The notes under the pieces: generated by a model | Databases searched by the model: none | The model's input: the letters and a program-made list of their open reading frames with translations, nothing else | What the model was told of the DNA's origin: nothing | Program-made: the position numbers and the translations under genes | Source: an uncultured Clostridia bacterium | GTDB lineage: Bacteria > Bacillota > Clostridia > Christensenellales > Borkfalkiaceae | DNA: 64,000 nt | Direction of reading: 5' to 3' | Assembly (NCBI GenBank): GCA_947088135.1 | Contig: CAMUFJ010000007.1 | Coordinates: 2,870 to 66,869, forward strand | In this document: positions 1-64,000 of the stretch, one piece after another | Numbering within the stretch: the first letter of the stretch is position 1 | Layout of the letters: the number at the start of each line of letters is the position of its first letter

Positions 1-7883: not shown

Positions 7884-7968
7884 TGGTGGGAAGAGGTGGA
7901 TTCGAACCACCGAAGTCGTAGACGTCAGATTTACAGTCTGATCCATTTGGCCGCTCTGGAATCTTCCC
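7884..7968 (-). tRNA. tRNA-Tyr (GTA), class II with a long variable arm and encoded CCA
   Basis: The reverse complement reads GGGAAGA...CAGACTGTAAATCTG...GGTTCGAATCC...TCTTCCCACCA. The anticodon loop is CTGTAAA. Confidence 0.9.
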
Positions 7969-7990
7969 TTATTTAGTTGTGGTTTACCGA

Positions 7991-8066
7991 TGGAGCCGGT
8001 GGCAGGAATCGAACCTGTAACCTGCTGATTACAAATCAGCTGCTCTGCCAGTTGAGCTACACCGGC
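7991..8066 (-). tRNA. tRNA-Thr (TGT), encoded CCA
   Basis: The reverse complement reads GCCGGTGTAGCTCAACTGGCAGAGCAGCTGATTTGTAATCAGC...GGTTCGATTCC...ACCGGCTCCA. Confidence 0.9.
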
Positions 8067-8070
8067 AAGG

Positions 8071-8146
<76 letters not shown>

Positions 8147-8168
8147 ATGTGTGCCTTTTTCAAGACAC

Positions 8169-8194
8169 GAGCCTCATTCCTCGGAATGAGGCTC
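8169..8194. other. 10-bp hairpin in the tRNA-Asp/tRNA-Phe spacer
   Basis: GAGCCTCATT-cctcgg-AATGAGGCTC by direct reading. Confidence 0.5.
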
Positions 8195-8198
8195 TGTT

Positions 8199-8275
8199 TG
8201 GCGACCCGAAACGGGCTCGAACCGTCGACCTCCAGCGTGACAGGCTGGCGCTCTAACCAACTGAGCTATTGGGCC
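8199..8275 (-). tRNA. tRNA-Asp (GTC), encoded CCA
   Basis: The reverse complement reads GGCCCAATAGCTCAGTTGGTTAGAGCGCCAGCCTGTCACGCTGG...GGTTCGAGCCC...GGGTCGCCA. The acceptor stem has one mismatch and one wobble pair. Confidence 0.85.
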
Positions 8276-8316
8276 GTATGGCGGCGGGACACCCCACGTT
8301 TTTGGTGTTCCCAAAA

Positions 8317-8393
8317 TGGTGGGCCTTCACGGACTTGAACCGCGGACCGATCGGTTATGAGCCGACTGCTCTAACCAACTGAGCTAAAGGCCC
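8317..8393 (-). tRNA. tRNA with a CAT anticodon (elongator Met or, more likely, lysidine-type Ile2), encoded CCA
   Basis: The reverse complement reads GGGCCTTTAGCTCAGTTGGTTAGAGCAGTCGGCTCATAACCGA...GGTTCAAGTCC...AGGCCCACCA. The CTCATAA loop and GGTTCAAGTCC arm resemble tRNA-Ile2(CAU), but identity cannot be settled from sequence alone. Confidence 0.85.
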
Positions 8394-8426
8394 GCTATCA
8401 GGGTTCCGCAACCGCAATGCTTGATT

Positions 8427-8455
8427 ATCATATTATAAATCCGACGAAATGTCAA
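8427..8455 (-). promoter_or_regulatory. Sigma-A-type promoter of the tRNA operon
   Basis: The minus strand reads TTGACA-17 nt-TATGAT, ending about 30 nt upstream of the first tRNA. Confidence 0.6.
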
Positions 8456-8590
8456 GTGTTTTTAAGCAATTTTCAGAAAAACCGAAAACTTTTTTTTCGA
8501 CTTCTTTCCCCAAGAAAAGGCTTAGCTTGTCAAATTTCTCTCCTTGTTATCTGATACAATCTTGTTCAGGAGAAAAAAGAGGAGTTTTTC

Positions 8591-8899
8591 ATGAAAATAC
8601 AGGAGAATCGAAACGGAGAAAACCTCTACATTTATCTCACGGGAGAGTTGGACGAACATTCCGTGTGCGCGGTGCGGGAGCAGACGGACAGGCTCATCGA
8701 CGAAAACGCGGGGCTGTCGCGCGCGGTGTTCAATCTCGCGGGGATAAAATTTATGGATTCCACGGGAATCGGTTTTTTAATCGGGCGATATAAAAAACTG
8801 CAAAAATACGGCATGACGATGTATCTTGAAAACCCCAACGCGGGCGCGGACAAAATACTTGCATTGAGCGGAGTATATTCGCTGATGCCTAAGCTATAA
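8591..8899 (+). CDS. spoIIAA: Anti-sigma-F factor antagonist (STAS domain)
   Basis: 102 aa with GELD...FMDSTGIGFLIGRYK STAS features. It heads the spoIIAA-spoIIAB-sigF arrangement and has an AAGAGGAG RBS. Confidence 0.85.
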   Translation: MKIQENRNGENLYIYLTGELDEHSVCAVREQTDRLIDENAGLSRAVFNLAGIKFMDSTGIGFLIGRYKKLQKYGMTMYLENPNAGADKILALSGVYSLMPKL

Positions 8900-8908
8900 G
8901 GAGGGGTT

Positions 8909-9346
8909 ATGAACGAAATACAATTGAGAATTCCGGCGAAATCGGAAAACGAGCTGTTTGCACGCAATACGGTTGCGGCGTTTGCCCTGCCGCTCAACCC
9001 CAGCCTTTCCGAACTTTCCGACATAAAGACCGCCGTTTCGGAGGCGGTGACGAACTGTATCGTACACGGCTATGCGGGACAGGAGGGCTGGATCGAAATT
9101 GTTTGCAGAATCGAGGGGGAGTGCCTACATATTCAAATTTCCGACAGCGGAAAGGGGATAGCCGATCTCGAACAGGCGCTTACGCCCTTTTATACCACTC
9201 TGCCGGGAGAGGAGCGTTCGGGTATGGGATTCACCATTATGCAAACTTTTATGTCCACCTTTTCCGTACAGTCTCGTGCGGGGGCGGGCACGGTTGTAAC
9301 GATGAGCAAGGACTTCGGCGCAAGGGCGGAAGCAAATGCTCAATGA
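8909..9346 (+). CDS. spoIIAB: Anti-sigma-F factor / serine protein kinase
   Basis: FARNTVAAF...IKTAVSEAVTNCIVHGY and SGMGFTIM (GHKL kinase N and G boxes). The position within the operon fits. Confidence 0.88.
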   Translation: MNEIQLRIPAKSENELFARNTVAAFALPLNPSLSELSDIKTAVSEAVTNCIVHGYAGQEGWIEIVCRIEGECLHIQISDSGKGIADLEQALTPFYTTLPGEERSGMGFTIMQTFMSTFSVQSRAGAGTVVTMSKDFGARAEANAQ

Positions 9347-10061
9347 GGAGGAAACGCTCAGGCTGCTTGCGCTTGCGAAGGAAGGGGACAAGAGCGCGAA
9401 AGAATGCCTTCTGCAACATAATACTTCCCTCTTAAAGAGCATTTTAAAGCGCTATTTGGGAAAGGGCGTGGAATACGACGATTTATTCCAGCTTGCATGT
9501 ATGGGCTTTTTAAAGGCGATCGCGGGCTTCGACACCACTTACGGCGTACGCTTTTCCACCTACGCCGTGCCCATGATCGCGGGGGAAATCAAGCGGTTTT
9601 TGCGGGACGACGGCAGCGTAAAGGTTTCCCGTGCGCTTAAAAAGACGGCGCGTGAAATGAACCGCTATATCGAGAGCTATTCGATCGCGCACGGACGGCA
9701 GCCTACGGTAAAGGAGCTTGCGGCGGCGTTTTCGGTGGACGAGGAGGAAGTGGTGTTCACGCTCGGCTCTTCGAGAATGCCCGTTTCCATTTACGAACAG
9801 GCGGATTATAAAGACGAAAAATCGGTCAGCCTTGCGGAAAAGCTTCCCGCGAAGGACAATCAGGACGATATGATCGAGCGGTTGGTGCTTCGGCAAGCCA
9901 TTTCCAAGTTGCCCGAGCGGGAGCGGAAAATCGTGTTTCTGCGCTACTTCCGCGACATGACGCAGAGCGAAGTCGCCAAGGCGATCGGCGTATCGCAAGT
10001 GCAGATCTCCCGCATCGAGAGTAAGATCATGGCGCAGTTCAAAGAGGATCTGAGCGGCTGA
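9336..10061 (+). CDS. sigF: Sporulation sigma factor F
   Basis: Sigma-70 regions 2-4 are present (VRFSTYAVPMIAGEIKRFLRDDGSVKVSRALK; SQSEVAKAIGVSQVQISRIE). It overlaps spoIIAB by 11 nt. Confidence 0.88.
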   Translation: MLNEEETLRLLALAKEGDKSAKECLLQHNTSLLKSILKRYLGKGVEYDDLFQLACMGFLKAIAGFDTTYGVRFSTYAVPMIAGEIKRFLRDDGSVKVSRALKKTAREMNRYIESYSIAHGRQPTVKELAAAFSVDEEEVVFTLGSSRMPVSIYEQADYKDEKSVSLAEKLPAKDNQDDMIERLVLRQAISKLPERERKIVFLRYFRDMTQSEVAKAIGVSQVQISRIESKIMAQFKEDLSG

Positions 10062-10082
10062 TAACCGATAAATTTCATATGG

Positions 10083-10118
10083 AAAACGCCCGACCGCTTG
10101 CGGTCGGGCGTTCCTTTT
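10083..10118. terminator. Bidirectional intrinsic terminator between convergent sigF and degV
   Basis: CGCCCGACCG-cttg-CGGTCGGGCG followed by TTCCTTTT. Confidence 0.75.
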
Positions 10119-10125
10119 AAATTTT

Positions 10126-11058
10126 TTAAGCGTTGGTAGTAACCGTTTTCCCGTGCGGGACTACGGCGGAGGCCAAGGACTCGCTTTTGCGGTCCTTACC
10201 CATAAAGAAGAGGGCGAGCGTGCCGGGGCCGACGTGAATCCCCGAGCAAAGGTCGTAATATTCTACGATGACGTCGTTTGCGCCGTGCTCTTTTAAGATA
10301 CGGGCGAGCTCCAAGGCGTCTTCCTCGCAGTCCGCATGGGCGATGGCGACCGTCTGCGTTTCGGGACGGACGACGTATTTATCAAACGCTTCCACCAAAG
10401 AGGAGATCGCTTTCTTTCTCCCGCGCACCTTGCCGAAAGCGGAAATTTTAGCGGGCGTTCCGCCGTCTGCGCGCAACAGGGGTTTGATGTTGAGAAGGGT
10501 GCCTGCGATGGCGAGCGTACGGGAAATCCGTCCTCCCTTTCTTAAATATTTCAAATCGTCTACCGTGAGAAAACTGTTCATTTTATAAGCGTTGCGGTTG
10601 ATCCACTCGGCGCAAGCCTCCGCGCTCTCGCCCATTGCGCGCAAATCTGCCGCTTTGAGTGCAAGCAGTCCCTCGCCCAACGAAGCGTTCGCGCTGTCGA
10701 GTACGAAAACTTTTTGCTTGGGGAAACGGCTTTCGAGCGTCTTCTTTGCGTTGAGAGCTTGATTGTACGTCCCGCTGATGCCGGATGCAATGGTGATGAG
10801 AAGGGCGTCTTTTCCCGCTTCCAAAGTGGGGGTGAGGGCTTCTACGAAGCGCTCTTCCACAATGAGGGAAGTCTTCACGTCCGCGTTTTCCCGCATTTTA
10901 TGATAGAATTCTTTTGCGAGCTCGGAAAAGTTTGCGTCTTCGGTGCAAGAAAACTCTTCGCCGTCGATGGTGCAAATGTAGGGAATCACCCGAATATTGT
11001 CCCGCAGGTTGTCGGGGATGTTTGCCGACGAATCTACGAAAATATCAAAATCTGCCAT
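10126..11058 (-). CDS. DegV-family fatty-acid-binding protein
   Basis: 310 aa with the typical DegV N-terminus (FVDSSANIP) and overall pattern. GGAGG RBS upstream. Confidence 0.8.
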   Translation of the reverse strand: MADFDIFVDSSANIPDNLRDNIRVIPYICTIDGEEFSCTEDANFSELAKEFYHKMRENADVKTSLIVEERFVEALTPTLEAGKDALLITIASGISGTYNQALNAKKTLESRFPKQKVFVLDSANASLGEGLLALKAADLRAMGESAEACAEWINRNAYKMNSFLTVDDLKYLRKGGRISRTLAIAGTLLNIKPLLRADGGTPAKISAFGKVRGRKKAISSLVEAFDKYVVRPETQTVAIAHADCEEDALELARILKEHGANDVIVEYYDLCSGIHVGPGTLALFFMGKDRKSESLASAVVPHGKTVTTNA

Positions 11059-11534
11059 AATTGCCTCCTAAGCGACGTTACATCGCTTTTTTGTTTCGCT
11101 AATAGTTTACCACGGTTTCTTTTGAATTACACCCTATTTTTTGTTTTTTTTATTCTCCATGTAAATTTTTCGCTCTACGGAGGACGGAATGGATTCTACT
11201 CAAAGTTTTGGACTCTACTGTGGGTAGAATTGCTGTTATTTGCCTATTTCGGGCGATTTGCGCTCGGTGGGGGAGCGCGGCGAGCTGGCGGCGGTTTTTT
11301 CCGGCAGAAGAGGGCATATAAAAGCGTCCGTGCATTGTTTAGGGGGCGGGCGGAAGTACGGAAGCGCGGGGAGAGAAGCGCTTTGCATTTATGATGAATT
11401 GAAAAAAATGGGAAATACAACACTTTTGCAGGCATATTTTCCAAACAAGCGTCCGAATTTATTTCCAAAATACGCCGAAAATGCTTAAAAAAACGCGTTT
11501 TTCGTCCAAAAATGCAAAATGTGCCGAAAAACAG

Positions 11535-11564
11535 TTGCCAAAACCTACGCGTCTATATTATAAT
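11535..11564 (+). promoter_or_regulatory. Sigma-A-type promoter of the giant surface-protein operon
   Basis: TTGCCA-18 nt-TATAAT, about 180 nt upstream of the preferred start codon. Confidence 0.6.
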
Positions 11565-11643
11565 AAAGGCGCATTAATGTTTTAGTTTGCCAAACGACGG
11601 GCTTTTTTTGAATCAGCGAGTTTTTTGTTTCCCAACAAAAAAG

Positions 11644-11666
11644 GGAATCCGTGTGCCACGGATTCC
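11644..11666. other. Perfect 10-bp hairpin in the 5' leader (GGAATCCGTG-tgc-CACGGATTCC)
   Basis: Direct reading. The minus-strand version is followed by a T-run. Confidence 0.55.
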
Positions 11667-11741
11667 AAAAAGCTTATCCGGACGGCTGAAAACGGGAGGG
11701 TTTTCCCTGCGAACGCAATTCATGCGGGAAAAGGGGAGCTT

Positions 11742-14700
11742 ATGCAAAAAGAAAAACTCAACAATCGGTACGGTGAAAAACCGGCGAGCGGGGGCTTCTT
11801 GCTTACGCTTTCCTCAAACCGCCTGCGCGGGCTACGCACGGCGGGTCTTTTCATGCTGTTTATTTGTTTGTTGTTGAGCTTCGTATTCGGGTTCGGCTTC
11901 CGACGTTCCGATTCGAAGCAACTGACGGCACACGCTGCCGAAGACTGGGGCGCTACCTGGAACGCGGCGATCACGGCGAGTTCTACGGACAATCCGCAGA
12001 CGGTGAAACTTACCTCCGCTTGGGCAACCAATACGGGCACGACTTCGGGCAGCGGATTCAGCAGTAACCGTCTTTACGTTCCTGCGGGAAAGAGCATCGT
12101 ACTCAATCTCAACGGGCAGACGATCAACCGCGGGCTTACTTCCGCAAACAACTACGGCAGTGTGTTTTACGTATGCGGTACGCTTACCTTGCAGGGCAGC
12201 GGTTATGTCCGCGGCGGTTACATAAACGGCAGTTACAGCTCCGCCTACGGCGGAGGAATTCATATTGCAAGCGGCGGCGTCGTGAACATCGAGGGGCCTA
12301 CGATCGGACCTAACACTTCGAGAGCGGCGAATACCGCGGCGGGCGTTTACGTTGCAAGCGGAGGTACGCTGAATTTAAAGAGCGGAAATATCGGAAACAG
12401 CAGTAACGTGAACACCGCCACCAATTCCAACGCGGCGGGCGGCGTGTTCGTTGCTAGCGGCGGCGTCTTCAATATGACGGGCGGAGGTATCTACAACAAC
12501 TCCGCTTCGGGCACTAAGAGCGGTGCGGGCGTTCGCGTCGTAAGCGGCGGTACGTTTCATATGACGGGCGGAAACATCCGCCGCAATACCGCTTCGGGTA
12601 CGTACAGCGGTGCGGGCGTTTATCTCGACGGCACGATGAAGATGACGGGCGGTCAGATAGGCTATTACAGTTCTCAATCGTCGTCTTACTATAACAACGC
12701 CACAAATTCTACGGGCGCGGGCGGTTTGTACTATGCCGAGAACGGTAAACTTTCCGTGGGCGGAAGCGGGAGCATTTACTACAATCTCACTTCGGGTTCT
12801 TATACGAAGGATATCGTATTTGCTTCGGCAACCTCTAAAATCAACGTAATTTCTCAGATTTCAAGCACTTCGTACCGTTACGGCGTATACAAATCGGGAG
12901 CGGGCTCTTTTACTTCGGGCTGCGGAACGTACTGCACTTCTCCCGCCTCCGTTTTCGTCGTGCAAAACAGCGGTACGTACAAGAGCATGACGTTAACGGA
13001 TAACGGCGTAACGGAAGTCGCCCAAATCAATAAAACGAACGCCGCGGAAAACTGGTCTTACTTCGTACAAAAGAGTATCGATACCAAAACGCAGCAGACG
13101 GTAACGCTTTCGGCGAACTGGACTGCGAGCAGCGGGAACTTGGGCACGGGGACGGGTTTCAGTAGCGGCAGGATTTACGTGCCCGCAGGCGCGGATATCG
13201 TGCTTAATCTGAACGGCTACACCGTGGATAGGGGACTCACGAGTGCGAATAGTTACGGTAACGTGTTTTACGTTGCGGGTTCTCTCACCATTAAGGGCAC
13301 CGACGGCAGTTTTATCAAAGGCGGATATACCAACGCTTCCGGCAGCAATTCGCGCGGTGCGGCAATTACCGTAAACGGCGGTACTTTGAATTTGCAGGGA
13401 GGCGTGATCGGTTCAAACCGTTTAACTTCGTACAGTTCGAGCACGAGCTACACCGGTTCGAGCGGCGTTTACGTTATAAACGGCACGTTTAACATGACGG
13501 GCGGTTACGTCGGCAAGGCTTCCTACGGGAATACTGCCGCGTCGGGCGTTTACAATGCAGGCGGCGTCTGCGTAGCAGACGGCGGTACGTTCAATCTGTC
13601 TGGCGGGTATATTCAGAACAACACCGCTTCCTATACTTCCAACGGCGGCGCCGTCAGCGTTTTAAGCGGCGGTAAGTTTAATATGACGGGGGGGTATATC
13701 CGCAACAACACTGCGTCGAATGCGACGAGTGCGGGCGGCGTATTTTTGGCGTCCTCCGCAACCGCGACTTTTACGGGCGGACAAATCGGAAACAGTTCGA
13801 GTTATGCGAACAAGGGCACTTCCACAAACAGCGTGGGAGGGGTTTACGTTTCGAACGGCGCTTCGGTCAATTTGGGCGGAAGCGTCAGAATTACGGCAAA
13901 CACGGGCGCTATCGCGTCGAATTTGTATTTCGCTTCGGCTATCGGCAAGGCAACGGTCGTGAGCGCATTCAACAGCGCGAAGGTCGGTATCGTCAGAAAC
14001 GGAAACGCCGACAACTATGCCGTGAGCGGGGATAGACGCAATTTCACGGTAGATTATTCCAAATACAATACGGCGAGCCCTACGAGCTTTTTCACGGCGG
14101 ACGCTGTGGCGGACGGGCTTGCCACGCATGAAATTTACCTTGCGGAAGACGAAGCTTCCCTGAAATGTCTGGTGGGGAGTGCGAACTGGTCGTATGCCGT
14201 CGCGCGCAGTATTTCGGACAAGAGCACGCAAACGGTCACGCTCGCTTCCGCCTGGAAGGGGGTAAGCGGTTCTTTGGGCTCGGGCACGGGTTTCAGCAAC
14301 GGCAGAGCCTACGTGCCCGCAAACTCGAATATCGTGCTCAACCTCAACGGTTTTACGGTCAATCGCGGGCTTACCTCCACCAACAACTACGGAAGCGTGT
14401 TCTTCGTAGAAGGCACGCTCACCGTAAAGGGGAATTCGGCGAGCTATATTTCGGGCGGTTACACCAACAACGCTTACGGCGCGGGCGTTCACATTTTGAG
14501 CGGCGGCGTCGTGAATTTGGAAGGCGGCGTTATTGCCAAAAATACGGCTACCGCTACGTTCAGCGGCGGCGGCGTGTACGTCGCGAGCGGAGCGACCTTC
14601 AACATGAAGGGCGGATACGTAGGAAGCGGTTCTTCCGCGTATAACACCGCCACGAACGCCAATTCGGCGGGCGGCGTGTTCGTTGCAAACGGCGGAACGT

Positions 14701-17700
14701 TCAATATGAACGGCACCGCTGCAACGCCTTATATCTATTACAACCGTGCGAACGGTGCGACGAGCGGCGCGGGCGTGTATCTTGCCGGAAGCGGCGCGGT
14801 CTTCAACATGGAGGCGGGTTATATCCGCTTTAATACCGCTGCGGGCGCGACGAGCGGCGGCGGGGTCTACCTCAACGGCACCATGAACATGACGGGCGGA
14901 CAGATCGGGCGTTACGATAATACCGGTTACGGCAATACTGCGAGCAATACCGCGACGGGCGCGGGCGGTATCTATTATGCGGGCGGAAGCCTTTCCGTGG
15001 GCGGCGACGCGAGCGTTTACAACAACGTCAGCGGATCGTCTTACGGCAAGGACGTCGTATTCGCCAAGGAAACCCTGAAAATAAAATTTATCTCCGCCAT
15101 GAAAAGCACGAGTTACCGTTTCGGTATTTATAAAACGGGCGTGGGCGCTTTTACAACGGATTTCGGCAAATTCAACAGCGAGAACTATTATGCGACCTAC
15201 TTTGTCAATTACAATTCGTCCTATACCGTCGGGCGCGAAACGGTCAACTCGGTCGTAGAGGTTACGCTCGTCAGTACGGGCGGCGCGGAAAACTGGTCGC
15301 ACGCCGTCCAGCGGAGTTTGGAAACCAAAGAACAGCAGACGGTTACGCTTACGCAGAATTGGAATGCCAATGCTTCCAGCTTCGGCACGGGAACGGGCTA
15401 CGACGGCGGCAGGCTTTACGTGCCCGCAGGCGCGGATATCGTGCTCAGAATGGGCAGTTACAGCATCAACCGCGGGCTCACTTCCGCAAACAACTACGGA
15501 AGCGTGTTCTATGTGTGCGGTACGCTCACCATTCAAGGCAACAATACGTCCAATTATATCCGCGGCGGTTATGTAAACGGTTCGAACTCCACTGCCCGCG
15601 GCGGCGGCGCGCACGTTGCCAACGGCGGCGTATTAAACTTGCAGAGCGGTATTTTCGCGGGCAACAGCTCGACGGCGTCCTCTTACGGCGCGGGCGGCGT
15701 TTACGTTGCAAACGGCGGTACGTTCAATATGAGCGGCGGTTACGTCGGTTATAACAACACGACCAATTCGAACATTACTCTTAGGGGATACAATTACAGC
15801 TCCGGAACCAAGGGCGCGGGCGGCGTTGTGGTCATGAACAACGGTAAGTTCAACATGACGGGCGGCTATATCTACGGGAATACTGCGGGCGGCGCAACGA
15901 GCGGCGGCGGCGTGTTGCTGTACGAAGGCGCGACCATGACTTTGACGGCGGGCCGTATCGGCACAAGCTATGCAAACAGGGCGACCGGTACGGAGAGCGC
16001 GGGCGGCGTTTTCGTCATGAGCGGTGCGAATCTCATTCTCGGCGGCGGAGCTTGCTATATCAATAACAACACGGGCGCAGTTGCTCCCAACCTGTATTTC
16101 GCTTCGCCTACGGGCTATGCGACGATCGTCGGCAGCTTGTCGGGTACGATCGGCGTTAAGAGAAGCGGCGATGCCGATAACTACGCCGTCGATCCGAGCA
16201 AACGAAATATCACAAAGGATTATTCCAAATTCAACTCGTCGCTGGGTTGTTTTAAGGCGGACGACAGCGCCTATCACGTTGTTCAACTGCGGGACGGCGA
16301 AGTGGTTTTACACTGCAAACGGAGCAGTGCGAATTGGTCGTATGCGGTCGCGCGCAGTCTTGCGGATAAGAGCACGCAGACGGTCACGCTCGAAGAAAAT
16401 TGGGTTGGAACGAGCGGAAGTCTGGCGGGCATATATTCGACGGGTTTCAGTCAAGGCAGAATGTATCTGCCTGCGGGCACGTCGGTGATCCTCAATTTGG
16501 GGAGCTATTCCATCAACCGCGGTTTAACAAGCGTAAACAACTACGGAAGCGTTATGTATATCTGCGGAACGCTTACCATAAACGGCGGTTCGGGTACGTA
16601 CATACGGGGCGGTTACACCAACGGTTATTATTCGTCCACGTACGGCGGAGGCATTCACATAGCGAGCGGCGGGAACGTTACCATGAACGGGGGCGTTATC
16701 GGAAAGAATACGACGACGCACAGTTATGCGGGTGCGGGCGTTTACGTCGGGAGCGGCGCGGTATTCAACTTAAAGAGCGGGTACGTCGGCGCTTCGGGCT
16801 ATGCGAACACTGCTACGAATACATACAGCGCGGGCGGTGTTTACGTTGCGGACGGCGGCGTGTTCAATATGTCGTCGAATAGCGCAAACGTCATTTACAA
16901 CACGGCGTCTAACGCCAATTCGGGCGGCGGCATCTACGTTGCAAGCGGCGGAACGTTCAATATGACGGGCGGTTATATCCGCTACAATACCGCGTCGGGG
17001 GCGACGAGCGGCGGCGGCGTGTATTTGGCGGGCGTCATGAAAATGACGGGCGGAAACGTCGGGCGTTCCGGAAGTACGGGCTATGGGAATACGGCTTCGC
17101 AGGCTACGGGCGCAGGCGGTATTTACTATGCTTCGAGCGGCAATCTCTCCGTGGGGGGCGACGCGGTCGTTGCCAATAACATCACTTCGGGCAGTTACAC
17201 GAAGGATATCGTGTTTGCTTCCGAGAAATCGAAAATCAACGTCGTAAGCAACCTCGGTTACAGTACTTCGAGCTCAAGCTACCGTTTCGGAATTTACAAG
17301 ACGGGCGTAGGGGCGTTTACAAACGGTTTCGGAACTTACTCGAATAATACTTCTTACTATTCGCCTACCTTTATTTCGCAGAACAGCGCCTACACGCTGG
17401 GTACGGTGAAGGTAAATAACGTGCTCGAAGTATCGTTCACGAGCATTAACGGAACGGAAAATTGGTCGGAAGCGGTGAAACAGAGCCTCGCCAACAACGG
17501 CGCGCAACAGACGGTGAAACTCACGAGGAATTGGGTTGCGACAAGCGGAAGTTTCGGTACGACTACCGGCTATGCAAACGGCAGAATTTACGTGCCCGCG
17601 GGCGCGAATATCGTGCTCAATCTCAACGGCTACTCGGTAAACAGAGGACTTACGAGCGCGACCAATTACGGAAGCGTGTTCTACGTATGCGGTACGCTTA

Positions 17701-20700
17701 CCATCGAGGGCGGCGGGACGAGCGGCGTCGTGAGGGGCGGTTATGCCAACGGCAACGCATCCTCTGCGCGCGGCGGCGGCGTTCACGTCGATACGGGCGG
17801 TATCTTCAACCTCAAAAGCGCAGTCGTCGGCGCGAATAAGAGCAACTGCACCTACGGCGGGAGCGGCGTATACGTTGCCAACGGCGCTACGTTCAATATG
17901 TCGGGCGGTTATATCGGCGGTTATACTACGTCCGTTGCAAACTATTCCTACGGAAAAAGCAGCGGTGCGGGCGTTTACGTCGGGAGCGGCGGCACGTTTA
18001 ACATGACGGGCGGATACGTTCGCTACAACGTTTCTTCGGGAACGAAGAGCGGCGCGGGCATTTTCATGAGCGGGATCGTGAAGATCACGAACGGGCAGAT
18101 CGGTAACGGTTCGAGCTATGCAAACAAGGCGACCGGTACGGAGAGCGCGGGCGGTATTTACGTTACGAACGGGGCGACTTTGTCCTTGGGCGGAGGTTCC
18201 GTTGCCGTATACAATAACACCGGTACGCTTGCACCCAACGTCTATTTTGTAAACGCTACGGCAAAGGCGACCATTACGGGCGCGTTCAGCAGTACGAGCT
18301 ATAAAATCGGCGTAAAGCGTGCGGGCTATGCGGATAATTACGCCGCCAACAACAGCAGTAATTTCACAAGCGGATGGTCTGCAAGCAACTCGGGCAATCC
18401 CGTGAGCTATTTCGTTTGCGACGACACGGCTACCCACAAAATTATTCAGTCGTCGGACAAAGAGGGCGCGTTCGAGTGTACGGTGAACGGCGTAAATTGG
18501 GAGAACGCCGTCAAACAAAGCAAAGCGGACGGCAAGCAAAAAATCGTCAACTTAACGGGAAACTGGACCGCAAGCGGGAGTTTCACTTCGATCATTTCAA
18601 CCGCTGAAGGGTACAGCAACGGCAGACTTTACGTGCCCGTGAGGGCGGATATCGTGCTCAATCTCAAAGGGTTTACCTTGAACAGAGGGCTTTCGAGCGC
18701 GAACAACTACGGTAGCGTGTTCTACGTTGCGGGTACGCTCGTCATCGACGGAAACGGCAGTTCGAACAGCATCGTAAGGGGAGGATATGCCAACGGCTAT
18801 TACTCATCTACCCGCGGCGGCGGGATCCACGTTGCGAACGGCGGAAAAGTAACGCTTCAAAACAACGTGACGTTGCGCAACAACACGTCTTCGGGCAGTT
18901 ACGGCGGAGGCGGCGTATACGTATCCGACGGCGGTTTGTTCACCTTGCGTTCGTCTTACATTCACTATAACTATTCCACGAATACATACAGCGGCGCGGG
19001 CGTTAGCGTCATGGGCGGCGGTAAGTTTGTCATGGAAAGCGGATCTATTTACTATAATAGGGCTTCGGGCAATTACAGCGCGGGCGGCGTATTTATTGCG
19101 GACAAGGGAACTTTGGACATTACGGGCGGACTGATCGGACATTCCAGCAGTACGAGCTATGCTAACGTATCCACTGCCGCGACGGGCGCGGGCGGTGTTT
19201 ACGTTGCAAGCGGCGGTATTCTCAACGCGGGCGGAACTGCGAACATCCGCAACAACGGCATCGGTTCTACCGTAACCTACAACACGAGGGACGTCTATCT
19301 TTTGAGCAATACGGCGAAGATAAACGTTATTTCCAGACATACGAATTCGAGCTATAAAATCGGCGTTTACCGTTCTGGCAACGGCGTGATCACCTCGGGC
19401 TACGGTAAGGCGGGAAATACCAATTCGCCTTCGACCTTCTACGTTTGCGAAAATACGACTTACACCATGCTTTCCGAGGGCTCGGGCGAAACGCTCGAAG
19501 GGTCGTTGCTCAGCGGAAATAATGCGGAAAACTGGTCTTACGCCGTTCAGCAGAGCCTCAACAATAATGGCGCGTTGCAAACGGTGACGCTTACCAAGAA
19601 TTGGTCGGCTTCGGGCGGAAGCTTCGGCTCTGGCACGGGCTATGCGAGCGGCAGACTTTACGTTCCCGCGGGAGCGAATATTACTCTCAATCTCAACGGC
19701 TACTCGGTAGACAGGAGACTTACGAGCGCGAACAACTACGGCAGTGTGTTCTACGTTGCGGGTACGCTCACCATTCAGGGTACAAATTCGAGCTATATCC
19801 GCGGAGGCTATTCCAACAGCTATTATTCCTACACGCGCGGCGCGGGCATTCATATTTACGACAACGGCACCGTGAACATGGAAGGCGGGGCGATCGTTTC
19901 CAACCGCTCCACGGGCAGCTACGGCGCGGGCGGCGTATACGTTTCGAGCGGCGCGACCTTCAACATGAAGGGAGGCACGATCGGAGCGAGCGGGCTTGCC
20001 AACACCGTAAGCGGTTCTCGCAGCGGTGCGGGCGTGTTTGTTGCCAACGGCGGAAAATTCTTCATGTCGAACGAAAAGTCCACGAGCTACATTTACTACA
20101 ATACGGCTTCGGGTACTTACAGTTCGGGCGGCGTTTACCTCGACGGCAACTCCGCGTTCGAAATGACGGGCGGTTACATCGGTTATTCGTCCTCCGCCTA
20201 TAATACGGCTACCGGCAATTACAGCGCGGGCGGCTTGTACAATAACGGCGGAACGTTTACCATGACGGGCGGTTCTTTCCGCAACAATCGCGTTACGGGC
20301 ACGTACTCCGCGGGCGGCGTATACGTAAACAGCGGTACGTTCACCATGACGGCGGGGTATATCGGTTCGAGCAGTACGAGCTACGCGAACTACGCCACGA
20401 ACAGCGCGGGCAACAGCGTAGGCGGGGTGTACGTAAACACGAACGGCAAGGTTTCCTTGGGCGGAACGGCGTTTATCTGCAATAACCAAACGTATAACCG
20501 CTATACGGGAAATTTGTACTTCGTAAATCCGAATACGAGCGCAACCATCGTATCGTCTTTTGCGAGCGGTGCGCGCATCAATATTTACCGTACGGCGAAC
20601 GTTACCACCAAGCCGGACGGCAGCGCCATGACGAACGGCTTTGTCGAAAAGAACGGTTCTGCGCTTTCCACGAGTTATTTCTATGCGGACGTTACGCTCG

Positions 20701-23700
20701 CTTCGGGCGCGGTCGATTACCGCATCATACACGAGAACAACGAGGCTTATCTTTACTATCTCGATCCCGTTACCAACTGGGAGATCGCGGTGAACACGAG
20801 TTCCGCGAGCGATCCCAAAACGGTGAAGCTGTTTGCAAACTGGAAGGCGGGAAGCAACACGAACTACACGACTGCGTTCAGCATGAACAGTAACGGTTCG
20901 TCCTATCCTTTCTATCAGGGTACGCTCAACGTGCCCACGGGCAGGAGCGTCGTTCTCGATTTGAACGGCTATACGCTCAGCCGTGAACTGACGGCGGCAA
21001 AGGCTCGCGCCAACGGTTACGTTTTGGGCGTGCGCGGCGGTACGCTGAAAATCATTGACAGCTCGACGGGCAAGAGCGGTGTCATCAGGGGCGGAAGCTC
21101 CAACAGCGCGTCCGTCGGTAGCGGTATTTACGTCTATTCGGGTACGCTCACCTTAGAGGGCGGGCGCATCATGGACAACTACGGTTCTTACGGCGTATAT
21201 ATCAATTCCTCGTCCGTGTTCAATTTGGGCGGAGATATCGGCGTATATAATAATAAGAACGCGAGCAACAACCCCGCGAATATTTTCCTGAGCTTAGACA
21301 GCAATCTCATCAATATCGTGTCGCCGCTCACCTCCGAGCGGGAAATCGGCATCACGCGCACCGTGCCTTACGAATTTACGAAGGGTTGGGGCAAGTTCCA
21401 CGATGAAACGGTAGACCCCGAATTGCATTTCTCTTCGGACGATCTGAATTTCCGTATCGGGCCTGCGGGGGCGGGAGAAACGACGGAAGTCGCGATTTTG
21501 GGAAACGACAATGCCTCGAATTGGCAATATGCCGTTACCACGAGTTTAAAAACGAAAAAGACTTACACCGTACAGCTTACGGAAGATTGGTCGGCAGGCA
21601 AAAACAGCAGTTACGGAACGGCGTTCGGCATCAATACCACGGCGTACTATTACGGCGCGCTTTACGTGCCGTCGGGCGCAAGCGTCATTCTCGATCTCAA
21701 CGGTTATACCGTAGATCGGAAACTGGCGACGGGGAACGTGTTCAACGTCGTCGGCAAGCTGGAAATCGTCGATCTTTCCGCCGAGAAAACGGGTACGATC
21801 AAGGGCGGAAGCAACGGCATTTACATTTATAACGGCGGAACGGTCGTGATGAATGCGGGTACGATAAGCGGAAACGCAAACTACGGCGTTCACGACTACA
21901 AAGGCACGTTTACCATGACGGGCGGAACGGTTGCCGACAACACGGGCGCAAGCGTTTACGTGGAGCGCAACGGCAGACTCAATCTTGGCGGGACGCCCGT
22001 TATCGACAACGGCACGGGCGGTAAAAACGTGGTTTTGGCGTACGAGTCCACCGTCATCGGGATCACCTCAAAATTTGAAGAGGGCGCAAAGGTGAGCTTG
22101 CTCAGAAAGGGCGTAGGTCAGCTCACAAGTAATTGGAGCAGATACAACGCGGGCGTTGATCCTTGGGAATATCTCACTTCGGAGAGCGACGTGTTCCTGC
22201 CCTCGACGGAGGAGATCTCGGGAAGCCTCGAAGCCTTCCTCATCAGTTACGACAACAACATCAACTGGCAGTATACGGTGTCGAGCAGTCTTTCGAGCAA
22301 GACGACGAAGAGTATGCAACTCTACGAGGATTGGACGGCTTCTTCGCACGACACTTACACGACGGCGTTCGGTACGACCTCCGCATACCTCAACGGCGCG
22401 CTCTACGTGCCGAAGGGCGCGAGCGTCGTGCTCGATCTGAGCGGGTTCGACTTGAACCGCGGTTTGAGCGAAGCGCGTGCAAACGGCTATATCATCTACG
22501 TGCAGGGCGAACTGAAAATCGTAGATTCCCGCGCGGCGGAAGAGGGCGAAGGCGCGCGCATTACGGGCGGGAAGAACAACAGCGGAAGCAGTGCGGGCGC
22601 GGTTTACATTGCCGCGGGCGGCGTGTTCACGCTTGCGGACGCGCAAATCATCTCCAACGAAGCAACTTCCGATTCGGCAAGCGCGGGCGCGGTATATACC
22701 GCGGGTACGTTCAACTTCACGAGCGGTACGATCACGGACAACGCAGGCGCAAATGCCGGCGGCGTGTATGTCGCGGGTTCGGGCGCACTGAACATGGCGG
22801 ACGGCACGTCGATCGTCGGAAACGCCGCAAACGGCTCGGCGGGCGGAGGTGCGGTTTACGCCGCGGGCGCGTTCGGCTTCAAGGGCGGAGAAATTTCCGC
22901 GAACACGGGTACGGCGGGCGGCGTTTACGTTGCGGGCGGCGGTAATCTCGCGTTCGAAAGCGGTAAGATCGTCGGCAACAACGGAACTATCGCGGGCGGC
23001 GTTTACGTCTATAACAGCGCGTCGGCGAACTTCGCCATGTCGGGCGGAGAGATCGTACAAAACAGCGTTTCGGGCAATAAAACTGCGGGCGGCGTATATG
23101 CCGCGGGCGGTAAGGTCGTCGTTACGGGCGGGTTGATTTCGCGCAACCGCGCGGAGGACGGCGAGGACACCGCGGGCGGCGTGTATATCGCGGGTGCGGG
23201 CAACGTTACGGTAACGGGCGGAGAGATCTCCGAAAACACGGGTACGAACGGCTTGCGCGCCGACGGCTCCGCCACGCTCAATCTGGGCGGGGTCGCGAAG
23301 ATCAGAAACAACGCTTCCAAAGCGGGGAACAAGATCGATATTTACATGACCAGCGAAACGCGCGCGATCAACATCGTTTCCAAATTCGAAGAAGGCGCGG
23401 AAATCGGAATTTGGAGAGATAAGGCGGGCTCGTTCACGAAGGGCTACGGCATTTACAACGGCGCGGAATCGGGCGCGGTCGATCCCAACGGATTCTTCCG
23501 CTCCAACAAAGAAATTTACAATATCTTCCAAACGGAAGCGGCGGAGGGCGAGTCGATCGAGGTTGCGGCGGGAATTCCTGCGAATAGACCTTACGCAATC
23601 GGCGCGGACGACGAAACGGAAACCCCCGTGTATAACGGTTCGGAACAGCTTATCATCTCGGGCTACGATTCGACCAAGATGTCCATCGGCGACCTGCCCG

Positions 23701-26700
23701 AGGGCGTAAAACTTACCGAAAACGGTTTCGTCGCAACGCACGCGGGCACTTATACGGTTACTTTCACCCCCGGTTCGGACTATTGCTGGACGAACGGCAC
23801 GGTATCTCCTTATCAAGTAAACGGGGTGATCGCGCCCAAGCCCGTAGAGCTTTCCTGGACGAATTCGGAATACACCTACGACGGGAACCCGCACAAACCG
23901 GACGCCGAGGTCGTTAATCTTGTCGCGGGCGACGAATGCAGCGTCACCGTGGCGGAGGAAAAGACCAACGCGGGTACTTATACGGCAACCGCTAGCGCGC
24001 TTTCAAACACCGATTATACGCTCGAAAACGGCAAGAATATCACGCACGAGTTCGTCATTCATAAAGCGCCAATGACGCTTACGTTTAAGACGACGGCGGC
24101 GGTCTACAAGCAAGCGCTTACCCTGTCGCTCGACGGAAACGTCGAAGGCGGTACGGTCGCATACACCGTTGAAAACATGACGGGAAAGGGCGAGATTCAG
24201 GGTGCAGACGTGCTCATGCCTACTTGGGTGGGCGAAGTGAAGGTCACGGCAAACGTGACGGAAACGACCAACTATCTTGCGGGCACGGTGAGCGAGGTAT
24301 TCACGATCGAGCAGGCGGAAGCTCCCTTGGAGCTTGCCGTTAAGGAAGCGAGCTACGGCACTCCGCTTACCCTTACCGTTACCGATTACGGAGAGGTGGG
24401 CGCGCTCGCCTTCACCGTGGAGGAAAACAAGACGGGCGAGGGCGAAATCGCCGTCGGCACTGCCGTGTTTAAACCCCTCTCGGTGGGTACGGTAGATATC
24501 CGCGTCACCGCCTCGGCAACTCATAATTATAAGGAAACGAGCGTCGTCAACACGATTACGGTGAAACCGCGCGTCGTTACGCTCGCTTGGTCGGATCTGG
24601 AATTCGTATACGACGGCGAATCGCACTGCGCGGCAGCGGAGATCACCAACCTCATAGAGGGCGACGAATGCAACTTGCAGGTTGCCGGCGCGCAAGTAAA
24701 CGCGGGTACTTACAACGCTACCGCAAAGAGCGTAGATAACAAGAACTATACGCTCGAAGGGGCGGAGGAAACGGTCAAGGAATTCGTCATTCACAAGGCG
24801 AATATTTCTCCCGTCGTCAACACGGCGGAAATCGTGTTCAAAAAGGAACAGCAACTCGACGTCGACGGCAATCTCGGCGCGGGAAGCGTGAAGCTTACCG
24901 TTTTGGCGGGCGGTACGGGAAATGCGACCGCCTCGGGCGATAAAATCAAGGGTACTTGGGTCGGCACGGTCGAGGTGCAGGTGGAAATCGGGGAAACCCA
25001 AAACTATCTCGGCGCGACGCTCACCGTCAGCATCGAGGTAACGCCCGCCGATCCCGAAATCGAACTTGCAACCAAGGAAGCCGTTTACGGAACGGCGCTT
25101 CGGCTCACCGTTTCGGGCAACGAAGAGAACGGCGCGGTTCACTATGCGCTCGCGGACGGCGAAACCAAAGCGAGCATTTCGGGCGATACGCTCACCCCGC
25201 ATTCCGTCGGCGAAGTGACGGTAAACATCTACGTAGAACCCACGCACAACTATAAGGAGGGCAATTTCACGGCGGTTGTTACCGTGAAGCCCCGTCCCGT
25301 TACCGTTATTTGGACGAAGCTCGAATTCGACTACGACGGCAACGAGCACGTTCCCGAAGCGACCATTACGGGACTTGTGGAGGGGGATACCTGTTCGGTG
25401 ATCGTCCTCGGCGCGCAGGTCAACGCGGGCACGCATACCGCAATGGCGGATTCGCTCGGCAATCCCAATTATACGCTCATCGGCGGCACGGACGTGAACA
25501 CCAAGTTCACCGTTAAGCCCCGCGCCGTAACGCTGAGCTGGAACGATCCCGACTTCACCTATAACGGCGAGATGCAGACGCCTACGGCGACCGTGACCAA
25601 CCTCATCGGCACGGACGAATGCACCGTAACGGTTCTGGGGACCAAGGACGCGGGCACCAATCTTACCGCTATGGCAACGGGGCTTTCCAACGCCAACTAT
25701 ACGTTAGACGGCGGAAGCAATCTCGTAACGACTTATGCGATCAAACCCTTGTCCGTCGAACTCGAATGGACGGACACCGAGCTCGTCTATAATGCGGCGG
25801 AGCAAAAGCCCACCGCAACGGTGAAGAATCTTTGCGGAAGCGACAAGTGCGAGATCGTCGTGATCGGCGCGCAGACCAACGTGGGCGAATATACCGCAAC
25901 GGCGTTCGGCGTTACAAATCCCAACTATACGCTCGAAGGCGGAAAAAATCTTTCCACCCCGTACAAGATCGTACGCGCGCCCATCACCGTTACGCTTGTC
26001 GACAACGTGCTCGTTTACGGCACGGAGGCGACGCTCGCGGTGGAAGGCAACCTTGGCGAGGGCGCAGTCACTTTCACCGTTGAGAACGGCACGGGTACGG
26101 CTACCGCGAAGGGCAGTTGCATTCTGCCCACCAAGGTGGGTACGATCACCGTCACCGCGACGGTCGAGCGGACGGCAAACTACGAGGGCGGTTCGGTTAC
26201 GGCGACCGTCACGATCCAGCCCCGCCGCGTAACGCTTGCGTGGGAAGAGGACATGGAATACGTCTACAACGGCGAAGAACAAGCTCCCGTCGCGCGCGTG
26301 ATCGATCTTTTGGAGGGCGACACATGCGACGTCCGCGTGTCCGGGCATAAAGACGCAGGGCAGAACCTCACCGCAACGGCGACCTCTCTTTCCAATGAAA
26401 ACTACACGCTCTTGGGTTGCACGACGCTTACTGCAACGTTTGCGATCGTACCGCTCAAAGCGGAGCTTGCTTGGAGCAATTTCGAGCTCGTTTACAACGG
26501 CAAAGAACAAGCGCCTACGGCTACCGTTTCCAACCTCATCGGAGCGGACAAGTGCGAAGTGACCGTCGCGGGCGAAACCAACGTCGGAAACGATTTGGTC
26601 GCGTCGGCAATCAACCTTTCCAACCCCAACTACACGTTGGAGGGAACAACCAACCTCACGGCGACGTTCGCCATTAAACCGCTGGTCGCCGACGTTGTTT

Positions 26701-29700
26701 GGACGGACACCAAGCTCACCTATAACGCGGAGGAGCAAGCTCCCACCGCAACCGTCGGCAATCTTTGCGAAGGGGACAGCTGTCTTGTCACCGTGAGCGG
26801 CGCGCAGATCAACGCGGGCACTTACACGGCTACCGCATCGTCTTTGTCCAATCCCAACTACACTCTTACGGGCGCGACCGACCTTACGACTACGTTCACC
26901 ATCGAACGGGCGAAGAGAGAAGTATCTCTTGTGGAGTCGGAAACGGTTTACGGCACTTCGCTCACGCTTACCCTTGCGGGCAACAGCGAAAACGGCAGCG
27001 TTTCCTATCAGGTTTCGGGCGGCACGGGTGCGGCGACGATGAGCGGAAGCGTCCTCACGCCCACGCGTGCGGGCGAAGTCGTGCTCACCGTTACCGTGGG
27101 CGAAACGAAGAACTACGAAAAGACGACGGCGACTTTGACCGTGACCGTTAAACCCAAGCCGATCGGACTTACTTGGAAAGACAAGGAATTTACCTACGAC
27201 GGCACGGAAAAGAAGCCGACGGCAACGGCGACGGGGCTCATCGGCAGCGATTCCTGCGACGTAATCGTGGGCGGCGGACAGACGGACGCGGGCGCATACC
27301 TTGCAAACGCTTCCGCGCTCTCGAACTCAAACTATACCTTGGAGGGCGCGACGGATTTGAGCTGTCCGTTCGTCATCAACAAAGCGAATATCACAGTTAC
27401 CATTACTTCTACGAGAACGACCTACGGCACGCCGCTTCCTCTCGTATTGGAGGGGAATCTCGGGAACGCGGAGGTCGCTTACACCGTAACGGAGGGAACG
27501 GGTTCGGGCGTCGTGGACGGCAAGGGCGTGTTCACGGCAACGGGCTTCGGCACCGTTACGATCACGGCGGTCGTCGCGGAGAGCAAGAACTACTTCGGCG
27601 CGACGACTTCGGCGCAGATCGTTATCGACAAGGGTCCCGCTCCCATAGAGCTCGCAACTTCCAACGCCGTCTACGGTACTCCGCTCGTGCTGGTGCTCAG
27701 CGGAGCGGACGAGGAGGGCAAGCTCACCTTTGCCGTACAGGACGGCACGGGCACGGCAACCCTTTCGGGCAATATCCTGCTTCCCACCAAGGTGGGTACG
27801 GTAACGCTCGTCGTGAAGATGTCGGCAACCGATACCTTCGTGGAAACCGTCAAGTCGTTTACCGTTACCGTGAAGCCCCGTCCCGTGGAGCTCGTTTGGG
27901 AAATGACGGACTTCACTTATAACGGAAAGGAGCAGACGCCCAAGGCTACGGTTATGAATCTCGTGGACGGCGATTCCTGCGACGTTACCGTTTCCGGACA
28001 GACGGACGCGGGCATGGATCAGCTTGCCACCGCAACGGCAGTTTCCAACGAAAATTATACCTTAGAGGGAAGCAGTACGGCCTCCACGACGTACGTTATC
28101 AAGCAAAAGGTCGTCGGGCTCGATTGGGGCAATACCGAATTTATCTATAACGGCGAGGATCAAGCGCCTACGCCCGCCGTGACGAATTTGGAGGGCAGCG
28201 ACGAATGCGAAGTCACCGTCACGGGCGCGCAGACGAACGCGGGCGACTATTTCGCGACCGCCACCGAGCTTTCCAACTCCAACTATACGTTAGAAGGCAC
28301 GGATAACGTTTCCTGTTCCTTCCATATCGACCGCTTGAAGATCACGGTGACGATCACTACGACGGAAACCGTATTCGGCACCGATCTCAAATTGGAAACG
28401 TCGGGCAATCTCGGCGGGGGCGAAGAATCGTTCAGTGTTCAGGACGGTACGGGTTCTGCGGAGATCGCAGGCGATACCCTTATCCCGAAACGGATCGGTA
28501 CCGTTCTCGTCACCGTAAGCGTAGGGGAAACCGCAAATACTTACAGCGCGTCGGCGGAGGCGGAAATCACCATTAAAAAGGGTACCGTTTCGGTAGACTT
28601 TGCAAAGAAGAGCACCGTTTACGGTACTCCTTTGAAGCTCGAACTGACGGGCAACGAAGAAAACGGCGCTTATCAATACACGATCACCGACGAAACGGGC
28701 TCTGCAATGCTGAGCGGAACGGATACGCTCGTACCGCTCAAAGCGGGTACAGTTACCGTGAGAGTCGTCGTAAACGAAACGACGAACTACGATAGAACGG
28801 AGTTCGAAGCGCAGATCACCATCGAAAAGCTGGTCGCGCAGCTCGAATGGACGGAGGGCGTGCTCGTCTACAACGGCGAAGAGCAAGCTCCCGAAGTGAA
28901 GATGGTCAATCTTGTCGGCGAAGATAAGTGCGAGATCGAAGTGAGCGGAGTGAAAAATGCGGGCAAGAATTTGACCGCGACGGCAGAGAGCCTCTCGAAC
29001 GAAAACTACACGTTGGAGGGTGCGGAGAATCTCGCCTGCACCTTCGAGATCGCTCCTTTGAAGGTAGAGCTCGAATGGGGCGAAACCTCGCTCGAATATA
29101 ACGGCGAGGCGCAGACGCCCGAAATCACCGTGCTCAATTTGCAGGGCGACGATACGGCGGAAGATTGCGAGCTCACCGTCACGGGCGCGGAAACCGAAGT
29201 CGGAAAGGGCTATACGGCAAAGGTCGAAGGCGTCGGCAATCCCAACTACACGATCGAGGGTGCGGAAAATCTTTCCGTTCCGTTCGAAATCACAAAGGGC
29301 ACTTTCACTTTCGAGATCATCGCGGGCGAAGCCGTTTACAACGTACCCATGAAGCTTTCCGTTTCGGGCAACAAGAGCGGCGGCGCGGTGACGTACGAGG
29401 TTACGGAAGGCCCCGCCACTCTGTCGGGAGATATCCTTACGCCTACGGGTACCGGCATCACGATCATCGTTAAGGCGACCGTTGCGGAAACGGATCACTA
29501 TTTCGCGGCGGAAGCGGTTATGAACCTGAATGCAGGAAAGGGCATGGCGGAATACGCGCTTGCGGTAAATACCGTCGTGTACGGGACGGACTTGAAGCTG
29601 TCCGTCGTGGACGCGGACGGCAACCTTGCCGAAGGCGAAATCGATTACGAACTTGCGGACGGCGGAACGGGTTCTGCGGAAATCAGCGGTAGTATTCTCA

Positions 29701-32700
29701 CGCCCACGCGTGCGGGCACCGTTACGCTGAAAATCACGGTCGGGGAAACCGAACAGTTTGTGGAAACTTTCTTTACGGCCGAGGTCGCGATCACGCCCAT
29801 GACGGCGGAAATCGCTTGGGAAAAGACGGAGTTCGTCTATAACGGCGACGGTCAAGTTCCCACGGCGCGTGTCACCAACTTGCTTTCCGCAGATAAGGAT
29901 AAGGTGGAAGTCGTCGTAGACGGAATGCAGACGGACGCGGGAAGTTATACGGCGACGGCGATTCGTCTTACGGGCGACAATGCGGTCAACTACGTGCTTT
30001 CCGAGAGCGGAAACACCACCGAGTTTAAGATCGACAAGGCGGAAATCAACCCCGTCATCACCCTGTCCCGCGTGTACTGTCAGATTCCTGCCGAAATCAC
30101 GCTCGAAGGCAATCTCGGCGACGCGGAAGTCGCATACACCGTCGTAGACGGCGGAACGGGTTCTGCGGAAATCAGCGGGAGTACCATTACGCCGACCGTC
30201 GAGGGTTCGGTCATCGTGAAAGCGGTTGTGGCGGAATCGAAGAACTATTACGGCAAGACGACGCAGGCGGTCATCGTCATCGAAAAGAAGAAGATCGTGC
30301 TCGGGCTTGCCCAAACGGAGGTCGTCTACGGCAATGAGATCACTCTTGTCGTAACGGGCAACGAAGAGAACGGCGCGGTGAAGTTCTCCGTAGTCAACGA
30401 TACGGGTTCTGCAACCGTTTCCGAAAGCGGCGTTTTAAAGGGCACGGGCGCAGGCACGGTCAACATTATTATTACCGTTGCGGAAACCGACAGCTATCAG
30501 TCGTCGAGCGAAACGGTCAAGTTTACCGTTTTGCCCCGTCAAATCGGCGGACTGAGCTGGGCGGTGCCCGAGCTCGTCTATAACGGCGAAGCGCAAGCGC
30601 CCGTTGCGTCGGCTTCGGGGATTTTGAGCGGAGACGAATGCAACGTCACCGTTGCGGGCGGCAAGGTCAACGCAGGCATTTACGCCGCGGGCACGGCTTA
30701 CGCATCCGCGCTCTCCAACCCCAACTATACGCTCGGCTCCGTCGGAGGAATCAACGCTCCCGAGTTCACGATCGAAAAGGCAGATCCGACCATTACGCTT
30801 ACTACGCAAAAGGCGACGCTCGGCGTTCCTCTCACCCTCGAAGTGAGCGGAAACGACGGCGAAGGCACGGTGAAGTACGAGATCGTAACTTCGGCGGGCG
30901 GAACGGGCGCGGCGGTCATCAACGGCGACGAATTCATAGGCACGAAGCTCGGAGAAGTGTACGTGCGCGCCACCGTGTCGGCTACCGCTAACTACAACGA
31001 GGCTTATTGGAACGGTACTGTCACGATCGAAGCTCCCGAGATTCCTTTGGAACTCACCGAAACGGAAACGGTTTACGGCGACAACTTGAAGCTCGTCGCC
31101 AAGGAGTACGAGGAGGGCGTCGTTTCGTTCAAGCTCGGCGAGGGCGGAACGGGTTCTGCGGAGATCGTAGGCAATACGCTGATTCCCAAGAGAGCGGGTA
31201 CTGTCACAGTCATTCTCTCCGTTGGTGCGTCCGACAGTTATCAGGGCGCAACCGAGAATGTCACCGTTACCATCAAGCCGCGCGCGGTCGGTGTAACTTG
31301 GGGCAATTTGTCCTTAGTCTACAACGGCACGGAGCAGGTCGCTTCCGTCACGCTTTCCAACTTAGTCGAAGGGGATACTTGCGAAGTCACCGTAGGCGGC
31401 GCGAGCAGCGACGCGGGCAAGCATACCGCGACGATCACCATGCTGGGCAACGAAAATTATATTCTTGCTGAGGACGCGGAGAAGAGCAAAGAGTTCGAAA
31501 TTACGCCCTGTATCGTCGTGCTCGAATGGACGGTCGGCGATTATACCTACAACGGAAAAGAACAAAAGCCCGACGTGAAAATATTGAATCTGATCGCGGG
31601 CGACGAGTGCGAGATCACCGTTACGGGGCAGAAGGACGCTTCGCTCACCGCAAAAGCGACGGCAACCGAGCTTTCCAACAAGAACTATACGTTAGAGGGC
31701 TGTGAAAACGCAACCGTGAACTTCGTCATCAAGCAACGGACGATTAGCGTCGAATGGGGTGAAACGCAGCTTGTGTACAACGGCAGACCGCAAACGCCCG
31801 TGCCTGTTTTAGGCGGGCTTGTGGAGGGCGACGAATGCGAGCTCACCGTTACGGGCGCGCAAAAGGACGTCGGTAACAATTACTCTGCAACCGTAGAGGG
31901 AGTTCTCAATCCTAACTACGCGCTCGAAAATACAAGTACCACCAAGTACTCCATTAAGCCCTACGAGCTGGAAATTACGGCGCAAGATCTTGTCAAAGAG
32001 TATAACGGCGAGTATCAGAAACCCGATATCTTCGTGACGCCGCTCGACGAGAATGACGACGTGGTGCTTACGCTCGAAGGCTTGGGCGAATACGGCGAAT
32101 ACAAAGTGGGCAAGTACGAAATCAAGCTTGTTCTCAGCGGTACGGCTAAGGGCAATTATGCCGTTAAGGAAGGGCAGGAAACGCTTACGTTCGTTATTAC
32201 GCCCATGGAAATTCCCGTGCTCGTCACGCCCAAAGACGTGACCGTGATTTACGAGGGAGCGCCCATTACCGCCGACGACATCGAAGGTTGGTACGTATTG
32301 GAATTACAGGGCGCGCTCGCTCCCGCCGATTCCGATCTCACGCCCGAAGAGCTGTTTGCAGGTTTGGTTTTAAAACCCATTATCAAATCGGGCGAAAACG
32401 TCTTGACGGAAATTACCGAAAACGGCATTTATCTGCTTACGCCCGATATTTCGGACGAAGCGGTCGTCTGCGGGAACTACGCCTTGAAGCTGATCATTGA
32501 CCCCGACGACGAGTACTGCGATCTGATCGTCAACGGCGAAAGCACCGACGTCATCACGCTGAGAGATGAATCGAATTATCAATTTATTACCAAGACGGAA
32601 GAGAACGGCGGTAACTATCGGTTTACGTATGCGGAAATGGGTTGGACGCATGGCGATCACGACGTCGGCAAGGTAGATAAGTACGTCATAGGGCAAATCA

Positions 32701-33140
32701 GTCCCCGAACTTCGGTAAACGCGTTCTTGAATCATATCAAAAATAACAAGAGCGTGCGCGTTTACAGCAAAGAGGGCAAATTACTCTACGATCGCGGAGC
32801 TCCCGGCGAAGGCGTTACCGCCGACGATTTGGGCAGATGGTCGAAAATCCGCGTTACCACGGGCAGCTACGTTGTTCTTATGAAGGGTGATGCGGAAGTC
32901 GAAAGAGTTTATTTGTCCGTTTTGGGCGACGTGAACGGCGACGGTTTGGTGAATTCTTCCGATTCCGTCAGCATATCGGCTTATATCCAAAACAAATCGC
33001 AGATAGTCGAAACGGAGTTCTTACTCGCGGCAATGATTGTAAACAACGGTCAGATTTCCGCTGCGGACGTTACGCAACTCAATCGCGTTATTACCTTAAA
33101 AGTCGATATCGAGGACTTTTACTACGATTCTAAGCAGTAA
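11742..33140 (+). CDS. Giant (7,132 aa from the preferred start) secreted adhesin-like protein. It has a signal peptide, 11 tandem Pmp-like parallel beta-helix modules, about 36 MBG-type stalk domains, and a C-terminal conserved module plus dockerin-like domain.
   Basis: A single uninterrupted frame (track 11625..33140). ATG at 11742 follows AAGGGGAG. The hydrophobic LFMLFICLLLSFVFGFGF is followed by AHA/AE. GGxxYV...FNMxGG (GGA/FxxN-like) repeats recur. The YNGxEQxP and YGTxLxL domain arrays are typical of MBG domains. The C-terminus has GDVNGDGLVNSSD...NNGQISAADV Ca-loop pairs. Confidence 0.9.
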   Translation: MQKEKLNNRYGEKPASGGFLLTLSSNRLRGLRTAGLFMLFICLLLSFVFGFGFRRSDSKQLTAHAAEDWGATWNAAITASSTDNPQTVKLTSAWATNTGTTSGSGFSSNRLYVPAGKSIVLNLNGQTINRGLTSANNYGSVFYVCGTLTLQGSGYVRGGYINGSYSSAYGGGIHIASGGVVNIEGPTIGPNTSRAANTAAGVYVASGGTLNLKSGNIGNSSNVNTATNSNAAGGVFVASGGVFNMTGGGIYNNSASGTKSGAGVRVVSGGTFHMTGGNIRRNTASGTYSGAGVYLDGTMKMTGGQIGYYSSQSSSYYNNATNSTGAGGLYYAENGKLSVGGSGSIYYNLTSGSYTKDIVFASATSKINVISQISSTSYRYGVYKSGAGSFTSGCGTYCTSPASVFVVQNSGTYKSMTLTDNGVTEVAQINKTNAAENWSYFVQKSIDTKTQQTVTLSANWTASSGNLGTGTGFSSGRIYVPAGADIVLNLNGYTVDRGLTSANSYGNVFYVAGSLTIKGTDGSFIKGGYTNASGSNSRGAAITVNGGTLNLQGGVIGSNRLTSYSSSTSYTGSSGVYVINGTFNMTGGYVGKASYGNTAASGVYNAGGVCVADGGTFNLSGGYIQNNTASYTSNGGAVSVLSGGKFNMTGGYIRNNTASNATSAGGVFLASSATATFTGGQIGNSSSYANKGTSTNSVGGVYVSNGASVNLGGSVRITANTGAIASNLYFASAIGKATVVSAFNSAKVGIVRNGNADNYAVSGDRRNFTVDYSKYNTASPTSFFTADAVADGLATHEIYLAEDEASLKCLVGSANWSYAVARSISDKSTQTVTLASAWKGVSGSLGSGTGFSNGRAYVPANSNIVLNLNGFTVNRGLTSTNNYGSVFFVEGTLTVKGNSASYISGGYTNNAYGAGVHILSGGVVNLEGGVIAKNTATATFSGGGVYVASGATFNMKGGYVGSGSSAYNTATNANSAGGVFVANGGTFNMNGTAATPYIYYNRANGATSGAGVYLAGSGAVFNMEAGYIRFNTAAGATSGGGVYLNGTMNMTGGQIGRYDNTGYGNTASNTATGAGGIYYAGGSLSVGGDASVYNNVSGSSYGKDVVFAKETLKIKFISAMKSTSYRFGIYKTGVGAFTTDFGKFNSENYYATYFVNYNSSYTVGRETVNSVVEVTLVSTGGAENWSHAVQRSLETKEQQTVTLTQNWNANASSFGTGTGYDGGRLYVPAGADIVLRMGSYSINRGLTSANNYGSVFYVCGTLTIQGNNTSNYIRGGYVNGSNSTARGGGAHVANGGVLNLQSGIFAGNSSTASSYGAGGVYVANGGTFNMSGGYVGYNNTTNSNITLRGYNYSSGTKGAGGVVVMNNGKFNMTGGYIYGNTAGGATSGGGVLLYEGATMTLTAGRIGTSYANRATGTESAGGVFVMSGANLILGGGACYINNNTGAVAPNLYFASPTGYATIVGSLSGTIGVKRSGDADNYAVDPSKRNITKDYSKFNSSLGCFKADDSAYHVVQLRDGEVVLHCKRSSANWSYAVARSLADKSTQTVTLEENWVGTSGSLAGIYSTGFSQGRMYLPAGTSVILNLGSYSINRGLTSVNNYGSVMYICGTLTINGGSGTYIRGGYTNGYYSSTYGGGIHIASGGNVTMNGGVIGKNTTTHSYAGAGVYVGSGAVFNLKSGYVGASGYANTATNTYSAGGVYVADGGVFNMSSNSANVIYNTASNANSGGGIYVASGGTFNMTGGYIRYNTASGATSGGGVYLAGVMKMTGGNVGRSGSTGYGNTASQATGAGGIYYASSGNLSVGGDAVVANNITSGSYTKDIVFASEKSKINVVSNLGYSTSSSSYRFGIYKTGVGAFTNGFGTYSNNTSYYSPTFISQNSAYTLGTVKVNNVLEVSFTSINGTENWSEAVKQSLANNGAQQTVKLTRNWVATSGSFGTTTGYANGRIYVPAGANIVLNLNGYSVNRGLTSATNYGSVFYVCGTLTIEGGGTSGVVRGGYANGNASSARGGGVHVDTGGIFNLKSAVVGANKSNCTYGGSGVYVANGATFNMSGGYIGGYTTSVANYSYGKSSGAGVYVGSGGTFNMTGGYVRYNVSSGTKSGAGIFMSGIVKITNGQIGNGSSYANKATGTESAGGIYVTNGATLSLGGGSVAVYNNTGTLAPNVYFVNATAKATITGAFSSTSYKIGVKRAGYADNYAANNSSNFTSGWSASNSGNPVSYFVCDDTATHKIIQSSDKEGAFECTVNGVNWENAVKQSKADGKQKIVNLTGNWTASGSFTSIISTAEGYSNGRLYVPVRADIVLNLKGFTLNRGLSSANNYGSVFYVAGTLVIDGNGSSNSIVRGGYANGYYSSTRGGGIHVANGGKVTLQNNVTLRNNTSSGSYGGGGVYVSDGGLFTLRSSYIHYNYSTNTYSGAGVSVMGGGKFVMESGSIYYNRASGNYSAGGVFIADKGTLDITGGLIGHSSSTSYANVSTAATGAGGVYVASGGILNAGGTANIRNNGIGSTVTYNTRDVYLLSNTAKINVISRHTNSSYKIGVYRSGNGVITSGYGKAGNTNSPSTFYVCENTTYTMLSEGSGETLEGSLLSGNNAENWSYAVQQSLNNNGALQTVTLTKNWSASGGSFGSGTGYASGRLYVPAGANITLNLNGYSVDRRLTSANNYGSVFYVAGTLTIQGTNSSYIRGGYSNSYYSYTRGAGIHIYDNGTVNMEGGAIVSNRSTGSYGAGGVYVSSGATFNMKGGTIGASGLANTVSGSRSGAGVFVANGGKFFMSNEKSTSYIYYNTASGTYSSGGVYLDGNSAFEMTGGYIGYSSSAYNTATGNYSAGGLYNNGGTFTMTGGSFRNNRVTGTYSAGGVYVNSGTFTMTAGYIGSSSTSYANYATNSAGNSVGGVYVNTNGKVSLGGTAFICNNQTYNRYTGNLYFVNPNTSATIVSSFASGARINIYRTANVTTKPDGSAMTNGFVEKNGSALSTSYFYADVTLASGAVDYRIIHENNEAYLYYLDPVTNWEIAVNTSSASDPKTVKLFANWKAGSNTNYTTAFSMNSNGSSYPFYQGTLNVPTGRSVVLDLNGYTLSRELTAAKARANGYVLGVRGGTLKIIDSSTGKSGVIRGGSSNSASVGSGIYVYSGTLTLEGGRIMDNYGSYGVYINSSSVFNLGGDIGVYNNKNASNNPANIFLSLDSNLINIVSPLTSEREIGITRTVPYEFTKGWGKFHDETVDPELHFSSDDLNFRIGPAGAGETTEVAILGNDNASNWQYAVTTSLKTKKTYTVQLTEDWSAGKNSSYGTAFGINTTAYYYGALYVPSGASVILDLNGYTVDRKLATGNVFNVVGKLEIVDLSAEKTGTIKGGSNGIYIYNGGTVVMNAGTISGNANYGVHDYKGTFTMTGGTVADNTGASVYVERNGRLNLGGTPVIDNGTGGKNVVLAYESTVIGITSKFEEGAKVSLLRKGVGQLTSNWSRYNAGVDPWEYLTSESDVFLPSTEEISGSLEAFLISYDNNINWQYTVSSSLSSKTTKSMQLYEDWTASSHDTYTTAFGTTSAYLNGALYVPKGASVVLDLSGFDLNRGLSEARANGYIIYVQGELKIVDSRAAEEGEGARITGGKNNSGSSAGAVYIAAGGVFTLADAQIISNEATSDSASAGAVYTAGTFNFTSGTITDNAGANAGGVYVAGSGALNMADGTSIVGNAANGSAGGGAVYAAGAFGFKGGEISANTGTAGGVYVAGGGNLAFESGKIVGNNGTIAGGVYVYNSASANFAMSGGEIVQNSVSGNKTAGGVYAAGGKVVVTGGLISRNRAEDGEDTAGGVYIAGAGNVTVTGGEISENTGTNGLRADGSATLNLGGVAKIRNNASKAGNKIDIYMTSETRAINIVSKFEEGAEIGIWRDKAGSFTKGYGIYNGAESGAVDPNGFFRSNKEIYNIFQTEAAEGESIEVAAGIPANRPYAIGADDETETPVYNGSEQLIISGYDSTKMSIGDLPEGVKLTENGFVATHAGTYTVTFTPGSDYCWTNGTVSPYQVNGVIAPKPVELSWTNSEYTYDGNPHKPDAEVVNLVAGDECSVTVAEEKTNAGTYTATASALSNTDYTLENGKNITHEFVIHKAPMTLTFKTTAAVYKQALTLSLDGNVEGGTVAYTVENMTGKGEIQGADVLMPTWVGEVKVTANVTETTNYLAGTVSEVFTIEQAEAPLELAVKEASYGTPLTLTVTDYGEVGALAFTVEENKTGEGEIAVGTAVFKPLSVGTVDIRVTASATHNYKETSVVNTITVKPRVVTLAWSDLEFVYDGESHCAAAEITNLIEGDECNLQVAGAQVNAGTYNATAKSVDNKNYTLEGAEETVKEFVIHKANISPVVNTAEIVFKKEQQLDVDGNLGAGSVKLTVLAGGTGNATASGDKIKGTWVGTVEVQVEIGETQNYLGATLTVSIEVTPADPEIELATKEAVYGTALRLTVSGNEENGAVHYALADGETKASISGDTLTPHSVGEVTVNIYVEPTHNYKEGNFTAVVTVKPRPVTVIWTKLEFDYDGNEHVPEATITGLVEGDTCSVIVLGAQVNAGTHTAMADSLGNPNYTLIGGTDVNTKFTVKPRAVTLSWNDPDFTYNGEMQTPTATVTNLIGTDECTVTVLGTKDAGTNLTAMATGLSNANYTLDGGSNLVTTYAIKPLSVELEWTDTELVYNAAEQKPTATVKNLCGSDKCEIVVIGAQTNVGEYTATAFGVTNPNYTLEGGKNLSTPYKIVRAPITVTLVDNVLVYGTEATLAVEGNLGEGAVTFTVENGTGTATAKGSCILPTKVGTITVTATVERTANYEGGSVTATVTIQPRRVTLAWEEDMEYVYNGEEQAPVARVIDLLEGDTCDVRVSGHKDAGQNLTATATSLSNENYTLLGCTTLTATFAIVPLKAELAWSNFELVYNGKEQAPTATVSNLIGADKCEVTVAGETNVGNDLVASAINLSNPNYTLEGTTNLTATFAIKPLVADVVWTDTKLTYNAEEQAPTATVGNLCEGDSCLVTVSGAQINAGTYTATASSLSNPNYTLTGATDLTTTFTIERAKREVSLVESETVYGTSLTLTLAGNSENGSVSYQVSGGTGAATMSGSVLTPTRAGEVVLTVTVGETKNYEKTTATLTVTVKPKPIGLTWKDKEFTYDGTEKKPTATATGLIGSDSCDVIVGGGQTDAGAYLANASALSNSNYTLEGATDLSCPFVINKANITVTITSTRTTYGTPLPLVLEGNLGNAEVAYTVTEGTGSGVVDGKGVFTATGFGTVTITAVVAESKNYFGATTSAQIVIDKGPAPIELATSNAVYGTPLVLVLSGADEEGKLTFAVQDGTGTATLSGNILLPTKVGTVTLVVKMSATDTFVETVKSFTVTVKPRPVELVWEMTDFTYNGKEQTPKATVMNLVDGDSCDVTVSGQTDAGMDQLATATAVSNENYTLEGSSTASTTYVIKQKVVGLDWGNTEFIYNGEDQAPTPAVTNLEGSDECEVTVTGAQTNAGDYFATATELSNSNYTLEGTDNVSCSFHIDRLKITVTITTTETVFGTDLKLETSGNLGGGEESFSVQDGTGSAEIAGDTLIPKRIGTVLVTVSVGETANTYSASAEAEITIKKGTVSVDFAKKSTVYGTPLKLELTGNEENGAYQYTITDETGSAMLSGTDTLVPLKAGTVTVRVVVNETTNYDRTEFEAQITIEKLVAQLEWTEGVLVYNGEEQAPEVKMVNLVGEDKCEIEVSGVKNAGKNLTATAESLSNENYTLEGAENLACTFEIAPLKVELEWGETSLEYNGEAQTPEITVLNLQGDDTAEDCELTVTGAETEVGKGYTAKVEGVGNPNYTIEGAENLSVPFEITKGTFTFEIIAGEAVYNVPMKLSVSGNKSGGAVTYEVTEGPATLSGDILTPTGTGITIIVKATVAETDHYFAAEAVMNLNAGKGMAEYALAVNTVVYGTDLKLSVVDADGNLAEGEIDYELADGGTGSAEISGSILTPTRAGTVTLKITVGETEQFVETFFTAEVAITPMTAEIAWEKTEFVYNGDGQVPTARVTNLLSADKDKVEVVVDGMQTDAGSYTATAIRLTGDNAVNYVLSESGNTTEFKIDKAEINPVITLSRVYCQIPAEITLEGNLGDAEVAYTVVDGGTGSAEISGSTITPTVEGSVIVKAVVAESKNYYGKTTQAVIVIEKKKIVLGLAQTEVVYGNEITLVVTGNEENGAVKFSVVNDTGSATVSESGVLKGTGAGTVNIIITVAETDSYQSSSETVKFTVLPRQIGGLSWAVPELVYNGEAQAPVASASGILSGDECNVTVAGGKVNAGIYAAGTAYASALSNPNYTLGSVGGINAPEFTIEKADPTITLTTQKATLGVPLTLEVSGNDGEGTVKYEIVTSAGGTGAAVINGDEFIGTKLGEVYVRATVSATANYNEAYWNGTVTIEAPEIPLELTETETVYGDNLKLVAKEYEEGVVSFKLGEGGTGSAEIVGNTLIPKRAGTVTVILSVGASDSYQGATENVTVTIKPRAVGVTWGNLSLVYNGTEQVASVTLSNLVEGDTCEVTVGGASSDAGKHTATITMLGNENYILAEDAEKSKEFEITPCIVVLEWTVGDYTYNGKEQKPDVKILNLIAGDECEITVTGQKDASLTAKATATELSNKNYTLEGCENATVNFVIKQRTISVEWGETQLVYNGRPQTPVPVLGGLVEGDECELTVTGAQKDVGNNYSATVEGVLNPNYALENTSTTKYSIKPYELEITAQDLVKEYNGEYQKPDIFVTPLDENDDVVLTLEGLGEYGEYKVGKYEIKLVLSGTAKGNYAVKEGQETLTFVITPMEIPVLVTPKDVTVIYEGAPITADDIEGWYVLELQGALAPADSDLTPEELFAGLVLKPIIKSGENVLTEITENGIYLLTPDISDEAVVCGNYALKLIIDPDDEYCDLIVNGESTDVITLRDESNYQFITKTEENGGNYRFTYAEMGWTHGDHDVGKVDKYVIGQISPRTSVNAFLNHIKNNKSVRVYSKEGKLLYDRGAPGEGVTADDLGRWSKIRVTTGSYVVLMKGDAEVERVYLSVLGDVNGDGLVNSSDSVSISAYIQNKSQIVETEFLLAAMIVNNGQISAADVTQLNRVITLKVDIEDFYYDSKQ
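11937..23570 (+). repeat. Eleven tandem coding repeats of about 0.75-1.3 kb (beta-helix modules)
   Basis: Each module opens with the conserved block NW(S/E)xAV...QTVxL...NW...G(F/Y)xxGRLYVPAGAxIVLNLNGYxxxRGL(T/S)SANNYGSVFYVxGTLTIxG. Module starts are near 11937, 13044, 14178, 15285, 16326, 17454, 18489, 19524, 20769, 21513 and 22257. The last three are divergent. Confidence 0.85.
23571..32200 (+). repeat. About 36 tandem coding repeats of about 85-90 aa (two alternating MBG-like domain types)
   Basis: Type A reads KPRxVxLxWxxxEFxYNGxEQxPxAxVxNLxxGDxCxVTVxG...NAGxYTAxAxxLSNxNYTLEG. Type B reads xxVYGTxLxLxxxGNxxxGxVxYxV..GTGSAxIsG..LtPtxxGtVtv. I counted them by eye in the translation. Confidence 0.8.
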
Positions 33141-33316
33141 GGGGAAGAGCAGACTTTCGTCGCTATGCGAGAAGCGAAAGGCCGAATAAAGACAAAATGC
33201 ATCGAGCAATTTAGTTTGTCATTTCGAGTTTAAGCTTGGAATGACAAACCTTGCTGCGCGCATAGCAAAAAAGAAAGTTATAAACTGTAAAATTACTTCC
33301 ACATAGGAGAAACAAC

Positions 33317-35608
33317 TTGAAACAAAAAGCGTTAAAAATCGGAACAACGCTGTTGCTCGGCATTACCGTGCTTGTGGGGCTATTGACAAGTGCGCTTTTT
33401 ACGCTTAATGCAACGCAATCGGCAAGCGCTGTCGAGGGCACGATCACCTCTTCGGTAGCGGTCGAGGAAGGCGACGAAGTTCTTGCGGGCGACACGGTTA
33501 CACTCACGGTTACTGCAAGTTCCACGTTGGGTTCAGCTTATTTTTGGGGAGCGGTTACGCTGACCTTCCAAATTACCGATGATGACGGCAATAATATCGA
33601 TCCGTCTTATATCGAAAATTTAGAAGTGCTGGATTTCGAAGGTGATTTCAGCGATTGCGTCAATAACACAGTGCAGGAAACATTGGAAGAAGGAGGAATT
33701 TCCCATTCCACCATTCGTTTCGCATTGTTAAACGATGCCTTGAACGAAAGCCTTACAATGGATAAGCCTTGTACGATGAAGGTCAGGTTTAAGCTTGCAG
33801 AAGGTACTCCGGGCGGAACAAAAATCAAATTTCAAATAGATGATTATTTTAAACAGGAAACGCAGGTTACATATTATTCGGTTAGCGGTTACGACGAAAA
33901 CACCGTAGATACCGATTCGAATGCAGATATGTTTGTAATCGACAGCAGTGCGACGATTACCGTTCGCGAAAAGAGCTCCGACAATACGCTGTCTGCTTTA
34001 AAGGTAGGTACGACCGAAAACAATGCGATCAGCTATCCGAAAGAAGGAGAAACTGCGGTTGCGGATTCGATCAACTATGATTATGCCGAATCCGCCGTGC
34101 TTTCGAGCATCAATATTACGCCGACCGCCGCTAACGAATATGCTACCGTTTACATGGCGGCGGGCAGTACGGCTCCCGAACAGACGGAAGCAAATTTAGT
34201 CGAAAGCGGGAAAGAGAAGAATATCGCGCTTACTTCGGAGATCCGCACGGTCACTATTTTGGTGAAAGCCGAATCGGGCGACACGAAAACATATACCGTA
34301 ACCATCGTGGATAAGTACGTCGCGCTTTCCGATCTTGTAATAGAAGTGGGAACCAAGACGGAGGGCGTTACCAAAATCGGCTTGGGGGAGGGCGTCGCGT
34401 TCGACCCCGAAACGCTTACCTACACGGTAGACGTTCCGAGCGACTATGCTTCTTCGGAAACGGGCGTTAAAATTACGCCTACGATAGCGGAGGGGCACGG
34501 CATTCAGGCGACGGTCGCGCTTGCGGGCACAAACAGCTCCCCCGAAAACAATTCGGTTGCAAGCGGATCTTCCGTGCAGGTCACGGGTATTGCAAACGAC
34601 GGCTCTTTGACCTTGACCGCGACCGCTTCCGACGGCGTGACCGCAAAAGCGTATATCATTACCTTTAAGCTTTGGAGCGTGGAAACGGGTACGATAGACT
34701 TTAAGGTGAAGGGCGAACGGGAAGCTCCTTACGAAAGCGACGCGGAAAAAGCGGCGGAGAAGAAAATCGATTATTATTTCCTTTTAACGGACGAAGCGGA
34801 ATGTAAGGGTAAATTTCTAATTACTCCTTCCGTTACGGATATTTCCATTCAAATTCAACCTTTCGGAGGAACGGCTGAAAAGTACGACGCGACGAAAGAA
34901 TACGGTGCGGGGACGTATAGCATTATTCTTACGGCAGATGCAGGCAACACGAAACAGTACGTCGCTTCCCTATCCAAAATGGAATACTTGGAATTGGCGG
35001 CGGAATCCACCTTTCAGTTTATATTCGAGGAAACGACGGGAACGGGTGCGCGCGCGAAAAGTTATCTTCGTACTTATCACGAGAAGGGCATGACGCACGG
35101 TGTGGACGATAAACAGTTTGAAAAAGTTGTGTTGGGAAATATCGCACCTAAGACCACAATCAATATGTTTCTTGCCAACGTTTCGCCTTCACAGCGGAAC
35201 ATGATCCGCATCTATAACAATAAAGATCGATTGTTGTACGATTGCGGAGCGGATATCGAAGGGATCGATAAAGCAAATTACGATAAGTGGAGCAAATACC
35301 GTATATCAACAAGTTGGTATGTACAGTACGGGGGGACGGCAGAAAATCCTTTGGAAACGGTCTATATATCGGTTTTGGGCGATACGAGCTGTAACGGGAC
35401 TATCGATTCGGCGGATTCCGTAAAGATGAGCGCTCATATTTCCAAAAAGAAATTGATAACGGATTTGGAAGTGCGTTTAGCAGGTTACGTCACCAATGGC
35501 GGCAGTATAGCATCTAAAGATATTACGAAGCTAAACCGAATTATCACTTTAAAAGACAAGATCGAGGATTGCCTATACAAGCCTGCGGAGAATGCGACGG
35601 GTGCGTAA
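33317..35608 (+). CDS. Secreted 763-aa protein with an N-terminal cohesin-like domain, cadherin-like beta-sandwich repeats, and a conserved C-terminal module plus dockerin-like domain
   Basis: TTG start 7 nt after AGGAG, with a signal peptide ending SASA/VE. The cohesin-like pattern is LAGDTVTLTVTASS...VTLTFQI...KVRFKLAEGTPGGTKIKFQI. The cadherin-like repeats show NTLSALKV...TKTYTVTIV. The C-terminus has GDTSCNGTIDSADS...NGGSIASKDI. Confidence 0.85.
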   Translation: MKQKALKIGTTLLLGITVLVGLLTSALFTLNATQSASAVEGTITSSVAVEEGDEVLAGDTVTLTVTASSTLGSAYFWGAVTLTFQITDDDGNNIDPSYIENLEVLDFEGDFSDCVNNTVQETLEEGGISHSTIRFALLNDALNESLTMDKPCTMKVRFKLAEGTPGGTKIKFQIDDYFKQETQVTYYSVSGYDENTVDTDSNADMFVIDSSATITVREKSSDNTLSALKVGTTENNAISYPKEGETAVADSINYDYAESAVLSSINITPTAANEYATVYMAAGSTAPEQTEANLVESGKEKNIALTSEIRTVTILVKAESGDTKTYTVTIVDKYVALSDLVIEVGTKTEGVTKIGLGEGVAFDPETLTYTVDVPSDYASSETGVKITPTIAEGHGIQATVALAGTNSSPENNSVASGSSVQVTGIANDGSLTLTATASDGVTAKAYIITFKLWSVETGTIDFKVKGEREAPYESDAEKAAEKKIDYYFLLTDEAECKGKFLITPSVTDISIQIQPFGGTAEKYDATKEYGAGTYSIILTADAGNTKQYVASLSKMEYLELAAESTFQFIFEETTGTGARAKSYLRTYHEKGMTHGVDDKQFEKVVLGNIAPKTTINMFLANVSPSQRNMIRIYNNKDRLLYDCGADIEGIDKANYDKWSKYRISTSWYVQYGGTAENPLETVYISVLGDTSCNGTIDSADSVKMSAHISKKKLITDLEVRLAGYVTNGGSIASKDITKLNRIITLKDKIEDCLYKPAENATGA

Positions 35609-35680
35609 AGAATCGGGAATGCAATCAAAAGGAATCGTTACAAACACAAAACATACAACAATTCTTGAAGGAGAATTCCA

Positions 35681-38600
35681 GTGAAAAAAGCAATTAAACA
35701 CATATCGCTTGCAATAGTATCAGTCGTATTCTTTCTTTGCGTTGTGGTATTCGGCGCAAATATCGTTTTTACAAATAAAACAGAGAAAGCATTTGCGGTA
35801 AATCCGAATACGACAGTAACGCTATCGGCAGACAAAACGCGAGTCGTTCCGGGCGATACCTTTAAGCTTACCGTTACGGTTACTTCTACCATTCCAAACG
35901 GAACTTGGTCTGCGTTGGACTTTATGGTTTCCCCCTTGCAGGCCAACGGGGAATTCGACGCAACTATGTGCCCGTATTTATCGTCCCCGAGTCATACGAC
36001 GAACATGACGACTTATACGGACAGTTCGGCGGACTATTTCGGGGTCAATCCGAACGAGGAAGTACCCGGACTTCGTATTTCTTTGGCATGGAAGAGCGGT
36101 AACGAGATTTCCGTTTCTACGGCGTGCGTTTTCGAATTCGACATTGTTGTTGCGGAAAATGCGCCTGGCGGTACGTCCATTCAATTCGGAATTGAAAAAT
36201 ACGATACGAACTTCGTCGATTATAACGACATGGAAATCGAAGTTACTGCGGATACGGACGAGTTCGCTTGCAACACCGTAACCGTTACGGTCGATGCTCC
36301 CAGCAGCGATGCGACGATGAAGGGGCTTACCGTCGGAAGCGGTTCGGCAACGAGCGGGGTTGCCGTTGCAGAGCAAATGCAATGGAAAAATCCCGCCGAA
36401 AATCTTCAAAATTTCCGCGTGAAAGTGGACGCGAACGATTCCAACGCGACCTATCAGGTGAGCGTAGGGAGCGGTACGGCTACGGCGGGCAGTTTCCCTG
36501 CCGACAAAACGACGGGGGCTCTCAAAAGCGGGCAGGAAAGCGGCAACCTCAACTTAATGCAGAACAACAACACAACGGGCATCGCCAAGGTGTTTATCCG
36601 TATCATCGCGCCCGATAAGGTGGCGACCAAGGAATATTGCCTTACCGTAACCAGCAACTACGTGCGGATTCGTATGTTAACGGTAACGCCTCAGCGCCCC
36701 GGCGGCGCGGCGGCGGTGCCGAAAAACGGTTTGGACGGAGCTTTCAGCGGTACTAAATATTCTTACACCGTATTTGTTCCGAGCGACGTGACCGATTCTG
36801 CGGGCGTGCAGTTCGTTCCTCAAATTCCGGGCGGCTACGGCATTTCGGAGGATATCGCGGTAACGGACGTTGCAAATTGCACGGCTTCGTCGAGCGTGAA
36901 GAACGGGGCGACCCTGCTCGTGACGAACGTCAAAAACAACGCGACTCTCAAACTGACCGCTACCGCGGCAAGCGGAGATACGCAGACCTATACCTTTACC
37001 TTTAAAACGGTGAACATCGACACGTCGATCGCTTCCTTTACCATGACGGGTAAAAACGACGGCGCGACCTACAACAGCGACAGCACCAAGGCGAGCGCGG
37101 ATTATTATTTCTCCCTGCCTTCTCCCACGGGCTTCCAAGGCACTTTTCACATTCAAGCGGCGCAAACCACTTCTAAGGTTACGGTAAACGGTGCGGCGTA
37201 TAACGCTTCCACGCAGTACGGCGCGGGAACGTATACCGTTCGGGTAACGGCGGAGGCTGGGAACACGGAGGATTATTCTGTTACCGTGGAAAATAAATTC
37301 GACGCGGCGAAATTCGAATCGATTTCCTTATCCATCGGCGGAGGAAGCTACGAGGACATTCTCGCTTCGGGCGCAGACGGAAAATGGGAAGGATTGGAAA
37401 CTTCGAGCGCGGTTTATACCCGCGAAGTGCCCGTATCCGCCAATACCGAGTTCAAAATTAAGGGAACTGTTTCCGCAGGTGCAAGCGTAACGGTAGGGGG
37501 CGGACTTTCCGAACCGACCGCAGGACAGGAACAAGTGCTCACGGGCAGTTTAAAGCACGGGAAAAACGAATTCCGCGTGAGTTTGAGCACGGACGAGGGC
37601 ACGAAGGTTTATACTTTCGTTATCAACGTGCTGGAAAAGAAGAACACGATTACGGGCATCACCCTTACCTATAACGGAAAAGCAATCGACGGATTTGCCT
37701 TTAACCAAAATACCAAAGAATACAATATCATTGTGCCGTATTCCACGGCAAACGCACAGCTTGCCGTTACGACGGACGGCACTTACACCCGCGTGTTTGC
37801 GGACAACGGCGATCAGTTCAAGAGCGATTCGGCAAAGCGCGAGCATACTTCGAACTTCCTCTTTACGCTTCCCAACCCCGACGCGACGGTGAACACCGTG
37901 AAGTTCCACGCCGTGAGCGACATGAACCTGTCTGGGCTGAGCGAGGCGGGGGATTGGTACACGATCACCGTTACCCGATCTGCGGCGAACAAGGACGTAA
38001 GTTTGAACAAGCTTACGATCACGATCGGCACGAAGGAATATGAAATTTCGCTCAAAGACGGACAATTTACCTATCCGCTTGAATTGACGGACGAAACGCT
38101 CGATTCGGCAAGCGTTTCCATTACGGCGATCCCTAACGCAAGCACTTCTACCGTTTCGGGCGATACGAGTTCCGATCTGAAATTCGAGAGCTCGAAGGGG
38201 ATCAACAGCTTTAACGTAACGGTTACTTCGGAAGACGGCGTTACGAAACAGACGTATACGATCGCCGTTTCCCGTAACGAAATCACGCTCAATAAGGATA
38301 TTTCCATTAAGAACGTTACGATTTTGGGGAACGATACCGTACAATATTACAACGGTGCGCCTTCCATAGGAAACGTAGTTGAAATATCCGTGCCCTTCGG
38401 CGTTACGCGCGTGAATATTACGGCGATGCCCGGCTATTCGGGAGCAAGCATCAAGGGCGACGGCGCGGTTGAGCTTGCCGATACGGCAGGCGTAGCGAAG
38501 GAAATCAAAGTTTACGCCGTTGCGGAGGACGGTGTAACCAATCAGGACGGCGCAAGCGCGTATATCTTTAAAATTACCCGTCAGGAGCAGCGCAAATCGG

Positions 38601-40354
38601 GGCTTACCAACCTCACGATCGACGGCGTGCAGGTAAACGGCTTCAATACGGAAAAAATCACCTATAACCATCAGGTGGTAAGCACGACGGAAAAAATCGA
38701 AATCCGTGCGATTGCGGAGGAGGATTCGGCAACCGTAAAAATCAACGTCGGTGTCGAGATTGCAAAGGGCGCAGGCGACGCGACGGCTAGTTATACCTTT
38801 ACGGCGGCGGCGGGCGAGCGCGATTCCGTTACATTTACGATTTCGGTAGAGATCGATGGCGAGGCAAAAACGTATACCGTTGTCGTGGTGCGCGCATCAC
38901 AAAGCCCTCATCTTGTTTCGCTGTATGTCGGTAACTATAAAATTACCGATGTAAAAGGAAATATCATCGGGAACGAAGATGCCACCGCACTTGCGCCTGC
39001 GCCGCAAACATTTTATGTAAATATTGACATCAATTTCGGAACGGTAATTGAAATTTCTGCAAAGGCGAGCGATGAGCTTGCAGAGATGAAAATCGGAAAA
39101 AATATTGAAATGTTCATCGGTACGTTTACGGTTCAGGAGGATTTGACCTCCCAGCTTGAAAATAGCGCCACAGCAAGCGTACGTCTAACCATCAGACCTG
39201 CGGGTTCGGTCGGTATAGAGGCGAGCTACGACATTCACTTCACTGTGCTCACGAGCGACACCTCTGCGACGATCAATATTTTTAAAGATTCGAACGGCAC
39301 TGACCCGCTCGCCGACTTTAATAACGAGTACGTCGTGAATGCGGATCTGCCCGTTTACGGACCTTATACCGTGGATCAAGCGAGCCTGAATTTCCAAATC
39401 AACCTTGCCGACTTGGGCGGTGCGAAGGGAACTTATCAGGTGCGCCGCCGCAATAACAAGAACGAGGACGTGCTCATGGTCGATAACGGCACGGCGGTGG
39501 ACGGAGGCGTGCGCCTTGCCTACGGCACGAACATCTTCTGCGTAAAAATCACTTCGAGCGATAAGAAAGCCGAGCGTACGGTCGTCATCGTTATGGAACG
39601 AGGCGGCGTAGGCGCGAAATCGATCGAGGTAAAGGGGAGCGAGGACTTCCGCTTTGACGCGGGCGCAACGAGCTTCATCTGCTCGGTCGGAAACGGCGTG
39701 ACTTCGCTCAAAGACCAAATTTCCGTTACGCTCAACAACGACGACCTCGAATATAAAATCGTCGGTGCGGACGGCGAGCTCCCCGAGGGCGGATTTGCGC
39801 AAATCAAGGTGGAAATTTACGCCAAGAGCGCGGGGGCTTCGGCAACAGCCGACGCCGACCCGTTAAAGACGATCTACATCGACGTATTCCGTCAGGGCGC
39901 ACTCGTGACGGTTGCGGAACAGACGCCCTTGTGGCAGATCATTCTTTTCTGGGCGCTCGTCGGACTTGTGGTCATCGAGCTTATCATTATCATTGCGATC
40001 CCCAAGCGCAAGAAGAACGCACAGCAGGTTGTGGTTGCGGCGGCTCCTATGGCGTACGCGCCCGTGCAGCCCGTGCAAACGGTACAGCCCGTTCAGCCTC
40101 AAGCTCCTCAGACTCCCGCAGCGCCTCCTCCCACGGCTCCCGCGCCTCCTCCCGCGCCTGCTCCCAGACCCGCCGAACCTTCCCGCTCGGCGAATGCGAA
40201 GCCCTTCGTCAGCCCCGATAACAGCGGTTATTACGGCAACAACGGCGGATATTACGGGAACGGCGGTAACAGCGGTTACGGCGGTTACGGAAACGGCAGC
40301 TACGGCGGCGGTTACGGCGGTTACGGCAATAACGACGATAACGATAAGTATTAA
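35681..40354 (+). CDS. 1,557-aa membrane-anchored scaffold-like protein. It has a signal peptide, a cohesin-like domain, about ten cadherin-like beta-sandwich repeats, a single TM helix, and a Pro-rich then Gly/Tyr/Asn-rich tail.
   Basis: GTG start 7 nt after AAGGAG. The cohesin-like pattern is VVPGDTFKLTVTVTS...ALDFMVSP...VFEFDIVVAENAPGGTSIQFGIE. Repeats of the form L(T/S)(V/I)...YT(F/V/I) recur. The TM is LWQIILFWALVGLVVIELIIIIAIP followed by KRKK. The tail reads PVQPVQ...APPPTAPAPPPAPAP and then GYYGNNGGYYGNGGNSGYGGYGNGSYGGGYGGYGNN. Confidence 0.85.
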   Translation: MKKAIKHISLAIVSVVFFLCVVVFGANIVFTNKTEKAFAVNPNTTVTLSADKTRVVPGDTFKLTVTVTSTIPNGTWSALDFMVSPLQANGEFDATMCPYLSSPSHTTNMTTYTDSSADYFGVNPNEEVPGLRISLAWKSGNEISVSTACVFEFDIVVAENAPGGTSIQFGIEKYDTNFVDYNDMEIEVTADTDEFACNTVTVTVDAPSSDATMKGLTVGSGSATSGVAVAEQMQWKNPAENLQNFRVKVDANDSNATYQVSVGSGTATAGSFPADKTTGALKSGQESGNLNLMQNNNTTGIAKVFIRIIAPDKVATKEYCLTVTSNYVRIRMLTVTPQRPGGAAAVPKNGLDGAFSGTKYSYTVFVPSDVTDSAGVQFVPQIPGGYGISEDIAVTDVANCTASSSVKNGATLLVTNVKNNATLKLTATAASGDTQTYTFTFKTVNIDTSIASFTMTGKNDGATYNSDSTKASADYYFSLPSPTGFQGTFHIQAAQTTSKVTVNGAAYNASTQYGAGTYTVRVTAEAGNTEDYSVTVENKFDAAKFESISLSIGGGSYEDILASGADGKWEGLETSSAVYTREVPVSANTEFKIKGTVSAGASVTVGGGLSEPTAGQEQVLTGSLKHGKNEFRVSLSTDEGTKVYTFVINVLEKKNTITGITLTYNGKAIDGFAFNQNTKEYNIIVPYSTANAQLAVTTDGTYTRVFADNGDQFKSDSAKREHTSNFLFTLPNPDATVNTVKFHAVSDMNLSGLSEAGDWYTITVTRSAANKDVSLNKLTITIGTKEYEISLKDGQFTYPLELTDETLDSASVSITAIPNASTSTVSGDTSSDLKFESSKGINSFNVTVTSEDGVTKQTYTIAVSRNEITLNKDISIKNVTILGNDTVQYYNGAPSIGNVVEISVPFGVTRVNITAMPGYSGASIKGDGAVELADTAGVAKEIKVYAVAEDGVTNQDGASAYIFKITRQEQRKSGLTNLTIDGVQVNGFNTEKITYNHQVVSTTEKIEIRAIAEEDSATVKINVGVEIAKGAGDATASYTFTAAAGERDSVTFTISVEIDGEAKTYTVVVVRASQSPHLVSLYVGNYKITDVKGNIIGNEDATALAPAPQTFYVNIDINFGTVIEISAKASDELAEMKIGKNIEMFIGTFTVQEDLTSQLENSATASVRLTIRPAGSVGIEASYDIHFTVLTSDTSATINIFKDSNGTDPLADFNNEYVVNADLPVYGPYTVDQASLNFQINLADLGGAKGTYQVRRRNNKNEDVLMVDNGTAVDGGVRLAYGTNIFCVKITSSDKKAERTVVIVMERGGVGAKSIEVKGSEDFRFDAGATSFICSVGNGVTSLKDQISVTLNNDDLEYKIVGADGELPEGGFAQIKVEIYAKSAGASATADADPLKTIYIDVFRQGALVTVAEQTPLWQIILFWALVGLVVIELIIIIAIPKRKKNAQQVVVAAAPMAYAPVQPVQTVQPVQPQAPQTPAAPPPTAPAPPPAPAPRPAEPSRSANAKPFVSPDNSGYYGNNGGYYGNGGNSGYGGYGNGSYGGGYGGYGNNDDNDKY

Positions 40355-40361
40355 AATCTTT

Positions 40362-40387
40362 CCCCCGCACAAAAGTGCGGGGGTTTT
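40362..40387 (+). terminator. Strong intrinsic terminator ending the surface-protein operon
   Basis: CCCCCGCAC-aaaa-GTGCGGGGG followed by TTTT. Confidence 0.85.
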
Positions 40388-40592
40388 GCTTTGCCGTGTT
40401 GTTTTATTTTGTTTTTTCGGTCTTATCTTTTCTGCATTATTCTCAATACGTAAACGCGCGTGAGAATTTATAAGATGACGGTTGACGCGCGACAGCGGAA
40501 AGGACGGGAAATGAGGTGAGCCATGCGAGGGAAAAATATTGCGCAATTCTTTAATAAAAAATAAAATACTGCAAAAATTTTTAAAACAGCTA

Positions 40593-40621
40593 TTGCATTT
40601 TGAAGACGAATGTGCTATAAT
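40593..40621 (+). promoter_or_regulatory. Sigma-A-type promoter of the GH51 gene pair
   Basis: TTGCAT-17 nt-TATAAT. It overlaps the track ATG at 40610, which rules that start out. Confidence 0.65.
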
Positions 40622-40631
40622 CATTACAAGT

Positions 40632-40652
40632 TTCGTGAGAAATTATCACGAA
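40632..40652. promoter_or_regulatory. Inverted repeat TTCGTGA-(7 nt)-TCACGAA just downstream of the -10 box (candidate repressor operator)
   Basis: Direct reading. The position is about +10 to +30 relative to the predicted transcription start. Confidence 0.35.
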
Positions 40653-40684
40653 TTCGGAAAAAATCATATTCTCGGGGGGATGTT

Positions 40685-43057
40685 ATGAAAAAAAGGATTT
40701 GGGCAACTTGTCTTGCGAGCCTGTTATGCGTATCGGCGGGGCTCGGGCTTGCCGCGTGCGGGAACGGGAATCAGAATACGGATAACCCGCCCGTAGTCGA
40801 AGAAAAACCCGACGAAAACGCGCCTGCGCATGCAAGCGCGGACGCGACGCTCACGCTGACGGGCTCGATCGACAAGACGACGGCGCGCAAGCAGATTTCC
40901 GCTGATTTATTCGGATTGTTCCTCGAAGATATCAATTACGCTTCGCAGGCGCTCGACGATAACATGATCGCGAACGGCTCTTTCGAGAATAGCGAAAAAG
41001 AGGGCAAGAGCGTGCGCTGGCGCGTTTCGAACGGCACGTCGCTCACGGTATCCGTAGAGGACGGAGTGCTGAAAAGCAAGCCCGAATTCGGGGACACCAA
41101 TCCCGACTATGCGGAGCTCACTCTGCCCGCGAACGGCTACGTGGATAACTTGGGTTTTGCCGCCGCGCCCGTCGCGGTAAAGGCGGGCGTCGAATACGTG
41201 TTTTCCGCTTTTTTGAAAACGGGGAGCTACGCGGGCACGCTTAAAGCGGAAGTGACGGACGGCACGAAAACGTATGCAGAAACAGAGCTCTCGCTGTCGG
41301 CTTCCAACGAGTGGGTGAAATATCAGTCCACCTTCAAGGCGACGGAAACGGCTTCCCAAAATCTTTTCGTGCGCCTCACGTTCGGGAGCGCGGGCAAGGT
41401 GCTTTTGGACTGCGCGAAGCTGGAAACCGCCGATTCGACGATCGGGATTAAAAACTATTTATATAACGCGATCAAGGATCTGTCGCCCGCATTCTTCCGC
41501 TTCCCCGGCGGGTGCATTATCGAGGGCGTGGACGATCGGAGCGCGTACGATTGGAAAAACTCCATCGGGGCGGTGAAGGGGGCTACCTCCGATACCGTTC
41601 CCGCGTTTACCTATACGCTCAACGACGACGGCGCGGTTTCCGAAGTGACGACCTACGGCGAACAGGCGACCCGCACTTACAATACCGACATTTGGTATCG
41701 CAACGGGCTTTCGGGCGGATCGTACTATCAAATGGAATACGGCATCGGCTTTTACGAGTATTTTTTGTTGTGCGAATCGCTCGGCGCAAAGGCGATCCCC
41801 ATTGTGAGCTGCGGTATGAGCTGTCAGACGCAATCGAACGGTACGGCGCTCAAAGGGCGGCACGGCAAAGGCGTTGCCGACTTCATTCAAGACGCGAAGG
41901 ATTTGATCGCCTTTGCCAAAGGGAGCGTGAACTCTTCCGATGCGAACGAAAAATATTGGGCGCAGGTGCGCACGAATATGGGACATCCCGAGCCCTTCGA
42001 TATGGATTATATCGGCATCGGGAACGAGCAGTGGGGCGATTATTTTGCCCGCTATTACGAAAAGTTTTTGGACGATTTCATGTTGGAGGAAAATCCTCTG
42101 TACCGCAGCGTTACGCCTATCGTCGGGAACTGCACCATGTTCGATCACTGCGAACTGCCCGTCTCGAACAGAAAGGGGGTCGCGCAGACTGCGGCGGAAA
42201 GCTATTTGCGAAAGAGCAATAGCATGGTCACTTCCGTTTCCGAGTACGGCGTACACGATCAGCACTACTACATGAACTACACCGACTTTTTGGCGAACGC
42301 CTATCTCTACGACGATTACAAGCGTCCCGATACCGATCCCGACACTTATTACGACGTGTTCGTGGGCGAATATTCCGCGAACTCTACGGCGGTGCGCTCG
42401 CCCTCCGCGAACGACAGATATTTGTTCCAATATAAGGAAAACAGCTGGATCACCGCGCTCTCCGAAGCGGCGATGATGACGGGCTTCGAGCGCAACGGCG
42501 ACATTGTAAAGCTCGCCGCCTATGCGCCCATGTTCGGCAATCTTATCGACCCCGGCGACGCGAAGGCAAAAATGCACTGGTCGGTGAACATGATGTTCTT
42601 CAACAATACCGACGTCATACTCACGCCCAACTACTACGTGCAGCAGCTCTTCATGCAGAATGCGGGCGATCATAAAGTGGACGCGCGCATGACTTTTGCT
42701 TCGGGCGAGCCCTATAAGACGACCTACAAGGCGACGGGCGGAGCCGACCGCGAGCTTGACGACGTTTATTTCGTCGTCAGTGCGGACGAGGAAACGAAGG
42801 ACGTGATCGTGAAGGTCGTCAATGCGGGCGCAAACGAAATTAAGCTGAATATCGACGTTCAGATGACGGGCGTCACGCTCGGGGGAACGGCAAAGCGCAC
42901 CGTTTTGCAAGGCTTTACCAAAGATGACGTGAACACGTTGCAAGAGAGCGCGGTTTTGCCCTATTCCAACATTTTGGGCGGATTCACGGACGGAAACAAG
43001 ATCGGCGTTACGCTCGGAAGCTATTCCGTTACCGCACTTCGCATTCGCACGAAATAA
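40685..43057 (+). CDS. Lipoprotein alpha-L-arabinofuranosidase-like glycoside hydrolase (GH51-like) with an N-terminal CBM-like beta-sandwich
   Basis: ATG follows GGGGGGA. The lipobox is GLAAC. Motifs include NGSFE, FRFPGGC, YDWKNSIG, IGIGNEQWG (acid/base Glu), HDQHYYM, VGEYSA (nucleophile Glu) and AAYAPMF, as in GH51 enzymes. Confidence 0.8.
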   Translation: MKKRIWATCLASLLCVSAGLGLAACGNGNQNTDNPPVVEEKPDENAPAHASADATLTLTGSIDKTTARKQISADLFGLFLEDINYASQALDDNMIANGSFENSEKEGKSVRWRVSNGTSLTVSVEDGVLKSKPEFGDTNPDYAELTLPANGYVDNLGFAAAPVAVKAGVEYVFSAFLKTGSYAGTLKAEVTDGTKTYAETELSLSASNEWVKYQSTFKATETASQNLFVRLTFGSAGKVLLDCAKLETADSTIGIKNYLYNAIKDLSPAFFRFPGGCIIEGVDDRSAYDWKNSIGAVKGATSDTVPAFTYTLNDDGAVSEVTTYGEQATRTYNTDIWYRNGLSGGSYYQMEYGIGFYEYFLLCESLGAKAIPIVSCGMSCQTQSNGTALKGRHGKGVADFIQDAKDLIAFAKGSVNSSDANEKYWAQVRTNMGHPEPFDMDYIGIGNEQWGDYFARYYEKFLDDFMLEENPLYRSVTPIVGNCTMFDHCELPVSNRKGVAQTAAESYLRKSNSMVTSVSEYGVHDQHYYMNYTDFLANAYLYDDYKRPDTDPDTYYDVFVGEYSANSTAVRSPSANDRYLFQYKENSWITALSEAAMMTGFERNGDIVKLAAYAPMFGNLIDPGDAKAKMHWSVNMMFFNNTDVILTPNYYVQQLFMQNAGDHKVDARMTFASGEPYKTTYKATGGADRELDDVYFVVSADEETKDVIVKVVNAGANEIKLNIDVQMTGVTLGGTAKRTVLQGFTKDDVNTLQESAVLPYSNILGGFTDGNKIGVTLGSYSVTALRIRTK

Positions 43058-43075
43058 ATCGGGGAGAAATGAAAC

Positions 43076-45391
43076 ATGAAAAAAATTTATTCCGTTTTGC
43101 TTGCGGGCGCGATTTCCGCAGGCGCAATTTGCGGCACGGTCGCGTGCGGGGAAAACGAACAGCCTAACGGGCCCGAGGAGCCCGTCGTGTTCGACGAGCG
43201 CGCGCCCGCTTATTCCGATCCCTCCGTCACGCTTTCCGTGAGCGGAGCGGTAGACCGCATGAACGAGGAACGTAAAATTTCAAAGAGTCTGTTCGGCGCG
43301 TTTTTGGAGGACATCAACTATGCCTCGTACGCGATGGACGACAACATGGTTTGCAACGGTTCTTTCGAAAACAGGCGCGGCGACAAGAAATACGCTTGGA
43401 CGGCGAGCGGCGCAACCTTTTCGGTAGAGGATACCGAGGGGGTTCTTGGCAGTCTTTACGAAAAGTACAACGGAGAGAGGGTGAACCCCAATTATGCGAA
43501 GCTCGTGCTTCCCGCTTCGGGCGGAACGCTGAAAAACGCGGGCTTCCCCGCCGTGCCGTTTGCGGTGAAAGAGGGCGTCGATTATGCGTTTTCCGCCTTT
43601 GTCAAGACGGGAAGTTATCACGGCAACATGACCGTGCGCGTCAAGAGCGATAGCAAGGTGTATTTCGAAAAGACGGTCGCGCTTACGGCAAGCAACGAAT
43701 GGGTGAAATATTCCGCGTCCGCCCCCGCCGAAGAAACGGGCAGCGAGGGGCTGTATTTCGAGCTTGCGTTCGATTCTGCGGGCACGGTGCTTCTCGACGG
43801 TGTGGCATTCGAAACGACGGATTCCACCGTGGGCATCAAAAACTACGTCTACGAGGCGATCAAAGATCTGTCGCCCAAGTTTATCCGCTTCCCGGGCGGG
43901 TGCGTCATCGAGGGGACGAGCGACAGCGAAGCGTACGATTGGAAGAATTCGATCGGTGCGGTGGCGAAAACGGGGGGCGACGTCGTGCCCGCATTCACGT
44001 ATAAAGAGAGCGTAAACGGGGAAATATCGGAGGTAACGACCTACGGCGAGCCCGTTACGCGGGCGGCGAACACCGATATTTGGCGGAACGGTTATTATGA
44101 AATGGAATATGCCGTGGGTTTTTACGAGTATTTCCTGCTCTGCGAGAGCGTGGGGGCGAGCGCCGTTCCCGTGCTCAACTGCGGGTTGAGCTGTCAGGGC
44201 GGGCTTGCGCAGGGCGACCGCAGACCAAAGCCGCTTTCGGGGAGATTCGGAAACGGCGTTGCCGACTTCATTCAGGACGCGAAGGATCTGATCGAGTTTG
44301 CCAAGGGCGGAACGGACACCAAGTGGGGCAAGATCCGCGCCGATTTGGGGCATCCCGATCCGTTCGAAATGGACTATCTCGGCATCGGCAACGAGCAGTC
44401 GGGCATCTATTACACACAGTACTACGAAAAATTCTTGGAGGCGTTTGCGGAAGATCCCGACCCTCTTCTTAAAACGGTCAAGCTCATCGTGGGGAACGGG
44501 CCGCTGTTTTCGCAATGCCAGCACGGCGACAAACCGAACTCTATGGGGCTTGCGCAGAGGGCGGCGAACGTGTTCTACAATAAATCCGCCGTGATCGGCA
44601 AGATTGCCGACTACGGGGTGCACGACCAGCACTACTACATGAACTATACCGATTTCTTTACAAACACCACCATGTACGACGGCTACGCCCGCCCTGCGGA
44701 CAGCCCGAGCGAGTACTACGAGGTGTTCGTAGGGGAATATTCCGCGAACGAGGCGAAAAACAATTCGGGGAACGATTTCGGGTTCGACGGCAACGCTTGG
44801 CGCAACAGTTGGGTCACGGCGCTTTCCGAAGCGGCGATGATGACGGCTTACGAGCGAAACGGCGATATCATCAAACTTGCCGCTTACGCGCCCATGTTCG
44901 CGCCTTTGAAAGAGAGCGATCGGCAGTGGGCGGTGGATATGATGTATTTCACCAATACCGAGCTTCTCCGTACGACGAATTACTACGTTCAGCAGTTCTT
45001 TATGCAGAATCAGGGGGATTATAAGCTCAATTCTTCGATTAAGTTTACAGACGGCTTTTTAACGACTTGCTCGTTGAAGGGGGCGCGCGCGGAGCAGGAA
45101 ATCGACAAGCTTTACTACGTGACCTCGCGCACCGAGGGAGGCGACGTTCTCGTGAAGATCGTCAACGCAAGCGGAGAGGATATCCGCATGAACGTTGCGC
45201 TTTCCGACGCTGTTTTGCGCGGAAGCGCGAAGGTCACGGTGCTTTCGGGCGAGAGCTACAAGACGGTGAACACGCTTGAAAATACCGAGGTCGCGCCGAA
45301 AGAATATACGATCGGAGATTTTACGGAAAACACTTTGGGCTATACCGCTCCCGCTTACAGTGTGACCTGTATCCGGTTGTATACAAAATAA
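43076..45391 (+). CDS. Second GH51-like alpha-L-arabinofuranosidase lipoprotein (tandem paralogue)
   Basis: The lipobox is GTVAC and the motif set is the same (NGSFE, IRFPGGC, YDWKNSIG, LGIGNEQSG, HDQHYYM, VGEYSA, AAYAPMF). It is collinear with the upstream gene. Confidence 0.8.
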   Translation: MKKIYSVLLAGAISAGAICGTVACGENEQPNGPEEPVVFDERAPAYSDPSVTLSVSGAVDRMNEERKISKSLFGAFLEDINYASYAMDDNMVCNGSFENRRGDKKYAWTASGATFSVEDTEGVLGSLYEKYNGERVNPNYAKLVLPASGGTLKNAGFPAVPFAVKEGVDYAFSAFVKTGSYHGNMTVRVKSDSKVYFEKTVALTASNEWVKYSASAPAEETGSEGLYFELAFDSAGTVLLDGVAFETTDSTVGIKNYVYEAIKDLSPKFIRFPGGCVIEGTSDSEAYDWKNSIGAVAKTGGDVVPAFTYKESVNGEISEVTTYGEPVTRAANTDIWRNGYYEMEYAVGFYEYFLLCESVGASAVPVLNCGLSCQGGLAQGDRRPKPLSGRFGNGVADFIQDAKDLIEFAKGGTDTKWGKIRADLGHPDPFEMDYLGIGNEQSGIYYTQYYEKFLEAFAEDPDPLLKTVKLIVGNGPLFSQCQHGDKPNSMGLAQRAANVFYNKSAVIGKIADYGVHDQHYYMNYTDFFTNTTMYDGYARPADSPSEYYEVFVGEYSANEAKNNSGNDFGFDGNAWRNSWVTALSEAAMMTAYERNGDIIKLAAYAPMFAPLKESDRQWAVDMMYFTNTELLRTTNYYVQQFFMQNQGDYKLNSSIKFTDGFLTTCSLKGARAEQEIDKLYYVTSRTEGGDVLVKIVNASGEDIRMNVALSDAVLRGSAKVTVLSGESYKTVNTLENTEVAPKEYTIGDFTENTLGYTAPAYSVTCIRLYTK

Positions 45392-45425
45392 GCTATCACC
45401 ATTTCGGGGGGAATGTTGATTGAAG

Positions 45426-45454
45426 AGGACGGGTCTTTTACACCGTCCTTTTTC
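45426..45454 (+). terminator. Intrinsic terminator after the GH51 pair
   Basis: AGGACGG-(10 nt)-CCGTCCT followed by TTTTT. Confidence 0.6.
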
Positions 45455-45686
45455 TATTTTTCGCAAACTTTTCGTTCCGAAAAGATTTGCGAGCTTGTAA
45501 CCAAGACGTTATCTCCAAATCACAGGAGCGTTGAGCTGTTCTATCAAAAGTCATTCAGCCGCAGGTATGCGGCAAATGGGGTCCGCTTAGGCAAAGGCGC
45601 GGTTTTGCCACGCGCGCGTTATTGTAATTCTTACCTTCCCCTTGGCGGAACAAAGCTGCGCTTTCAAAGTCGGCGCGCCCAAACGG

Positions 45687-45715
45687 TTGACGGGGACGGC
45701 GAGAACGGTTATAAT
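45687..45715 (+). promoter_or_regulatory. Sigma-A-type promoter of the malic enzyme gene
   Basis: TTGACG-17 nt-TATAAT, 24 nt upstream of the ATG region with an AAAGGAG RBS. Confidence 0.65.
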
Positions 45716-45738
45716 GAAAAGGAACAAAAGGAGCGCAT

Positions 45739-46911
45739 ATGAATTACAGAGAGGAATCGTTAAAGAAGCACGGCGAATGGAAGGGAAAAATCGAGGTGGT
45801 TTCCCGCGTGGAAGTGGATTCCCGCGAAAAACTCTCCCTTGCCTATACCCCCGGCGTTGCCGAGCCCTGCCTTGCTATCCAAAAGGACAAAGATAAGAGT
45901 TTCGAGCTCACCCGCCGCTGGAACACCGTTCCGGTGATTACGGACGGCACGGCGGTTCTGGGGCTGGGCGACGTCGGCCCGGAGGCGGGTATGCCCGTCA
46001 TGGAAGGCAAGTGCGCGCTCTTCAAAGCGTTCGGCGGGGTAGACGCCTTTCCGCTCTGTATCCGTTCTAAGGATGCGGAGGAAATTATCCGTACGATCAA
46101 GCTGTTGGAGGGCTCGTTCGGCGGAATCAACCTCGAAGACATTTCCGCGCCCCGCTGTTTTGAAATCGAGCGCAGGCTGAAAGCGGAGCTTGAAATTCCC
46201 GTTTTCCACGACGATCAGCACGGTACGGCGATCGTCATGGCGGCGGCGCTCTTCAATGCGCTTAAACTCGTCGGGAAAAGGGCGGAGGAGTTGAAAATCG
46301 TTATAAACGGCGCGGGGGCGGCGGGGATCTCCATTGCCCGTTTTCTCCTGCGTCTGGGTTGCCGCGACATGATTTTGTGCGACAAGCAGGGAATCCTCTG
46401 CGAGGGGGATAAGAGCCTGAATGCGGAGCAGGCGGAAATTGCAAAGCTTACCAACCGCACTTTTATAAAGGGAACTCTTTCCGAAGCAATGAAGGGCGCG
46501 GACGTATTCGTGGGCGTATCGGTCGCAAACTGCGTGAGCAAGGATATGGTGCGCTCCATGGCGGAAAAACCCATTGTGTTTACCTGCGCAAATCCCGTGC
46601 CCGAAATTTCCCGCGAGGACGCGTTGGAGGCGGGCGCGGCGGTCGTGGGGACGGGTTCTTCCGAAAAGCCCAACCAAATCAACAACGTACTCGTTTTTCC
46701 CGGGCTCTTCCGCGGAGCCTTGGACGTGCGCGCGAGCGATATCAACTTCGAGATGATGCGCGCGGCAAGCGAGGCGATCGCCTCCTGCGTGAGCGCCAGC
46801 GAGCTTTCGCCCGACTATATTCTGCCGTATGCATATGAGCTCCGCGCGCATCAAGCGGTGGCAAGGGCGGTCGCGGAAGCGGCAAGAAGAACGGGCGTCG
46901 CAAAAAAATAA
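45739..46911 (+). CDS. NAD(P)-dependent malic enzyme (short, 390-aa type)
   Basis: LAYTPGVAEPC, ITDGTAVLGLGD, FHDDQHGTAIV, NGAGAAGI and VFPGLFRGALD are typical of malate-oxidoreductase (decarboxylating) enzymes. Confidence 0.88.
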   Translation: MNYREESLKKHGEWKGKIEVVSRVEVDSREKLSLAYTPGVAEPCLAIQKDKDKSFELTRRWNTVPVITDGTAVLGLGDVGPEAGMPVMEGKCALFKAFGGVDAFPLCIRSKDAEEIIRTIKLLEGSFGGINLEDISAPRCFEIERRLKAELEIPVFHDDQHGTAIVMAAALFNALKLVGKRAEELKIVINGAGAAGISIARFLLRLGCRDMILCDKQGILCEGDKSLNAEQAEIAKLTNRTFIKGTLSEAMKGADVFVGVSVANCVSKDMVRSMAEKPIVFTCANPVPEISREDALEAGAAVVGTGSSEKPNQINNVLVFPGLFRGALDVRASDINFEMMRAASEAIASCVSASELSPDYILPYAYELRAHQAVARAVAEAARRTGVAKK

Positions 46912-46943
46912 AAAATATAATCGGTTAAATCCGCGTCAAACAT

Positions 46944-46972
46944 TTGACTAAATTCGTGAAAGCAGTTACAAT
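46944..46972 (+). promoter_or_regulatory. Sigma-A-type promoter upstream of prs
   Basis: TTGACT-17 nt-TACAAT. Confidence 0.55.
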
Positions 46973-47060
46973 GAAATAAGTAAGCTCAGCCGAAGAGTTA
47001 CGAAACTGAATTTTGCGGTTTTGCTTGCAAATGCGAAAGAAATTCGAGGAAAATCGGGTT

Positions 47061-48014
47061 ATGATCACACACGGAAACGAAATCAAGCTGTTTGCGGGCA
47101 ATTCCAACCGTCCTTTGGCTGAAGCGATTGCAAAGCGTCTGAACACTGCGCTCGGCGAGGTCGAGGTCGGCAAGTTTTCGGACGGGGAAACGAGCGTTCA
47201 TATCGGCGAAACGGTGCGCGGACGGGATTTATTCATTATCCAGTCCACGTCTTATCCCGTAAACGACAATCTCATGGAGCTTCTCATCATGATCGACGCC
47301 GCAAAGCGCGCGTCGGCAGGGCGCGTCACGGCGGTAATGCCTTATTTCGGATATGCCCGTCAGGATAGGAAAGCGCGCTCGCGCGATCCGATCACCGCAA
47401 AGCTGGTGGCGGAACTGCTCACTTCGGCAGGCGCGGACCGCGTTCTTACAATGGATTTGCACGCCGCGCAAATTCAGGGATTTTTCAATATTCCCGTAGA
47501 TAATTTGTTGGGCGGACCCATGCTTTACAATTATTTCGCAAAGATGATGCAAGCGGACGACAGTTTTATCGTCGTATCCCCCGATATCGGAAGCGTAAAC
47601 CGCGCCCGTAAGGTGGCGGAACGCTTGAATTGCCCCATGGCGATCATCGACAAACGCCGTCCCAAGGCGAACGTGATGGAGGTCATGAATATCATCGGAA
47701 ACGTTCAGGGCAAGAAGTGCTTGCTCGTAGACGACATGATCGACACGGGCGGAACGATCGTTCAGGGCGCGCAGGCGCTTGTGGACGCGGGGGCGAAGAA
47801 TATTTTCGCCTGCTGTACGCACGCGGTTTTGTCCGGCCCTGCAATCGAGCGTATTGAAAAATCTCCCATCGAGGAGCTTGTCATGCTTGATACGGTTTCC
47901 CTTCCCGAGAGCAAAAAGCTCGACAAAATCAAAATTTTGTCCTCGGCGGATCTCTTTGCCGCGGCAATCGAGAACGTGTATCTCGATAAGCCTATGAGCA
48001 AAATTTACGACTGA
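47061..48014 (+). CDS. prs: Ribose-phosphate pyrophosphokinase
   Basis: ATG at 47061 follows GAGGA. Motifs include [40 protein letters not shown] and [11 protein letters not shown]. Confidence 0.92.
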
Positions 48015-48076
48015 TAACGGTATGATTTACTTGCCGCCGCTTCTCACGCGGCGGTCGTTTTTTCGGAATAAAGGCT

Positions 48077-48640
48077 ATGTTTTTGATTGTGGGGCTCGGC
48101 AATCCCGAGCAAAAGTATTTTAAAACGTATCATAATTTGGGCTATCTTGCCGCAGGCGACGCCGCGGAGCTTTTGGGCGTCAAATTCAAGAAAAAGGAAT
48201 GCGAGGCAAGCGTTGCGGAGGGGTATCTCGGCGGCGAAAAGGTAATTATCGCCCGCCCGCTTACCTATATGAACGCTTCGGGAAGAGCGGTTAAACAGCT
48301 CGTCGCAAAATATAAAATCAACAAAGACGAACTTGTCGTGCTCTACGACGATTACGATATTCCCAAAGGAAGCGTGCGCATTCGTTCCGCAGGCAGTGCG
48401 GGTACGCACAACGGAATGCGTTCGGTGATCGCCGAGCTCGGCTTTTCCGATTTTGCGCGCATCCGCCTCGGGATCCGTGACCCCGAAATCGATATTCCCA
48501 TTTTAAATTACGTGTTGGCGGACGTTCGTGAAGCCGACTACGATACCTATTCTTCCGCCTGTAAAAGAGCCGCGGAGGCGGCGATTTTGCTTGCCCGCGG
48601 GGAGAAAATCGATATTGTCATGGGTAAATTTAACTCTTAG
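48077..48640 (+). CDS. pth: Peptidyl-tRNA hydrolase
   Basis: LIVGLGNPEQKY..TYHNLGY and GTHNGMRS motifs. The conserved prs-pth-mfd neighbourhood supports the call. Confidence 0.92.
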   Translation: MFLIVGLGNPEQKYFKTYHNLGYLAAGDAAELLGVKFKKKECEASVAEGYLGGEKVIIARPLTYMNASGRAVKQLVAKYKINKDELVVLYDDYDIPKGSVRIRSAGSAGTHNGMRSVIAELGFSDFARIRLGIRDPEIDIPILNYVLADVREADYDTYSSACKRAAEAAILLARGEKIDIVMGKFNS

Positions 48641-48703
48641 TTTTTTATTTGCGCTTTTCCTCGTGGGCGCATGGATCATTATCATAAATAAACTTGATAC
48701 GCA

Positions 48704-51700
48704 ATGAGTTTTTTTCGTTTTGACAATTTAAACGGAGAGTTTCCCGCTCTCGGTACGGATCTCCGCCGCGGCGTTCCTGCGGCGGTTTTCGGCGTTTCCG
48801 ACGCGGAAAAATATTTCATTGCTTCGCTTGCCGAGGGGCGGTCGGTTTATATCGCCGCCGACGCGCTTTCGGCGCGCAGGGCGCACGCCGCCATTTCCGC
48901 GCTTTCGGGCAAAAAATGCACGCTTCTTTGCGCCAAGGACGAGGTGTTAACCTATCGCAAAGCGGGTTCTAAGGACAGTTTATACCGCCGTCTTACCGCG
49001 CTTTACGAATGGCAGGAGGGCGCTGAGGCGCTTGTTGCCGACGTTGAGGCGGTCGTTCAGCTCGCGCCCCGAAAGCTGCGCGTTTTTAAGCTGAAAGCCG
49101 GCGGAGAAACGGATATGCGGGCTCTCGTTGAGGAGCTTGTTTCGGCGGGCTATACCCGCGAATACACGGTGGACGGAAAGGGCGCGTTTTCCGTTCGCGG
49201 AGATATTCTCGACATTTATCCCATCAATTGCGAACACCCCGTGCGCGTGGATTTTTTCGGCGACGAGGTGGAGAGTATCAAACCGTACGACGAGGTGACG
49301 GGGGAACGCTATCCGCTCCTTTCTACGCTCGATATCGTCGCGGCAACGGACGCGCTGTTGGAGGAAGGCGAGGAGGATAGACTGAAAAAATTGTTATCCG
49401 CCGAGCTGTCCCGCGCGCAAAACGCCGAGGCTTACGCGCGATTGCAAACGGTGATTTCCGATTTGGAAGCGGGCGGCTACCGCTCCGACTTTTTGTTGCC
49501 CGTTCTCTCGAATTCCTGTTCTTTCCTTTCGCTCGCGGGAGAAGAAACGCTGTTCCTGTTCGACGAATGCAAGCAGATCAAGGATAAATTCGACGGGCTT
49601 TACAAGGAGCACTGGGAACGGTTCTCCATGTTGCGGGAAAAAGGGGAGGCGCTCAGTTTCTCGGGCGAGCAGTATCTTCCGCCCGAAGAATTTTCCTTTA
49701 CGGGTCGGCGCGCGCTTTCGCTGGCGTCCTTCATCGGGCAGACGTACTTTTTCTCGCCCATGAAGTCGTACAATTTCACTTCCGCGCCCGTACACCGCTA
49801 CTTAAACAACTTGCCCGAGCTCTTTACCGATTTGCGGAATTGGGGCAAGACGGGTTATCGCGTCATACTTTGGTGCGGCACGCCCGAGCGGGCGCAGAAA
49901 ATGCGCGACGAACTACTCGACAATTACTTCCCCGTTGTTCCGCTTCCCGATCGCTTGGAGAAGCTCGACGGGATCGCGGTGCTCGAAGGGGAGCTTGCAA
50001 ACGGATTTTTATTGCACGGGTGCAAACTCGCGGTCATCGGAACGCAGGAGCTTTACACCAAGGCCGCCGCGCCCAAACGCGTGAAAAAGCGCAGGGGAGA
50101 TTTATTCCTCGCGCCCGAGATCGGTGATTACGCCGTACACGAGAAATACGGCGTCGGCAAGATCACGGGCACGAAAAAGATAGAAACGACTGACGGCGTA
50201 AAGGAATACGTCGCGCTTGCCTATAAAGACGGGGACTGCCTGTACGTGCCCGTCGAACAGATGGACGTGCTCTCCAAATACATGGGCGGAGACGATCCTG
50301 CGCTTTCCAAAATCGGCGGTGGGGAATTCGAGCGGGTAAAGGCGCGCGTGCGTGCGTCGCTCAAAAAAATGGCGTTCGACTTGAAACAGCTTTACGCCGA
50401 ACGGCGGGAGCAAAAGGGTTACGCCTTTCCCGAATATCCCGAGCTCATGGACGAATTTGCCGCCGCATTCCCTTACGAGGAAACACCGGACCAACTCGCT
50501 TCCTTCGAGGAGATCAAGGAGGATATGTGCAGTACCAAAGTTATGGATCGGCTTCTCTGCGGGGACGTGGGGTTCGGGAAAACGGAAGTGGCTCTCCGTG
50601 CCGCCTATCTTTGCGTACTTGCGGGAAGGCAGGTCGCGCTCATGTGTCCGTCTACGGTGCTTTCCGAACAGCACTTTCAAACGGCGAAGGCGCGCATGGC
50701 GGATTTCGGCGTGCGCATCGCGTCGTTGAACCGATTCCGCACCGAGCGGGAACAAACCGCAACGCTGAGTAAACTTGAAAGGGGCGATATCGACCTTTTG
50801 ATCGGGACGCATCGGCTCTTATCCAAGGACGTTAAATTTCACGATTTGGGCTTGCTCATTCTCGATGAGGAACAGCGGTTCGGCGTGGAGCACAAGGAAA
50901 AAATCAAAAACTACAAACGGGACGTGGACTGTTTGACCATGACGGCCACGCCCATTCCCCGCACCCTGCACCTTTCCCTTTCGGGAATCCGCGACATCTC
51001 CACCATACAGACTCCTCCGAACGCCCGCCTGCCCGTGCAGACTTACGTCGCCGAGGAAACGGAAGCGCTTGTTCGCGACGCTTGCGTGCGCGAGATCGCC
51101 CGAGGCGGACAGATTTTCCTGCTGTATAACCGCGTGGAAAGCATTCACGCATATGCGAACCAAATCGCACGGATCGTGCCCGAGGCGCGGGTGACGGTTG
51201 CGCACGGGCGCATGGAAAAAAACGAGCTTGAAAAAAACGTGTTCTCCTTTTACCGCGGGGAATACGACGTGCTCGTCACCACCACGATCATTGAAAACGG
51301 AATCGATCTCCCCAATGCGAATACGCTCATCGTCATCGATTCCGACCGTTTGGGCATTTCCCAGCTCTACCAGCTCAGGGGACGGGTGGGACGCGGCGCA
51401 CGTCTTGCGCACGCCTATTTCACCTATAAGCCCGAGAGAATCATGACGGAAACCGCCGCGGAACGGCTTAAAGCGATCATGCAGTTTACGGAGCTTGGAA
51501 GCGGGTTCAAAATCGCCATGCGCGATTTGGAGATCCGCGGCGCGGGCAACGTGCTCGGCGCGGAACAGCACGGGCATATGGATAAAGTCGGCTACGAACT
51601 CTACGCCAAGATTCTCAAAGAGGAGCTCACGGGAGAAAGGCAGGAGAGCGTCGATCTCGATATCAAAGCGACCGCCTATATCCCCGAAAGCTACGTGGAG

Positions 51701-52090
51701 TCCAACGCGGGCAGAATGGACTGCTATAAGCAAATCGCCGAGATCCGAAACGCGGCGGATTACAAACGGGTTTGTATTTCCTTGGAAGAAGCGTACGGGC
51801 CGCTTCCGATGGAAACGCGCAACCTGCTCGTGATCGCCGTGTTAAAGACCTATGCGTCGCGTTTCGGCGTAACCAAGGTCGCCGTAGACAAGAAAGGGGG
51901 TGCGCTTACGTTTGCATCTTTAAAGGCGCTCGGCGCGGAATCGCTCTCCGCGGCAATGGAGAAATTCGGGCGTTTCATCTCCCTCGATATGACGAGCGCG
52001 CCCGTCGTTCGTTTCGTCGCGCAGGCGGACGGAGGAAAAACCTTGTTGCTGATGGCGAAATTTCTTAAATTTGCGGCAACTTTTACTTGA
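48704..52090 (+). CDS. mfd: Transcription-repair coupling factor
   Basis: 1,128 aa with a CarD-like segment (GDYAVHEKYGVGK) and SF2 helicase motifs (GDVGFGKTEVA, LILDEEQRFGV, TATPIPRTL, QLRGRVGR). The C-terminal TRCF domain context fits. Confidence 0.93.
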   Translation: MSFFRFDNLNGEFPALGTDLRRGVPAAVFGVSDAEKYFIASLAEGRSVYIAADALSARRAHAAISALSGKKCTLLCAKDEVLTYRKAGSKDSLYRRLTALYEWQEGAEALVADVEAVVQLAPRKLRVFKLKAGGETDMRALVEELVSAGYTREYTVDGKGAFSVRGDILDIYPINCEHPVRVDFFGDEVESIKPYDEVTGERYPLLSTLDIVAATDALLEEGEEDRLKKLLSAELSRAQNAEAYARLQTVISDLEAGGYRSDFLLPVLSNSCSFLSLAGEETLFLFDECKQIKDKFDGLYKEHWERFSMLREKGEALSFSGEQYLPPEEFSFTGRRALSLASFIGQTYFFSPMKSYNFTSAPVHRYLNNLPELFTDLRNWGKTGYRVILWCGTPERAQKMRDELLDNYFPVVPLPDRLEKLDGIAVLEGELANGFLLHGCKLAVIGTQELYTKAAAPKRVKKRRGDLFLAPEIGDYAVHEKYGVGKITGTKKIETTDGVKEYVALAYKDGDCLYVPVEQMDVLSKYMGGDDPALSKIGGGEFERVKARVRASLKKMAFDLKQLYAERREQKGYAFPEYPELMDEFAAAFPYEETPDQLASFEEIKEDMCSTKVMDRLLCGDVGFGKTEVALRAAYLCVLAGRQVALMCPSTVLSEQHFQTAKARMADFGVRIASLNRFRTEREQTATLSKLERGDIDLLIGTHRLLSKDVKFHDLGLLILDEEQRFGVEHKEKIKNYKRDVDCLTMTATPIPRTLHLSLSGIRDISTIQTPPNARLPVQTYVAEETEALVRDACVREIARGGQIFLLYNRVESIHAYANQIARIVPEARVTVAHGRMEKNELEKNVFSFYRGEYDVLVTTTIIENGIDLPNANTLIVIDSDRLGISQLYQLRGRVGRGARLAHAYFTYKPERIMTETAAERLKAIMQFTELGSGFKIAMRDLEIRGAGNVLGAEQHGHMDKVGYELYAKILKEELTGERQESVDLDIKATAYIPESYVESNAGRMDCYKQIAEIRNAADYKRVCISLEEAYGPLPMETRNLLVIAVLKTYASRFGVTKVAVDKKGGALTFASLKALGAESLSAAMEKFGRFISLDMTSAPVVRFVAQADGGKTLLLMAKFLKFAATFT

Positions 52091-52198
52091 TTTTCACGTA
52101 AAAAGAATTGCACGATTGACGAAAATAAGGTATAATAATGAGAGTGCATGGTGCGGGATTTTCCGCAAACAGTCAATTCACGGCATCGGAGTGATTTC

Positions 52199-54325
52199 AT
52201 GAAGAAGAAAAAAACAGCGATCATAGCGTTAGCGGTTGCGGCAAGCTTGGCTTGCGGCACTCTTGCAGGGTGCGATCTTATTACCACGGATCCCCATAAA
52301 GATTACGCGCAGACGATCGCTACCGTAGATATCAGCAAGAGCGAAATTTTTCAAACGGGCGAGTTCAAAGATTACAAGAGCGTCATTAAGCCCGCGGATA
52401 TCATCAAGCGGGATATGATCGCATCGTTCGTTTCCAGCGGCTATTCTGCAATGAATTCTTACGGTTGGACGTACGAAGATACCTTCAAGGCGATCAGCGA
52501 GAGCCTTGTCAACCGCCAGCTTACCATTCAGTACGCCATGGCATACATTCTCAAATACGAGGAAGGGAAAGAAGACGGTCGCAACATTGCGGATTATGAA
52601 GCCGCCGTTGCGGGCAAGACGGATTTCGACGCGAAGCTCGCGGGGCTTGCGTATTTCCTCGACGAGCCCGAAGAGAAACAGGCGTTGTACAAGACTCGCG
52701 TGCTCTTCAACAATACTTTGGATTCGCAGGAGAAAAGCATCATCAAGGAAGACGAGGATTCCTCTTCCTCCACGGATACGGTGCGTACGTTGCCTTCGGG
52801 CGTGAATTCCTCGAACAGCGATTATTTCGACGAAACTTACAAGATTTACACTGCGGTGGGCGACGCCAAAAAGGGCGGGCTTGCTTCCGCTTGCGGATCT
52901 TACGAAACCGTAAAGGGTTCCTCGCCCTATACCCGAAAAAGGGCGTACAACAAGTTTCTTGCAAGCCTTCGCCAAAACGATTTGCTTTTCAGCGACGAGG
53001 ACACGACGGATTTCGAGGGGCTCACCTACTTTAAAATCGAGCTCGTATCCGCTTACGAGTCAGCGATCATCAACAAGCTTTCCGATTTGTACGAGGAAGT
53101 CGCCGAAGCAAGCCTGAACGCGGAATACTTGCAGAACTATTACGAGGAACTTCGTGCGACGCAAGAGGACACCTTCAATGCGGAGGGCGGAAGATCGACG
53201 TTCGAATCAGCGCTTGACAAAGTTTCGGATACCTCCTTCCTGCTCGCTTCTCCCCGTTCCGACGGTGCGGAGAGCGCAACTCCCAACAAGTACGGATACG
53301 TCATCAATATTCTGCTCCCGTTCAGCAAGACGCAGACGGCGAAGCTCAACGCTTTCAATGCAGATTACGGCGATAAAAACGGCAACTCCTTCGCTCAGCG
53401 CGCTAAGCTTTTGAAGGAAGTGCAGGCGACCGATCAGCGTGCAAGTTGGTTCACGGGCGAAACCGACCACGGCTTCGAATATAAAGATATCATCGCCGAC
53501 GCCTATACGGGCGGAAACAGCGACAGAACGTATCTCTTCTTCGAGGACAGTCTCACGGGCAACGATAAATACGAGCCCATGACCAAGTACTACGGCAAGT
53601 ACACCTACAACGGCACGGTCACGAAAGACGCCGACGGCGATTACGTCGTCAAACCCAAAAAAATCGAGATCGACAAGTTCATGGACGAAATGGAGGGATA
53701 CCTTACTTTCGCGGGTTTGACCGTTGAAAAGGGCGTTAAGACCGCAAACTACTACGACAGAAGCGTTGCCGACTATTACAAGGATAAAAACGTAGAAGCA
53801 GGCAAAGTCGATTATGCGAGCTTCGTTTACTACGCGGGCAAGGTTGCTATCAGCGATTACGACGTAGACAAGATTTTTGTAGACGGCACGGACGAGAACA
53901 AGGCGTTCTCCGTCATAAACGAACTTTCCTTTGCATACAATACCGATACGGCGGGCTTGAATCCTTACTACGGCTATTCGGTGGTAACGGGCAAAACGAG
54001 CTTTGTCAGCGAGTTCGAATATGCGGCGCAGCTTGCATGCAGAGAAGGGGCGGGTTCCTACGTGGTAGCGCCTTCCGACTACGGTTGGCATATCATCTAC
54101 TGTACGTTCGTGTTCGACGGCGGCGCGCCGTTCACCTTCAAGGAAGCGGAAATGGAAACGGAGGGAACTTTCTCGTATCATTTGTACGAAGCGGTGAAAT
54201 CCTCCGTTGTGGATAAATACAGTTCCAACCAGCAGGCGGAAATTTTGAGCGCGTACAGCAATTCTACCTGCACGACCATTTATGAGGAACGCTATTCCGA
54301 TTTATTCGAGCTTGATAATTTGTAA
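52199..54325 (+). CDS. Large lipoprotein with a C-terminal parvulin-type peptidyl-prolyl isomerase-like domain (PrsA/SurA-like foldase)
   Basis: ATG at 52199 gives MKKKKTAIIALAVAASLACGTLAGC (lipobox). The C-terminal SDYGWHIIYC resembles the rotamase signature. The position after mfd is typical for Clostridia. Confidence 0.65.
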   Translation: MKKKKTAIIALAVAASLACGTLAGCDLITTDPHKDYAQTIATVDISKSEIFQTGEFKDYKSVIKPADIIKRDMIASFVSSGYSAMNSYGWTYEDTFKAISESLVNRQLTIQYAMAYILKYEEGKEDGRNIADYEAAVAGKTDFDAKLAGLAYFLDEPEEKQALYKTRVLFNNTLDSQEKSIIKEDEDSSSSTDTVRTLPSGVNSSNSDYFDETYKIYTAVGDAKKGGLASACGSYETVKGSSPYTRKRAYNKFLASLRQNDLLFSDEDTTDFEGLTYFKIELVSAYESAIINKLSDLYEEVAEASLNAEYLQNYYEELRATQEDTFNAEGGRSTFESALDKVSDTSFLLASPRSDGAESATPNKYGYVINILLPFSKTQTAKLNAFNADYGDKNGNSFAQRAKLLKEVQATDQRASWFTGETDHGFEYKDIIADAYTGGNSDRTYLFFEDSLTGNDKYEPMTKYYGKYTYNGTVTKDADGDYVVKPKKIEIDKFMDEMEGYLTFAGLTVEKGVKTANYYDRSVADYYKDKNVEAGKVDYASFVYYAGKVAISDYDVDKIFVDGTDENKAFSVINELSFAYNTDTAGLNPYYGYSVVTGKTSFVSEFEYAAQLACREGAGSYVVAPSDYGWHIIYCTFVFDGGAPFTFKEAEMETEGTFSYHLYEAVKSSVVDKYSSNQQAEILSAYSNSTCTTIYEERYSDLFELDNL

Positions 54326-54336
54326 CGGTGGACTGA

Positions 54337-55161
54337 ATGGAACTTTGGGAAGCTATTTGGAAATCGATCATATTAGGTACGGTGCAGGGACTCACGGAGT
54401 TCCTGCCCGTTTCTTCAAGCGGACATTTATCGCTGTTGCAGCGCATTCTGCGGTTTAATATCAGCGACGGCTCCATGATGTTTACAAACATCATGCTTCA
54501 CGTCGGCACGCTGATCGCGGTCGTCGTCGTTTTTCGCAAAGATATCCGCGATTTGTTCCGAAAGCCGTTTAAGGTGCTTTTGATGCTCGTCGTGGCAACT
54601 ATTCCCGCGGGACTCATCGGGCTCTTGTTTAACGACAAAATCGACGCCGCGTTTGCGGGCGCGCAAGGGGTGCTGTATCTTGCAATCTGCTTTGCATTCA
54701 CCGCGCTCATGCTTCTTTTTACGGAACTCATCGCGACCCGTCGGAAAAAGCACGCGGATTTGAATTGGCTGAACACCTCGGCAATGGGCGTTATGCAGGC
54801 GTTGGCGCTTTTTCCCGGTATTTCGCGTAGCGGTTCTACCATTGCGGCAGGCACGTTCGCGGGCGCGAAGCCCGAAAAACTCGCGAAATTTTCCTTTCTC
54901 ATGAGCATTCCCGTCATTTTGGGCGGATTCGTGCTCGAAATGAAGGACGTCATTTTCCCCGGCGAGGGAAGCGCGCTCGCGTTCGGCGTCAATGAAATCG
55001 TGGGTATGGTTTTCGGCGTCGTTTTTGCGGCGGTTTCGGGGTTCTTTGCCATCAAGGTGATGCTCAAAGTAATCGGGAAAGGCAATTATAAATGGTTCTC
55101 TTTCTACCTCGTATTGCTTTCGCTTACCTGCTTCTGGCTCAACGCATTGCAAATTTTATAA
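54337..55161 (+). CDS. uppP: Undecaprenyl-diphosphate phosphatase
   Basis: GTVQGLTEFLPVSSSGHL and FPGISRSGSTI motifs, with a polytopic membrane profile. Confidence 0.92.
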   Translation: MELWEAIWKSIILGTVQGLTEFLPVSSSGHLSLLQRILRFNISDGSMMFTNIMLHVGTLIAVVVVFRKDIRDLFRKPFKVLLMLVVATIPAGLIGLLFNDKIDAAFAGAQGVLYLAICFAFTALMLLFTELIATRRKKHADLNWLNTSAMGVMQALALFPGISRSGSTIAAGTFAGAKPEKLAKFSFLMSIPVILGGFVLEMKDVIFPGEGSALAFGVNEIVGMVFGVVFAAVSGFFAIKVMLKVIGKGNYKWFSFYLVLLSLTCFWLNALQIL

Positions 55162-55226
55162 AATATTTCCGCCTCCGCGCATAAACCGAACGCAATTGCG
55201 CAAAGTAGTAGTATCGGAGGTGAAAC

Positions 55227-55379
55227 ATGAGATTAAATTGCGGCGACGTTTGTCCTAAGACGGGCTCGTACAAGGTAATCGACGGGCACGGCAACGTCAT
55301 CAATACCATTTATGTGGGCGAGGGCGAAACCATGCCTCCCACGCAGTATTCCGACTGTCATTACGAATCCGATATGTAA
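55227..55379 (+). CDS. Small 50-aa Cys-containing protein (YjzC-like flavour), absent from the ORF track because it is under 60 aa
   Basis: ATG at 55227 lies 5 nt after GGAGGTG. My translation is MRLNCGDVCPKTGSYKVIDGHGNVINTIYVGEGETMPPTQYSDCHYESDM. It fills an otherwise empty gap. Confidence 0.55.
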   Translation: MRLNCGDVCPKTGSYKVIDGHGNVINTIYVGEGETMPPTQYSDCHYESDM

Positions 55380-55537
55380 TCGGAGCATTCGGAATCTTTT
55401 ACAACCGATGAAAATAGAACGCGAACGGTTTTCCGTCCGCGTTCTTGATTTTATTACCGGATTCCTTACGGGCGGGAAAGGGAAGAACGGGGACGGGACA
55501 AACTCATATCTGAATTTCTGCAAGCATAATATAGAGC

Positions 55538-56200
55538 GTGAAAAGGTTTTTATCGAGGAGCAGACGCAGACGTGTCACCATCGTGGTTGCGCTTGTCGCT
55601 TTTCTTTTGATCGGAATCGTCGTGCTCGTGCAGCGCAACGTAACGGAGGTGTTGAAGTCCGTTTCGGAAGCGAGTATGCGTTCCATTACCACCGTCGCCG
55701 TCAACGATGCTATTTACTATACTTTGTCCGACCATATCCGTTACGAAGATCTGGTTTCCGTGGAGCGGGACGGAGAGGGGAACGTGCTCGCAATTACTTC
55801 GAACTCTCTGCAAATCAACCGCATCGCGCGCGACACCGCCTATATGTCCCAGCAAAATTTGCAGTCGATGAGCGAGGGCGGGATCGAGATCCCGCTCGGC
55901 GCGCTCACGGGCGTGGAGGCATGGGCGGGCTTCGGACCTAAAATCCAAATCAAAATCATTCCCATTTCCAACGTGGCGTGCCGTTTCGTGAGTAAGTTCG
56001 AAACGGCGGGCATCAACCAAACCAAGCATTCCATTTATTTGGAGATCGTTGCCGATATTTCCATCGTCATGCCGTCTGGCACGAGCAATTTCGCTTCGCT
56101 CACAGAGGTGCTCATCTGCGAGAGCGTGTTGCTCGGCAAGGTGCCCGATACCTATTTGCAGGCGGACATTTTCGGCGATGGCTATACGCTCGCTCCTTAA
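55538..56200 (+). CDS. yunB: Sporulation protein YunB
   Basis: GTG start. A basic N-terminus plus one TM helix is followed by a YunB-like body (ITSNSLQINRIA...IPLGALTG...KIQIKIIP...INQTKHSIYLEI). Confidence 0.7.
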   Translation: MKRFLSRSRRRRVTIVVALVAFLLIGIVVLVQRNVTEVLKSVSEASMRSITTVAVNDAIYYTLSDHIRYEDLVSVERDGEGNVLAITSNSLQINRIARDTAYMSQQNLQSMSEGGIEIPLGALTGVEAWAGFGPKIQIKIIPISNVACRFVSKFETAGINQTKHSIYLEIVADISIVMPSGTSNFASLTEVLICESVLLGKVPDTYLQADIFGDGYTLAP

Positions 56201-56203
56201 CTT

Positions 56204-57232
56204 TTAAATACAGCTTTTTATGAGCTCCAAAATAGCGGGCGTCCCGTTTGAAACGTCGGCGTCCTTCAAGGCGGAAGCAAGATCGGCGTTTTTGATCGTT
56301 CGGCTGAGCGTCGTGGGAAGTTCGCTTAAATTCTCTTCCCGCAAAACCGCGCAAAGCCCCCGTTTTTCAAAGTAAAGAGCGTTTTCAAGCTGATCGCCGC
56401 GCGAATTTTTTTCAAGCGGGACGAGTACGGCGGGCTTTTTTAACGCTAAAATTTCAAACACCGTGTTGCTGCCCGCGCGGGACAGCACGAGATCGGCGCA
56501 GGCATATGCGCTTCCCATGTCCGTTTCGAATTCCCGCTGAACGTAGCCTGCGGGCGGATTGTCGAGTAAATTTCCCTTTCCGCACAAATGCAAGATGCGG
56601 AATTTTTTCAACAGCGCGGGCAAGTTGTTGCGGATCGCGGAATTGATTGCAAGGCTTCCGCTCCCTCCCCCCAAAACCAACAGCACGGGAAGCCCTGCGG
56701 GCAGGCAAAACTTGCGCATGGCGCGGGATTTTTCCCCGTTTAAAATTTCCCGCCGAATGGGAGAACCCACACATTTGCCGTTTTTAAAGAGTTCGGCGGT
56801 TTCGGGGAAGGAGGTGAGCACGTATTTGCATTTTTTCGCGATCAGCTTGGTACAAAGTCCGGGGGAAAGATCGCTTTCGTGCGTGAAAACGGGTATGCCG
56901 AGTTTTTGCGCCGCTTTTACTGCGGGATAGCTCGCGAACCCGCCCTTGGAAAAGACGAGGTCGGGTTTTTCCCGATTCAAAAGGGCAAGCGCTTCCCGCT
57001 TGGCTTGTTTGAGACGGTGGGGGATTTTTAGATTTTCGAGGGTAAAGGAGCGGACGAGCTTGGGGCAGTCCACCCGAAAAAAGGGATAACCTGCGTTCCC
57101 GATCAAGGTATGTTCTATTCCGCCCGTGCCCATGTAGGTAATGCGGTGTGTGTATTTGAGTTCGTTCATTACGGCGAGATTGGGCACGACGTGCCCTGCG
57201 CTTCCGCCGCCCGTAAAGAGAATGCGTTTCAT
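56204..57232 (-). CDS. murG: UDP-N-acetylglucosamine--N-acetylmuramyl-(pentapeptide) pyrophosphoryl-undecaprenol GlcNAc transferase
   Basis: MKRILFTGGGSAGHVVPNLAV is the N-terminal G-loop. LVLGGGSGS and a C-terminal GT28 pattern are present. 342 aa. Confidence 0.9.
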   Translation of the reverse strand: MKRILFTGGGSAGHVVPNLAVMNELKYTHRITYMGTGGIEHTLIGNAGYPFFRVDCPKLVRSFTLENLKIPHRLKQAKREALALLNREKPDLVFSKGGFASYPAVKAAQKLGIPVFTHESDLSPGLCTKLIAKKCKYVLTSFPETAELFKNGKCVGSPIRREILNGEKSRAMRKFCLPAGLPVLLVLGGGSGSLAINSAIRNNLPALLKKFRILHLCGKGNLLDNPPAGYVQREFETDMGSAYACADLVLSRAGSNTVFEILALKKPAVLVPLEKNSRGDQLENALYFEKRGLCAVLREENLSELPTTLSRTIKNADLASALKDADVSNGTPAILELIKSCI

Positions 57233-57327
57233 TACCTATTAGTATATTCCCCGCCCGCCGATTTATTTCCTTTTGGCGATTTTCATAAAAAAAGCACGGA
57301 AAAATTTTAAAATCCGCCTGATATCGC

Positions 57328-57356
57328 TTGACTTCGGCAAGGGATTTTACTATACT
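57328..57356 (+). promoter_or_regulatory. Sigma-A-type promoter of tRNA-Thr(GGT)
   Basis: TTGACT-17 nt-TATACT, 15 nt upstream of the tRNA 5' end. Confidence 0.65.
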
Positions 57357-57371
57357 AATTGAGTAACTTAT

Positions 57372-57447
57372 GCTGCTGTGGCTCAGCAGGTAGAGCACGT
57401 CCTTGGTAAGGACGAGGTCGGCGGTTCAAATCCGCTCAGCAGCTCCA
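57372..57447 (+). tRNA. tRNA-Thr (GGT), encoded CCA
   Basis: GCTGCTGTGGCTCAGCAGGTAGAGCACGTCCTTGGTAAGGACG...GGTTCAAATCC...CAGCAGCTCCA. The anticodon loop is TTGGTAA. Confidence 0.9.
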
Positions 57448-57450
57448 ATA

Positions 57451-57491
57451 ATAACGTAAGTTGAACCAAAATTCAGCTTGCGTTATTTTTT
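57451..57491 (+). terminator. Intrinsic terminator after tRNA-Thr
   Basis: ATAACGTAAGTTG-(10 nt)-CAGCTTGCGTTAT (two G-U pairs) followed by TTTTT. Confidence 0.7.
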
Positions 57492-57506
57492 ATATAAGAC
57501 CTGCTC

Positions 57507-57535
57507 TTGCGAAATTTGTTAGATTATGGTATAAT
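57507..57535 (+). promoter_or_regulatory. Promoter of the GHKL-helicase gene with an extended -10
   Basis: TTGCGA-17 nt (ending TGG)-TATAAT, about 30 nt upstream of the ATG at 57568. Confidence 0.6.
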
Positions 57536-57567
57536 GTGAAAAAATAATATTTTCGGAAGTACAAAGC

Positions 57568-60500
57568 ATGACAGAGCAAGAAAAAATCTATTTTGAAGCA
57601 TTAAAAAATGACCGCATAGATAGCGACAGAGTATTGCAAAAAAAATCTATGCGCGGCGTTAAAAATAGCGTGGTTGAAAAGTATTCAGACCAAGCACACT
57701 TTATATATGAGTTATTGCAAAATGCTGATGATGCTGGGGCGACAGAAGCTAAATTTGAATTGTATGGAAATAGACTTGTTTTTAAACATAACGGAAGTCG
57801 GCACTTTTCTGTATCTAACCCCGACACAGAAGAAGCTGATACCGAAAATGGCGTATTGGGAGATATCAACGCTATTACTTCCATTGCTAATTCTAATAAA
57901 ACGTCAGCTGAAATAGGAAAATTTGGTGTTGGTTTCAAATCGGTATTTCAATACACTACAACGCCAAAAATTTATGATCCGAATTTTCGTTTTTATATCG
58001 ATAGATTTATTGTACCTGTTCAAATTGAAGATGATTATGAAAAAAGATTACCTAATGAAACTATATTTATTTTTCCTTTTAATCACCCTCAAAAAACGGC
58101 TGAAATAGCGTATTGCGATATTGAAAAGAAGTTAAAAACATTAAAATACCCTATTTTATTTCTTTCAAACTTAAAATATGTTTCGCTCGAATTTTCCGAT
58201 ACTCTTGGGCTGTACGGTAAAAATATTGATGAGAATAAGAGTTTTAAAGAAAATGGTATTACGGCAGAACTAATAAAACTTACTCATAATATTGGAGATG
58301 ACTTAATAGACCAAAACCTTTGGTTATTTTCGCGTGAATATTTAATTTCAGAAAAACATTCCGCAAAATATTCAGTCGGTTATTTTATAGGAGATGACGG
58401 AAAACTTAAACCCGTAAACGAGCAAGCATTTTGTTTTTTCCCTACGAAAGAATTAACAAACTTAAATTTTATAGTCCATGCACCTTTTTTACTTACTGAC
58501 AGTCGTGAGGGCATAAAAGCAGGCGAACAACATAATAAAGATATGATTAAATTGCTTGCAGATTTAGCGGCAGACAGTTTACTATTGCTTAAAAAGATTG
58601 GTATTGATAGTAACAACCGTTTAATTGACGACAACATATTTAATATATTACCTTATGATGAAGATGAGTTTAACGACGAAGATGATAATGATAAAATATC
58701 ATTTAAACCGTTCTATATTGCTATTAAAAACAAATTTGAAGCCGAAGAGTTGCTACCCACTATTGACGGATATACAAGCACTGAGAACGCATATTGGGCT
58801 TCTGTAACGAGGTTAACAGAAGTATTTGGAAATAATCAATTAGCACAATTAAGTCATAATCCAGAAGCAAAATGGGTTTTTACGTCTTTGGGACGGGAGA
58901 ACACACAGAGGAAAAATGAAAACAGTCCTGTATCTTCTTTCATTGATGCCATAACAAAAATGTGGTTAGACGAAAATGCCTTATTAAAGGGGCGTTATAC
59001 AGGCAATTATCTTTATGGTGGGTTAAAAAGAATATTTGACGGATTAGATAAAAGTTTTATTGAAAATCAACCAATAGATTGGCTGTACGGATTTTACGCT
59101 TGGGTATCTGAAAGGACATCAAGAATAAATACTGTAAAAAATATGCCAATATTTTTAGATGAAGCTGGTAATGCGGTTGCAGTTTTTGACGGAAACGGGC
59201 AAGAAGTATTATTTTTACCGTCAACAGGGATAGACGGCTATAAAACAGTAAATCAAGAATTGCTAAATAACGAAGCTACTGTTACTCTCTTGAAGCAAAT
59301 TGGTATAAAAGAGCCGACTTTAAAAGATGAAATATACAACATTATTTTACCTTTATATAAAAACGGAACAGCGGCTGATTATGAAAGTCATTTTTTAAAA
59401 TTCTTTCAATATTATCAAGAGTGCCCTAATAATCAGTCGCAAAGCTTTATTGCTATGATAAAAGATCTATCTTTTATTAGCGGCAAATCAAATGACGGTA
59501 AAAATGAGGTTGGCATAGCACAAAATTTTTATATTCCAGATAATGATTTGTTTAAATATTTTTCTGCGAAGCCAACAACAAAATTTATTGATTTTAATAA
59601 ATATTTAACAATAGTTGGAGAAGAAAATAAAGAAAAATTAACTTGTTTTTTTAAAGTGTTGGGTGCAAAAACATTACCGCAAATTTTTGAAATTGAAATA
59701 TCACAGGAGGAGGCGGAAAAGTATCATAAAAAGAGTTGGAACAGGTCAACAAGATACCAAGAATGGATAAATAAAAAAATTGACGGGCTTCAAGAAGTTA
59801 TAAAAGAAATAGTTGATAAAAAAGATTTTACATTATCTGTTGCATTATGGAAAATTCTTTTACGATTTGCCGAAACTTATACTATATCGCAAAATAAACA
59901 TTTAATTGATATTTTAGAAGGTCATTATCGGTATTTTTTCCGTGAAAGATATTATACTCCTTTTGACACCACTGATATTGTTGATTTGAGAACACAAAAG
60001 TGGTTATTTAGTAAAGATAATATTTTTAGCGCTGCTAATGCAATATTTATTGAGGATCTATCAGATAGCTACTGTACAACAACTTATGGGGCAAAAGAGT
60101 TAATATCATTTTTATGTATTAACGACAAACCGTTAGTTATTGAACAAACCAACCAAGAAGAAAACATTACAGACGAAGAACGCAGATTACAAAAATTAAA
60201 AACTGCGGGATTTACTGACGAAGAAATAGATAGTTTAATAGAGAAAAAATTAAAAAAAGACAATACACCCGATGATAACGATGACGAAGATGACAGTGGC
60301 GAAAAAACAACTACCCCTGCGGTAGAAAAAGTTATTAAAAAAATCCGCAAAAAAATTAAAAAGCCTAACACTTCTGATTTGTCAGATGATGACGATAATG
60401 ACGAAGATGACTATACAAAGCCTACTATTGATTACAATAAAAAGATAGAGCAGGCGGAAGAAAAAAGTCGTATTGAAATTGAAAGAATAGCACATTTACA

Positions 60501-62370
60501 AGAATTACAGACAACCGCCGCCAATGCAGAAAAATATTCCTACTTATGGTTTAAAACTCTATTAGAAATGGAAGCTCTTGCTGACGGTGAGGATAACGGC
60601 AACAGTAGGGAAATTTCGATTTGCTTTGCAAAAGCCGAATTGGAAGCAGGCACAACACGAACGCTTATATTAAAACACCCCAATAGATATATTCCGCAAT
60701 TCATGGAAGATTTGGCGGATATACCTTTAACATTGCACTATGGCAACCAAACAAAAAAGGTAGCCATAGAGGTTTTGAATGTGCAGTCATATACCGTTAG
60801 AGCTAAATTAAAGTCTGGGGCAGAGATTGAAGATATAGATTTGTCGCTTGTAAATGAAGCAAGAATAGACGCCCAAAATCCTACATTTTTGCTTGAAGAA
60901 CTGATAAAAGGTTTTAATTCGTTAGGCTACGCTGATGATTTCAATTTAAAGTCAAATCTTACGGATAAAATCGATTTTATTTTTGGTCCCCCTGGCACAG
61001 GTAAAACTACTCATTTAGCCAATAAAGTTATTTTACCGTTAATGCAGGAAGATAAAAATTTAAAAGTTTTAGTTTTAACACCTACCAATAAGGCGGCAGA
61101 TGTCATCACTAAACGCATAATGGAATGCGATAAAAGCAAATCGTATTCCGAATGGCTAATAAGGTTTGGAACTTCAAATGATGACTTAATCGAACATAGC
61201 GGGATTTATAAGGATAAAACATTTGATATTAGAGTTTTACCAAAAAATGTTACGGTTACAACCATTGCAAGATTTCCCTATGATTTCTTTATGCCCAATG
61301 GTGAAAGATTACATTTGAGCGCGTTAAAATGGGATTATATCATTATTGACGAAGCCTCCATGATACCCATTGCAAATATAATTTTCCCGTTATACAAAAA
61401 AACACCTACAAAATTTATTATTACAGGCGATCCTTTCCAAATTCAGCCGATTACCCGTAGCGAAGCTTGGAAAGATGAAAATATATATACAATGGTAGAG
61501 TTAAACAATTTTACAAACCCCACGACTGTTCCGCACGATTATAAGGTAGAGCTTTTAACTACTCAATATAGAAGCGTGCCTACAATAGGCAATGTTTATA
61601 GTATTTTTGCTTACGGCGGCGTTTTACAACATAATCGTGCAGAAAGCAGTAAACGGAAATTGAATATTGACGAATTTATAAATGTATCTTCGTTGAATTT
61701 AATCAAGTTTCCCGTAAGTAAATATGAAAGCATTTATAAGCCTAAACGCTTACAGGGGAAAACGCCATATCAAATATATTCGGCATTATTTACTTTTGAA
61801 TATGTGAAATTCATAGCCGAAAAGCTTGTAATCAAAAATAAAGGCGAAATTTTCAGTATAGGCATTATTGCACCTTATAGAGCGCAAGCCGATTTAATTG
61901 ATAAACTGTTTGCTTCATACAAATGTCCGCAAGGTATAGATATTCAAGTTGGGACAATACACGGTTTTCAAGGCGACGAATGTGATATAGTGTTTGCTGT
62001 ATTTAATCCGCCCCCTAAAATATCGGCTTCAAAAGAAATGTTTTTGAATAAGAAAAATATCATAAATGTTTCTGTTAGCAGAGCAAGAGATTATTTGTTT
62101 ATAGTTATGCCTGATGACAATACTGAAAATATAGAAAATTTGAGTTTAATAAATAAGGTAGAATCCATTTGCATTGATAACGGCAGTCTTGGATACCTTT
62201 CCCCCGATATAGAAGAACTAATATTTAATGACAGCCACTACCTTGAAAACAACTCATTTGCGACAAGTCATCAAATAGTCAATGTTTATGGAAAGCCCGA
62301 ATTAAAATACGAAATTAGAAGTGAAGACACGGCAGTTGATATTCAAATTCACACTGACGAAGAAAACTAA
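57568..62370 (+). CDS. 1,600-aa fusion protein. It has an N-terminal sacsin/NO VEIN-type GHKL (Bergerat-fold) ATPase, a long helical/acidic linker, and a C-terminal SF1B Upf1/DNA2-like helicase.
   Basis: The GHKL N box is ELLQNADDA (nt 57709..57735), the G box is GKFGVGFKSVF (57916..57948), and HAPFLLTDSREGI follows. An Asp/Lys-rich linker lies near nt 60160..60400. The helicase motifs are GPPGTGKTT (60985..61011), IIIDEASM (DE at 61348..61353), GDPFQIQP, TTQYRS, GTIHGFQGDECD and NVSVSRARD. The gene is strikingly AT-rich relative to its flanks. Confidence 0.85.
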   Translation: MTEQEKIYFEALKNDRIDSDRVLQKKSMRGVKNSVVEKYSDQAHFIYELLQNADDAGATEAKFELYGNRLVFKHNGSRHFSVSNPDTEEADTENGVLGDINAITSIANSNKTSAEIGKFGVGFKSVFQYTTTPKIYDPNFRFYIDRFIVPVQIEDDYEKRLPNETIFIFPFNHPQKTAEIAYCDIEKKLKTLKYPILFLSNLKYVSLEFSDTLGLYGKNIDENKSFKENGITAELIKLTHNIGDDLIDQNLWLFSREYLISEKHSAKYSVGYFIGDDGKLKPVNEQAFCFFPTKELTNLNFIVHAPFLLTDSREGIKAGEQHNKDMIKLLADLAADSLLLLKKIGIDSNNRLIDDNIFNILPYDEDEFNDEDDNDKISFKPFYIAIKNKFEAEELLPTIDGYTSTENAYWASVTRLTEVFGNNQLAQLSHNPEAKWVFTSLGRENTQRKNENSPVSSFIDAITKMWLDENALLKGRYTGNYLYGGLKRIFDGLDKSFIENQPIDWLYGFYAWVSERTSRINTVKNMPIFLDEAGNAVAVFDGNGQEVLFLPSTGIDGYKTVNQELLNNEATVTLLKQIGIKEPTLKDEIYNIILPLYKNGTAADYESHFLKFFQYYQECPNNQSQSFIAMIKDLSFISGKSNDGKNEVGIAQNFYIPDNDLFKYFSAKPTTKFIDFNKYLTIVGEENKEKLTCFFKVLGAKTLPQIFEIEISQEEAEKYHKKSWNRSTRYQEWINKKIDGLQEVIKEIVDKKDFTLSVALWKILLRFAETYTISQNKHLIDILEGHYRYFFRERYYTPFDTTDIVDLRTQKWLFSKDNIFSAANAIFIEDLSDSYCTTTYGAKELISFLCINDKPLVIEQTNQEENITDEERRLQKLKTAGFTDEEIDSLIEKKLKKDNTPDDNDDEDDSGEKTTTPAVEKVIKKIRKKIKKPNTSDLSDDDDNDEDDYTKPTIDYNKKIEQAEEKSRIEIERIAHLQELQTTAANAEKYSYLWFKTLLEMEALADGEDNGNSREISICFAKAELEAGTTRTLILKHPNRYIPQFMEDLADIPLTLHYGNQTKKVAIEVLNVQSYTVRAKLKSGAEIEDIDLSLVNEARIDAQNPTFLLEELIKGFNSLGYADDFNLKSNLTDKIDFIFGPPGTGKTTHLANKVILPLMQEDKNLKVLVLTPTNKAADVITKRIMECDKSKSYSEWLIRFGTSNDDLIEHSGIYKDKTFDIRVLPKNVTVTTIARFPYDFFMPNGERLHLSALKWDYIIIDEASMIPIANIIFPLYKKTPTKFIITGDPFQIQPITRSEAWKDENIYTMVELNNFTNPTTVPHDYKVELLTTQYRSVPTIGNVYSIFAYGGVLQHNRAESSKRKLNIDEFINVSSLNLIKFPVSKYESIYKPKRLQGKTPYQIYSALFTFEYVKFIAEKLVIKNKGEIFSIGIIAPYRAQADLIDKLFASYKCPQGIDIQVGTIHGFQGDECDIVFAVFNPPPKISASKEMFLNKKNIINVSVSRARDYLFIVMPDDNTENIENLSLINKVESICIDNGSLGYLSPDIEELIFNDSHYLENNSFATSHQIVNVYGKPELKYEIRSEDTAVDIQIHTDEEN

Positions 62371-62385
62371 AAATTGAATTTGGCA

Positions 62386-62448
62386 CTGTGGCGGGGGCTT
62401 GAATAAACGAGCGCGCCGCTTCGCGGCGCGTTCAAGCCCCCGCCACAG
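62386..62448. other. Compound hairpin with an 18-bp outer stem and an 8-bp inner GC stem
   Basis: CTGTGGCGGGGGCTTGAA...[CGCGCCGC-ttc-GCGGCGCG]TTCAAGCCCCCGCCACAG by direct reading. No T tract follows. Confidence 0.75.
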
Positions 62449-62503
62449 CGGAAACATAGGAACAAAAACAACTAAAAACAAAATACGCACGGCGAAACGA
62501 AAC

Positions 62504-62568
62504 GCCGCGCGGAAAAGGGCGTTCACCGCTAACCCGCTTGGCGAATCGCCCTTTTTAATCCGCGCGGC
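62504..62568. other. Second compound hairpin (9-bp plus 9-bp stems with a 4-nt bulge)
   Basis: GCCGCGCGG-AAAAGGGCG-(25-nt loop)-CGCCCTTTT-taat-CCGCGCGGC by direct reading. Confidence 0.65.
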
Positions 62569-62606
62569 TGTTCCTGCGTTTTCCCCGTGTTTATGTATTT
62601 TGTACA

Positions 62607-62652
62607 CTTTTAGTTCCCTTTTAGTTACCCTTTGGTTCACTTTGAGTTCCCC
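62607..62652 (+). repeat. Four tandem iteron-like 10-12-mers
   Basis: CTTTTAGTTCCC / TTTTAGTTACCC / TTTGGTTCAC / TTTGAGTTCCCC. Inverted, related copies (GGAACAAAAA, CAACTAAAAAC) lie at 62459..62480. Confidence 0.6.
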
Positions 62653-62721
62653 GCAAAAAGTTTTTGGAACATGTATAATGGGATTTGCTTATTAAGCAAA
62701 TCCGAACGGGAGGCGAAAACG

Positions 62722-62850
62722 GTGTCCGCGAAAGAATTTGAAGTCATAACGATTGAAGAACCTGATAATTTGTTATCGGAAAACGAAAGGCGCACGTTCT
62801 TTGAAACGCTGTTACAGCGAATTAAAGAATTAAAAGCACAAAAGAATTAA
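62722..62850 (+). CDS. Small 42-aa hypothetical protein (element gene)
   Basis: GTG at 62722 lies 8 nt after GGGAGG, in frame with track ORF 62632..62850. It is preceded by a TATAAT (62674..62679) and a 9-bp hairpin (62681..62703). Confidence 0.4.
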   Translation: MSAKEFEVITIEEPDNLLSENERRTFFETLLQRIKELKAQKN

Positions 62851-62957
62851 ATCGAAAAAAACAATTTAATAACCCAATCAAGGTAAGTAAAAGTTAAGAT
62901 AGTACCGCTCAACGGCAAGCCGAGATTTCCGCATAGGAACAGTGGTTGCGTTGAGAA

Positions 62958-63007
62958 AGAGCAGAGTACGAAACATTTGTATTGTTTTGTATTCTGCTCT
63001 TTTTTTA
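62958..63007 (+). terminator. Intrinsic terminator upstream of the second rep
   Basis: AGAGCAGAGTAC-(19 nt)-GTATTCTGCTCT followed by TTTTTTT. Confidence 0.6.
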
Positions 63008-63045
63008 TTTACCGCAAAAAAACAAATCAAAAGGAGAGATAAATC

Positions 63046-63936
63046 ATGCCCTATCAAAAAGCAAAAGTCTATCACGACGGCAGTCATTATATCGCAATGC
63101 CGCCCGAAAATTTCCCGCGCCGTAAACGGAGATATAAGCCGAAACCGAAAAAAGAAGAAACGCCCGACAGTCCGAAAGCCAAGTTTGAAACGGCATATAC
63201 GGAAAGTCAGAGCTTGCCCAAGCGCGAACGGAAAAAGTTTATTGCCGAAAAGTTGAAAGATACTTTCCACGATAAAGAAAAAACAGCCGCTTTTATTGAA
63301 AGCAATATCGAGCGAAAAAAGAATAACTCGGCAAAGCGGCGCGTTCGGCTCATGCGGAAAGTGTATCTGCAAAGTTGGAATTTCTTTGTAACTTTCACGT
63401 TCAGCGACGAATTACACACGGAAGAAACATTCAAAGAAAAGTTGCGGAATACGCTCAAACACATGGTAGCCCGTAAGGGTTGGAAGTATATCGGCGTATG
63501 GGAACGAAGTCCCGAAAAACAACGACTACACTTTCACGGAATATTCTATATTCCCGATAACGCTATGATAGGCGAGCTTGTGGAAGTGAAAGATTACAGC
63601 ACGAAACAACATAGAGTACAAACGACCTTTCAAAATACCCATTTTCAAAAGTATTTCGGCAGGAACGATTTCAAGGAATTATGCAGACAGGAAGATATTA
63701 TGCAATCCGTGCGTTATCTGCTCAAATACATAGAGAAAAGCAACGAGCGGCTTGTGTACGGCGGGAAATTGCCGACCTATTTCGTAAGCGACATTTTGGA
63801 CGACGATATTATTTGCCCCTACGGGGTGGACGGCAGGAAAGCGATACTATTTGATAACTTCACTTGCATAGACGAGGGTTGCATTGTCGGGCAGGCAAGC
63901 GAAGAAGTGATAAAACAAATGCCCAAATGCAACTAA
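63046..63936 (+). CDS. HUH-superfamily rolling-circle replication initiator (second, divergent copy)
   Basis: Motif I is FVTFTFSD, motif II is LHFHGIFYIP, and motif III is RYLLKYIEKS. AAAGGAGAG RBS. The architecture matches Rep at 6734..7681. Confidence 0.8.
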   Translation: MPYQKAKVYHDGSHYIAMPPENFPRRKRRYKPKPKKEETPDSPKAKFETAYTESQSLPKRERKKFIAEKLKDTFHDKEKTAAFIESNIERKKNNSAKRRVRLMRKVYLQSWNFFVTFTFSDELHTEETFKEKLRNTLKHMVARKGWKYIGVWERSPEKQRLHFHGIFYIPDNAMIGELVEVKDYSTKQHRVQTTFQNTHFQKYFGRNDFKELCRQEDIMQSVRYLLKYIEKSNERLVYGGKLPTYFVSDILDDDIICPYGVDGRKAILFDNFTCIDEGCIVGQASEEVIKQMPKCN

Positions 63937-64000
63937 CCTATTTGTCTTTCGACCGGCGGAGCGTAAACGGAAACGCACTTTCCCGCAAGGGTAAAATGCA

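Follow-up and report, generated by a model that had tools for sequence, protein, structure and literature searches.

A putative operon of an uncultured Clostridia bacterium combining cohesin-fold modules, X-dockerin dyads and a giant adhesin-like protein

A 64-kb stretch of DNA from an uncultured Clostridia bacterium (hereafter the window) carries three co-oriented genes, g1, g2 and g3, on the + strand between a promoter-like site and a terminator (Table 1). These genes probably encode a non-cellulosomal cohesin-dockerin surface-display system composed of a membrane anchor, an adaptor and a giant adhesin-like cargo, without enzymes; the binding between the parts is what we infer. In the proposed assembly, the g3 protein would be held in the membrane by its C-terminal transmembrane (TM) helix, and its run of cadherin-like beta-sandwich domains would project a single N-terminal cohesin-fold module off the cell. 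The g2 protein would be a secreted adaptor with one N-terminal cohesin-fold module and one C-terminal dyad of an X module and a dockerin (X-Doc). The g1 protein, also secreted, would carry 11 Gly-rich heads, 35 MBG-type and related stalk domains and a C-terminal X-Doc. After Sec export, the X-Docs would bind the cohesin-fold modules non-covalently, and g1 would thereby be tethered to the cell through g3, either directly or via g2. The assembly may depend on Ca and may follow an order of tiers.

The preliminary description of this DNA had placed a strong promoter and a strong terminator around the three genes, and both signals were found again. Its statement that no terminator separates g2 from g3 was also borne out: neither of the two intergenic spacers (176 nt and 72 nt) contains a terminator or a promoter-like site on the + strand. 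One weak terminator-like match with 4 G-C pairs (35736..35760) lies within the signal-peptide codons of g3, and terminator-like matches around it were rarer than in shuffled sequences (12 observed, 15.4 expected). The hairpin in the g1 leader is not followed by a T-run on the + strand and is therefore not a terminator of the operon; the leader matched no Rfam family. The start residues of the three genes are those used in their orthologues. Judged from this layout, g1-g3 appear to form one operon and would be co-transcribed.

Table 1. Features of the g1-g3 region (positions are those of the window).
Feature	Position (nt)	Residues (aa)	Strand	Description and basis
Promoter-like site, sigma-70-type	11535..11564		+	TTGCCA-18-TATAAT, 11/12 consensus matches; consensus match alone
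Hairpin, 10-bp, in 178-nt g1 leader	11644..11666		+	Detected as inverted repeat
g1	11742..33140	7,132 aa	+	ATG start, RBS GGGGAG; ORF and translation
g1 head region	11943..23441	~68-3900	+	11 Gly-rich repeats, each 248-415 aa long; anchor motifs NWxxAV, LNLNGYTVNR
g1 stalk	23835..32198	4032-6819	+	35 tandem ~76-aa domains; self-trained HMMs, 19 MBG-type and 16 second-type
g1 X-Doc	32547..33137 (dockerin proper ~32922-33089)	6936-7131	+	Pfam Dockerin_1; X-Doc family HMM E 1e-82
g2	33317..35608	763 aa	+	TTG start, RBS AGGAG; signal peptide, cohesin-like module, cadherin-like domains, X-Doc; putative adaptor
g2 N-terminal cohesin-fold module	33428..33976	38-220	+	hhalign to g3-type family; module HMM E 3e-36
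g2 X-Doc	34982..35605 (dockerin proper ~35369-35581)	556-761	+	Homology to g1, family profile, AF2 and Foldseek
g3	35681..40354	1,557 aa	+	GTG start, RBS AGGAG; type I membrane protein, putative anchoring scaffold
g3 N-terminal cohesin-fold module	35795..36304	39-208	+	AF2 and Foldseek
g3 C-terminal TM helix, then KRKK	39926..40009	1416-1443	+	Hydropathy scan
g3 cytoplasmic tail	40010..40351		+	Pro/Gln/Val-rich, then Gly/Tyr/Asn-rich low-complexity; sequence
Intrinsic terminator	40362..40383 (stem), tail to 40393		+	9 pairs, 8 G-C, then T-rich tail

The N-terminal modules of g2 and g3 were confirmed, at the level of fold and family, as members of a cohesin-fold family, but both stay short of the Pfam Cohesin threshold. 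The AF2 model of the g3 module (pLDDT 96.6, pTM 0.91) retrieved cohesins of types I, II and III at ranks 1-11 of a Foldseek search of the PDB (E 5e-7 to 9e-6), and about 38 of the 50 best matches were cohesins, many of them solved in complex with dockerins. The best matches were 5lxv_C (E 5e-7) and 2vo8, the latter with the highest target-normalised TM-score (TMt 0.74); query-normalised scores over those ranks were TMq 0.48-0.61, and those to cohesins were moderate (0.54-0.61). The g2 module was assigned by alignment of profiles, hhalign giving a probability of 98.7% and E 4.7e-16 against the g3-type family. Thus the preliminary description, which had seen a cohesin-like module at the start of both proteins and had proposed structure prediction as a check, was right on both counts: the predicted fold of the g3 module is the nine-stranded beta-sandwich (jelly roll) of cohesins and the g2 module belongs to the same family. 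Binding of a dockerin by these modules would be expected on the 8-3-6-5 sheet, the canonical face of cohesins.

Both C-terminal modules of g1 and g2 were confirmed as dockerins. The g1 C-terminus passed the Pfam Dockerin_1 model (PF00404) with 31.2 bits (cutoff 22.9). The g2 X-Doc by itself had no Pfam match, and the earlier assignment of a dockerin-like module to it is upheld by three other lines of evidence. First, it is 40% identical to the g1 X-Doc across the C-terminal 200 aa (E 3e-47). Second, the joint X-Doc family profile matched solved PDB dockerins with E-values from 1.2e-6 (2ccl_B) to 5e-5, covering both repeats. Third, the AF2 model of the g2 dyad (208 aa, pLDDT 94.3, pTM 0.89) has the three-helix dockerin topology; Foldseek ranks 1-16 were all dockerins, on which it superposed within 1.1-2.4 A (2ccl_B, TMt 0.84, rmsd 1.1 A; 1ohz_B, TMt 0.87, rmsd 1.2 A). 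When the loops were compared with the duplicated F-hand of the reference dockerin pattern (D-x-[ND]-x-[DN]-G-x-[IV]-x-x-x-D, twice, with a helix after each), the first Ca loop was canonical in both proteins (DVNGDGLVNSSD in g1, DTSCNGTIDSAD in g2). In the alignment with 2ccl_B, the second loop was degenerate: where ligands are expected, at positions 1, 3 and 5, no acidic or amide residue stands (g1 MIVNNGQISAAD, g2 YVTNGGSIASKD); throughout the X-Doc family these ligands are absent and G6, I8 and D12 are kept. The "double Ca-loop" first described for g1 is therefore a dockerin with one canonical loop. The two dockerins would bind cohesins, perhaps in a Ca-dependent manner.

A conserved X module of about 130 aa directly precedes both dockerins. 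The pTM of 0.89 over the entire g2 dyad predicts that the X module and the dockerin hold a fixed relative orientation. Homology to the Ig-like X modules of CipA, CttA and ScaB was considered and rejected, because Foldseek gave probabilities of 0.06-0.08 against the known X-Doc chains 4iu2_B and 4wkz_A. The sole other likeness was a weak one to SUMO-E1 UFD domains (probability 0.35 or lower). The X module fused to each dockerin is a new module.

Signal peptides were found on all three proteins; the N-terminal hydrophobic segment of g1 spans aa 30-54 in a hydropathy scan. The stalks of g2 and g3 consist of cadherin-like beta-sandwich domains. As first described, g3 ends in a TM anchor and lacks sortase and SLH signals; the search of all three proteins gave no LPXTG-like motif and no Pfam match to SLH. 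The TM helix is conserved in the orthologues and in a distant relative, L036, and the cytoplasmic tail is conserved in L001, L002 and L003.

The g1 protein had been described as displaying 11 beta-helix heads on an MBG stalk. The 11 repeat units are real, and the eight long ones are 44-54% identical in pairs. A parallel, right-handed beta-helix (PbH1/Pmp-type) found no such support: neither single units nor a profile of the eight units matched Pfam, NCBIfam or PDB sequences. The heads may have a beta-solenoid fold. As to the stalk, the MBG assignment holds for 19 of the ~76-aa repeats, and the other 16 belong to a second type; Pfam MBG_2 (PF18676) passed marginally in a 500-aa segment (25.9 bits, cutoff 25). 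The g1 protein would seem to be a secreted, fibrillar adhesin-like protein with a presumed adhesive function.

The order giant-g2-g3 is kept in five relatives (L001, L002, L003, L033 and L034). The window contains exactly two cohesin-like and two X-Doc modules by module HMMs. The distant relative L036 has more tiers, with four cohesin-like and three X-Doc modules; among the proteins that carry them, one is a minimal Coh-XDoc and another has Coh alone. The analysis covered 64 kb of the genome, and in view of this and of L036 the system, at first called self-contained, may not be so. Comparison of the operons showed that the interface modules are 20-63% identical while the bodies are 56-99% identical; the cohesin-like and dockerin modules are hypervariable, which the stalk domains are not, and they vary together. 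In Mantel tests on six operons, which are not independent samples, the g2 X module tracked the g3 cohesin (r 0.93, 5/720 permutations), as did the g2 dockerin (r 0.79, 11/720 permutations), whereas both correlated with the bodies at r about 0. Hypervariable cassettes on conserved bodies suggest lineage-specific lock-and-key pairs. It is worth noting that the g2 X-Doc lies next to the g3 cohesin in the DNA, and likewise the g1 X-Doc next to the g2 cohesin, so that a single recombination tract could yield the co-variation without functional coupling.

The two dockerins of one genome, compared by sequence, evolve in concert. The g1 and g2 dockerins are 47-53% identical within a genome and 38% on average between genomes, and the true within-genome pairing was the best of 24 permutations among the four genomes compared. 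In L036, the dockerins of the giant and of the g2 equivalent are 71% identical, while the third dockerin of the operon is 39-41% identical to both. Helix-3 residues are also common to both dockerins of a genome (LNRxITLK in the window, LNQVIML in L001). These facts are easier to reconcile with one common specificity than with two orthogonal ones, as an ordered chain would require. Therefore, of the three-tier complex first proposed, the idea of an anchor, an adaptor and a giant cargo stands, and the strict linear order anchor-adaptor-adhesin is unproven. It is possible, though less likely than not, that both dockerins recognize the same cohesin or cohesins, so that g1 can be bound directly to g3. 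The g2 protein could then either compete with g1 or polymerise head-to-tail, the dockerin of one g2 binding the cohesin of the next, into a non-covalent stalk that varies in length and ends in g1 as its cap. Against this wiring stands the divergence of the two cohesin-like modules: that of g2 has only about 28% identity to that of g3, without convergence inside a genome, so that one dockerin specificity must fit two very different cohesins. In addition, the concerted evolution, itself based on four genomes, could stem from gene conversion or from constraint by the X module and not from a shared partner.

If both ideas are carried further, the cohesin/X-dockerin cassettes could be strain-specific locks and keys by which the giant adhesin re-attaches only to cells of its own lineage, which would privatise the public good that this costly 7,132-aa protein represents, or would serve as a tag for kin recognition, while g2 forms a pilus-like polymer, a non-covalent stalk of variable length with g1 as its cap and g3 as its root. 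We consider this combination a long shot. Were it true, it would represent the assembly of a Gram-positive surface fibre that needs neither sortase nor pilus machinery.

Another possible interpretation, which we regard as unlikely, denies the N-terminal modules a function as cohesins. In that case they would bind ligands or serve as tip or stalk domains of a generic beta-sandwich type (DUF11/CLIPPER-like or CnaA-like), the dockerins would have another partner or do no more than stabilise the C-termini, and g1-g3 would be three independent neighbouring surface proteins. The g3 module indeed stayed below the threshold of Pfam Cohesin (PF00963; 14.5 bits, E 0.041, cutoff 24.1), relatives in the family reached a likewise sub-threshold 13-16 bits, and the g2 module had no Pfam Cohesin match; sequence profiles of the family found no PDB cohesin. 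Weak BatD/DUF11-like matches recurred at the first strands, and the g3 Foldseek list also contained CLIPPER/DUF11 9ifr (rank 12), YcnI and integrin calf domains. The BatD matches, however, cover about 25-45 residues, whereas the weak Cohesin matches recurring in the family span about 110 of 139 profile positions, and cohesins dominate the fold matches as described above. CLIPPER/DUF11 domains are CnaA-like, with a conserved Lys-Asn/Asp isopeptide triad, and usually occur as tandem stalk repeats (10.1101/2025.04.25.650565). Among 50 family members there is no invariant K, N or D that could form a Lys/Asn/Asp triad, the only near-invariant positions (>=90%) being G20 and W38, and the module always occurs as one terminal copy, never as a tandem stalk repeat. 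Both points speak against a CLIPPER/DUF11 identity. Moreover, elsewhere the module shares a chain with the same X-Doc (P0067, P0070 and P0075) or stands alone on small TM-anchored proteins. Its presence with X-Doc in the same operons and single chains, together with its hypervariability and co-variation with the dockerins, argues for the cohesin reading.

A cellulosome-like complex of plant-polysaccharide enzymes, tied to the two GH51-type alpha-L-arabinofuranosidase genes directly downstream (40610..45391, with synteny kept in L001 and L003), is very improbable, and cellulosome membership was rejected, since g1-g3 have no detected catalytic, CAZyme or CBM domain, one cohesin-like module per protein and no SLH or LPXTG, the arabinofuranosidases have neither dockerin nor X-Doc and sit past the strong terminator, and L036 has an LRR protein downstream instead.

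Cohesin-dockerin pairing is known chiefly as the glue of enzyme complexes. If the proposed display system is real, the same glue builds a multi-protein, membrane-rooted adhesive fibre whose giant adhesin is held non-covalently and is exchangeable. Its interface modules, about 30% identical on bodies up to 99% identical, would then be a natural panel of diverged cognate pairs in which the evolution of specificity could be studied, and which could provide orthogonal connectors for protein engineering. The operon would likewise define a cohesin-fold family and an X module that escape the present models of Pfam and NCBIfam, so that surveys of cohesin-dockerin systems would count too few of them; about 74 representatives were found among 1.8 billion proteins.

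A closely related arrangement is known from Ruminococcus, where X-Doc-cohesin pairs tether adhesins (PMC7456326). In R. flavefaciens and R. champanellensis, the C-terminal X-Doc dyad of CttA or ScaB binds the ScaE cohesin (4IU3; PMC7456326) and, as proposed here, links a protein that binds a substrate but is no enzyme to a cohesin anchored on the cell. There too the X module lies against the dockerin, as predicted here by the AF2 model, and R. flavefaciens cohesins (5lxv, 4n2o, 2zf9) are among the best fold matches of the g3 module. The present system differs in its C-terminal TM anchor (ScaE is sortase-attached), in an X-module fold unrelated to 4iu2_B and 4wkz_A, in the degenerate second Ca loop, in cohesins below the Pfam threshold, in an adaptor encoded in the same operon and in its cargo, a 7,132-aa head-and-stalk protein as opposed to a small cellulose-binding protein. 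Hierarchical docking of scaffold to anchor by an X-Doc dyad is also seen in the type II anchoring of C. thermocellum (CipA X-DocII with SdbA/OlpB/Orf2p CohII; 3kcp, 4fl4); the top matches to the cohesin fold include 3kcp_A and 4fl4_I, and 4fl4 dockerin chains are among the dockerin matches. Those anchors, however, rely on SLH modules, and the scaffoldins that they carry are loaded with enzymes and contain many type I cohesins and a CBM3, whereas each protein here has a single cohesin, enzymes and CBM are absent and the anchor is a TM helix.

Pairing outside cellulose degradation is shared with the glycosidase/toxin complexes of C. perfringens, whose cohesin 2vo8 is the best target-normalised match of the g3 module, with the R. 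bromii amylosome, whose dockerins (9qf8, 9qf9) match the X-Doc family profile, and with the putative adhesin complexes of ANME/SRB (PMC10553843). A giant ORF of Omnitrophota with nine dockerins (PMC10066038) is a precedent for dockerin-bearing giant surface proteins. The known non-cellulosomal pairs join enzymes or are domain annotations without a defined operon; the putative operon described here is compact and conserved and unites a single giant cargo bearing a dockerin with an adaptor, a TM anchor and hypervariable interface cassettes. Finally, g1 shares its plan, a head followed by a repetitive stalk, with fibrillar adhesins whose stalks are of MBG and Ig-like type (PMC8286594, PMC9210967). 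In Gram-positive bacteria, such adhesins are typically single chains attached covalently (LPXTG/sortase), whereas the adhesin proposed here would be attached non-covalently and split over two or three proteins.

The three co-oriented genes g1 (giant adhesin-like protein), g2 (putative adaptor) and g3 (putative membrane anchor) lie on the + strand within 11535..40393. Good Shine-Dalgarno sequences are found 5-8 nt 5' of the start in all three, and the starts of the orthologues fall on the same residues, some of them as ATG. As the preliminary description stated, one strong promoter and one strong terminator surround the genes, and no terminator is present in the g2-g3 spacer. In the two spacers (176 nt and 72 nt), the + strand contained no terminator-like or promoter-like site. 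A weak terminator-like match was located within the g3 signal-peptide codons, and such matches are rarer in that region than in shuffled sequence. Since the operon is bracketed in this manner and its spacers are free of such sites, the layout is compatible with one predicted transcription unit. Two stop codons in the g2-g3 spacer prevent the g2 dockerin and the g3 cohesin from being read as one in-frame fusion.

Positions of the operon, its signals and other features in the window
Feature	Coordinates	Strand	Description
ORFs upstream of first Rep gene	2790..6614		three, no Pfam match
First REP_ORF2-G2P gene	6734..7678	+	E 7e-15
tRNA cluster	7887..8393	-	six tRNAs
Promoter-like site	11535..11564	+	TTGCCA-18-TATAAT, 11/12 consensus matches; sole strong one
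g1 leader	11565..11741		178 nt
Leader hairpin	11644..11666		strong, 10 bp; A-run before, no T-run after
g1	11742..33140	+	ATG start, 7,132 aa
g1-g2 spacer	33141..33316		two inverted repeats
Spacer inverted repeats	about 33155..33181, about 33214..33248		no T-run after either
g2	33317..35608	+	TTG start, 763 aa
g3	35681..40354	+	GTG start, 1,557 aa
Weak terminator-like match	35736..35760		
g3 tail codons	40010..40351		aa 1444-1557
Terminator	40362..40383	+	9 pairs, 8 G-C, then T-rich tail; sole strong + strand one
725-aa protein gene	52148..54325	+	
tRNA	57372..57444	+	
Sacsin/SF1-helicase gene	57568..62370	+	1,600 aa
Second REP_ORF2-G2P gene	63046..63933	+	E 3.5e-10

The leader hairpin and the inverted repeats of the g1-g2 spacer may have a role in the processing or stability of the RNA; none matched an Rfam family. 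We rejected a riboswitch for the g1 leader, since its Rfam matches were at chance level only. The GC contents of g1, g3 and g2 are 55.9%, 52.8% and 47.5%, respectively, and those of the flanks are 46.5% and 48.3%. The higher values of g1 and g3 probably reflect Gly/Ala/Thr-rich repeats, not foreign origin.

The g3 protein consists of a signal peptide, a cohesin-fold module, an extended series of cadherin-like beta-sandwich domains (Pfam PF12733, 74 bits, 5 stretches), a TM helix at aa 1416-1443, the sequence KRKK, and a tail of about 115 aa, first Pro/Gln-rich and then Gly/Tyr/Asn-rich. No LPXTG-like motif or SLH domain was found in g3, in agreement with the earlier view of a TM anchor lacking sortase and SLH signals. 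This order predicts a type I membrane protein with the cohesin at its membrane-distal end. The cytoplasmic tail begins with (VQP)n/Pro-rich repeats followed by Gly/Tyr/Asn-rich low complexity; it is conserved in three orthologous loci (L001-L003), and a Pro/Gln/Met-rich version occurs in a distant relative, L036. The g2 protein has a signal peptide, a cohesin-fold module, cadherin-like domains and a terminal X-Doc, that is, an X module plus dockerin. Cadherin-like domains in g2 and g3 were counted as Pfam stretches; iterative HMM counts gave no stable number.

In g1, an N-terminal hydrophobic segment (aa 30-54) is present. The stalk (aa 4032-6819) is composed of 35 tandem domains of about 76 aa, 19 of the MBG type and 16 of a second type, and is followed by an X-Doc. 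The 11 heads of the preliminary description were recovered as 11 Gly-rich repeat units of 248-415 aa, 8 of which are mutually 44-54% identical. A beta-helix fold of these units is putative; sequence searches of Pfam, NCBIfam and the PDB gave no match that supports it. Neither catalytic domains nor CBMs were found in g1, g2 or g3.

The N-terminal modules of g2 and g3 were compared with known cohesins. In Pfam, the g3 module scored below the Cohesin cutoff (14.5 bits, E 0.041; cutoff 24.1) and the g2 module gave no match. Neither single-sequence nor profile searches against PDB sequences gave anything significant; only fold comparison was informative. The AlphaFold2 model of the g3 module (pLDDT 96.6, pTM 0.91) matched cohesins at ranks 1-11 in a Foldseek search against the PDB, and about 38 of the 50 best matches were cohesins. 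All three types (I, II and III) are represented, many of them as complexes with their dockerins; examples are 5lxv_C (E 5e-7), CaCohA2, 3kcp_A, 2y3n_A and 2vo8 of C. perfringens (TMt 0.74). The g2-type and g3-type profiles match each other over 162 columns (98.7% probability, E 4.7e-16), which places the g2 module in the same fold family. The proposed cohesin-type jelly roll was thus recovered, for g3 in the model and for g2 through the profile, and the failure to adopt it, which the preliminary description named as a refutation, was not observed.

With the joint profile, HMMER was run exhaustively over 1.84 billion representatives and retrieved 74 proteins. Among them, P0030-P0046, P0058, P0065 and P0068 are small (230-580 aa); a TM anchor lies at their N-terminus, and a cohesin-like module that terminates in ...LSIKAK(S)N at the extreme C-terminus. 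In these proteins a Cys/His motif, H..Y.Y....D...H.K.C..C....E.H, which might form a zinc ribbon, occurs once or several times. They would be a second anchoring route for the cohesin-like module.

At the C-terminus of g1, Pfam Dockerin_1 was matched with 31.2 bits (cutoff 22.9); that of g2 alone gave no Pfam match. The last 200 or so residues of the two proteins are 40% identical (E 3e-47), which defines a common unit of an X module of about 130 aa and a dockerin of about 70 aa. A profile of 14 X-Doc modules matches solved dockerins over both repeats, among them C. thermocellum Xyn10B 2ccl_B (E 1.2e-6), ScaB 4uyq_B, CaDoc0917 and R. flavefaciens 5lxv_B. In the AlphaFold2 model of the g2 X-Doc (pLDDT 94.3, pTM 0.89), the last 60 or so residues superpose on dockerins, which make up all of the best 16 Foldseek matches (2ccl_B, TMt 0.84, rmsd 1.1 Å; 1ohz_B, TMt 0.87). 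Since the pTM is high over the whole dyad, the model implies that X would pack rigidly on the dockerin, like type II/III X-Doc dyads. The X module itself had no convincing structural relative in Foldseek, known X-Doc chains reaching a probability of at most 0.08. As to the double Ca-loop described before, the first loop is canonical, but the second, which keeps G6, I8 and D12, is without its ligands at positions 1, 3 and 5 in the whole X-Doc family.

Word-indexed searches reached nine homologues of g2, six close orthologues of g3 and, with the X-Doc profile, 4 proteins. A scan of genome contigs with motifs from the cadherin-like part of the g2 alignment yielded distant cadherin-like proteins only, mostly of Paenibacillus, and no orthologues. 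The giant-g2-g3 order is kept in five relatives' loci (L001, L002, L003, L033 and L034). Scanning of all ORFs with the two module HMMs detected exactly 2 cohesin-like and 2 X-Doc modules in the 64-kb window, and likewise in each orthologous operon. The operon of L036 (1..21278) has more tiers, with 4 cohesin-like and 3 X-Doc modules in total: a giant with X-Doc, a 760-aa protein (cohesin and X-Doc), a 218-aa protein (cohesin only), a 425-aa protein (cohesin fused directly to X-Doc), a 35-aa ORF and a 1,600-aa protein (cohesin, TM, Pro/Gln tail), followed by a 1,494-aa LRR_5 protein. The orthologous operons, L036 and the other architectures together indicate that the two modules co-occur and are rearranged in the manner of connectors.

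Over six operons, cohesins are 20-63%, dockerins 31-61% and the remaining protein bodies 56-99% identical. In the extreme case, L002 versus L033, the g3 body is 99% identical, whereas the g3 cohesin and the g2 dockerin are 33% and 31% identical; it is as if a cassette had been cleanly replaced where the g2 3' end meets the g3 5' end. Module divergence correlates between partners in Mantel tests on only these six, non-independent operons: g2 X with g3 cohesin, r 0.93 (the observed value was reached by 5 of 720 permutations); g2 dockerin with g3 cohesin, 0.79 (11/720); and g2 dockerin with g2 cohesin, 0.65 (9/720). The corresponding values against the bodies are -0.20 for the g2 dockerin with g2 (483/720) and 0.24 for the g3 cohesin with g3 (157/720). 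The g2 X-Doc is next to the g3 cohesin in the DNA, and the g1 X-Doc next to the g2 cohesin; one recombination tract could therefore swap both partners together. The correlation within g2 is not explained by a single tract, because the conserved middle of g2 lies between the two modules.

A strictly ordered anchor-adaptor-adhesin chain requires two orthogonal specificities. Within a genome, however, the g1 and g2 dockerins are 47-53% identical, compared with a mean of 38% to dockerins of other genomes, and the true pairing was the best of 24 permutations. In L036, the dockerins of the giant and of the g2-equivalent are 71% identical, and the third is about 40% (39-41%) identical to them, which makes two dockerin types. 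This likeness leaves room for another interpretation, in which both dockerins would share one specificity, so that g1 might sit directly on g3 or g2 might polymerize with itself. The two cohesins of a genome, on the other hand, show no matching convergence: their identity within genomes (28.9%) is at the level between genomes (28.1%), and gene conversion between them was rejected on this ground. We consider the general cohesin-dockerin assembly fairly probable, and a strict linear order distinctly less probable. The genes and modules described earlier are confirmed, and the surface assembly proposed from them is partly supported.

Another alternative concerns the N-terminal modules. Lower in the g3-module list, non-cohesin beta-sandwiches appear, namely the CLIPPER/DUF11 domain 9ifr (rank 12), YcnI and integrin calf domains. 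CLIPPER domains are defined by an isopeptide triad (10.1101/2025.04.25.650565). In the alignment of 50 sequences drawn from the 74 proteins, only G20 and W38 are near-invariant and no triad is conserved; the module is always a single terminal copy, never a tandem stalk repeat. For these reasons the CLIPPER/DUF11 identity is unlikely.

The operon has ordinary chromosomal genes as its neighbors (DegV, a sigma factor, two GH51-type arabinofuranosidases, malic enzyme, PRPP synthetase, Pth, Mfd, UppP and MurG). A functional tie to the downstream arabinofuranosidases was dismissed: these carry no dockerin or X-Doc, and the downstream neighbor in L036 is the LRR_5 protein. The 725-aa protein has a signal-like N-terminus, no Pfam domain and neither module. 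Two replication proteins are of the filamentous or small ssDNA phage type, and their regions are probably two small integrated phage-like elements, the first adjoining the six-tRNA cluster. Between the single tRNA gene and the second Rep gene lies a gene whose product carries a sacsin-type domain at its N-terminus and an SF1 helicase (AAA_11/AAA_12) at its C-terminus; it may be a defense or mobile-element gene.

The operon does not match a cellulosome, because it has no enzymes, CBM, SLH or sortase anchor. Non-cellulosomal use of cohesin-dockerin pairs is known in C. perfringens and in the R. bromii amylosome. In mechanism, the closest precedent comes from Ruminococcus, where a substrate-binding protein is tethered to the cell by an X-Doc - CohE pair (PMC7456326); the type II anchoring of C. 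thermocellum comes next. Cohesin-dockerin adhesin complexes have been proposed for ANME/SRB (PMC10553843), and a giant ORF of Omnitrophota bears nine dockerins (PMC10066038). Our literature search found no account of the present arrangement. It is distinguished by a compact operon that combines a TM-anchored single-cohesin stalk, a cohesin-X-Doc adaptor and a giant X-Doc-bearing head-and-stalk protein, and by cohesins of a clade that Pfam does not detect, an X module that is new, and hypervariable interface cassettes.

Follow-up and report, generated by a model that had tools for sequence, protein, structure and literature searches.

A Tiamat-related GHKL ATPase-helicase fusion, probably a defence gene, carried by a small integrative element at tRNA-Thr

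Overview

The window, a stretch of 64,000 nucleotides from an uncultured Clostridia bacterium, contains a 1600-aa gene which is the first gene of one ~8.4-kb integrative element at tRNA-Thr. Its product joins a sacsin-like GHKL ATPase module to a Upf1-like SF1B helicase, and we consider it fairly likely that this element cargo is a single-polypeptide immunity protein of a Tiamat-related superfamily, directed against phages or other mobile DNA. We infer the immune function from the context of the gene, and the molecular target and the roles of the modules are proposed on the same conditional footing. In the literature that could be searched, we found no experiment on this protein or on any member of its architecture. 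The features are collected in Table 1.

Table 1. Features of the cargo gene, its product and the surrounding element (window coordinates)
Feature	Position	Strand	Evidence
tRNA-Thr(GGT), integration target, attB side of attL	57372..57447	+	ARAGORN
AGCTCCAA, 8-bp core common to tRNA 3' end (attL) and element right end (attR)	57441..57448	.	two-copy homology
Element-borne hairpin and T-run, now terminating the tRNA gene	57450..57487	+	terminator-like site
Promoter-like TTGCGA-17-TATAAT with TGn extension, upstream of cargo gene	57507..57535	+	consensus match only
Cargo gene, sacsin-like GHKL ATPase module and Upf1-like SF1B helicase, 1600 aa	57568..62370	+	ORF call (ATG start), motifs, Pfam, PADLOC, NCBIfam
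Bergerat-fold ATPase and Hsp90-M/transducer-like part, residues ~34-320	57667..58527	+	Pfam, PDB, Foldseek, motifs
Alpha/beta middle module, family-specific, common to TmtA, residues ~321-860	58528..60147	+	TmtA profile, AlphaFold
Asp/Lys-rich linker, predicted disordered, residues ~861-955	60148..60432	+	pLDDT, conservation
Long helices and beta-barrel before Walker A, residues ~956-1125	60433..60942	+	model 2 secondary structure
SF1B helicase core, motifs I-VI intact, residues ~1126-1520	60943..62127	+	AAA_11/AAA_12, MkoA, PDB, Foldseek
Conserved C-terminal tail SHQxVNVYGxPExxYEIRSEDxAVDxQIH, residues ~1545-1597	62200..62358	+	family conservation
Compound hairpin, 18-nt perfect arms 62386-62403 / 62431-62448, inner GC hairpin	62386..62448	.	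inverted-repeat search
Four ~11-bp direct repeats CTTT(T/G)(A/G)GTT(C/A)(C/A), iteron-like	62607..62650	+	read from sequence
42-aa ORF, GTG start, element backbone	62722..62850	+	called as gene in sister element; conserved
Rolling-circle-type Rep, 296 aa, REP_ORF2-G2P	63046..63936	+	Pfam E 3.5e-10

The integrative element and its cargo

The element was delimited from a near-identical longer contig (L001) and from a sister copy in another genome (L003), which is 89% identical (93% for the element unit), has different flanks and lies at a different tRNA-Thr gene, tRNA-Thr(CGT). It begins with attL in the tRNA 3' end, followed by the cargo gene, the rolling-circle Rep, a large serine recombinase (490 aa, Resolvase/Recombinase/Zn_ribbon_recom) and attR; the recombinase lies past the window end, and so does the attR copy of AGCTCCAA, at about 18295-18302 on L001. 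A recombinase gene, ends with a shared core and one unit at different chromosomal sites together mark it as an integrative element. The sequence-only reading had correctly placed a 1,600-aa gene beside tRNA-Thr(GGT) but called it a single-gene island, which must be revised since the unit also holds Rep and the recombinase; its alternative suggestion, cargo of an adjacent mobile element, is borne out by two copies with defined ends. The two copies are homologous from the tRNA as far as ...GTGGAGCTCCAA, where the match breaks, and the crossover point presumably falls inside the 8-bp core. The hairpin that terminates the tRNA gene is kept in both copies with its pairing retained.

To the right of the gene, the compound hairpin and the rolling-circle Rep noticed in the first reading were both recovered, the hairpin with its perfect arms and inner GC stem and the Rep with its Pfam domain. 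The compound hairpin is identical in both element copies and is not a canonical intrinsic terminator because the + strand has no T-tract; it may instead be an origin used by Rep or a regulatory structure. The direct repeats are conserved in the sister copy and may serve as iterons, a TATAAT and an 11-bp palindrome (62681..62703) precede the 42-aa ORF, and Rep is downstream of the cargo gene in both copies. No relative of this REP_ORF2-G2P-type Rep was present in the plasmid collection. Two metagenome scans yielded neither an excised form nor an empty site, and nothing matched the predicted empty junction, the host being possibly absent from that collection.

The cargo ORF is not a chance ORF, because it stays open over 4.8 kb of DNA with 33% G+C. 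The G+C content drops from 0.52-0.56 upstream to 0.27-0.38 over the gene, as first described, but the recovery claimed after the stop codon is incomplete: it reaches only 0.41-0.45, below the host level, and the DNA there is still the element. The claim of foreign composition is upheld by the gene itself (G+C 0.328, GC3 0.26, against GC3 0.69 in the host gene mfd), and the composition is foreign even against its own element, with a G+C of 0.33 versus 0.44 in the backbone, a gap that captured cargo would be expected to show. The promoter proposed for the gene is present as a consensus match and is the same in the sister copy bar one spacer base; such promoter-like sites occur in the region as often as expected from shuffled sequence.

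The position of the gene also bears on whether the protein serves the element, by supplying the helicase with which its excised form would replicate as a rolling circle or be transferred, or as a maintenance or partition factor. The gene adjoins Rep and the serine recombinase in both copies, a second, unrelated element (serine recombinase, primase, Mob_Pre) carries the homologue P0117 directly behind its recombinase, and rolling-circle replicons require an SF1 helicase. However, the G+C gap fits captured cargo, the helicase is Upf1-like SF1B, unlike the rolling-circle helpers, which to our knowledge are of the PcrA/UvrD-type SF1A, the ~900-residue GHKL module is left unexplained, and the majority of homologues lie amid restriction or other defence genes, away from any Rep or recombinase. 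We therefore regard service to the element as improbable and retain the immunity reading.

Domain structure of the protein

The peptide motifs quoted in the sequence-only reading all occur in the translation, and the two classes deduced from them were confirmed. At the N-terminus, Pfam SACS matches residues 34-137 (E 1.4e-13), NCBIfam P_loop_sacsin scores 70.3 bits (cut-off 50), the PDB sequence match is sacsin SR1 (5v44-5v47), and Foldseek with the N-module model retrieves the N+M part of Hsp90/TRAP1/HtpG, sacsin SR1, GyrB and MLH1. The GHKL motifs are E48/N52/D55, G117-K124 (GKFGVGFK) and A305-R313. Conservation reaches 93% or more at E48/N52/D55, at G117-K124, at R313 and in helicase motifs I-VI when the query is aligned with 70 relatives (71 sequences), and both ATPase sites look active from these residues. 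It follows that D54A, suggested earlier as an N-box mutant, is not the best choice beside the conserved E48, N52 and D55, while K1146 is indeed the Walker A lysine.

The middle module is mostly modelled at an AlphaFold pLDDT of 85-94 and has invariant Pro, Trp and Tyr residues and a single invariant Ser (S757); it shows no catalytic signature, and a 50-sequence profile gave no match in PDB. The linker has a pLDDT of 29-44, a conservation of 0.17-0.27 and a composition rich in D (18/91 residues) and K (17/91). A hidden nuclease or sensor domain had been suspected, and none of a known type was detected in residues 330-1130 by Pfam, Foldseek or profile searches against PDB. Of the Pfam families proposed for checking, AAA_11 and AAA_12 were found; HATPase_c_3 (the MORC-type family) was not reported at an E-value limit of 0.1, nor did the scan give DUF3883/NOV_C.

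The region of long helices before Walker A (local pLDDT 70-82; conserved Y990, W994, I1042, P1043 and E1047) may correspond to a Upf1-like stalk/1B-type accessory, judging from the model. Beyond it, the Upf1-group motifs I, Ia, II, III, IV, V and VI are conserved (GPPGTGKTT, DEAS, GDPxQ, QYRS, TxHxFQGDE, SRA), the PDB sequence matches are Sen1, IGHMBP2, UPF1 and DNA2, and Foldseek gives Sen1, ZNFX1, Dna2 and UPF1 at E 1e-10 to 1e-12 with a low-confidence model (mean pLDDT 57 for the helicase half). The two-RecA fold and the full motif set place it among the Upf1-like SF1B helicases. Longer family members carry variable extensions beyond the conserved C-terminal tail.

Family distribution and neighbourhoods

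The family is large, patchy and usually found among anti-phage genes: it numbers at least 2,798 matches and is present in no fewer than 192 of 185,579 species genomes, which come from eight or more bacterial phyla and include two archaea (Ferroglobus and Methanimicrococcus). The members of Clostridia, Bacillus and Methanimicrococcus share ~54% identity, and such high identity together with the scatter across phyla indicates transfer. No conserved synteny was seen for the helicase-fused form, and the phage genomes gave one partial match among 50,697 records. The survey of homologues thus agrees with the patchy distribution and defence-gene neighbourhoods that had been anticipated.

The neighbours are GmrSD_N, a type IV restriction enzyme, MutH and HNH in Bacillus mesophilus, Eleos LeoA/LeoBC (Eleos dynamins) in Paenibacillus, PLD, a GajB-like helicase and SocA_Panacea in Desulfosporosinus, two methylases and HNH in a Clostridia MAG, and a type III restriction-modification system near the homologue on a Chryseobacterium plasmid. 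Pooled immediate neighbours match AbiO, Nhi, type II restriction enzymes, PDC-S22, mad3 and methyltransferases, and this neighbourhood evidence is qualitative. A PDC-S68 homologue is the first neighbouring ORF in 10 of 68 loci (~15%) and lies within 7 kb in one more, a twelfth match being a 155-aa fragment; seven copies, full or truncated by the contig, are directly upstream on the same strand. Within the window, the cargo gene has no conserved partner gene.

The N-module also occurs in other fusions, with GmrSD_N+DUF7834, Peptidase_C11 (clostripain-type) and HATPase_c, and with NOV_C/DUF3883 in a TmtA-type protein adjoining QatABCD, so that the C-terminus is swappable on one N-module. Helicase-less relatives of ~900 aa in Prevotellaceae and Paludibacteraceae have conserved synteny with RibD-like and PLD genes.

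Two further explanations were weighed against this distribution. The protein could be directed at rival plasmids and integrative elements, or at their transcription-replication stress, rather than at phages, as an exclusion system that benefits its carrier. Members recurrently occupy an end of small integrative elements or are found on plasmids, the family is almost absent from phage genomes, and there are precedents: DNA topology or plasmids are the targets of GHKL clamps (MORC-type proteins, for instance) and of SMC-type systems, Wadjet among them. On the other hand, the sole experimentally supported relative, TmtA, was reportedly validated against phages and the neighbouring systems are mostly anti-phage, which makes this explanation rather unlikely. 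Least probable of all is a role outside conflict, in housekeeping or stress, such as RNA quality control by a chaperone-like ATPase coupled to an RNA helicase. In favour of it, sacsin and Hsp90 act as chaperones and Upf1, Sen1 and IGHMBP2 in RNA surveillance, the Methanimicrococcus copy stands alone amid housekeeping genes, and the helicase-less relatives are syntenic. Against this, the family occupies a small fraction of species, scattered over phyla with the high identity of transferred genes, the helicase-fused form lacks conserved synteny, the window copy is foreign in composition and carried by a mobile element, and the homologues have defence-type neighbours.

Proposed function

For the favoured immunity protein, we propose that the N-terminal ~900 residues (GHKL ATPase and middle module) would form a common ATP-gated switch or sensing platform, probably through dimerisation of the N-termini driven by ATP, the mode of other GHKL clamps, and that the disordered acidic/basic linker would tie this platform to a variable C-terminal output domain. 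The output here would be a Upf1-like 5'-to-3' SF1B translocase, which might engage the invader's single-stranded nucleic acid, RNA or DNA (transcripts, R-loops, replication intermediates), and unwind or strip it, so blocking replication or expression without a built-in nuclease; in some lineages the adjacent RecD-like gene (PDC-S68) may cooperate. No nuclease or toxic effector was detected, and any account of how the helicase could halt an invader by itself is therefore speculative. A broader picture, which we regard as unlikely, is a "Tiamat superfamily" defined by the sacsin-type N-module, in which ATP-gated immune platforms would exchange their outputs (NOV_C nuclease, GmrSD-type nuclease, clostripain-type protease, Upf1-like helicase). 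The helicase branch, apparently its most abundant form, would then be a nuclease-free defence that relies solely on ATP-driven clamping and 5'-to-3' translocation on invader RNA or replication intermediates, in some lineages with PDC-S68; the eukaryotic sacsin/NOV ATPases could have arisen from it in prokaryotes, and it could parallel helicase immunity of the ZNFX1 type.

Tiamat is a validated anti-phage system without a known mechanism, and its N-terminal ~900-residue module is now seen to be portable, joined to at least five different C-terminal domains, which offers a way to learn what is sensed by the module and how the output acts. The helicase fusion makes up a very large family, whose members bear no annotation beyond "AAA domain-containing protein", and since the PADLOC models cover it only partially, it is likely to escape defence censuses. 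If the helicase form does protect cells, it would be a mechanistically unusual defence protein without a recognisable nuclease or toxin. Moreover, the recurrent pairing with PDC-S68 suggests a testable two-gene system, and a compact serine-recombinase/Rep element with a tRNA-Thr target and one large cargo gene is a tidy model of how such genes spread.

Comparison with known systems

The sequence-only reading could place the architecture in no named family. Yet its N-terminal ~900 residues are homologous to TmtA and its helicase to MkoA of Mokosh; the PADLOC check gave both matches, neither of them full-length. The TmtA profile PDLC03972 matches residues 10-970 (E 7.5e-37, 125 bits) over profile positions 8-919 of 1302 (about 70%), and six further TmtA profiles match; no TmtA profile matched past position ~920, and no NOV_C appeared in the Pfam scan, whereas SACS and NOV_C were both detected in a control TmtA-type protein (L100). 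The protein shares with Tiamat the homologous sacsin-type GHKL ATPase and middle module and the form of a single large gene in defence islands and mobile elements, as described for TmtA (PMC12629846). Unlike it, the window protein lacks the C-terminal NOV_C/DUF3883, a PD-(D/E)XK-fold domain (PMC3424549; bioRxiv 10.1101/2024.10.26.620412), and has instead a ~640-residue Upf1-like helicase block behind the disordered linker. The partial, weak match therefore indicates a sister branch and not an orthologue. TmtA is reported to have been validated against phages as a single-gene system by Millman et al. in 2022. A review names Millman et al. 2022 as the source for Tiamat and gives its mechanism as unknown (PMC12926258), so that homology to TmtA passes on a phenotype, not a mechanism.

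The MkoA profile matches residues 1254-1513 (E 6.8e-34) and MkoC follows at E 9.5e-19. Like the Mokosh helicase, which is Upf1-like and depends on its ATP-binding site (bioRxiv 10.1101/2022.05.11.491447), the window helicase is of the COG1112/Upf1-like SF1B kind, but the Mokosh profiles match only its second RecA half and its GHKL partner is absent from Mokosh. The PLD nuclease of Mokosh is encoded by the adjacent gene in type I (MkoA/MkoB) and fused to the helicase in type II (MkoC). Pfam found no PLDc and no Ser/Thr kinase domain in the protein, and no PLD nuclease gene adjoins the cargo gene, whose neighbours are the tRNA and Rep.

With sacsin and NOV the protein shares the SACS and P_loop_sacsin matches and the Hsp90 N+M / sacsin SR1 fold, in a sequence alignment of only ~100 residues; eukaryotic sacsin has three such repeats with DnaJ and HEPN, NOV carries NOV_C, and neither has a helicase. 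It resembles the Upf1-like helicases (UPF1, Sen1/SETX, IGHMBP2, ZNFX1 and DNA2), among which ZNFX1 is an innate-immunity helicase, in the full motif set and the fold, but identity is 13-18% and it has no CH/zinc-knuckle or nuclease domain. Iyer, Abhiman and Aravind reportedly tied prokaryotic MORC/paraMORC GHKL proteins to restriction-type systems in 2008; those also combine a GHKL ATPase, there of the MORC type with an S5-fold domain, with helicase or nuclease partners in conflict loci, whereas here the ATPase is sacsin-type and the partner is fused rather than a separate gene. The element resembles small serine-recombinase integrative (mobilisable) elements in its Resolvase + Recombinase + Zn_ribbon_recom integrase at one end, its short core repeat at both ends and its cargo gene opposite the integrase, and differs in its target, since tyrosine integrases are the more usual users of a tRNA 3' end, and in having a REP_ORF2-G2P-type Rep as its replication/transfer gene. 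By these comparisons, the window protein is a Tiamat-related helicase variant, apparently nuclease-less, and probably the product of a defence gene borne on a mobile element.

The cargo gene and its integrative element

We found that the cargo gene is an ATG-initiated ORF of 1600 aa (its coordinates and those of the other features are listed in the table), and its translation contains every ATPase and helicase motif quoted in the sequence-only reading. The tRNA-Thr(GGT) which that reading placed upstream was located by ARAGORN, and the promoter-like site, the compound hairpin and the Rep gene on the 3' side were likewise present. The described fall in G+C is real, from 0.52-0.56 in the housekeeping genes on the 5' side (Prs, Pth, Mfd, BacA, YunB, MurG) to 0.27-0.38 across the ORF, but the recovery after the stop codon is partial, the G+C rising to 0.41-0.45 only. 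The cargo gene has 0.328 G+C and a GC3 of 0.26, against a GC3 of 0.69 in the host mfd, and with a G+C of 0.33 vs 0.44 in Rep it is foreign in composition even relative to the element backbone.

Features of the cargo gene, its element and the flanking DNA (window positions unless contig L001 is named)
Feature	Position	Strand	Remark
tRNA-Thr(GGT)	57372..57447		ARAGORN
tRNA terminator hairpin	57450..57487		new, supplied by element; kept in both copies
Promoter-like TTGCGA-17-TATAAT	57507..57535		TG extension
Cargo gene	57568..62370	+	1600 aa
Element backbone, cargo gene to Rep	62386..63002		comparison with sister element
Compound hairpin	62386..62448		perfect 18-nt arms 62386-62403 / 62431-62448, GC hairpin inside; perfectly conserved between copies
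Four iteron-like ~11-bp repeats	62607..62650
TATAAT, then 11-bp palindrome	palindrome 62681..62703
42-aa ORF	62722..62850
Hairpin	62956..63002		20-bp arms
Rep, 296-aa ORF	63046..63936		matches REP_ORF2-G2P
490-aa recombinase gene and element right end	L001 16577..18302		beyond window end

The exact window protein is also encoded on the 290-kb ENA contig L001, which is 99.5% identical to the window and extends past its end (L001 x = window 47567 + x); on this contig, the gene after Rep encodes a large serine recombinase (Resolvase, Recombinase, Zn_ribbon_recom). In another genome, the gene of an 89%-identical protein (P0001) is followed by Rep and recombinase in the same order, with different chromosomal flanks and next to a different tRNA, tRNA-Thr(CGT), and the two copies share 93% DNA homology from the tRNA to about 250 bp past the recombinase gene. 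The locus is therefore not the single-gene island first proposed, as the same ~8.4-kb element also holds Rep and the recombinase; the other suggestion, that the gene is cargo of the adjacent mobile element, agrees with this arrangement in both genomes.

The right ends of both copies read ...GGTTGGTTGTGGAGCTCCAA, after which the sequences diverge, and the tRNA 3' ends at both copies read ...AGCTCCAAT; AGCTCCAA, carried by all of them, is therefore the 8-bp core common to attL and attR. The acceptor stem of each tRNA stays complementary to its own 5' strand, from which we infer a crossover within this core or beyond it. The backbone from the cargo gene to Rep is 96% identical between the copies (coding parts 93%) and is probably the origin and control region of Rep. 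No empty integration site was found in two metagenome scans and no Rep relative in the plasmid search, and a faecal 'Bacteriophage sp.' contig, which has no annotation, gave a single Rep relative (43% identical). At its right end, the element also bears a tRNA-like stretch, GGTTCAATTTAGGTTGGTTGTGGAGCTCCAA, mimicking the T-arm and acceptor end of tRNA-Thr, which fits an attP resembling its tRNA target. About 170 bp past attR (L001 ~18465..18490) there is a second partial tRNA-Thr T-arm copy, GAGGTCGGCGGTTCAAATCCG, followed at L001 18744..20855 by nucleotidyltransferase, acetyltransferase, tautomerase and metallo-beta-lactamase-fold genes, and this stretch may be what is left of an earlier insertion at that tRNA.

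Two further observations concern other ORFs of the window. One ORF (11625..33140, + strand) starts at TTG and spans 7,171 aa; it may encode a megasynthase or a giant protein of the surface or adhesin type, and is followed by large ORFs of 763, 1,557, 815 and 771 aa, and a 725-aa ORF between mfd and bacA (52148..54325, + strand) has only a weak lipoprotein-signal-type match in Pfam.

Domain structure of the protein

Pfam placed SACS at residues 34-137 and AAA_11/AAA_12 at residues 1134-1513. The ATPase scored above the NCBIfam cut-off for the sacsin ATP-binding domain, and residues 34-137 matched sacsin SR1 crystal structures in sequence searches. The AlphaFold model of residues 1-960 (mean pLDDT 80.7) resembles the N and M domains of Hsp90/TRAP1/HtpG, sacsin SR1, GyrB and MLH1. 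The helicase half had partial NCBIfam matches to the IGHMBP2 family and RecD, sequence matches to Sen1, IGHMBP2, UPF1 and DNA2, and fold matches to Sen1, ZNFX1, Dna2 and UPF1, the last from a weak model (pLDDT 57) used for family-level fold assignment only. When the window protein was aligned with 63 helicase-fused representatives of clusters and seven closer homologues (70 relatives in all), conservation of at least 93% was seen at both active sites, i.e., E48, N52, D55, G117-K124 and A305-R313 of the GHKL site, and Walker A (G1140-T1148), DEAS (1261-1264), GDPxQ, QYRS, TxHxFQGDE and SRA of the helicase; the C-terminal tail VNVYGxPExxYEIRSED...QIH was likewise conserved.

The middle module (residues ~321-860) is well modelled, and a 50-sequence profile of residues 331-870 found no relative in the PDB. 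Its invariant positions are Pro, Trp, Tyr and one Ser; the conserved residues appear structural and we see no catalytic signature. The best hhalign probability between its segments, as internal repeats, was 44%. A hidden nuclease or sensor domain, for which a search of residues 130-1130 had been proposed, was rejected over residues 330-1130 within the reach of these tools: Pfam at E up to 0.1 gave none, and the top 50 Foldseek matches of the pLDDT-80.7 model were all GHKL-type, with no nuclease or sensor. Residues ~861-955 form an Asp/Lys-rich linker of poor conservation and low model confidence.

Distribution and variants of the family

A word-indexed search gave at least 2,798 relatives, of which the best 120 all have 1,565-1,819 aa, the same Pfam architecture and no more specific functional name, being mostly unnamed or 'AAA domain-containing protein'; generic or seemingly incorrect labels such as 'helicase', 'RecD' or 'DUF699' occur sporadically. 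Exhaustive search with residues 1-1000 gave 3,722 cluster representatives at 50% identity (1,118 at E up to 1e-30). The helicase is present in most full-length representatives, and the fusion is still seen at 26-30% identity in Bacteroidota. In other representatives, the N-module (the N-terminal ~900 residues) is joined, with no helicase, to GmrSD_N+DUF7834 (three proteins), a clostripain-type Peptidase_C11 or a histidine-kinase-type HATPase_c (P0242, P0259, P0268, P0264, P0247, P0260), and the matches of these variants to the profiles of the Tiamat protein TmtA are confined to the first 580-920 positions. Since the C-terminus is swappable, we suggest that the N-module may serve all forms as the ATP-gated switch or sensor, with the output lying in the C-terminus.

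With one genome per species, relatives occur in at least 192 of 185,579 species, spread over Bacillota, Bacteroidota, Planctomycetota, Acidobacteriota, Myxococcota, Desulfobacterota, Spirochaetota and Gammaproteobacteria, with a Ferroglobus MAG and, separately, a Methanimicrococcus copy in archaea; almost no members of the family occur in phage genomes. The identity of ~54% among homologues of Clostridia, Bacillus, Paenibacillus, Desulfosporosinus and Methanimicrococcus indicates that the gene moved by horizontal transfer. This distribution, together with the composition and mobility of the gene, argues against a housekeeping protein. Separately, relatives of ~900 aa that have no helicase (L075, L077-L079, L081, L091, L099; Prevotellaceae, Paludibacteraceae and other Bacteroidales) lie in a conserved gene order beside LOG-like, RibD-like deaminase/reductase and PLD genes, and may be a paralogue outside defence.

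Neighbourhoods and the candidate partner PDC-S68

Defence-type genes were seen beside several homologues: a GmrSD_N protein, a type IV methyl-directed restriction enzyme, MutH-like and HNH genes and UvrD helicases in Bacillus mesophilus; the Eleos dynamin-like pair LeoA/LeoBC in Paenibacillus; a PLD gene, a GajB-like UvrD helicase and SocA_Panacea in Desulfosporosinus; two cytosine methylases and two HNH genes in a Clostridia MAG; and type III restriction-modification with a UvrD-RNase T helicase on a Chryseobacterium plasmid. Pooled immediate neighbours of full-length loci also match AbiO, Nhi, type II restriction enzymes, PDC-S22, mad3 and methyltransferases; these counts carry no genomic background, and the neighbourhood evidence is qualitative. 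The Methanimicrococcus homologue has housekeeping neighbours only, and the P0117 cluster (153 member sequences) lies with a primase, DUF5906, Mob_Pre and a serine recombinase, a different integrative element. A role in replication or maintenance of the element is argued against, as most homologues have no Rep or recombinase nearby.

Clustering revealed a ~1,200-aa RecD-like neighbour family at 16 loci, whose full-length members align from end to end with PDC-S68, a single-gene candidate of PADLOC. Under a stricter limit (E no higher than 1e-30), PDC-S68 was found in 12 of the 68 full-length loci and was the first neighbouring ORF in 10 (upstream on the same strand in L021, L023, L026, L031, L032, L037, L049 and L055, downstream in L044 and L059); one copy lies 6.5 kb off and one match comprises a fragment of 155 aa. 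Seven of the copies, either full or truncated by the contig, directly precede the GHKL-helicase gene in the same orientation, at distances of -52 to 136 bp. The two genes possibly form a two-gene system; the same search found no PDC-S68 gene in the 64-kb window. A conserved small partner downstream was rejected, since the 111-aa ORFs that follow the homologues of Bacillus and Desulfosporosinus are unrelated. Upstream of a 70%-identical homologue (L009 1..9417), thymidylate/deoxynucleoside kinase, GTP cyclohydrolase I, dCMP deaminase and methyltransferase genes could be a nucleotide or DNA-modification module.

Proposed function and relation to named defence systems

The best-supported reading takes the cargo gene as a conflict gene, accessory and spread by horizontal transfer, which in this case travels on a tRNA-targeting serine-recombinase element. 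The helicase form would load onto single-stranded RNA or DNA of the invader, translocate 5'-to-3' and unwind or strip replication or transcription intermediates, with dimerisation of the GHKL part gating or clamping the complex. As the protein has no nuclease, the weakest part of this model is its killing or blocking step. Exclusion of rival plasmids or elements agrees with all data and differs in the target only. Comparative evidence alone points to a very large, unannotated GHKL-helicase family, which offers a lead on how Tiamat works, may defend without a nuclease and may act together with PDC-S68.

The sequence-only reading could not place this architecture in any named defence family. PADLOC-DB v2 indeed holds no full-length match to the window protein, but it gave partial matches to TmtA (E 7.5e-37, residues 10-970 vs profile positions 8-919 of 1302) and to MkoA, the helicase of Mokosh (E 6.8e-34, residues 1254-1513). 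A control TmtA-type protein beside QatABCD on a Sulfuricurvum plasmid (TmtA E 2.5e-83) has SACS and NOV_C/DUF3883. DUF3883 is a domain of the PD-(D/E)XK fold (PMC3424549), Tiamat was counted among single-gene PD-(D/E)XK systems in a survey (bioRxiv 10.1101/2024.10.26.620412), and its mechanism was still given as unknown in a 2026 review (PMC12926258); we found no description of a bacterial sacsin-helicase protein or of the Tiamat mechanism in the searchable literature, and the preprint of Millman 2022 makes no reference to Tiamat. The building blocks and general logic are already known; the architecture itself has neither a full-length PADLOC v2 model nor a description in that literature. Unlike the control TmtA-type protein, the window protein has no NOV_C, and it also lacks the PLD of Mokosh; it therefore misses a defining feature of each system, and we treat it as a putative sister architecture, in which the Tiamat platform is kept and the nuclease is replaced by a Mokosh-type helicase.
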